NCBI GenBank assembly: GCA_030639955.1
Contig: DAOWKH010000045.1
Location: 1-24,830, forward strand
DNA from: Candidatus Omnitrophota bacterium
GTDB taxonomy: Bacteria > Omnitrophota > 4484-213
Length of the DNA stretch: 24,830 bases
Reading direction: 5' to 3'
How positions within the stretch are numbered: the stretch's first letter is position 1; each line of letters begins with the position of its first letter. The notes beneath the pieces are model-generated. The model made no database searches, had not been told where the DNA came from, and was given only the letters and a program-made list of their open reading frames with translations. Of this stretch, positions 1 through 24,830 are shown piece by piece. The position numbers and the translations under genes are program-made.

Positions 1-327
1 GGTTTTGCCTAACAGTTCAATTGCCCTTTCACGTTCGGTCACTCCCGGCAATTGGACAACTATTCTATTCTTGCCCTGGGTCTGGATAGAGGGCTCGGAA
101 ACGCCAAACTGGTCAATGCGGTTGCGCACAATCGCCAATGCCCTTTCCAAAACCCCTTTTTTCTCTTCGGAAGAAAGTTGAGAAGTATCCACCTGCAAAA
201 CCAAATGCATCCCTCCCTGTAAATCCAAACCGAGATTTATCTTCTTCTGTAAAGGCAAGCTGAGATGCAGGGCTAATCCGGTAATCAAAACCACCAAAAT
301 AATCTTCCATTTTAATTTTCTGAGCAT
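1..327 (-). CDS. secD: Protein translocase subunit SecD (or SecDF), N-terminal part, running off the left edge
   Basis: Hand translation from ATG at 327: MLRKLKWKIILVVLITGLALHLSLPLQKKINLGLDLQGGMHLVLQVDT...VRNRIDQFGVSEPSIQTQGKNRIVVQLPGV..., open to base 1. LGLDLQGG and RIDxFGVSEP are SecD motifs. SD AGGAAAGGAG lies 8 nt upstream. Not in the ORF track. Confidence 0.95.
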   Translation of the reverse strand, partial: MLRKLKWKIILVVLITGLALHLSLPLQKKINLGLDLQGGMHLVLQVDTSQLSSEEKKGVLERALAIVRNRIDQFGVSEPSIQTQGKNRIVVQLPGVTERERAIELLGKT

Positions 328-335
328 TGTTGTTT

Positions 336-384
336 CTCCTTTCCTCACTCGCCGCAGGCGAGAGCCTGAGCGAAGCGAAGGATA
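336..384 (-). repeat. 49-nt leader element including the SD, copy 1 (secD)
   Basis: 46/49 identical to 14604-14652. Confidence 0.9.
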
Positions 385-408
385 GAAATTTATTTGCTCT
401 TTCTATTT

Positions 409-439
409 ATCGCAGTAATCTTTCTTAATCTGTGTAATC
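409..439. repeat. AATC-anchored 9-nt-period repeat patch, copy 1
   Basis: taatctgtgtaatc (426-439) is the exact reverse complement of 14870-14883. Confidence 0.6.
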
Positions 440-463
440 AAGGTGTCCTTCTTAGGACGCCTT

Positions 464-492
464 ATTATAGCAAATTCCCCCCCAACTTGCAA
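464..492 (-). promoter_or_regulatory. Sigma70-type promoter for secD
   Basis: Minus strand TTGCAA (492-487), 17-nt spacer ending in TGc, TATAAT (469-464). Confidence 0.7.
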
Positions 493-494
493 AT

Positions 495-521
495 AAAAAA
501 GGGCAGGTTAACTGCCCTTTT
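495..521 (-). terminator. Intrinsic terminator after the 547-aa gene
   Basis: Stem aaaagggcag/ctgccctttt with 5-nt loop; T6 tract follows on the minus strand. Confidence 0.75.
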
Positions 522-536
522 GTTAAATCTCTAATA

Positions 537-560
537 TGAGTGAGGTTTCGCCTCACTCAA
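537..560. repeat. Short palindrome tgagtgagg-tttcg-cctcactca; empty version of the folD insertion
   Basis: 9-bp stem; same arms as 3191-3238. Confidence 0.8.
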
Positions 561-569
561 GCAAAGTTA

Positions 570-2213
570 TTATATCGTTACTACTGTTTCTCCTTCTTGA
601 TATGCTTTTTCTACTCTTTGGTAGCTTTCTAAATCTTCTGTGGTCGTCTCAGCAGTCCAATCAAATTCTTTCTTTCTTACCTTTGCAAGTATCTGTTCTG
701 GGTTTTTAATTCGGTTATTAGCTAAGAACATTCCCAAATATCTCTCATATTCATCAGAAACTTCAGGAGCAAAACCATCCACTACAGCAAACAGAACAAG
801 CCGTAGTTTATTCTCACTTTCTTTAACTGCAGGTATTTTTGTTATTTGCGAAGAGTCGCTTTCTTCTAATCGTTTCTCCCATTTCTTTATATCCTTATTT
901 TTCTTTCTGTATGCTAAATTAATTACAGCACTAAATTGGCTGGGGGGAAATCCCAAATCAAGATATTTAGCAATTCTCTCTTCAGCATCATCAGGACCTA
1001 TAACCCCAACCGATGGATCTCCTTCTTTTAAACCCAAGACATTTCTTATTTTCTGCCTCAGTTCTCTATCTTCATAAGGAACAACAAAATTCAGGAAGTT
1101 CCCGGTTGCAAATAAACCCTCCTTTATTCCAAGAAGTGCTTCCTTAATCCCTAATATTGGTTTGCCTTCTTCATCAAAGAGAGAAGTAGCATCTACAAAA
1201 CGATGGTACGGAGCATGTATGGACTCTGCATCTGAAATAAACATACTGTGAAAATCTTCTGCAGAAGCCCCAACAAGAGGTTGGTAATATTCAACAACCA
1301 TTCCTTTTATTTTCTCACTTGCCGTTTCACCGGCTAAAATTTCTGGAGCTAATTCGGCAAAGACAGAACGGGCAGAGTTAAAGATTTTTGTGTTTTCTTT
1401 TCTCTCGGCTCGCCATTTCTCAATTTGTTCAAAAATTTCTCTTTTTTCAGACGCCTGCTTTTGTAAATCCTCCTCAATTCCCTCGCGTATTTTTTTCTTT
1501 CCTATGGACAAATCCCCTGCTAATCCTGACTTCGCCTCTGCTATTGCCATTACTGTTTTCGAACTCTCAGCTTGATAGAATCCAGGTCGTAAGAATCTAG
1601 AAAAAACGCCCCTGTCCTGTAAATGCTTTATTGTTGCCTCAATTTGTTCTTCTTTTTTCTTAAGTTGATTACCGAAGTCGGCAATTCCATCTGCTAAATC
1701 CCTGTTTCTTTTTCTAATCTTATCCTCTAATCCCAAAAGAATTTCTAATGTATTTTCAGCTGGTCGTCCGCCGGAATTTATAACATTCAGTAAAATTGAA
1801 GTAGATACTCTCACCCTTTCGGTATCCTCTTTTGTCTGGCTAAGTAATTCTTTTATTAAAATCTCTCTAAAACCCGGAGCGACTCCTCCTACAATCTGAT
1901 CTTCTACTTCCCCCATCCTTTCTTCACTACCTCCAAAAGCTGAATCTATCCGTGTTCTAAATTGAGGCATACCTGTAGTACCAGAGTATTTGTTGGCGAG
2001 TTCTATTCCTTTAGTCGCCCTATATGCTCGCTTTACATGGCTTTCAAAAGGCGCATCTTCAGGACCCATACCGACTCCATCAGGATTTCGGCTCGCTCCT
2101 GACAACATCTTCATCCCATAAGCTGGATAAGGAACGCTGGTTAACAAAAAAGCAATAGCTATTGTTAGTGACCAAAATTTCATTGACTTTAATAAGTTCA
2201 TTTTAGCCCCCAT
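570..2213 (-). CDS. Uncharacterised secreted protein (547 aa; start possibly ATG 2201)
   Basis: Long ORF with a signal-peptide-like N-terminus (KSMKFWSLTIAIAFLLTSVPYPAYG), charged helical mid-region, own promoter and terminator. No family recognised. Confidence 0.8.
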   Translation of the reverse strand: MGAKMNLLKSMKFWSLTIAIAFLLTSVPYPAYGMKMLSGASRNPDGVGMGPEDAPFESHVKRAYRATKGIELANKYSGTTGMPQFRTRIDSAFGGSEERMGEVEDQIVGGVAPGFREILIKELLSQTKEDTERVRVSTSILLNVINSGGRPAENTLEILLGLEDKIRKRNRDLADGIADFGNQLKKKEEQIEATIKHLQDRGVFSRFLRPGFYQAESSKTVMAIAEAKSGLAGDLSIGKKKIREGIEEDLQKQASEKREIFEQIEKWRAERKENTKIFNSARSVFAELAPEILAGETASEKIKGMVVEYYQPLVGASAEDFHSMFISDAESIHAPYHRFVDATSLFDEEGKPILGIKEALLGIKEGLFATGNFLNFVVPYEDRELRQKIRNVLGLKEGDPSVGVIGPDDAEERIAKYLDLGFPPSQFSAVINLAYRKKNKDIKKWEKRLEESDSSQITKIPAVKESENKLRLVLFAVVDGFAPEVSDEYERYLGMFLANNRIKNPEQILAKVRKKEFDWTAETTTEDLESYQRVEKAYQEGETVVTI

Positions 2214-2240
2214 TTTTCCAAAAGTAACAAGAAAAGTTTA

Positions 2241-2365
2241 AAATGTCTAATTGCTCTAATTTCTAATGTCTAATCAATGACTAATGTCCAATGACCAATA
2301 ATTGTTTAGACATTTGTCATTAGACATTCTTTAGGTCAATTAGGTTAATTAGTCATTAGACATTT
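2241..2365. repeat. Inverted heptamer-array element (aatgtct / agacatt units)
   Basis: Left arm aatgtct, aattgct, aatttct, aatgtct, aatgact, aatgtcc, aatgacc; right arm agacatt, tgtcatt, agacatt, agtcatt, agacatt. Perfect 11-bp terminal inverted repeat aaatgtctaat/attagacattt. Confidence 0.85.
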
Positions 2366-2384
2366 ATGATATTCTATTAGAAAA

Positions 2385-2413
2385 ATTCTACCATTCTTCT
2401 CTTTCTTTGTCAA
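2385..2413 (-). promoter_or_regulatory. Sigma70-type promoter for the 547-aa gene
   Basis: TTGACA (2413-2408), 17-nt spacer ending in TGg, TAGAAT (2390-2385). Confidence 0.75.
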
Positions 2414-2470
2414 GTGTTTTTTTTATTACTTTTTAAAGATGTTTAAAAAGGGAGAAAAATAAAAAATGCC

Positions 2471-3304
2471 TCAAACCTGCTTCTTAAAGCACTCCAAAGT
2501 ATTTCTCATCAACATTGCCGTGGTTATTGGACCCACACCCCCGGGCACAGGAGTGAGAAATTTTGCCTTTTTCTCTACCTCTCTATCCACATCTCCGACA
2601 ATTTTATCCTTTAGATAATTAATCCCCACATCAATCACTACTGCTCCTTTTTTGACCATTTCGGGTTTAATAAAATTTGGCTTACCCGTAGCCACAATCA
2701 GAATATCTGCCCTCTGGGTATGCGAAATTAAATCTTTGGTAGCAATGTTGCAGCTCGTAAGCGTAGCCATTTTATCTAAAAGAAGATTAAAAAGCGGCTT
2801 GCCCACGCAATCACTGCTGCCAATAATTACTACTTCTTTTCCGCTGAGCTTTATCTTTGCCTCTTTTAGTATCTCTATTATTGCTAAAGCAGTGCAAGGA
2901 ATTATATTGCTCTTGGGGTGCATTCCCTCTACATCCTTTTCTAATTTCAAAGCCGAAAAAACTTTTTTGGGCTGGATATGCGCAGGTAAAGGAAGATGAA
3001 TAATTATACCATTGATGCTTTTATCATTGTTTAATTTCTGGATGAAAGCGATTAGAGCTTTTTGCGAAATATCTTTGAAACCCCGGGCAGAATATTTTAT
3101 TCCTATTTCACAAACCTTTTTTTGAACGCGGGCATAAATACGAACATCCTTATTGTCTCCCACCTGAACACTTACCAAATGGGGAACCTTTGAGTGAGGT
3201 TTCCCTCGGCTTCGCCGAGAGGCGAGCGCCTCACTCAACTTCGCCAATTCTCCCTTAACCTCTTTTTTTATCCTTTCCGCAATTGGCCGACAAGATAGAA
3301 TCAT
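2471..3304 (-). CDS. folD: Methylenetetrahydrofolate dehydrogenase, FolD family
   Basis: Motifs GIIIHLPLP, KDVEG, VIIGSSDCVGKP, VIDVGIN, TPVPGGVGPITTAMLMRN. ATGA overlap with the upstream gene. Confidence 0.93.
   Translation of the reverse strand: MILSCRPIAERIKKEVKGELAKLSEALASRRSRGKPHSKVPHLVSVQVGDNKDVRIYARVQKKVCEIGIKYSARGFKDISQKALIAFIQKLNNDKSINGIIIHLPLPAHIQPKKVFSALKLEKDVEGMHPKSNIIPCTALAIIEILKEAKIKLSGKEVVIIGSSDCVGKPLFNLLLDKMATLTSCNIATKDLISHTQRADILIVATGKPNFIKPEMVKKGAVVIDVGINYLKDKIVGDVDREVEKKAKFLTPVPGGVGPITTAMLMRNTLECFKKQV
3190..3238. repeat. Nested palindrome in frame within folD
   Basis: ttgagtgagg...cctcactcaa outer stem enclosing ctcggc-ttc-gccgag; encodes roughly LSEALASRRSRGKPHSK. Confidence 0.85.
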
Positions 3305-3804
3305 ATTAGTTCCCTTGCCCCTTTTGCCCCTGCCTGCAGGAGAATACGGGCAATTTTCAAATCACTGAGTAAATTTTTATTTCCTTTTTTCGTCAAAAAA
3401 GGAATCAACTTTAAGCCCTGCTCACAATTTTTACAAATTGCAACAGGGATTTTCTGCATCATTTGTTTTGCTTTTTTTCTTTTTAGTAAAGAACTACTTT
3501 TGTTAAAAAAAACAGAAACTGCCTTCGCATCCTCATCAATAAGTTTAATCAATTCTTTTTTTATTTTGGTTGCTTTTTGTAAAATTTTGCGGATTTGGGG
3601 AGAGCTTGCCCTGTTAAATTGCTCGCCTTTCAGGCGAGCACCCCGTTTTGACGGGGATTTAACAGGGTGAACACTACAGTTGGCGACCATTTGCAATAAA
3701 CTAATCCCCAATGCCCCGCTCAAAGCCGCCGCACTCCCTCCGCCGGGAGCAGGTTTCTTCGCCCCTAAATCATCTAAAAATTTCTCTAAAGTTATTTTTT
3801 TCAT
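3301..3804 (-). CDS. fchA: Cyclodeaminase/cyclohydrolase family protein (FTCD C-terminal domain, FchA-like)
   Basis: N-terminal [26 protein letters not shown] and NLLSDL motifs; adjacent to folD. Shorter than typical members at the C-terminus. Confidence 0.8.
3609..3667. repeat. Three-way-junction palindrome in frame within fchA
   Basis: ccctgttaaat...atttaacaggg enclosing tgctcgcct-ttc-aggcgagca and ccccgt-tttg-acgggg. Confidence 0.9.
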
Positions 3805-4361
3805 TTCTTAATTAGTGCTAACACCTCCTGCCTTGTCTTCTCATTTTTCTTAAATGCCCCTCTTAAGGCGCTTGTAGTTACCAGTGTCCCCGGTTTTTTA
3901 ATTCCGCGCATCACCATACACAGATGCTCGGCTTCGATTATTACCAATACCCCTTTGGGCTGTAATTTTTTTACTATTAAATCGGCTATTTGATTGGTCA
4001 ACCTCTCCTGTATCTGGAGACGCTGAGACAAAAGAGATAAAACTCGCACAATCTTGCTCAATCCCACTACCTTATTATTGGCCGGAATATAGGCAATATG
4101 CGCCTTTCCCACAAAGGGGAGAATATGGTGTTCACAAATCGAGAAAAATGGAATATTCCTTAACAGAATTATCTCGTCATAACTCTCGGAAAATGTTTTT
4201 TTTAATTCCTGGGCGGCATCTTTTTCATAGCCCTGAAAAATCTCCGCACACATTCGGGCAACCCGTTCGGGCGTATCTTTAAGCCCTTCTCTTTTTGCAT
4301 CCTCGCCAATGGCTTCTAAAAATATTCTTACCGCTTGCTCAATTTTCTTTTTATCCATCAT
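3801..4361 (-). CDS. folE: GTP cyclohydrolase I
   Basis: [55 protein letters not shown]. Confidence 0.97.
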
Positions 4362-5740
4362 TTTCCTATGCAGAACCGACTAAAAATTCTCTCCAAAATA
4401 TCATCGCTTGCGGTCTCGCCACTAATCTCTCCCAGACAATCAATTGCCTCTTTTAGGTCCACGGCTAAAAATTCTTCGCTCAGCTTTTTTTCTATTCCCT
4501 GCTTAAAGTTTATCAGTGCCTGTTTTGCTTTTATCAAGCTTCCTTTCTGGCGGAGATTAGAAATTAGCACCTCGCTTGCTGAACTGCATACCTCTCCCTG
4601 CCAAACAGAATTAGTAATCGCCTTATCTAATAACGGCAAATTCCTTTCCTCGGTTGCCGAAATACTTACGAGCTCTGCTTCTAAATCTAAATCCTGGCAG
4701 AGCTTCCGGGGAGAAACTTTCTGGGGTAAATCAATTTTATTAATTATCACGAGCAACTTCTTACCCTTGATTTCTTTGGCAATCTGTTTATCTTCTTTGG
4801 CAATATCTGTAGAGCCATCAATTATAAATAGAATCAGGTCTGCTTTTTTTAAAGAATTCTGACTGCGGATAATCCCCTCTTTCTCTACAACGCCTTCGCT
4901 TTCCCTTATGCCGGCAGTATCTACAAGACAAAAAGGAATTCCCTTTAAGTCAATTATTTCTTCAACTGTGTCGCGGGTCGTTCCAGGCACTGGAGTTACA
5001 ATGGCGCGGTCTTTTTTCAACAAAACATTAAAAATGCTTGACTTCCCCACATTCGGCTTGCCGCAGATGGCAGTCAGAATTCCCTTTCTCAAAATAATCC
5101 CTTGTTCTGCCTTCTCTAAGATTTTCTCAATCTTTGCCTTTGCTTTCTCTGTCTTTCTTAAAATCTCTTCCGGCGAAACAAAAGGGATATCCTCCTCGGG
5201 AAAATCTATTTCGGCCTCAATCTGCGTCCTTATATCCAACAAACTCTCTCTAATTTCTCTAATTTTAAGCGATAAATGTCCCTCTAATTGCCCTACTGCT
5301 GCCCTCAGACCGGCCTCGGTCTTTGCCTGAATAATGCTTAAAACCGCCTCGGCTTGAGAAAGGTCAATGCGTCCATTCAGAAATGCTCTTTTGGTGAACT
5401 CGCCGGGCTCGGCTAATCGCACTCCGTTTTCAATGACTAAATCTAAAATTTTCTTTAAAACAACAATCCCGCTGTGGCAGTTAATTTCAACAGTATCTTC
5501 TCGGGTATAACTCTGGCTTGCAAACATTACGCTTAACAGCACTTCATCAATTATTCTGCCTCGGGATTCTATGATATGTCCATAATGTAATTTATGACTT
5601 TCAAATCTAAATGGCTTTTTTTCTTGGGGAGAGCGAAAAATTTTATCGGCAACAAGAAAAGCTCTCTTGCCGCTTATGCGCACAATCCCAATCCCTCCCT
5701 CTCCTAAAGGAGTGGAGATAGCAGTAATGGTATTGTTCAT
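4358..5740 (-). CDS. mnmE: tRNA modification GTPase MnmE/TrmE
   Basis: [58 protein letters not shown]-terminal FSRFCIGK. Confidence 0.98.
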
Positions 5741-5744
5741 ACTT

Positions 5745-5854
5745 CAAAACCAAATACCAAATATCAAATATCAAAAACACATATTAAAAATGTAAAAATA
5801 TTTTTTGTATTTTTGGTTTGTATATTTGATTTTTTATTTTTGATTTTTGATATT
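5745..5854. repeat. Inverted heptamer-array element (caaatat / atatttg-atttttg units)
   Basis: Arms caaatac-caaatat-caaatat-caaaaac and atatttg-atttttt-atttttg-atttttg. Inner core shared with 21097-21236. Contains the folC stop codon. Confidence 0.8.
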
Positions 5855-7066
5855 CTTTATCGCTTCTCCCGCTAAATAAAATGAGCCGCTGATTAAAATT
5901 AGGGTATTGGCTGAAGCACCTTTGTAGGCAAGATTTAAGGCCTCTTTTATATTTCTTGCTCCTTCTCCTTGCTCGCCGCTTCTTCTTCTTAACCCTTTTA
6001 TTGTCTCACAGCGTCGGTTTTTAAAGCGGGTAAAGATTATCCTTTTGCAAGCGGGGAAAATAACCCTGCTCATTCCTTCAATATCCTTATCTCTGCAGGC
6101 GGAAAAGATGAGCACTATTTCAGCAGAGGGAAACCGTTTTTCTATCGCCTTTTTCAAAAATTCTGTCGCTGCGGGATTATGGGCTCCATCTAATAAAATT
6201 TGATATTTTTTATTTTGTTTAATGATTGAAATTTCTTCTAATCTTCCCGGCCAATATGCATTTCTAAGTCCTTGTTTTATAGCTCTTTGCGAAACTGGGA
6301 ATTTTTCGCTTAATTTCTCCAAAACTTTAAGTGCTAAGAGGGCATTCTCCGGTTTTCTTAGCGACACATCCCGAGCCTCAAATAACTGAGCATCTTTCTC
6401 TTTACATCTCTTTTCAATTATCTTTCTAACCTCTTTCTTCTGCGGAGCAGAGACCACCTGCGCGCCTCTTTTGATTATCCCCACCTTTTCTTTAGCAATT
6501 TTAGTTAAGCTATTACCTAATTCCTGACAATGCTCAAGAGCAATAGGAGTGAGGACACAGAGCAAAGGGTTAACAACATTAGTGGCATCCAATCTTCCTC
6601 CCATTCCTGTCTCAATAATTGCTAAATCTACCTTTTGTTGAGCAAAATAGAGAAAAGCGGCAGCGGTGAGCGCTTCAAAAAAACTGAGTTTGTCTCTGTT
6701 TTTCCTTTCTATCTGAGCAATTCTGTCTATTGAATCGGCAAAATCCTTTCTGGAAATTATGTCCTTAAATAACCCCGTTGAGGAATTAAGCCAGGAGCCG
6801 CGAATCCTTTCTCTTGGACAGATTAAATGCGGAGAAGAAAAAAAACCGACTTTATAACCCTCTTCTTTTAATACCCTGAAAATAAAATTTCCTACTGTCC
6901 CCTTTCCATTGCTACCAGTAATATGGACGGACAAAAATTTTCTCTGCGGATTTCCTACTGCTTGCAAAAAATTTCTTATCCTCTTTAGGTTAAAACTACA
7001 AGTTCCTCTATTTTGCTCATAATTAGAAAGAGAATTGAGGTAGGTTATTGCCTGGGAGTAAAGCAT
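5834..7066 (-). CDS. folC: Bifunctional folylpolyglutamate synthase/dihydrofolate synthase
   Basis: VHITGSNGKGT, FSSPHL, ETGMGGRLDATNV, WPGRLE, LDGAHNP, SGSFYLAGE. Start moved to ATG 7066 (MLYSQAITYL) because the track's first 11 codons lie inside the tRNA. Confidence 0.95.
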   Translation of the reverse strand: MLYSQAITYLNSLSNYEQNRGTCSFNLKRIRNFLQAVGNPQRKFLSVHITGSNGKGTVGNFIFRVLKEEGYKVGFFSSPHLICPRERIRGSWLNSSTGLFKDIISRKDFADSIDRIAQIERKNRDKLSFFEALTAAAFLYFAQQKVDLAIIETGMGGRLDATNVVNPLLCVLTPIALEHCQELGNSLTKIAKEKVGIIKRGAQVVSAPQKKEVRKIIEKRCKEKDAQLFEARDVSLRKPENALLALKVLEKLSEKFPVSQRAIKQGLRNAYWPGRLEEISIIKQNKKYQILLDGAHNPAATEFLKKAIEKRFPSAEIVLIFSACRDKDIEGMSRVIFPACKRIIFTRFKNRRCETIKGLRRRSGEQGEGARNIKEALNLAYKGASANTLILISGSFYLAGEAIKNIKNQK

Positions 7067-7069
7067 AGT

Positions 7070-7154
7070 TGGTGCCGGAGAGAGGATTTGAACCTCCAAG
7101 GGTTACCCCACATGGTCCTAAACCATGCGTGTCTGCCAATTTCACCACTCCGGC
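7070..7154 (-). tRNA. tRNA-Leu (anticodon TAG), CCA encoded
   Basis: Minus strand gccggag...gtgaaattggcagacac-g-catggtttaggaccatg-tggggtaaccct-t-ggaggttcaaatcctct-ctccggc-acca; 85-nt class II cloverleaf with variable arm. Confidence 0.97.
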
Positions 7155-7162
7155 ATTCTGAA

Positions 7163-8014
7163 TTACCCTATTCCCTGCTTCATAAATTGGAGCAAAATAG
7201 GGCCGGCAACAATTATCAAAACTACCGGCAAAATAAACAGCATTAACGGAATAAGCAGCTTTACCGGCGCCTGCAGGGCAAGTTTTTCTCCGCGTTGAAA
7301 CCGCTGGAGTCGAACCTCCTGGGAAAGATTATGCAATGCCTCAGCAATGCTGGTACCCATTCGGTCGGCTTGAACTAATGTGCGCACGAAAGAAGAAACA
7401 TCAGGTATGTCTATTCTCTCTCCCATATTCAACAAGGCCTCCCTGCGCGACCTACCAATTCTGGTTTCCTGCCACATTCGTCCCAACTCTTCAATGAAGG
7501 AATTGGGCTTACTTTCTCTCACTACCCGATTTACGGCTAACATAAAATCAAGCCCTGCCTCTACAGAAAGAGATAATAAATCCACAACATCCGGGAGGGC
7601 ATGCCTAATCTCTCGCTGCCTATTTTGAATCTTATTCCTTAACCATAAATCGGGAAGGAAAAAGCCGATGACAAACGACAACATAAAATGTAGCGGGCTT
7701 ATCCCTCTACTAATCAATAAATAAAACAGGCAGCAAAGAACGCTTGCTATCTCTTTTAAGGATAAAAATTGCTCAGCTGTGAATTCTGCACCTCCGCAAA
7801 CCAATCTCCTTTGTAAACTTTCCTTTAGCCCGGGGAGATTTAAACGCTTATTCAAAGGAGCCAGAAAGTCCAAAACAACCTTGGCTTCCTTTTTTTCTTC
7901 TCCTTCGGAAATCAGACGCTGACGAATTCTTTGCTCACTGCGTTTGGGAAAGAAAGAAATCACCAAAATAAGAACCGCCGTAAAGATAAACAGTAAAGAG
8001 ATGAAATAAATCAT
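7163..8014 (-). CDS. tadC: Tad pilus inner-membrane platform protein TadC (T2SS F family)
   Basis: ALPDVVDLLSLSVEAGLDF, IGRSRREAL, LVQADRMGTSIAEAL, APVKLLIPL..FILP. Confidence 0.88.
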   Translation of the reverse strand: MIYFISLLFIFTAVLILVISFFPKRSEQRIRQRLISEGEEKKEAKVVLDFLAPLNKRLNLPGLKESLQRRLVCGGAEFTAEQFLSLKEIASVLCCLFYLLISRGISPLHFMLSFVIGFFLPDLWLRNKIQNRQREIRHALPDVVDLLSLSVEAGLDFMLAVNRVVRESKPNSFIEELGRMWQETRIGRSRREALLNMGERIDIPDVSSFVRTLVQADRMGTSIAEALHNLSQEVRLQRFQRGEKLALQAPVKLLIPLMLFILPVVLIIVAGPILLQFMKQGIG

Positions 8015-8862
8015 ATTTCTATCCGACAGACTCTTCTGATTAAAACCACACCGATAATCTCAGAAATCAAGGCGTAAATCAGCATCGCCTGTCCAGCCGG
8101 CTCTTCAAGCATTGTCTGAACCAAAGAGGGATTAGTAACCGAAACAACTACGGCAAAGATAATCGGCAGGAACCCCATTAACATCCCTTGCATCTTTCCC
8201 TGAGAGGTCAAGGTATTTATGCGCCGCTCTAATTTATTCCTCTCTTTAATTGTATTCACAATCTGGGAAAAAACTATGGTCAAGTCCCCACCGCTCTGGC
8301 GGGCAATAAGCACTGCTCTTATTGTCAGAGACAATGCCTCACTGTTCATTCTGAGGACTAACTTCTGAAGAGATTTATCCAGAGGGACGCCTAATTTGTT
8401 TTCTATCAATATCAAACTAAACTCCTGGGAGATGGGAGGCGGAAGTTCCTCCACTAATACCTCTACTGCCTGCAGGAAACTCAACCCTCCTCTTAAAGAG
8501 CTGGAGAGAGAAGTCAATCCATCTACTAATTGAGATTCAAATTTCTTTAAGCGCCTCTTTTGAAAATTTTTAATGAATAGACCCGGCAAAATTACTCCAA
8601 ACGCTACACAAATAAGGGCGATGAAAAAGCTATCGCTAATCAAAAAGCCGATTATTCCCAAAATAAAAGGGCTGAGAAAGGTAATGTAGACAAGGGTCGA
8701 AAGGGGCATCTTAATAAACATCTGCCCTAAATGGTTAGAGGTCTTTTTTATCCGTTGACTACTTTGATATTCCTTCAACCACTCTTCGACAGAAGGATAA
8801 AAGTAATAAGTCAAGAGGGCTATGACAAAAAAAAGAATGGAATGGCTTAATATTTTCAACAT
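8011..8862 (-). CDS. tadB: Tad pilus inner-membrane platform protein TadB (T2SS F family)
   Basis: RLKKFESQLVDGL..LSSSLRGGLSF, PPPISQEF, GGDLT, RINTLTSQGKMQG. Confidence 0.88.
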   Translation of the reverse strand: MLKILSHSILFFVIALLTYYFYPSVEEWLKEYQSSQRIKKTSNHLGQMFIKMPLSTLVYITFLSPFILGIIGFLISDSFFIALICVAFGVILPGLFIKNFQKRRLKKFESQLVDGLTSLSSSLRGGLSFLQAVEVLVEELPPPISQEFSLILIENKLGVPLDKSLQKLVLRMNSEALSLTIRAVLIARQSGGDLTIVFSQIVNTIKERNKLERRINTLTSQGKMQGMLMGFLPIIFAVVVSVTNPSLVQTMLEEPAGQAMLIYALISEIIGVVLIRRVCRIEI

Positions 8863-10142
8863 CGGTTTTTAAAGACAATATCTATCGGCACGCCCTTAAA
8901 ATCAAATTCTTTTCTGAGCAGATTTTTTAAATAAACAGAATGATTAGCTTTGATGGAATTGGAGTCGTTTACAAAAACAAGAAACTTGGGTGGTTTTGTT
9001 TTTATCTGGGTAAGATAATAAACACGAGTACGGGGAAAAGAGATATTCAATTTATTCAACAAATTAGTTGCTATCCTCCGGCTATTATTATCGGCTATCT
9101 TAGCGATTAAATCAAGGGTTTGCTGGACATTTTCTCCTTTTAGGGCAGAAGTAAAAACAATGGGGACAAAATGCAGATACTTTATTCGCTGGCGGAGCAT
9201 CTTTTCATATTCTTTAAAACAAGCGTCCTTGAACAGGTCCTTTTTATTTACAGCAATAATCCCTGCTTTATTCTGTTTAATAATGAAATTTAAAATCGTA
9301 ATATCCTGCCTGCTTAAACCCTCTCGGATATCAATCAATAACAGGACGATTTCTGCCCTCGCGATAGCTTTGTAGGTTCTGAATAAACTATATAAGTCCA
9401 GCGTATCCTTGATTACTTTCTTTCTTCTTATGCCGGCAGTATCTAATAAAAGATAGTTCCTCCCGCCTTTTTTAAAAAGAATATCCACGCTATCACGGGT
9501 AGTCCCCGGCTGCTCATCTACAAGCACCCTTTCATCCCGCAGCAAAGAGTTTATAAAAGAGGATTTCCCTACATTGGGTTTGCCCACGATAGCAACATTG
9601 ATCGTTTCTTCTTTAATCAGCGGAGATAAAATAGGAGGAAGTTTTTTAATTAAGCAATCGAGCAGTTCCCCTATTCCTAAACCATGAGCAGCAGAAACAG
9701 GAAAAAGTTCTTTAAACCCTAATTGGTAAAAGTTAACCGCCTCGTTCTTTAATCCCTCATTGTCTACTTTATTCACTACCAATATTACTTCTTTCTGTTT
9801 TCTTTTTAGATATAGAGACACGTCTTTATCCAGGGGGGTCAATCCTGTCCTAACATCAGTAACAAAAATAGCGAGCATGGCTTCTTCCACGGCAATATCT
9901 ATTTGTTTCCTGACCAATATTTCTATTTTTTCCAGAGAAGGAAAATACTCCGGGGAAGCAATCAGACCACCTGTATCAATCAATTGGGCGCAATACCCCC
10001 GCCAGTACAAGTCAGCGTAAATCCTATCGCGGGTAACCCCGTCCTCTTTCTCAACGATAGATTTTCTCTGCTTTATCAAGCGATTAAATAAGCTTGACTT
10101 GCCTACATTTGGTCGTCCAACAATAGCAATCTTATCTTTCAT
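8856..10142 (-). CDS. der: Ribosome biogenesis GTPase Der (EngA)
   Basis: Two GTPase domains: GRPNVGKSSLFNRL...GVTRDR and GKPNVGKSS...GTTRDS...DTAGIRR; C-terminal KH-like PPKF and FKGVPI. Confidence 0.97.
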   Translation of the reverse strand: MKDKIAIVGRPNVGKSSLFNRLIKQRKSIVEKEDGVTRDRIYADLYWRGYCAQLIDTGGLIASPEYFPSLEKIEILVRKQIDIAVEEAMLAIFVTDVRTGLTPLDKDVSLYLKRKQKEVILVVNKVDNEGLKNEAVNFYQLGFKELFPVSAAHGLGIGELLDCLIKKLPPILSPLIKEETINVAIVGKPNVGKSSFINSLLRDERVLVDEQPGTTRDSVDILFKKGGRNYLLLDTAGIRRKKVIKDTLDLYSLFRTYKAIARAEIVLLLIDIREGLSRQDITILNFIIKQNKAGIIAVNKKDLFKDACFKEYEKMLRQRIKYLHFVPIVFTSALKGENVQQTLDLIAKIADNNSRRIATNLLNKLNISFPRTRVYYLTQIKTKPPKFLVFVNDSNSIKANHSVYLKNLLRKEFDFKGVPIDIVFKNRC

Positions 10143-10674
10143 TCAATAACCTACTCTCCCGCCAAATATATCCTAAACCTGAAACAATAGTGAGCAAACC
10201 GGCGCTGTTTGCTACTATCCTAAAGTAGGGAAATTTCAACAAGACCAAAACTATGGTGAACATCTGAAAAAAGGTAGTGAGCTTTCCTAATCTATTAGGA
10301 CTCACTGTTTTTCTCCCGCTAATTATGTAAATAACAACAAATCCTAAGCCGATAATCAAATCGCGGCTAATTACAGTGATGGTAACCCACGATGGAATAC
10401 GAAAAGGAAATCTGCCTATCGTAAGACAAAGAAAGATGGAATTGATAAGAAACTTATCGGCCAAGGGGTCTAAAAATCTGCCCAATTCTGTCCGTTGACC
10501 TCGCTTACGGGCTATATAGCCGTCAATAACATCTGTGAGAATCGCTACTAAAAAAAGAGAGAAAGCAATCCATCTTAGAATGTCGTTTTGGGGGGTATAA
10601 TAAACAAGGGAAATGACAATAAAAGGAATTAATAAAATCCTTAAAACCGTAAGTTTATTAGGTAGATTTAGCAT
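10132..10674 (-). CDS. pgsA: CDP-alcohol phosphatidyltransferase (phosphatidylglycerophosphate synthase)
   Basis: MLNLPNKLTVLRI, TDVIDGYIARK...LGRFLDPLADK, LGKLTTFFQM. Start placed at ATG 10674 behind AGAGGA. Confidence 0.88.
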   Translation of the reverse strand: MLNLPNKLTVLRILLIPFIVISLVYYTPQNDILRWIAFSLFLVAILTDVIDGYIARKRGQRTELGRFLDPLADKFLINSIFLCLTIGRFPFRIPSWVTITVISRDLIIGLGFVVIYIISGRKTVSPNRLGKLTTFFQMFTIVLVLLKFPYFRIVANSAGLLTIVSGLGYIWRESRLLNER

Positions 10675-10720
10675 ACATTCCTCTATCAAGTACTAATTTT
10701 TATATTTACTACCACACTTT

Positions 10721-10885
10721 GAGAGGCTCGGCTTGTGTCGCTAAGAAGCCGTTGCGCAGACTGAGCGGGCATGGTTTTGCCGAAGCGTAGCGAAGGCAAA
10801 GAGCGAAGCCGAGCACCGAGCAGCAATTTGCTCGCTGGGCAAATTGACTGCGTGCTTCGTGCGACCAAGCCGAGCCGAGCTCTGC
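10721..10885. other. GC-rich multi-branched palindromic element between lepB and pgsA (candidate ncRNA or MITE-like element)
   Basis: Outer stem ggctcggcttg(t)gtcgc / gcgaccaagccgagcc, further stems gaagc/gcttc and gcgcag/ctgcgt, and two inner hairpins. Confidence 0.65.
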
Positions 10886-10888
10886 TCA

Positions 10889-11428
10889 TCATCGTAGAAT
10901 TCTGAATCTCTTTGGCGGCCAGTAAATTAGAAATGCCCTTCCTGACAGATTCTTGCGAGGAACAAATCCCCAATAACGGCTATCTCTGCTTACTGCACTG
11001 TTATCTCCCAAGACAAAAAAACTCTTCTCGGGGACCTTTACAGCTACACCTTCTTTGGCGTATTTCCCGTAATTATAATAATAGAGCTTTCTCAGAATTT
11101 CATTGTCGCTGGACTCACCATTTATAAAAATATTGCCGTTATTAATCTCTACTGTTTCTCCTTCAGAGACAATCAGCCGCTTGATAAAATCCCTCTTTGG
11201 ATTTAGAGGGTATTTGAATACAATTATATCACCTCGCTGGGGTTTTTTAAAGCGATAGAGTAATTTATTTACCAAAATGCGGTCGCCCTGCATCAGAGTA
11301 GGACGCATCGAGCCGGTAGGTATTTTAAATGCCTGGACAAAAAATGTGCGGATAAACATTGCCAGAACAAAGGCAATTAGAATCGATTCTACATACTCCC
11401 GGATTATTTGTTTAGTATTTTGATTCAT
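10889..11428 (-). CDS. lepB: Signal peptidase I
   Basis: FKIPTGSMRPTL (catalytic Ser), RDFIKR (Lys), GDNSAVSRDSRYWG. Start at ATG 11428 forms an ATGA overlap with the lepA stop. Confidence 0.96.
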   Translation of the reverse strand: MNQNTKQIIREYVESILIAFVLAMFIRTFFVQAFKIPTGSMRPTLMQGDRILVNKLLYRFKKPQRGDIIVFKYPLNPKRDFIKRLIVSEGETVEINNGNIFINGESSDNEILRKLYYYNYGKYAKEGVAVKVPEKSFFVLGDNSAVSRDSRYWGFVPRKNLSGRAFLIYWPPKRFRILR

Positions 11429-13209
11429 ATCTTCAGCACCGCCCGAAATGCTTCTTGAGGGATTTTCACTTCCCCTATCTGCTTCATCTTTTTTTTGCCG
11501 GCTTTCTGTTTCTCCCAGAGTTTTCTCTTGCGGGTAATATCGCCGCCATAGCATTTAGCGGTAACATTTTTCTTCAGTGGCTTTATAGTTGCCCGGGCAA
11601 TAATCTGACTATCGATTGCCGCCTGAATAACTACCTCAAAGAGATGCTTGGGAATTACATTTTTTAATCTTTCTACTAAATTCAGGCCTCTCTGGCGGAC
11701 TTTATCTCTGGGCACAACCAGAGATAAGGCATCGACCGGCTTGCCATTGATTAAAATAGACAACTTGACCAGCTCCCCTCTAAAATATCCCTTAAATTCA
11801 TAATCAAAAGAGGCATAACCCTGGGTAATTGATTTTATTTTATCATAAAAATCAACAATAATCTCGGATAAAGGGAGATCGTAATTTAGCAATGACCGTC
11901 CTTCATCCAAATATTCCAGACCTTTATAAATCCCTCTCCGCTCCTGAGATAACTCCATTATCTTACCAATATAGGCCGCAGGGGTAATAATAAACCCTTT
12001 TATATAAGGTTCCTTAATCTCCTCTATCTCTACGGTGCAAGGAAACTCGCCGACATTGTTCACTTCTATCTCCTCTCCATTACTAATTTTGATTCTATAA
12101 GTGACATTGGCGGCAGTGCTGATTAGTTCCAGATTAAATTCTCGTTCTAATCTCTCCTGGATAATTTCCATATGCAGGAGCCCTAAGAAGCCGCAACGGA
12201 AACCCTGTCCAAAAGAAGGAGAAGAATCGGGTTGAAAGACGAATGAGCTATCATTCAATCGCAGTTTTTCTAATGCTTTTCGCAAAGATAGAAAATCGCC
12301 CTCTCGCACAGGATAGATTCCGCTAAATACCAAAGGAGAGGGTTGTTTAAATTCTGCTAAACCTAATTCTTCCTGCGAAAAAGCGGGTTCGCTAATCGTA
12401 TCCCCTATCTTTACATCTTGCAGCTGGTGAATATTGGCGCTAAAAAATCCTACTTCCCCGCAGTTTAATTGCTCAACAGCCCGCGGGTGGGGGTCAAAGA
12501 TACCCACCTTTTGCACCTGATGAACCTCATTAGTGGCTAAAAAGCGAATATCCCTGCCCGGCTTCAGGCAACCTCCGAAAATACGCACATAGACAATTAC
12601 CCCCTGATAGGTATCAAATTTAGAATCAAAGATAAGGGCTTGCAAGGGCTTTAGGGCTTTGGGCGGCGGAATCCGCTCAATTACTGCCTCAAAGACCTTC
12701 TCAATTCCTCGGCCATGTTTGGCGCTTATTAGAAGAATTCCCTCGTCATCTATTTTTAATATACTCTTTATCTGTTCCTTTGTCCTCTCAATATCAGCGT
12801 TCTTTAGGTCAATTTTATTGATAATCGGGATAAGCACAAGATTATTTTGCTGGGCTAAATGCAGATTGGCAATTGTCTGCGCCTCCACCCCCTGGCTGGC
12901 GTCAACCAAAAGCAGCGCCCCTTCGCAGGCGGCTAAACTCTTAGAGACCTCATAGTTAAAATCTACATGGCCGGGGGTATCGATTAAATTCAGGATATAT
13001 TCCTCGCCAGCGAATTTATAAACCAACCTCACTGCCCGCGCCTTTATCGTAATCCCCCGCTCGCGCTCCAGCTCCATATCGTCAAGAACCTGTTCTCTAA
13101 ACTCGCGCTCGGAGATTGCTCCGGTCCGCTCCAAAAGGCGGTCGGCAAGCGTGGACTTGCCGTGGTCAATATGGGCAATAATAGAAAAATTGCGGATGTT
13201 TTTGTTCAC
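11425..13209 (-). CDS. lepA: Elongation factor 4 (LepA)
   Basis: IRNFSIIAHIDHGKSTLADR, ERERGITIKA, FRCGFLGLLHMEI, KCYGGDITRKRKL. GTG start. Confidence 0.98.
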   Translation of the reverse strand: MNKNIRNFSIIAHIDHGKSTLADRLLERTGAISEREFREQVLDDMELERERGITIKARAVRLVYKFAGEEYILNLIDTPGHVDFNYEVSKSLAACEGALLLVDASQGVEAQTIANLHLAQQNNLVLIPIINKIDLKNADIERTKEQIKSILKIDDEGILLISAKHGRGIEKVFEAVIERIPPPKALKPLQALIFDSKFDTYQGVIVYVRIFGGCLKPGRDIRFLATNEVHQVQKVGIFDPHPRAVEQLNCGEVGFFSANIHQLQDVKIGDTISEPAFSQEELGLAEFKQPSPLVFSGIYPVREGDFLSLRKALEKLRLNDSSFVFQPDSSPSFGQGFRCGFLGLLHMEIIQERLEREFNLELISTAANVTYRIKISNGEEIEVNNVGEFPCTVEIEEIKEPYIKGFIITPAAYIGKIMELSQERRGIYKGLEYLDEGRSLLNYDLPLSEIIVDFYDKIKSITQGYASFDYEFKGYFRGELVKLSILINGKPVDALSLVVPRDKVRQRGLNLVERLKNVIPKHLFEVVIQAAIDSQIIARATIKPLKKNVTAKCYGGDITRKRKLWEKQKAGKKKMKQIGEVKIPQEAFRAVLKI

Positions 13210-13254
13210 AAAATAAAAACCCTTCTGCCCTCAAAGATATAGAGAGCAGAAGGG
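13210..13254 (-). terminator. Intrinsic terminator after the porin gene, abutting the lepA start
   Basis: Minus-strand stem cccttctgc-tctc/gagg-gcagaaggg followed by tttttatttt, then the lepA GTG. Confidence 0.6.
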
Positions 13255-13258
13255 CAGG

Positions 13259-13289
13259 AATCACTGATTACACTGATGGTTTATCAGTG
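13259..13289. repeat. AATC-anchored 9-nt-period repeat patch, copy 2
   Basis: aatcactgattacactgat...atcagtg; gattacactgat is 11/12 identical to 14870-14881. Confidence 0.55.
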
Positions 13290-13291
13290 CT

Positions 13292-14596
13292 TTAGAAGAC
13301 CACGCTTACCGAGCCGATTACTTCCTTTGCTACGCTATTGTTGCTGTCAGCAAAGGCAGTCCCGGGAATGAAATAAGCCCCTAACAAACCAAACTGGACA
13401 TCCTCGGTGTAATTGTAAGCAAGTTTAAGGTCAAACTCATCACCCAAATCACTGTCAGATTCCATTGTGTAGGTGCGAGTGGTAAGATCGGTGCCCATAA
13501 ATGCGCCAGCCGCATATTTCTCAGCCGCAGTAAAATGGAAGTAATTCAGTGATGCGGTCAATTTATCTGTTGGCTGAACACTTGCCTTGGCATTGATGAT
13601 GTGGACATTGCTGGAAGCCAAACCAAGAGCGGCCACAATTTCACCGGCTACCTGGTCACCATACATTGGGTCCCACTGCTTACGGGTCCCAGTAGTGTCA
13701 CCGGCTTTCTCTCCGGAAAGATAGGTGTACCAGAGACCTACACTCGGAGAATACTGATAATCAGGCATATCATAGTCAGCGCCCAACTGGACAGCATCTG
13801 CCGAAAGGTCGCGTCCGGCTGCATATTCTCCAAACTGATGCGCCAATTCAGCGTTTAAGACCAGATTCTCGATTGGAGTAATGTTCCCGCGCACACCTAC
13901 AGTGTCAACTCTCTTAATAGGCGTTCCAGCAGCATTAGTTGCTCTTCTTTTACAGAAGTAGTAGGCCTCACCTACGGCGTCATACTCGGCAAATTGATAG
14001 CGGGCATTAATACCGTAAAGATCGGCGTCGCTGGAAGTAGAGCTAGTATCCTCATCTACCTTGGCCGTAAACACATCCAGGGTCAATGGTGAAAGGTCAA
14101 ACACGGCTTTGATGGCATCAAATGCCTTGCGACTGCTCAGGTCATTAGCCGTAATTCCAGTCAAAACAGCAGAATTTGCATCGCCATCGCCGACAATCAG
14201 AAGATTACCATAGCGCAGTTCCTGACGACCGAGGGTCAATGTTAATGGCCAGTAACTGACTTCTTTCAGTGTAATGTAGGCAAGGTCTAAATTGATGTCG
14301 TCAGAAGAAGCACTATCCTTATCCCAATCCCGCTCATTAATAAATCTGACCGTTGCGGCTACATTATCGGTCAGGTCGGCATCTAATCTCACCCGCACTG
14401 TGGACATATAGAAACTCTTATCATCTTCTACGCCACTTACTGTTTTAGAATCTTGTTTTAGGTCATAATCAGTGCGATAGATGCCCCGGATAGTGATATC
14501 ACCGCTGACCTTTACATTCTGCACCTCAGCGTTCGCCGGCATACTCAACAAACCTACAAGCAACACCGCTGCACAAAATACTCCTATTTTTCTCAT
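13292..14596 (-). CDS. Outer-membrane beta-barrel protein (alginate-export/porin-like), 434 aa
   Basis: Signal peptide MRKIGVFCAAVLLVGLLSMPANA, alternating beta-strand pattern (LDLAYITLKE, LTLGRQELRYG, LGDEFDLKLAYNY), C-terminal Phe (VSVVF). Start at ATG 14596 with strong SD. Confidence 0.8.
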   Translation of the reverse strand: MRKIGVFCAAVLLVGLLSMPANAEVQNVKVSGDITIRGIYRTDYDLKQDSKTVSGVEDDKSFYMSTVRVRLDADLTDNVAATVRFINERDWDKDSASSDDINLDLAYITLKEVSYWPLTLTLGRQELRYGNLLIVGDGDANSAVLTGITANDLSSRKAFDAIKAVFDLSPLTLDVFTAKVDEDTSSTSSDADLYGINARYQFAEYDAVGEAYYFCKRRATNAAGTPIKRVDTVGVRGNITPIENLVLNAELAHQFGEYAAGRDLSADAVQLGADYDMPDYQYSPSVGLWYTYLSGEKAGDTTGTRKQWDPMYGDQVAGEIVAALGLASSNVHIINAKASVQPTDKLTASLNYFHFTAAEKYAAGAFMGTDLTTRTYTMESDSDLGDEFDLKLAYNYTEDVQFGLLGAYFIPGTAFADSNNSVAKEVIGSVSVVF

Positions 14597-14603
14597 CTTT
14601 TCC

Positions 14604-14652
14604 CTCCTTTCCTTCCTCGCCGTAGGCGAGAGCCTGAGCGAAGCGAAGGATA
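14604..14652 (-). repeat. 49-nt leader element including the SD, copy 2 (porin)
   Basis: 46/49 identical to 336-384. Confidence 0.9.
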
Positions 14653-14782
14653 ATCTTTTGTTTGTCCTTTCCTTACTTGCCACCCCGACGTATCGTCGGG
14701 CTAAACTTATTTTTTCTCTTCTCTTCTATTGAAAATAGAAAGCAGATGCCTACGGGACGCATCCCTTTCTACTAATAAGGAT

Positions 14783-14810
14783 ATTTTACCCTTTTTCTTT
14801 TTTTTGTCAA
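14783..14810 (-). promoter_or_regulatory. Sigma70-type promoter for the porin gene
   Basis: TTGACA (14810-14805), 16-nt spacer, TAAAAT (14788-14783); A-rich upstream. Confidence 0.65.
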
Positions 14811-14821
14811 GAACTTTTTTT

Positions 14822-14883
14822 GAGATTGCTGAAAAATTCAGCAATCTCTGATTACAGCGATTAAAAACCGATTACACAGATTA
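14822..14883. repeat. Perfect 12-bp hairpin plus AATC-anchored 9-nt-period repeat patch, copy 3
   Basis: gagattgctgaa-aaa-ttcagcaatctc (14822-14848), then gattacagcgatta and gattacacagatta. Confidence 0.6.
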
Positions 14884-14890
14884 AAAAAAC

Positions 14891-15355
14891 TCATTGCTCT
14901 CTTTCTTCTTTTATTGGACCCGACTTAGGAGTTAAAAAGATAGTAAGCACTGTTCTGGTCATCATTGGTTTTAAGGTAATAATACAGCTTTCTCTGCTCT
15001 TCTCAAAATTAAGGATTATTTCATTATGCTCAACAATATTTATTAAACCCCAATTATACAAGGGCATCTGTTCTCTATAGAATTCAATAATTTTTTTAGC
15101 ATTGGCCTTACCAACATATTTGAATAGCCCCATCCGTGTAAAGTCATTCTGAAAAACAAAGGATTCTTGTCTATTGAGTTTAAAACGGTAAGGAACAGGA
15201 AGGTCTTCAAATTTTAAATCCGAAGATACCTCTAATTTCTCTTCCTCGACTACCACTCCTAATTCTGCATCCCTTTGTCTATCCATTGTGGCACAACCAC
15301 CATTGGCAAAGAGCAAAGAGCAAAGAGCAAAGAGCAAAGAGATCTTTTTTATCAT
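14891..15355 (-). CDS. Uncharacterised lipoprotein
   Basis: Basic N-terminus, hydrophobic core, lipobox-like NGG-C21; SD GGAGG upstream; own promoter. Confidence 0.75.
   Translation of the reverse strand: MIKKISLLFALCSLLFANGGCATMDRQRDAELGVVVEEEKLEVSSDLKFEDLPVPYRFKLNRQESFVFQNDFTRMGLFKYVGKANAKKIIEFYREQMPLYNWGLINIVEHNEIILNFEKSRESCIITLKPMMTRTVLTIFLTPKSGPIKEEREQ
15306..15340. repeat. Perfect heptamer tandem repeat (gcaaaga)x5 in the lipoprotein signal peptide
   Basis: Read directly; encodes SLLFALCSLLFA. Confidence 0.95.
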
Positions 15356-15394
15356 TTTCCCTCCGCAGATAATTTTCCTTTAAAACCAGAAATA

Positions 15395-15423
15395 AGCATA
15401 GCAAAATTTATTTCTTTTGTCAA
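15395..15423 (-). promoter_or_regulatory. Sigma70-type promoter for the lipoprotein gene
   Basis: TTGACA, 17-nt spacer ending in TGc, TATGCT. Confidence 0.65.
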
Positions 15424-15424
15424 G

Positions 15425-15480
15425 CCCTGTTAAATAAAATCTTTGATTTTCTTTTGCTGAAAGCAAAAGATTTAACAGGG
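15425..15480. repeat. Three-way-junction palindrome, intergenic copy after the truA stop
   Basis: ccctgttaaat...atttaacaggg enclosing aaaatc-ttt-gatttt and cttttgct-gaa-agcaaaag. Confidence 0.9.
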
Positions 15481-16281
15481 TCAAGTATATTTAATTTTTA
15501 GCAAGCAAAGCCCCTGGGGTGGTGCGGTCTCCCCGGCTTTTCTCCGCTCGCCGGCTCTTAAAACCTCTTTTATCCCCTTCGTAGACCTACTGGTTATTTT
15601 TCCTCGGTTTATATCAATCAGGGTGCCAACAATATTGCGCACCATTTTATACAGAAAGCCATCGGCTTCAATGGTGATAGTAATCAGTCCACAGTCCACA
15701 GTCCACAGTCCACAGTTATCATAACTAATTTTTTTCACAGAGATATTTTTTATTGTGCGGATGGTATCCTTTGCTCCTGAGCCGCTGGCGCAGAAAGAGC
15801 TAAAATTATGCCTCCCCAATAGATACTTTGCCTCCCTTTTGAGCAGTGCTATACTCAGTGGATAGGGATAAAAATATGTCCGCCGTTGTAAAAAAGGCGA
15901 AGGCAAAGGATTGTTTAGGATTGTATATCGATAGACCTTGCTCTTTGCTGAGTAACGGGCGTGAAATTTTTGAGCTACCTCTTCTGTCTTTTTGGCTACA
16001 ATGTCATCAGGAAGCAAAGAATTTAACCCCCGCTGCAGAGAATCAATACTTAGAGGATTTTTTGTCTTAAAATTTGCTACCTGCTCCAGGGCATGCACCC
16101 CGGCATCCGTTCTCCCACTACCAATAAGAGTTATTTTTTCTTGAAGTATTTTCTCTAAATTTCTTTCAATCGTTTCTTGAATTGTTTTAACTGTTGACTG
16201 TCGACTGTTAACTGTTGACTGCCTTTGCCATCCCCCATAATTCGTCCCATCGTATTCAAGAGTCAACTTGATGTTGCGCAT
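15481..16281 (-). CDS. truA: tRNA pseudouridine(38-40) synthase
   Basis: LEYDGTNYGGWQ, GSGRTDAGVHA (catalytic Asp), FHARYSA, GFLYKMVRNIVG, TAPPQGLCL. Confidence 0.97.
   Translation of the reverse strand: MRNIKLTLEYDGTNYGGWQRQSTVNSRQSTVKTIQETIERNLEKILQEKITLIGSGRTDAGVHALEQVANFKTKNPLSIDSLQRGLNSLLPDDIVAKKTEEVAQKFHARYSAKSKVYRYTILNNPLPSPFLQRRTYFYPYPLSIALLKREAKYLLGRHNFSSFCASGSGAKDTIRTIKNISVKKISYDNCGLWTVDCGLITITIEADGFLYKMVRNIVGTLIDINRGKITSRSTKGIKEVLRAGERRKAGETAPPQGLCLLKIKYT
15685..15716. repeat. Heptamer tandem repeat (cagtcca)x4.6 in frame within truA
   Basis: Encodes NCGLWTVDCGL. Confidence 0.9.
16189..16223. repeat. Heptamer tandem repeat (Ractgtt)x5 in frame within truA
   Basis: aactgtt gactgtc gactgtt aactgtt gactgcc; encodes RQSTVNSRQSTV. 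Confidence 0.88.
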
Positions 16282-16282
16282 C

Positions 16283-17284
16283 CTAATTTTGGCATACTAA
16301 TTCAGCGATTTGCACCGCATTCAGAGCTGCTCCCTTTCTCAGATTATCAGAGACGCACCAGAGCCAGAAACAATTCTTATTAAAATGGTCTTCGCGTAAC
16401 CTTCCCACAAAGACCTCATCTCTGCCTTGGGCGTCTAACGCTAAAGGAAAATCTTGAGGATCTTTAAAAAATACAACCCCTTCTGATTCTCCCAGCACCT
16501 CTTCTATCTCCTTTAAACAAACACCCTTCTTTGTCCTAAAATAAATTGCTTCTGAATGCGAAACAAACACCGGAACCCTCACACAGGTAGAACTAATCTT
16601 AATAGAGGAGTCCTCAAAGAGCTTGTGAGTTTCATGGACCGTCTTCCATTCTTCAGTAGTGTAATTATATTCTCCGAAATCGCCTATTTGCGGAATGGCG
16701 TTGAAGGCTGATTTCTGCCTTCGCCCTGCGGGCTTCGGCGGACAATGCTTGCTCCGTATTGCTTCTTCTGTTTCCTCCCACAACTGCTCCACTGCCTTTT
16801 TCCCGGCCCCGGAAACCGCCTGGAAACTAGTAAGAATTATCTGCTCCAAACCAAATCTTTTATAAATCTCATTCAGAGCCACAACAAGCTGAATGGTGGT
16901 GCAATTGGGATTAGCAATTAGACCCTTGTGGCTTTTAACCGCCTGCGGATTTACCTCCGGAACAATCAGGGGAACATCCGAACGCAGGCGAAAATCGGCG
17001 CCGTTATCGATTACTATTGCTCCGCTTTTAATCGCCTGCTTAGCATATAAGACAGATGCTCCCTTCTCTCCCTCAGTGCCGGCAAAAAGAGCAATGTCGG
17101 TATCTTCAAAACTTTCTGGAGTAATTGTTTTGACGCTATAGGTTTGTCCATCAACATCTATATCGCGCGCACTGCGGGCAAAAACCTGCAATTCACCGAG
17201 AGGAAAGTTCCTCTGCTTCAAAACCCTCAGCATCTCAATCCCAACCATCCCTACACCAATCACCGCAACATTATATTTTTTCAT
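16283..17284 (-). CDS. asd: Aspartate-semialdehyde dehydrogenase
   Basis: VAVIGVGMVG, VPLIVPEVN, IANPNCTT (catalytic Cys), QAVSGAG, CVRVPVFVSHSE, SDNLRKGAALNAVQIAE. Confidence 0.96.
   Translation of the reverse strand: MKKYNVAVIGVGMVGIEMLRVLKQRNFPLGELQVFARSARDIDVDGQTYSVKTITPESFEDTDIALFAGTEGEKGASVLYAKQAIKSGAIVIDNGADFRLRSDVPLIVPEVNPQAVKSHKGLIANPNCTTIQLVVALNEIYKRFGLEQIILTSFQAVSGAGKKAVEQLWEETEEAIRSKHCPPKPAGRRQKSAFNAIPQIGDFGEYNYTTEEWKTVHETHKLFEDSSIKISSTCVRVPVFVSHSEAIYFRTKKGVCLKEIEEVLGESEGVVFFKDPQDFPLALDAQGRDEVFVGRLREDHFNKNCFWLWCVSDNLRKGAALNAVQIAELVCQN
16714..16748. repeat. YGTCC-tagged REP-like hairpin in frame within asd
   Basis: 16714-16744 is 29/31 identical to intergenic 22964-22994. Confidence 0.88.
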
Positions 17285-18333
17285 TCCATCGCCTCAACCA
17301 CCAAATCCCCCACTTCTTGGGTAGAATAACCCATCTTGCCGGCGGATAAGCTCTTTAGTTTCTGGGCGGTATGAATCACTCCCTCTTCCACCAATCGGGC
17401 GGCTTTCTTCTCATTTAAGAAATCAAGTAGCATCTGCAAGGCAGAGATTGCCGCCAGGGGATTGATGACATTTTTGCCGGTGTATTTAGGAGCCGAACCG
17501 CCAATCGGTTCAAACATTGAAACGCCATCGGGATTTATATTCCCGCCGGCGGCAATCCCCATTCCGCCTTGAATCATTGCCCCTAAATCAGTAATAATAT
17601 CACCAAACATATTATCAGTAACAATTACATCAAACCACTCCGGACTCTTTATGAACCACATACAGACAGCGTCTACATGACTATAGTCGGTTTTAATATC
17701 CGCATACTCCTTTGCTATTTCGTCAAATGTCCTCTGCCATAAATCCCAGGCATAGGTAAGCACATTTGTCTTTCCGCAAAGGGTCAATTTTTTTCTCTTG
17801 TTGCGTTGGCGGCAAAACTCAAAGCCGTAGCGAATACACCTCTCTACCCCTTTGCGGGTATTTATTGATTCCTGAATAGCCGTTTCATCTTTTGTTCCCT
17901 TGTTGGAAAAACTCCCTTTGCCGCTGTAAAGCCCTTCGCTGTTTTCGCGCACGACCACAAAATCGATATCCTCGGGTGTTTTATTTTTTAAAGGGGTCTG
18001 GACACCGGGATATAATTTTACCGGGCGCAGATTGATATATTGATCCAGAGAAAATCTCAGTTTGAGCAAAACGCCCTGTTCTAATATTCCCGGCTTGACA
18101 TCAGGATGACCCACTGCTCCTAAGTAGATAGCCGAGTATTTTTTTAATTCCTCAATATCCTTATCCTCCAAGAGCTTTCCGGTTTTTAGATAGCGCCCGC
18201 CGCTAAAATCAAATAACTTTGTCTGGTATTCAAAATTAGCGATTCTGCTCACTGCCTTGAGTACTTTTAATCCTTCTCTGATTACCTCGGGACCAGTTCC
18301 GTCACCAGGGATAACGGCAATTTTGTACATCAT
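17281..18333 (-). CDS. leuB: 3-isopropylmalate dehydrogenase
   Basis: IAVIPGDGTGPEV, NLRPVKL, VVRENSEGLY, VTDNMFGDIITD, EPIGGSAP; between leuD and asd. Confidence 0.9.
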   Translation of the reverse strand: MMYKIAVIPGDGTGPEVIREGLKVLKAVSRIANFEYQTKLFDFSGGRYLKTGKLLEDKDIEELKKYSAIYLGAVGHPDVKPGILEQGVLLKLRFSLDQYINLRPVKLYPGVQTPLKNKTPEDIDFVVVRENSEGLYSGKGSFSNKGTKDETAIQESINTRKGVERCIRYGFEFCRQRNKRKKLTLCGKTNVLTYAWDLWQRTFDEIAKEYADIKTDYSHVDAVCMWFIKSPEWFDVIVTDNMFGDIITDLGAMIQGGMGIAAGGNINPDGVSMFEPIGGSAPKYTGKNVINPLAAISALQMLLDFLNEKKAARLVEEGVIHTAQKLKSLSAGKMGYSTQEVGDLVVEAME

Positions 18334-18758
18334 ACCATCTCCATCAACCCGCCCTTATCAATTATATCCTGAATAAATTTCGGAAAAGAGGATGTTCCTA
18401 TTTTTTTTATTATTTGCTCATCGTTTAGTTCGTCGGCATCAGCAATCTCTATTATCGGCAGGCCAATATTTATGCAATTCCGGAAAAAGATGCGCGCAAA
18501 ACTCTTTGCTGCTACACAAGAAATGCCGCACCCTTTTATTGAGAGAGGGGCGTGTTCGCGCGAAGAACCGCAACCAAAATTCTCTCCGCCAACAATAATG
18601 TCCCCCTTTTTTACCTCTTTGGCGAATTCAGAACAAATATCCTCTAAACAATGCTGACTTAATTCCGCAACTGACGAAGTATTTAAATAACGGGCCGGAA
18701 TTATGTCGTCGGTATTCAGATTATCGCCAAATCGCCAAATTTTTGGTTCTGTTCTCAT
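18330..18758 (-). CDS. leuD: 3-isopropylmalate dehydratase small subunit (short form)
   Basis: [46 protein letters not shown]. Confidence 0.92.
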
Positions 18759-18763
18759 AGGTT

Positions 18764-18791
18764 TTGCGTGTAGCGTGAAGCGTGTAGCGTG
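18764..18791. repeat. Heptamer tandem repeat (Wagcgtg)x4 between recA and leuD
   Basis: ttgcgtg tagcgtg aagcgtg tagcgtg. Confidence 0.8.
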
Positions 18792-18795
18792 TGAC

Positions 18796-19788
18796 TTATT
18801 TCCCTCTTATTCTTTTTTCAATCTCCTGAGCGACTTGTGGATTTTCTTCCAAGAATTTCCTCGTCTGTTCCTTCCCCTGACCAATTTTTTTCTCTGCGTA
18901 AGAAAACCAAGTCCCCGCTTTTTGAATAATTCCTCTTTCTAAACCGGCGTCAATAATTCCACCTTCATAAGAAATCCCTTTATTATACATAATATCAAAT
19001 TCGGCAATCTTAAAAGGAGGAGCAACTTTGTTCTTTACTATTTTTGCCTTTACCCGGTTACCTACGATATTCTCACCTTCTTTGAGTTGGGCAATCCGCC
19101 GCAAATCAATGCGCACAGAGGCATAAAATTTCAGTGCCCTGCCTCCGGGAGTGGTCTCGGGATTGCCAAACATCACTCCAATCTTCATCCGAATTTGATT
19201 GATAAAGATAAGCGATGTTTTTGATTTGGAAATTGCCGCGGTAAGTTTTCTTAGTGCCTGGGACATTAATCTTGCCTGCAGACCGATATGGGTGTCGCCC
19301 ATCCCTCCCTCAATCTCTACGCGCGGAACAAGAGCGGCTACCGAATCAATAACAATCACATCAACAGCATTGCTGCGGATTAGGGTCTCGGCAATCTCCA
19401 ATGCCTGCTCGCCGGTATCGGGTTGAGAAATCAGTAAATCCTTGAGATTTACTCCCAGTTTTTGGGCATAAGCAGGATCCACGGCGTGCTCAGCATCAAT
19501 AAATGCCGCTGTTCCTCCCCGCTTTTGGGCCTGGGCAACAACACTTAGACATAATGTTGTCTTTCCGCTGGATTCCGGACCAAATACCTCCATCACTCTC
19601 CCGCGTGGCGCCCCTCCTACGCCCAGGGCCAAATCTAAGGCCAAACTTCCCGTAGGAATAATCGGAATATCCAGTATTTTGCCCTCTCCTAATTTCATAA
19701 TCGAGCCCTTGCCAAACTGCTTCTCAATCTGAGCAAGGGCTAAATCTAGAGCCCTCTGTTTATTCATCTGTTCATCTTTCTTCTCCAT
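18796..19788 (-). CDS. recA: Recombinase A
   Basis: [55 protein letters not shown]. Confidence 0.99.
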
Positions 19789-19820
19789 TTCTCCTCCTAG
19801 TCAACTTTGGCATTCTGCTA

Positions 19821-19969
19821 TAATTTTCAATTACCAATTTTCAATTACCAATGAATTTTCAATTTTAGAATTTTCAATTGGAAATTAAATAAATGCCCGT
19901 CCTCCGCAGTAGCCTGCTACGGAGGATGGAAAAATTAACTGAAAATTAGAAATTGAAAACTGAAAATTA
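19821..19969. repeat. Inverted heptamer-array element (aattttc-aattacc / gaaaatt units) with a GC-rich REP-like hairpin at its centre
   Basis: Outer taattttca/tgaaaatta; centre gcccgtcctcc-gca-gtagcctgctac-ggagga (19895-19926). Confidence 0.85.
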
Positions 19970-19995
19970 CTTACTTGGTGCTTGTAATTTGTGAT

Positions 19996-21078
19996 TTAAG
20001 AACTCTTCTTCTCTATTTCTCGAAACCTTTGCAGAAGTTTCTTTTGCTCGCTATTCAAATGCGTAGGCGTTTGGACAACTATCTTTATTATCTCATCTCC
20101 CTGTCCATATCCCTGTATGTCTTTAATCCCTTTTCCGCGCAGACGAAATATTTTATGGCTTTGCGTGCCCGGGGGAATCTTTATCTTCACCTTTCCTTTC
20201 AGTGTGGGCACTTCAATCTCTGCTCCTAAGGCGGCCTGGGAAAAACTAAGTGGAACCTCGCAAACTATATTATTCCCTTCACGTCTGAAAATTTTATGTG
20301 GCTGAACATAGATTAAGAGATATAAATCCCCTCTGCGGCCACCTTTAATCCCGGTTTCTCCTTCGCCAGCAACCCTTAATTGTGACTCATTTTGGACACC
20401 GGCGGGAATCTTGACCTTAATTTTGTGGGTATCCTGGATCCTCCCTTCTCCTCTACATTTAGAACAGGGAGTTTGAATAATGCTCCCTTCTCCCCGACAA
20501 CGCGGGCAGGTGCGGGTAAGGTTAAAAAATCCCTGGGTTACTCGGACCTCTCCTCTCCCTCCGCAATCAGGACAGCTCACCCTCCTGGTGCCCGGCTCAA
20601 TACCCTCCCCTTTGCATTCAGGGCAGGAATCATAACGCGAAAGATTTATTATCTTCTCGGTCCCAAAAGCCGCCTCTTCAAAAGAAATCTCTACGCTGTA
20701 TTGCAGGTCTGAACCTCTTCTTTTGCCTGTTCCTTCTCTTCTCCCTCCAAAGATATTGCCAAAGAGATTATCAAAGATATCGCCAAAACCTGTCCCGGTA
20801 AATTCGCGGGCAAAGGTTTCAAAGCCGCTAAATCCGGTCTCAAATCCGCCGCCTACACCCGAATGTCCAAACTGGTCATAGGCGGCTCTCTTCTGCGAAT
20901 CGCTCAAAACCTCATAGGACTCGGAGACCTCCTTAAACTTCTCTTCGGTTTCCTTGTGATTATGCGGATTTTTATCGGGATGATATTGGACAGCTAATTT
21001 TCGGTAGGCACGCTTTATCTCTTCCGCAGAGGCCTCTCTGCTTACCCCTAATACTTCATAATAGTCGCGCTTAGCCAT
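19996..21078 (-). CDS. dnaJ: Chaperone DnaJ
   Basis: J domain with HPD, G/F-rich region, four CxxCxGxG zinc-finger motifs, C-terminal domains. Confidence 0.98.
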
Positions 21079-21096
21079 TTTCCTCGCTTTGCTCGT

Positions 21097-21236
21097 CAGA
21101 AATCAAAAATCAAAGACCAAAAATCAAATACACATACTTAAAAATGTAAAAACTTAAAAGAATTAAGAAAAATTCAAGATATTTTTGTATATTTGGTTTG
21201 TGTTTTTGATATTTGATATTTGATATTTGATATTTA
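21097..21236. repeat. Inverted heptamer-array element (caaaaat / atatttg units)
   Basis: Arms cagaaat-caaaaat-caaagac-caaaaat-caaatac and (atatttg)x4, ending at the accA stop; homologous to 5745-5854. Confidence 0.85.
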
Positions 21237-22187
21237 TTGTTCCCATTCCCCCATCTTCCTGAATTTGTTATACCTTTTTTGCAGGAGTTCGTCTTTGGGG
21301 AGAGGAGAGAGTTCATTTAGATATCTATTTATCTTCTTACCAATTCTCACTGAGATCTCTTCGGAATTGCGGTGCGCTCCGCCAATCGGTTCGGGAATTA
21401 TCTCATCAACAACCCCTAAGTCCAATAAATCCTTAGCCGTAAATTTTAAGGCATCAGCGGCTTGATCTGCTTTTGCCCTATCTCTCCACAGGATTGCCGC
21501 ACAGCCCTCGGGAGAGATTACCGAGTAATAAGCATTCTCTAAAATGGCTATCTTATCGCCAATTCCAATTCCCAGAGCGCCCCCGCTCCCGCCTTCGCCA
21601 ATAATAAATATAAGGATAGGCACAGCAATATTGAACATCTCTCTTAGATTGTTGGCAATCGCCTCGGCCTGTCCGCGTTCCTCGGCCTCTATTCCCGGGA
21701 AAGCCCCGGGCGTATCAATAAAGACAACTATCGGCAGCTCAAATCTCTCTGCTAATTTCATTATCCGCAATGCCTTGCGATACCCCTCCGGATTTGCACA
21801 GCCAAAATTATATCGCAAATTTTCTTTAGTATCTTTTCCCTTCTGATGCCCGATTAGCACCAGCCGTTTTTCTTTCAGCTTGGCCAAACCGGTTATAATC
21901 GCCGCATCATCGCCAAATTTGCGGTCGCCATGCAATTCAATAAAATCAGTAAACAGCAGATTTATATAGTCGGAGGTATGCGGACGCTGGGGATGGCGGG
22001 CGACCTGGGCTCTCTGCCAGGGGGTTAGATTGGCAAAAATCTTTTTGGTCGTCTGCTTTAATTTCCTCTCTAATTTATCTATCTCAGGTTCAATATCTCT
22101 TAAAGAGGGCTCTGCGGAAGCGCTGATGCTTTTCAAACGTTTAATCTCCTCTTCCAACTCTATTATCGGTTTCTCAAAATCTAACAC
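21234..22187 (-). CDS. accA: Acetyl-CoA carboxylase carboxyltransferase subunit alpha
   Basis: LDFEKPI, ARHPQRP, ELHGDRKFGDD, PEGYRKALR, DTPGAFPG..AEERGQ, GEGGSGGAL, YSVISPEGCA. Confidence 0.98.
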   Translation of the reverse strand: MLDFEKPIIELEEEIKRLKSISASAEPSLRDIEPEIDKLERKLKQTTKKIFANLTPWQRAQVARHPQRPHTSDYINLLFTDFIELHGDRKFGDDAAIITGLAKLKEKRLVLIGHQKGKDTKENLRYNFGCANPEGYRKALRIMKLAERFELPIVVFIDTPGAFPGIEAEERGQAEAIANNLREMFNIAVPILIFIIGEGGSGGALGIGIGDKIAILENAYYSVISPEGCAAILWRDRAKADQAADALKFTAKDLLDLGVVDEIIPEPIGGAHRNSEEISVRIGKKINRYLNELSPLPKDELLQKRYNKFRKMGEWEQ

Positions 22188-22951
22188 GCCTCCACCTCTA
22201 AATTACTGTGCACATTCTGCACATCGTCGCAGTTCTCTAAATCCTCAATCAGGGCTAAAACCGGCTTTGCCTTTTCAGAGTCCAATTTTATGCGGTTATT
22301 GGGGATTAAACTTAGGCCGACAAAAGAGTATTTGATGTTGCTGTTTTTTATTACTTCTTTTATCTTTTCAAAATCCCTAACAGAAGTGATAATTCTATAT
22401 TCTTCTTCAGAGCTTTGCTCCTCGCTGTTGACTGTTGACTGTTGACTGTTGACTGTTTCTATATCTTCAGCACCCGCTTCTATGACAAGAGTAAAAAGTT
22501 TATCCTCTTCTACCTCTTTTCTATCAATGATAATTAGTCCCTTCTTTTTAAACATATAGGTAACTGCACCGGCAGAGGCAAAATTTCCTCCTTTTTTGGA
22601 AAAGATATTTCTTATTTCGGCGGCGGTTCGGTTTTTATTGTCAGTAAGGCATTCTACTACTATTGCTATTCCTCCCGCGGCATAACCCTCATAGGTTACC
22701 TCTTCATAACGGACCCCGGGCAGTTCGCCGGTGCCCTTCTTGATTGCCCTTTCAATATTCGCTGAGGGCATATTCGCCTCTTTAGCCGCAGTAATTGCCT
22801 GACGCAGGCGGGGATTGGTCTTTTCGTCTCCGCCGCCATCGCGGGCGGCGACAGTGAGCTCGCGAATCAATTTGGTGAACAGCTTTCCCCGCTGGGCATC
22901 AACTAATGCCTTTTTATGCTTTATTCCTGCCCATTTAGAATGTCCGGACAC
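22181..22951 (-). CDS. yebC: YebC/PmpR family protein
   Basis: MSGHSKWAGIKHKK, NPRLR, TYEGY..GG, TDNKNRT, DDVQNVHSN. GTG start. Confidence 0.96.
   Translation of the reverse strand: MSGHSKWAGIKHKKALVDAQRGKLFTKLIRELTVAARDGGGDEKTNPRLRQAITAAKEANMPSANIERAIKKGTGELPGVRYEEVTYEGYAAGGIAIVVECLTDNKNRTAAEIRNIFSKKGGNFASAGAVTYMFKKKGLIIIDRKEVEEDKLFTLVIEAGAEDIETVNSQQSTVNSEEQSSEEEYRIITSVRDFEKIKEVIKNSNIKYSFVGLSLIPNNRIKLDSEKAKPVLALIEDLENCDDVQNVHSNLEVEAC
22425..22457. repeat. Heptamer tandem repeat (ctgttga)x4.7 in frame within yebC
   Basis: Encodes TVNSQQSTVNS; same unit as truA 16189-16223. Confidence 0.92.
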
Positions 22952-22963
22952 AGCTCCTCGCTT

Positions 22964-22997
22964 TCCGCCTTCGCCCTACGGGCTTCGGCGGACAGGC
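22964..22997. repeat. YGTCC-tagged REP-like hairpin upstream of yebC
   Basis: tccgcc-ttc-gccc-tac-gggc-ttc-ggcgga-caggc. Confidence 0.88.
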
Positions 22998-23007
22998 ACT
23001 CACTCGT

Positions 23008-23085
23008 CAGAAGTCAGACAACAGAAATCAGAAGACAGATTTTTTATTTTCTGTTTTCTGTCCTCTGTTTTCTGTCCTCTGTTTT
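23008..23085. repeat. Inverted heptamer-array element (cagaaRW / tYYtctg units)
   Basis: cagaagt cagacaa cagaaat cagaaga caga ... ttttctg ttttctg tcctctg ttttctg tcctctg. Confidence 0.85.
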
Positions 23086-23111
23086 TAACATTTTGGGTTG
23101 GGGTTAATTTT

Positions 23112-23294
23112 CTAAAACTCTAAAGAGACATCTTCTATTATTTGCTTTGCGTCTGTTCCTTTCTTTACTAAAGCATCTTTAATCATAGGAGCTACAATCA
23201 GAATCGCCGCAATAATAGCGGCAATGATTATCGCATACTCAATCATTGTCTGGCCTTTCTTTCCCCCAAATCTTTCGCATAATAACTTGCGCAT
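23112..23294 (-). CDS. Flp family (Tad) major pilin
   Basis: 60 aa, basic leader, KKG|QTMIEYAIII Flp motif, single hydrophobic helix; SD GGGGG upstream. Confidence 0.85.
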   Translation of the reverse strand: MRKLLCERFGGKKGQTMIEYAIIIAAIIAAILIVAPMIKDALVKKGTDAKQIIEDVSLEF

Positions 23295-23309
23295 CTTTAC
23301 CCCCTTTTT

Positions 23310-23546
23310 TTATTCTATCTCCCCTTTCACCCTACCAACATACTCCTCCACCACCGGTGTGGGTTGACCCGGTTGACCTGATTCTATAAATATCGTCCAG
23401 AGCAAAATCGCTACTAAAGTAAATACCACAAAAACAATCGCATATTCAATAGCGGCTTGTCCACCGAAGCCCGCAGGGCGTAGGTGGGCTTGTCCGCCTT
23501 CGCTAAAGCTACGGCGGATAAATCCGCATGGAGAGAATTTAGACAT
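23310..23546 (-). CDS. Flp/TadE-like pilin with repeat-derived leader (start uncertain: ATG 23546 or TTG 23561)
   Basis: G|QAAIEYAIVFVVFTLVAILLW pilin motif. Confidence 0.7.
   Translation of the reverse strand: MSKFSPCGFIRRSFSEGGQAHLRPAGFGGQAAIEYAIVFVVFTLVAILLWTIFIESGQPGQPTPVVEEYVGRVKGEIE
23454..23526. repeat. Two tandem YGTCC-tagged REP-like hairpins in the pilin leader
   Basis: ggcttgtcc direct repeat at 23454-23462 and 23487-23495, each followed by a bulged hairpin. Confidence 0.88.
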
Positions 23547-23551
23547 TTTAA

Positions 23552-23962
23552 TTAAGGACAACCGTCTTTGGTTAGCTCGCCTGTCTCATCTATATTTGGT
23601 TTACAATCATCTTTATATCTTCCGCTATTTCTTGTTGCTGTACAGTCAAATGTTGTTGCCGGAGTGCCAGTAGTAGTGCACTTATAATCTTTAAAATATT
23701 GTGCGGTCATTTCTACCTCTAAAATGGTATTGCAACCTCCAGCATCATTAAGAGCGCCACTGCAATCTATATACCCCGTAGTCGGATGGTCCAATTTATA
23801 CATCTTCTCAGCCATATACATTATGTATAGATTTGCCTCGGCTTCGCGCATCTTTCCTTTTTCTATGGTCTTGGTGTATTGGGGAATACCAATACCAGCC
23901 AGGATACCCAAAATAATAATTGTTACCAACAGCTCCACTAAAGTAAACCCCGTTTTTTTCAT
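23552..23962 (-). CDS. Type IV pilin / pseudopilin (N-methyl-Phe type)
   Basis: MKKTG|FTLVELLVTIIILGILAGIGIPQY, Cys-rich C-terminus. Start at ATG 23962 (SD GGAGG, ATGA overlap with the GT9 stop). Confidence 0.9.
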   Translation of the reverse strand: MKKTGFTLVELLVTIIILGILAGIGIPQYTKTIEKGKMREAEANLYIMYMAEKMYKLDHPTTGYIDCSGALNDAGGCNTILEVEMTAQYFKDYKCTTTGTPATTFDCTATRNSGRYKDDCKPNIDETGELTKDGCP

Positions 23963-24830
23963 TTCGCCTCCGTTTTTGCTGCCTGCAATACCTCCTCCAC
24001 ACTTATTCTCCGTAGGCACTCAAACCCCTTCTGGCAATTATGCGCCAGGCAGGGCGAACAATCGGGCGGATTGTGCAGAACAATATCATCTTTGCCGCGT
24101 GGGCCCCAGCGCTTCGGGCTCAGTCCGGGAAGGTTTCGGCCAAAGATTACCAGGCATCTTAAACCTACGGCAGTAGCAAGATGCACCGGTCCACTGTCAG
24201 TAGAGATAAGCAAAGAACATCTTTTAAATAAAGCCGCTAACTGCCCTAAATTGAGTTTACCGGTTAGATTAACAACCGGAACCTGCATCAATCTCTCCAT
24301 TGTCTGACCCAATTTTTCTTCTTCCTTACTCCCTACAATTATAATTTTTACCCTGTTAAATCCAGCGGTGTTCGGTGTTCGGTGTTCGGTGTTCGGCCGA
24401 TAACCGATAACCGATAACCGATAACCGAGTTTCGCAAACCTCTCTATCGGCCATCTCTTGGAAGGGCAACTGCTCCCGGGATGAATAGCAATCAACCGCT
24501 CCCCATCAACAAAATCCTCGTCTTCTTTCTTCACAAAAATAGAAAAATTTTTATCCTTTGTATCTGCCCCGATAGCCCGCACTAGATCTAAATTATATTC
24601 CAACTCGTGTTTTTCGCCTTTATATTTCTCGTCCTTTATTGCCTGATTCAGCAAAAATCCCCATTTGCGTTGATAACCTAAGCGATAAGTAATTCCGGCC
24701 AAAAAGGCAATTATATTCGACCTCTTTTTCGGATTTAAAACAACAGCTAAATCAAATTTCTTTTTCCTCAAATGGACAATAAATTTTAGCGTTCCCCAGA
24801 AACCGCTATCCTTTTTTTTATCATAAGTAA
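23959..24830 (-). CDS. Glycosyltransferase family 9 (LPS heptosyltransferase RfaF/WaaF-like), 5' end beyond the right edge
   Basis: FDLAVVL, HPGSSCPSKRWP, NLTGKLNLGQLAAL, ISTDSGPVHLATA, C-terminal CSPC...C. Frame stays open to base 24830. Confidence 0.88.
   Translation of the reverse strand, partial: TYDKKKDSGFWGTLKFIVHLRKKKFDLAVVLNPKKRSNIIAFLAGITYRLGYQRKWGFLLNQAIKDEKYKGEKHELEYNLDLVRAIGADTKDKNFSIFVKKEDEDFVDGERLIAIHPGSSCPSKRWPIERFAKLGYRLSVIGYRPNTEHRTPNTAGFNRVKIIIVGSKEEEKLGQTMERLMQVPVVNLTGKLNLGQLAALFKRCSLLISTDSGPVHLATAVGLRCLVIFGRNLPGLSPKRWGPRGKDDIVLHNPPDCSPCLAHNCQKGFECLRRISVEEVLQAAKTEAK
24366..24428. repeat. Back-to-back heptamer arrays (cggtgtt)x4 and (ccgataa)x4, in frame within the GT9
   Basis: Encodes GYRLSVIGYRPNTEHRTPNT; the arrays are imperfectly complementary (cgg/ccg pairs every 7 nt). 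Confidence 0.93.

Follow-up and report, generated by a model that had tools for sequence, protein, structure and literature searches.

Miniature hairpin repeats in the gene spacers and, in frame, in the protein loops of a small Omnitrophota genome

The stretch of 24,830 nucleotides analyzed here (the window) belongs to a small Omnitrophota genome in which many families of very short structured repeats lie between genes, within one another and in frame inside proteins. Our preferred reading, to which we give a probability of roughly 60%, is that miniature hairpin repeats copied in trans have colonized this lineage and been kept where the harm is small, by a route through folded single-stranded DNA like that of HUH enzymes. 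The surveyed genome, placed in the phylum by its best RecA hits, is a short-read metagenome bin from a cold seep, assembled to 953 kb in 133 contigs (84.6% complete, full size about 1.1 Mb). It was compared with two genomes of the same genus (G001 and G002), one of the sister genus (G004) and a further relative (G003), and with two wider sets from the phylum, 26 genomes for the relation between PF01797 matches and heptamer density and 36 other genomes for the absence of the families. All tallies of coding versus intergenic copies are approximate, the gene call being a crude longest-ORF one.

One component is a set of tandem arrays of 7-nt units, some of them paired as inverted arms. TRF identified 18 arrays in the window, 15 of them with a period of 7, 14 or 21, against a mean of 1.0 arrays (0.14 of period 7) in 50 order-2 Markov simulations; over the 953 kb, 221 of about 400 arrays have these periods. 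The repertoire of units is restricted, as 130 arrays fall into 48 unit classes where random 7-mers would give about 118. Considering repeats of any kind, 14-mers with at least four copies make up 3.9% of the genome, where a Markov-3 simulation gives 0.14%. Between long ORFs their share of the sequence is 25%, and within ORFs 1.9%. By the crude ORF call, long ORFs hold about 45% of the repeat-covered bases and about 60% of the arrays. The arrays of the window that lie outside the verified in-frame sites are the following.

2242–2364, unstranded: intergenic inverted heptamer arrays ahead of folD (seen by TRF and as inverted pairs I8, I17)
5745–5854, unstranded: inverted heptamer arrays between a folC-like gene and mnmE (inverted pairs I1, I3, I4)
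15306–15341, minus strand: GCAAAGA array (7-nt unit, 5.1 copies) inside ORF 14891–15355, frame open
21092–21236, unstranded: inverted heptamer arrays between accA and dnaJ (inverted pairs I5, I18)
22962–23088, unstranded: upstream of yebC, an H hairpin and then inverted heptamer arrays

The other component consists of dispersed non-tandem families. All five short-repeat families named in the earlier note, which was made from the window's letters, recur genome-wide, and more were found. Palindrome B has nine copies plus one with a nested insert; the three-way junction C has 33, the tagged bulged hairpin H about 20 (each of the three frames and either strand being used), the D hairpin with heptamer arms 26 (22 of them identical over 17 nt), a 15-nt element 22, and the GATTACA 20-mers (family E) about 33. 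Further families comprise a 165-nt element with nine copies and a 270-nt element with at least eight. Stem covariation is seen in the C and H hairpins. An Rfam search passed a tRNA-Leu only, and the repeats had no match. Intergenic or leader copies of these families in the window are listed below.

537–560, unstranded: palindrome B in its empty form, intergenic
14822–14886, unstranded: a variable hairpin, then two GATTACA-type 20-mers (E), adjoining a TTGACA box
15425–15480, unstranded: C of an AT-rich subfamily, immediately 3′ of the truA stop codon; G001 has a C with different inner hairpins in the same place
19819–19968, unstranded: between dnaJ and recA, a D hairpin (core 19897–19929) whose heptamer arms are inverted and AT-rich
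23455–23523, minus strand: two H hairpins forming the leader of a Flp-type pilin

The families are species-specific in their distribution. D and the 15-nt element have at most one copy in any of G001 to G004, and B is absent from G002 to G004; a B variant with a wholly different stem and an unchanged loop has 31 copies in G001 and 33 in G002, none shared with the surveyed genome. The families are absent from the sister genus G004 and from the 36 other genomes of the phylum. G004 has no PF01797 match, no B, C, D, 15-nt element or R2-type REP (see below) and almost no heptamer arrays, a contrast that is one single phylogenetic event. The same spacer can hold unrelated elements in sister species: the dnaJ-recA spacer, with D here, contains a REP in G001 and is almost empty in G004. 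Near-identity within the genome combined with species specificity points to recent copying and not to local slippage.

The elements also nest, as had been noticed from the window. The B copy in folD carries an extra 24-nt hairpin, and a REP beside a RAYT gene elsewhere in the genome carries a 19-nt H-type hairpin that its same-genus ortholog lacks. Such insertions often fall in the loops of other hairpins. The families had been taken to be unrelated, a description that does not wholly hold, as they share hairpin modules and insert into one another. A GTAG/CGTC tag was considered as a feature common to them and discarded, since CGTAGG occurs at just 1.26 times the expected frequency and GC-rich hairpins have diverse loops.

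In-frame residence in proteins was compared with orthologs and is verified in seven to eight cases, namely in asd, truA (three sites), yebC, folD, fchA and the GT9 gene; for the other two proposed hosts, the small ORF 14891–15355 and the Flp pilin, the evidence is the open reading frame. The other pilin ORF, 23552–24019, has a PF07963 match.

3189–3238, minus strand: B copy in the folD reading frame, carrying a nested 24-nt hairpin
3604–3672, minus strand: C in frame in fchA (core 3609–3667)
15579–15593, minus strand: 15-nt element in frame in truA, giving the five extra residues TSRST
15685–15716, minus strand: CAGTCCA heptamer array (4.6 copies) in frame in truA loop 2
16190–16221, minus strand: ACTGTTG heptamer array (4.6 copies) in frame in truA loop 1
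16712–16744, minus strand: H-type bulged hairpin in frame in asd, 94% identical to 22962–22994
22425–22457, minus strand: CTGTTGA heptamer array (4.7 copies) in frame in yebC
24346–24428, minus strand: in the GT9 reading frame, a C half arm plus a heptamer element with two arms of units CGGTGTT and CCGATAA (each in about 4.5 copies)

Close relatives have either an empty site or a different element at these loops. The folD insert adds about 13 residues relative to G004 and distant orthologs, and in G001 the site holds that genome's own B variant in the opposite orientation. In fchA a net insertion of 60 nt is absent from G003, with a diverged copy at the same site in G001. The GT9 protein is longer by a net 16 residues than its counterparts in G003 and G004 and the distant orthologs, and its arm pair is found at three or more other loci. 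Among seven aligned YebC orthologs, the 14-residue insertion occurs in the surveyed genome and G003 only. Loop 2 of TruA contains other units or a nested hairpin in relatives and is lacking in distant orthologs, while the 15-nt site is empty in both G001 and G002 and the insertion is clean and unrelated to its flanks. In the predicted structure of TruA (mean pLDDT 86), the three insert sites are the lowest-confidence coil segments. The asd loop is occupied by inverted heptamer arrays in G002 and G003 and is no longer than in distant orthologs, so that the element replaces loop sequence there. The view that short peptide loops are added to core proteins thus stands for truA, yebC, folD, fchA and GT9, but not for asd. 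Altogether, empty sites were seen for the truA 15-nt element, fchA, folD, GT9, the REP loop and the dnaJ-recA spacer. No target duplication is present at the truA 15-nt site when it is compared with the empty sites in relatives; at the REP-loop and fchA sites the alignments are ambiguous on this point.

A rival explanation is an origin in place, with no mobile element. Polymerase slippage, for which a 7-nt preference has been proposed, and template switching at quasi-palindromes would create arrays and perfect hairpins where a site tolerates them, and gene conversion among similar sites would then make them uniform. Many bacteria have an excess of heptameric repeats, whose length and sequence differ at the same genes from one close relative to the next, and a connection with the footprint of the polymerase has been suggested (PMC4692102). 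The orthologous asd and truA loops here do contain arrays of differing unit and length, and orthologous C elements keep the outer stem while their inner hairpins differ; slippage alone might explain some of the differences between heptamer arrays at orthologous sites. As an explanation of the whole, an origin in place is unlikely in our estimation, as it leaves unexplained the identical non-repetitive cores of 15 to 33 nt at 22 to 26 unlinked loci, with congeners lacking them, the restricted heptamer repertoire, the recurrence of whole composites (D with its arms, the GT9 arm pair) and a 15-nt insertion in truA that does not resemble its surroundings.

The repeats might instead be host signals under selection, such as terminators, mRNA stabilizers, 5′ leaders, or protein-binding or nucleoid sites, with the copies in genes being incidental. 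One case for this is the 49-nt leader (A), with ten genomic copies, two of them in the window.

336–403, minus strand: leader A copy 1, ending in the Shine-Dalgarno sequence of secD, 85% identical to 14604–14671
14604–14671, minus strand: leader A copy 2, before an Alginate_exp porin gene

Leader A had been counted among the mobile repeats. It is in sense with the downstream gene in nine cases to one, lies directly 5′ of starts, abuts the ribosome-binding sites of secD, a porin gene, dnaN and rpsB, and also precedes a tRNA; with this orientation and position, the tRNA included, it has the look of a promoter cassette or 5′ leader and was withdrawn from the mobile set. Both C and E adjoin TTGACA-N17-TAnnnT boxes, and one C directly follows the truA stop codon. 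The orientation and position preferences of A, E and C (for C, the promoter-like boxes) suggest function, as do the covarying stems, and roles of this kind are known for REPs (PMC3733652). For the repeats as a body we nevertheless find selected host function distinctly improbable. Most families occur in both orientations, they are species-specific and missing from the sister genus and the rest of the phylum sample, their copies sit within coding regions and within one another, and sister species have unrelated elements in the same spacer.

That the tracts are artefacts of assembly or binning is hardly credible. The data do derive from short reads binned from a metagenome, and many of the contigs have repeats at their ends, the assembly being fragmented at them, but the inserts preserve reading frames and the same loops are conserved or refilled in separately assembled relatives. 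A second public assembly has an identical Asd protein, and most of the window is present in two runs from different samples of one study.

The earlier note had proposed that a copy system encoded elsewhere generates the elements and had suggested a genome-wide search for RAYT/HUH genes and a reverse transcriptase. As it had stated, the window has no mobiliser gene. Elsewhere in the genome, two RAYT-type HUH genes encoding 220 and 231 aa were found on contigs C104 and C42. Both ORFs score above the PF01797 cut-off and have the motifs HIH (HUH) and RY(V/I)HLNP (tyrosine); with NCBIfam REP_Tyr_transpos they reach 70.6 and 64.9 bits, below the cut-off of 80, and the sole PDB match of both proteins is 4ER8, E. 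coli TnpA-REP. A 19-nt palindromic REP, present at six loci, stands on either side of R1 as an inverted pair, and R2 has on its flanks a 25-nt hairpin REP present at about 13 loci. The ortholog of R1 in G001 is 92% identical and that of R2 in G002 is 80% identical, the G002 copy being preceded by a similar upstream gene, and the REP stems differ per species. Judged from these sequences, the RAYT genes are single-copy and vertically inherited, with species-specific REPs.

The two REP families, both of low copy number, have no copy in the window. Within the assembly, no gene is flanked by B, C, D or H, and no RAYT gene is tied to these families or to the heptamer arrays. RAYT-REP pairs are, as a rule, mutually specific. 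Among the 26 genomes of the phylum, PF01797 presence and heptamer density are not correlated (0.21 arrays per 10 kb without a match and 0.32 with one). A gene on contig C50 lying between inverted C-containing repeats, the sole such pair, was examined as a candidate mobiliser and rejected, since it encodes a secreted transglutaminase-like protein. The proposal of a copy system encoded elsewhere is supported in part: with near-identical copies, congeners lacking them and the empty truA site, the elements behave as copied DNA, but the RAYT genes are not linked to the window families. Either these two genes or an unassembled or unrecognized enzyme may be the mover, and the mobiliser may be missing from an assembly that is incomplete and fragmented at repeats.

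The same gap in the assembly could also conceal a reverse transcriptase working through an RNA intermediate, or some other enzyme, which would make the RAYT genes irrelevant. No mobiliser is reportedly known for the small dispersed repeats of cyanobacteria either (Elhai et al. 2008, cited in PMC3116915). We consider an RNA route or such a different enzyme very improbable. The 953 kb (84.6% complete) gave no match to RVT_1, TnpB-type, rve or DDE_Tnp_1, and D, H and the 15-nt element occur in both orientations without bias relative to transcription, which argues for elements acting at the DNA level. Strand bias was also considered as a sign of RNA-level or replication-linked action and set aside, only leader A and the R2 REP (7:1, few copies) being clearly biased; that of E is weak (21:10), and the GC skew of the contig simply tracks gene direction.

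In the reading that we prefer, the repeats would be many families of tiny, non-autonomous elements: simple palindromes, bulged hairpins that bear a short single-stranded tag, a three-way junction, and foldbacks with arms of 7-nt units. A trans-acting factor would copy them at the DNA level, and by analogy with RAYT or IS200-type HUH enzymes we infer copying of folded single-stranded DNA by “peel and paste”; the lack of a target duplication at the truA site fits what is expected of HUH-type insertion. Copies would survive in low-harm places, that is, gene spacers, the apices of other hairpins and the surface loops of proteins, where only stop-free inserts of 3n nucleotides would persist and be translated as extra loop residues. 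On the side of translatability, 26 of the 33 C cores have a length of 2 mod 3. Arrays would afterwards lengthen, shorten and homogenize through slippage.

The nearest known systems each share part of this behavior, and the whole is a selfish-DNA-like colonization of a known general kind in an undescribed, unusually miniature form; our literature search found no paper describing one like it. As in the REP/REPIN-RAYT system (Nunvar 2010, PMC2817692; Bertels and Rainey 2011, PMC3116915; Bertels 2017, PMC5581495), there are short, GC-rich hairpins in many copies, inserted into other repeats without target duplication, and a species-specific repeat that changes with the single-copy, vertically inherited RAYT it flanks, of which the genome has two such pairs outside the window. 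The abundant window families differ in flanking no RAYT and having no GTAG/CGTC end tag; many copies are intragenic and translated, unlike extragenic REPs, and a 15-nt unit, a three-way junction and heptamer-armed foldbacks are not REP-like. Rickettsia palindromic elements (Ogata et al. 2000/2002, summarized in PMC10969869) are about 100 to 150 bp long with a conserved peptide per family. The likeness lies in a small genome whose housekeeping genes, unrelated to one another, contain palindromic repeats in frame, with fold-compatible peptides and without a known mobiliser; the elements here differ in being 15 to 70 nt long, in many families and several frames, with tandem heptamers, in an unrelated phylum. 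MITEs such as BOX, RUP, ERIC and Correia (PMC10969869) are likewise non-autonomous, foldback and modular and at times in frame in genes, but the present elements are far smaller, the truA site shows no target duplication, and a matching DDE transposase is absent from the incomplete assembly.

In behavior there is also a likeness to the repeats of Nostocales. Cyanobacterial STRR heptanucleotide repeats and small dispersed repeats were reportedly described by Mazel in 1990 and by Elhai et al. in 2008. They resemble the present case in a 7-nt tandem excess with some inverted pairs, in hairpins of 21 to 27 nt that nest mutually and in heptamer arrays, and in intergenic sites that vary between close relatives, by a mechanism that is not known there. 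STRR-type repeats are described as mainly intergenic in large genomes of Nostocales and Xanthomonas, whereas here most arrays are in long ORFs, core enzymes included, of a genome of about 1 Mb. Heptanucleotide repeats are also the subject of Rehm 2015 (PMC4692102).

A bolder possibility, which we offer tentatively and think rather unlikely, is a new copying activity acting on units down to 15 nt without target duplication, favoring hairpin apices and tolerant loops, and repeatedly swapping the occupant of a site for the current master sequence of the genome, carried out by domesticated RAYTs acting beyond their cognate REPs or by an unrecognized enzyme. If true, there would be a natural engine that remodels the surface loops of essential proteins in this clade of reduced genomes, and selection would favor translatable elements, a point to which the length rule of the C cores hints.

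Reduced genomes are usually expected to shed repeats. In this genome of about 1 Mb, by contrast, a dozen miniature families take up a quarter of the limited intergenic sequence as well as loops in core enzymes. The sites that are filled, empty or otherwise filled in sister species make it more tractable to learn how very small repeats are copied, be they REPs lacking a RAYT, small dispersed repeats or heptamer arrays, and the two compact RAYT genes with defined oligonucleotide substrates are open to direct testing. For gene callers and homology tools, such inserts are to be expected in Omnitrophota proteins. The colonization of proteins in frame by selfish repeats, known from Rickettsia, gains a case in an unrelated phylum and with elements of far smaller size.

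The occupation of the window by several families of tiny structured repeats, as claimed in the earlier note, is real, and is borne out both by an excess of arrays over simulation and by the recurrence of every named family beyond the window. In the window, TRF identified 18 tandem arrays, of which 15 have a period of 7, 14 or 21, compared with 1.0 arrays in all and 0.14 with period 7 in simulated windows; genome-wide, these periods account for 221 of ~400 tandem arrays. The 14-mers with at least four copies make up 3.9% of the genome (0.14% in a Markov-3 simulation) and a quarter of the sequence separating long ORFs versus 1.9% of ORF space. The families found elsewhere in the genome, with their genome-wide counts, are leader A (10 copies), palindrome B (nine copies, plus one carrying an insert), three-way junction C (33 copies, almost all folding into an 11-bp outer stem and two hairpins that meet in a perfect junction) and tagged bulged hairpin H (~20 copies). 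Further families comprise a bulged hairpin with AT-rich heptamer arms (D, 26 copies), a 15-nt element (22 copies), GATTACA-type 20-mers following variable hairpins (E, ~33 copies), and structured elements of 165 and 270 nt.

The GC-rich ~165-nt element lies between lepB and pgsA (window 10721-10885, plus strand) and has nine genomic copies, with a covarying outer stem and, in one copy, a nested hairpin. It has no match in Rfam; a small RNA present in several copies and a larger foldback repeat are both possible identities. The dispersed ~270-nt element has at least eight copies, often at contig ends. A small palindrome within it bears the 15-nt element at its apex, and some copies hold further nested hairpins or an element C. 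On contig C50 (270-1900), two inverted copies surround a 1.5-kb segment encoding a secreted transglutaminase-like protein; this arrangement possibly represents a composite unit or one able to invert.

Copies of the ~270-nt element (contig:position)
C23:508
C47:44
C47:2174
C50:8051
C51:5101
C51:7349
C82:3894
C99:53

The window is one entire contig (C112) of a 953-kb bin (133 contigs, 84.6% complete, 40% G+C). The closest matches of its RecA, at 72%, come from bins labelled Candidatus Omnitrophota, the stretch is present in runs of one cold-seep metagenome study, and an identical Asd protein is encoded in a second public assembly. Its genes are ordinary housekeeping genes. The excess of G on coding strands is unusually strong throughout the genome, with 868 of the 924 long ORFs located on the G-rich strand of the respective contig.

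Genes of the window, all on the minus strand
secD, folD, fchA, folE, mnmE, folC-like ligase, tRNA-Leu, two T2SSF-domain (tadB/C-like) genes
der, pgsA, lepB, lepA, porin, truA, asd, leuB, leuD, recA, dnaJ, accA
yebC, Flp pilins, GT9 heptosyltransferase

Host proteins were aligned with their orthologues in as many as 30 relatives, and in-frame residence of the elements was upheld in this way for truA, yebC, folD, fchA, GT9 and asd; for the array in ORF 14891-15355 and two H hairpins in the leader of a Flp pilin it is indicated by the open frame only. The truA gene has three inserts, two of which are heptamer arrays in loops absent from distant orthologues; in sister genomes these loops hold a nested hairpin or arrays built from different units. 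The third insert, 15 nt long, is clean, with no target duplication relative to the empty sites in both same-genus genomes (G001 and G002). In the AlphaFold model of TruA (mean pLDDT 86), the three insert sites are the lowest-confidence coil segments. The 14-residue heptamer insert of yebC occurs, among seven aligned orthologues, only in this genome and one sister genus. Palindrome B with a nested 24-nt hairpin in folD is absent from G004, a sister-genus relative, and from distant orthologues; element C in fchA is a net 60-nt insertion, absent in G003 (also from a sister genus) and diverged in G001; and a two-armed heptamer element gives GT9 a net 16 additional residues. The proposal that such inserts add loops thus holds for these five genes but not for asd, where the loop carrying an H hairpin is no longer than in distant orthologues, so that sequence was replaced rather than added; inverted heptamer arrays occupy this loop in G002 and G003.

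Two neighbouring Flp-type pilin genes lie at 23100-23561 (minus strand), the second with a plain leader. Two H hairpins build the leader of the first, and at its predicted processing site their tag is read as Gly-Gln-Ala. The core length of C is 2 mod 3 in 26 of 33 copies, which by reasoning puts both outer-arm TAA triplets in the same frame, so that four of the six remain open; this rule would fit selection for translatable copies.

Leader A had been counted among the spreading repeats. Its consistent orientation and its position directly 5′ of start codons (rpsB, dnaN, secD, porin), and also of a tRNA, suggest that it is a 5′ leader or a promoter cassette. It is in sense orientation in 9 of 10 copies (window copies at 336-403 and 14604-14671), precedes unrelated genes including those of membrane proteins, and, ahead of protein genes, provides their ribosome-binding site. 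Copies of C and E frequently adjoin promoter-like boxes, and some intergenic copies may therefore have been co-opted. At 14794-14886 and 15407-15480 of the window, an E hairpin and a C element, respectively, immediately precede promoter-like boxes (TTGACA-N17-TAnnnT) that belong to the following gene.

On several counts, the results favour copying over local generation. Near-identical copies of D and of the 15-nt element are confined to this genome, with at most one copy in any of G001-G004. Palindrome B is the clearest case: its nine copies share one stem, and its counterpart, with a wholly different stem and the same five-base loop, has 31 copies in G001 and 33 in G002, none shared with this genome; in folD, one and the same codon is occupied in each genome by that genome's own variant, in opposite orientations. 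Family C is restricted to this genome and G001-G003, being absent from all 37 other phylum members searched, and at orthologous sites the outer stem is kept while the inner hairpins differ. Among the 130 period-7 arrays there are 48 unit classes (~118 for random 7-mers), and nine classes recur at five or more loci. The dnaJ-recA spacer holds D with arms in this genome, a REP in G001 and nearly nothing in G004. Such species-specific copies and differing occupants suggest permissive sites refilled repeatedly by whichever family is active; slippage may reshape arrays once a site has been filled. Nesting, also claimed earlier, recurs at hairpin apices: in palindrome B of folD, in a REP loop with a 19-nt H-type hairpin (empty form in G001), and, for the 15-nt element, at the centre of the small palindrome within the 270-nt element.

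As the earlier note stated, the window has no mobiliser. The copy system it placed elsewhere has candidate counterparts in two PF01797 (RAYT-type) ORFs of the genome that carry HUH and tyrosine motifs and have E. coli TnpA-REP as their sole solved relative. A 19-nt palindrome (six loci) flanks one of them as an inverted pair, and a 25-nt hairpin (~13 loci) flanks the other; both RAYT-REP pairs are textbook cases, but these families are distinct from those of the window. RAYT orthologues occur in G001 (92%) and G002 (80%, preceded by a similar upstream gene), with species-specific REPs. G004 lacks both RAYT and REP, as well as B, C, D and the 15-nt element, and its heptamer arrays number 0.1 per 10 kb versus 2.3 here, a single contrast only; across 26 phylum genomes, PF01797 presence had no predictive value for heptamer density. 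In unbiased samples the heptamer excess is patchy, at 1.5-2.5 per 10 kb in this genome, G001 and G002 and close to 0.34, the value of diverse bacteria, in most other relatives. An inverted pair of heptamer arrays in a spacer of a distant genome within the phylum (G008, L129, 481-599) places the architecture outside the clade as well, at low density. RVT_1, TnpB-type, rve and DDE_Tnp_1 had no match in the 84.6% complete assembly; two Phage_integrase-family (PF00589) ORFs of ~307 aa are presumably XerC/D-like. Overall, the observation is confirmed and its interpretation partly supported.

A full-text literature search returned no paper linking Omnitrophota to such repeats. Small dispersed repeats, reportedly described in cyanobacteria by Elhai in 2008, belong with the cyanobacterial heptamer repeats among the comparison cases. 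The behaviour of the repeats is a combination of three known cases: REP/REPIN-RAYT systems (PMC3116915, PMC5581495) in the species-specific hairpins, lack of duplication and domesticated HUH gene; Rickettsia palindromic elements (PMC10969869) in the in-frame colonization of housekeeping genes; and cyanobacterial heptamer repeats (PMC4692102) in the heptamer arrays. This genome differs from all three in elements down to 15 nt, in heptamer-armed and three-way-junction architectures, and in the extent of verified in-frame residence within ~1 Mb.

Follow-up and report, generated by a model that had tools for sequence, protein, structure and literature searches.

The lepB–pgsA junction carries a recently inserted GC-rich block

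The window, that is, the whole 24,830-nt stretch of DNA analysed, is contig C112 of the Omnitrophota genome G000 (953 kb, 133 contigs, 84.6% complete). Within it, a segment at 10721–10885 has a G+C content of 55% compared to about 40% in its surroundings and is flanked by two minus-strand genes. One of them, lepB (10889–11554, minus strand), was confirmed as Peptidase_S26, and the other encodes a CDP-alcohol phosphatidyltransferase of the pgsA type, the start of which is most likely the ATG at 10674. An earlier reading made from the sequence alone (the sequence-only reading) had named the same two neighbours and had placed the beginning of the element directly after the tandem TGA stops of lepB; both statements were borne out, as the stops (10886–10891, minus strand) adjoin the 3′ end of the inserted block.

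Comparison with a sister species (G002) showed that at the corresponding locus on its contig C40 lepB and pgsA overlap at ATGA (…CGATGATGAATC…), with no counterpart of 10675–10885. Since nothing lies between the two genes in the sister species, the copy in the window is an insertion, and the block at 10675–10885 is a recent one. As delimited by this comparison, the block (plus strand) consists of a 5′ leader, the folded element and a short 3′ tail. The leader (10675–10720, about 45 nt) is common to another copy in the same genome, on contig C100, and homology between the two copies spans 10690–10890. On the strand of the genes, the leader carries a Shine-Dalgarno-like run, GAGGAA, five bases 5′ of the pgsA ATG at 10674. 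A search of the window for consensus promoters and terminators found neither.

The element folds into a three-way junction with an invariant unpaired core

RNA folding gave −89.6 kcal/mol for the plus strand of the element (z −5.5 against shuffles) and −73.8 kcal/mol for the minus strand (z −2.9), and folding with DNA parameters gave z-scores of −5.6 and −4.7, respectively. No shuffled sequence folded as well as the element, and the strong multi-branched structure proposed earlier for 10721–10885 was thus upheld (RNA z −5.5 on the plus strand). The layout comprises a closing stem P1 of 10–30 bp, the sequence of which is particular to each lineage, a stem P2 of about 5 bp, a three-way junction, and two arms, A and B. 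Arm A is made up of P3a, a GCA/GA internal loop, P3b, a large internal loop and a hypervariable hairpin, hp1; the large loop has GAGCGGGCAYGG(U) on its 5′ side and GAGCGA on its 3′ side, both invariant. Arm B is a 12-bp stem, P4, with a bulged A and an invariant 7-nt loop, N-CGC-N-GG. Altogether, about 30 unpaired nucleotides are invariant across phyla.

In the window copy (all parts on the plus strand), the 5′ strand of P1 (10725–10741, with bulged T10736) pairs with its 3′ strand (10861–10876), with compensatory changes among the copies in the genome, and P2 is formed by GAAGC (10745–10749) and GCTTC (10854–10858). The 5′ side of arm A (10750–10762) contains the P3a strand (10750–10755), the GCA loop (10756–10758) and the P3b strand (10759–10762), the last of which is degenerate in this copy; it is followed by motif M1, GAGCGGGCATGG (10763–10774), on the 5′ side of the large internal loop, by the variable tip hairpin hp1 (10775–10800; TTTGCC-GAA-GC-GTA-GC-GAA-GGCAAA), and by the invariant motif M2, GAGCGA (10801–10806), on the 3′ side of that loop. 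The returning side of arm A (10807–10818) consists of the P3b strand (10807–10810), the GA loop (10811–10812) and the P3a strand (10813–10818). P4 occupies 10820–10851, with its loop TCGCTGG at 10832–10838 and the bulged A at 10847. Of 108 family members, drawn from several phyla, 102 had the M1 12-mer with at most two changes, and the stems of hp1 were wholly different in other copies, yet still paired.

Pairing was counted without alignment in 78 distinct sequences, with the invariant motifs as anchors. The result showed that P4 positions 2–7 were 98.7% Watson-Crick (shuffled mean 51%, shuffled maximum 56%), the base of hp1 89% (shuffled mean 41%) and P3b positions 2–4 84% (shuffled mean 32%); shuffling of partners never attained the observed values, and all four pair types were seen at most helix positions. 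Among the nine full copies in G000, unpaired stretches were identical and stems differed with compensation, 17 of the 52 predicted pairs showing double compensatory changes. In the consensus fold, the window copy has 49 pairs, all 49 of them Watson-Crick.

These data supported three of the helices proposed in the sequence-only reading, namely the 16-bp outer stem with one bulge (10725–10741/10861–10876), the gaagc/gcttc stem (10745–10749/10854–10858) and the tttgcc…ggcaaa hairpin (10776–10800). The stem of the caatttgc…gcaaattg hairpin was retained as well, but the GCT loop assigned to it was not: in 78 family members the loop is the 7-nt TCGCTGG. The proposed gcgcag/ctgcgt pairing is not a helix, as in the same 78 members CTGC (10848–10851) pairs with GCAG (10820–10823), which lengthens this second hairpin to 12 bp with bulged A10847. 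Two helices, P3a (10750–10755/10813–10818) and P3b (10759–10762/10807–10810), had been missed. A first RNAalifold model had contained a hairpin, CCC-GAGC-GGG, and a GCAC/GUGC helix; both were dropped and, like gcgcag/ctgcgt, rejected because distant members pair GCCC with GGGC after GAGCGA. A loop–loop contact between CUCGC in the P4 loop and GCGAG (the end of GAGCGA plus the next base) is possible in the model, and shows no covariation because neither side ever varies.

The tips of hp1 were C-GNA-G triloops in 25 of 40 triloops, and among 24 tetraloops there were one GNRA and no UNCG. In some copies, small REP hairpins are nested in hp1 and P4.

G-U pairs in the outer stems favour the strand antisense to lepB and pgsA

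To compare wobbles on the two strands, the 5′ end of each sequence was aligned with the reverse complement of its 3′ end, G-U and A-C being treated alike; counts from model-fitted alignments were set aside in favour of this unbiased one. In P1 and P2 of 76 sequences, 1386 Watson-Crick, 56 G-U and 10 A-C pairs were counted, so that G-U makes up about 4% of pairs in the outer stems; in the inner helices, G-U and A-C each account for about 1%. Since G-U exceeds A-C in P1/P2, the data favour selection for pairing on the modelled strand, which is the plus strand in the window and antisense to lepB and pgsA. The sequence-only reading had preferred the same strand on the basis of two G-U positions; its choice of strand agrees with the family-wide counts (56 against 10), whereas the two positions cited belong to pairs that the family does not support.

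The element is multicopy and belongs to a family found in many phyla

The element occupies 10 sites on 10 contigs of G000, and the same sites were recovered by BLAST, by nhmmer and by R1, a covariance model made from nine G000 copies. The other copies were 78–88% identical to that in the window, and one was cut by a contig end. The unit is about 140–170 nt long and reaches up to 12 copies per genome. Among 61 sampled genomes of the same phylum, 17 had full-length matches to R1, including the two other species of the genus, with 6 and 12 copies, and members of unrelated families with 6–9 copies each (G022, G032, G047, G050 and G052); no R1 match was obtained in two sister genera of the same family.

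A wider scan with the pattern CGAGCGGGCAYGG-N(12–42)-AGAGCGAG, covering one genome per GTDB species, returned at least 119 matching stretches. Among the matches listed were Omnitrophota, Aminicenantes, Saccharibacteria, Parcubacteria and other Patescibacteria metagenome-assembled genomes (MAGs), as well as WOR-3, Planctomycetes, Margulisiibacteriota, Krumholzibacteriales and other MAGs. R1 confirmed 71 of the listed matches, mostly across the whole model (positions 1–158) and with the same order of motifs. No match was found in 80 other Acidobacteriota, in which only 37 candidates per genome were scored, so that the sensitivity was limited. The same pattern had no match in 2.9 million viral contigs, and a phage origin was rejected on this ground. 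A coding function was also rejected, since the lengths of the hairpins vary out of frame and the ATG within the 12-mer GAGCGGGCAYGG is ACG in many copies.

Rfam 15, searched on both strands with the window and a 400-nt close-up at the gathering threshold and at E-values up to 10, gave no match at the element, and nor did 26 loci with diverse members. Over all these scans, only chance hairpins of the miRNA type appeared at the element (E above 0.3), and only tRNA and tmRNA, elsewhere, passed the threshold. Known self-cleaving classes, 6S, SRP, riboswitches and HEARO/omega RNA, none of which was matched at threshold, were set aside. No description of the family was found in the literature. The family is an uncatalogued mobile element with a three-armed fold and with invariant loops kept across several uncultivated phyla. 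The homologues that the sequence-only reading had called for are numerous and their covariation is very strong. Its option of an unannotated noncoding RNA, if taken as a single-copy gene tied to lepB and pgsA, is unsupported, given 10 dispersed copies and an empty site in the sister species.

Other repeats occur in the window. A 25-nt remnant of another copy of the element lies on the minus strand at 6355–6379, within a Mur-ligase/FolC-like open reading frame (5834–7099, minus strand); it consists of the 5′ arm of P1 plus TAAGAA, with 23 of 25 bases matching the reverse complement of the 5′ end of the element, and is placed in the linker between the Mur_ligase_M and Mur_ligase_C domains. The same site in G002 holds a 108-nt copy of the 3′ half in the opposite orientation. 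A 68-nt direct repeat (336–403 and 14604–14671; 85% identical) contains CTCGCCGCAGGCGAG, a small hairpin that forms the tip of hp1 in the copy on contig C32. AT-rich arrays of 7-nt units with complementary arms (5732–5854 and 21092–21234) correspond to the direct and inverted repeat families D1, D5 and I1–I4.

Copies come and go without the usual hallmarks of transposition

Comparison within the genus revealed several sites that differ in occupancy. The copy on contig C61 of G000 is missing from both G001 and G002, in which its flanking genes share an ATGA overlap, and the copies on C52 and C7 of G002 correspond to empty sites in G000; the copy on C27 is common to G000 and G001 at the same site. 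Copies at non-orthologous loci were 96–98% identical between species, compared to 82–85% for flanking orthologous genes. On contig C55 (G000, 6669–6856), the copy extends a DUF1015 gene by 183 nt without breaking its frame, adds about 61 residues and contains a nested 19-nt hairpin, ACTTGCCCGCAGGGCAAGT, inside the P4 arm. The same insertion is present in G001, and G002 retains a footprint of about 21 nt that resembles one arm of P1.

No target-site duplication was found at four filled/empty site pairs or around near-identical copies in the complete genome G062. Termini are not conserved, as the sequence of P1 differs between lineages. The flanks of 102 copies showed no fixed target motif and only a weak purine preference before P1.

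At one further site in G002 (contig C28, 4384–4523), a copy adjoins the 3′ end of a tRNA gene; the same tRNA site in G000 (contig C34, 12597–12666) carries a different 70-nt insert with the hairpin TCCGCCTCTGGCGGA, so that small repeats of different kinds have a hot spot here. Another dispersed repeat of about 160 nt, at 1583–1751 of locus L008 and some 600 nt away from the C27 copy, is unrelated to the element and has 83–91% identical copies on many contigs of G002 and G003.

The element has no recurrent gene partner and shows an orientation bias

No recurrent protein cluster was found next to the element, and 20 downstream genes were functionally unrelated. Because the neighbouring genes share no function, a riboswitch or leader can be excluded; the element does nothing specific for lepB or pgsA and is not their regulator.

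Between co-directional genes, all copies in G000 except at most one run antisense to the genes. The same holds for 8 of 8 such copies in G062, a complete Omnitrophota chromosome, and the Aminicenantes chromosome G061 has 6 antisense and 1–2 sense copies. With stricter gene calls, other lineages had 15 antisense and 11 sense copies, 9 between divergent genes and none between convergent genes; a cruder tally gave 36, 22, 19 and 2, respectively. The 3′ end of the element is often 2–10 nt from a stop codon, and nearly all copies have a gene start beside one end, the side and the strand that face it differing between lineages. The C52 copy of G002 carries AGGAG. The flanks of the 102 copies contained no U-tract, terminator or fixed −10 element. 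An explanation of the orientation by replication strand was rejected on the weak ground that two neighbouring copies in G062 have the same sign of GC skew and lie on opposite strands, the skew being confounded by gene strand; each of the two is antisense to its own flanking genes.

Candidate mobilizing enzymes

Y1_Tnp, of the IS200/RAYT type, was detected in 48 of the 61 genomes (16 of 17 with the element and 32 of 44 without it), and its presence is uninformative because it is so common. HUH/Y1 genes were the only candidate mobilizers found in all high-copy genomes. G000 contains two RAYT-like Y1 transposase genes. One lies on contig C42 (region 6900–7900, Y1 protein at 7155–7391) with a REP palindrome of its own, CACTTGCACC-TACGC-GGTGCAAGTG, on either side, and the other on contig C104 (region 4200–5050, Y1 protein at 4521–4796), likewise with its own, TTCCAAACCCGCATTGGAA; one of the TTCCAAACCCGCATTGGAA palindromes has a small hairpin nested in its loop. 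Mobilization by these RAYTs, as far as it would be read from adjacency, was rejected, since other REPs and not the element flank the two genes. As a hallmark of REPs, Di Nocera et al. (2013; PMC3733652) describe a GTAG or CGTC tag that is conserved at the 5′ foot of their palindromes. In the genus, P1 starts with GCGTAGG, GTGTAGG or GCGTCGG in some copies and with GGCTCGG or GACGCGG in others; its starts in other lineages are unrelated to these.

The reverse transcriptase domain RVT_1 was present in 17 of the 61 genomes and was not found in G000, G002, G047, G050 and G052, which have 8–12 copies each and are 85–97% complete, so that its absence is unproven. A retroelement, either SINE-like or a derivative of a group II intron, was rejected on this result. 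TnpB (PF07282) occurred in 1 of the 61 genomes, one without the element, and as TnpB is essentially absent from the sample of the phylum, the element is not an omega-RNA scaffold. An integron attC site was rejected, as there are no R″/R′ boxes and the copies are dispersed among housekeeping genes, and so was a classical MITE derived from a DDE element, for want of conserved terminal inverted repeats and target-site duplication.

Discussion

Our reading is that of a selfish, non-coding and non-autonomous mobile element that is moved in trans and acts via a folded single strand; that this strand is DNA handled by an HUH-type enzyme is favoured tentatively, at somewhat less than an even chance. 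The two ends pair as P1 and close a three-way junction with invariant unpaired nucleotides, each stem being free to change as long as it stays paired. Selection would see the fold of one single strand, here the strand antisense to lepB and pgsA. A trans-acting enzyme encoded elsewhere may recognize this fold via the invariant loops and would cut and join at the foot of P1, the likeliest chemistry being a single-stranded-DNA 'peel and paste' reaction such as that of the HUH/Y1 enzymes of IS200/IS605 and REP/RAYT. Copies do come and go between sister species at the stop/start junctions of tightly packed genes and sometimes land in frame inside genes. At the locus studied, the inserted leader would merely restore a ribosome-binding site for pgsA, which appears to be translationally coupled to lepB in the sister species. 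Part of this had been foreseen in the sequence-only reading, which offered a composite MITE folding as single-stranded DNA: the element is mobile, non-coding and folded, but, as a single integral unit whose core is shared by different phyla, it is neither composite nor a decayed cluster, and, lacking conserved terminal inverted repeats and target-site duplication, it is not a classical MITE either.

A single-stranded DNA substrate is favoured by the failure to find RVT_1 in high-copy genomes, the lack of expression signals, the in-frame intragenic copies, the nested REP hairpins, the C-GNA-G triloops, the near-pure Watson-Crick inner stems and the detection of Y1_Tnp in 16 of 17 positive genomes. 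Several observations weigh against it and against an HUH enzyme. An unpaired core in a three-way junction that is invariant across phyla is a signature of functional RNAs, and to our knowledge no such core is present in transposon ends or REPs, which differ between species. IS200/IS605 elements have two subterminal hairpins and no long end-to-end stem, and the strand expected to be active in them is that of the lagging-strand template, which in most cases is gene-sense; the folding strand of the element is antisense to flanking genes in the genus and in two complete genomes. The scarcity of copies between convergent genes is left unexplained, and both RAYT-like genes of G000 are flanked by their own, different REPs.

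The same observations bear on an alternative in which the fold works as RNA, as a new structured class, either a ribozyme or the RNA component of a ribonucleoprotein, encoded by multicopy genes that are moved about; we regard this as possible, though on the unlikely side. The internal loop and the CGC-N-GG loop would then form the active or bound core, perhaps docking through CUCGC/GCGAG, and sense copies inside operons would be harmful and lost. Invariant junction and loop nucleotides with covariation in all helices are typical of ribozymes and riboswitches, the two ends are brought together by the closing stem, as is the case in stable RNAs, the outer stems have far more G-U than A-C, with G-U at a level (about 4% of pairs) that is usual for RNA, and in three lineages the copies show a strong bias towards the orientation antisense to host transcription. 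However, no promoter is seen at a constant distance from the element, P1 is followed by neither a U-tract nor a terminator, other lineages have many sense as well as antisense copies (11 and 15), and copies occur in frame inside proteins. Moreover, G-U is almost lacking in the inner helices, GNRA and UNCG tetraloops are lacking, and no Rfam family, all known self-cleaving classes included, was matched. Since no reverse transcriptase was found in high-copy genomes, spread mediated by RNA would be without an engine. In its fuller form, this alternative would make the element a new functional RNA class, for example a self-processing ribozyme or the RNA of a ribonucleoprotein, in Omnitrophota, Aminicenantes, Patescibacteria and other uncultivated phyla, which multiplies and is purged when read in sense; in this form we hold it to be slightly more doubtful still.

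The position of copies next to gene starts could instead point to a cis element domesticated by the host, which might, for instance, serve as an intercistronic processing or stabilizing structure, insulate genes from translational coupling or bring a start signal to the downstream gene. Consistent with this, a gene start is nearly always beside one end and, with stricter gene calls, copies never lie between convergent genes; GAGGAA stands 5 nt before the pgsA ATG in the window block, AGGAG is supplied by the C52 copy of G002, and G001 has retained the C27 copy in its place. Against it, the neighbouring genes have no common function, the side and strand facing the gene start vary between lineages, sister species lack the element at the same junctions, and the strand selected for pairing is absent from host mRNA in this genus. 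These data make domestication improbable. A chance or decayed cluster of small REP-like hairpins without an integral unit, an outcome that the sequence-only reading had allowed for and that the richness of the genome in small hairpin repeats, the resemblance of hp1 to them and the nested hairpins in some copies might suggest, is contradicted by full-length matches (model positions 1–158) with the same motif order in many phyla, by covariation in every helix and by the failure of any shuffle to fold as well, and can be dismissed as extremely improbable.

The favoured reading, a mobile element acting through a folded single DNA strand, finds its nearest relatives in REPIN/REP-BIME elements mobilized by RAYTs, which are also non-coding, GC-rich, hairpin-forming, multicopy and non-autonomous, with no target duplication, with compensatory changes and with RAYT-like genes in the host genomes. 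However, REPs are species-specific simple palindromes of 20–40 nt, whereas the element is 150 nt long, forms a three-way junction and has about 30 unpaired nucleotides that do not vary between phyla, and the RAYT genes in G000 are flanked by other REPs, unlike the flanking by cognate REPs in REPIN systems. REPs are mostly located after genes, including between convergent genes, a position that the element avoids. The PATEs derived from IS200/IS605 likewise have no inverted terminal repeats recognized as duplex and no target duplication, show a strand-specific fold and an orientation bias, and use folded DNA as substrate. They differ in having a pair of separate subterminal hairpins and, as target, a fixed tetra- or pentanucleotide, whereas in the element the ends pair with each other and no fixed target was seen.

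Other families share fewer features. ERIC/IRU, Correia (NEMIS) and Rickettsia palindromic elements (RPE) are folding intergenic repeats of 100–170 bp inserted in operons, and RPE can also sit in frame inside protein genes; each of them is restricted to a single bacterial genus or family, folds into a long imperfect hairpin and is not known to have a multi-branched core conserved over several phyla, and Correia elements, unlike the element, have conserved inverted ends and a TA duplication. Integron attC sites are imperfect palindromes read as a folded single strand, with extrahelical bases and a location after co-directional stop codons. In contrast to attC, which conserves only shape, the element conserves core sequence, lacks RYYYAAC/GTTRRRY end boxes, and is scattered among housekeeping genes on many contigs instead of being arrayed. 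Mobile catalytic RNAs (group II introns, twister, hammerhead) have an invariant core with covarying peripheral helices, a patchy distribution over many phyla and several copies per genome, as does the element, which differs in having no Rfam match and no associated reverse transcriptase and does not reach the size of a group II intron.

REP, ERIC, MITEs and other small folded repeats are generally held to be lineage-specific and structurally simple. The family departs from this pattern in having a riboswitch-like architecture and an unpaired core that is invariant across phyla, and it moves without the usual hallmarks of transposons in genomes of about 1 Mb with almost no spare DNA. If the substrate is single-stranded DNA, no recognition structure known for such enzymes would be as elaborate as the element, which would also provide a handle for finding the enzyme; if it is RNA, the family would be a new and widespread class of more than 100 members with covariation support ready-made. 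Either way, the family accounts for the recurrence of unannotated GC-rich islands in genomes of Omnitrophota, Aminicenantes and Patescibacteria (candidate phyla radiation), and gives a model for annotating them.
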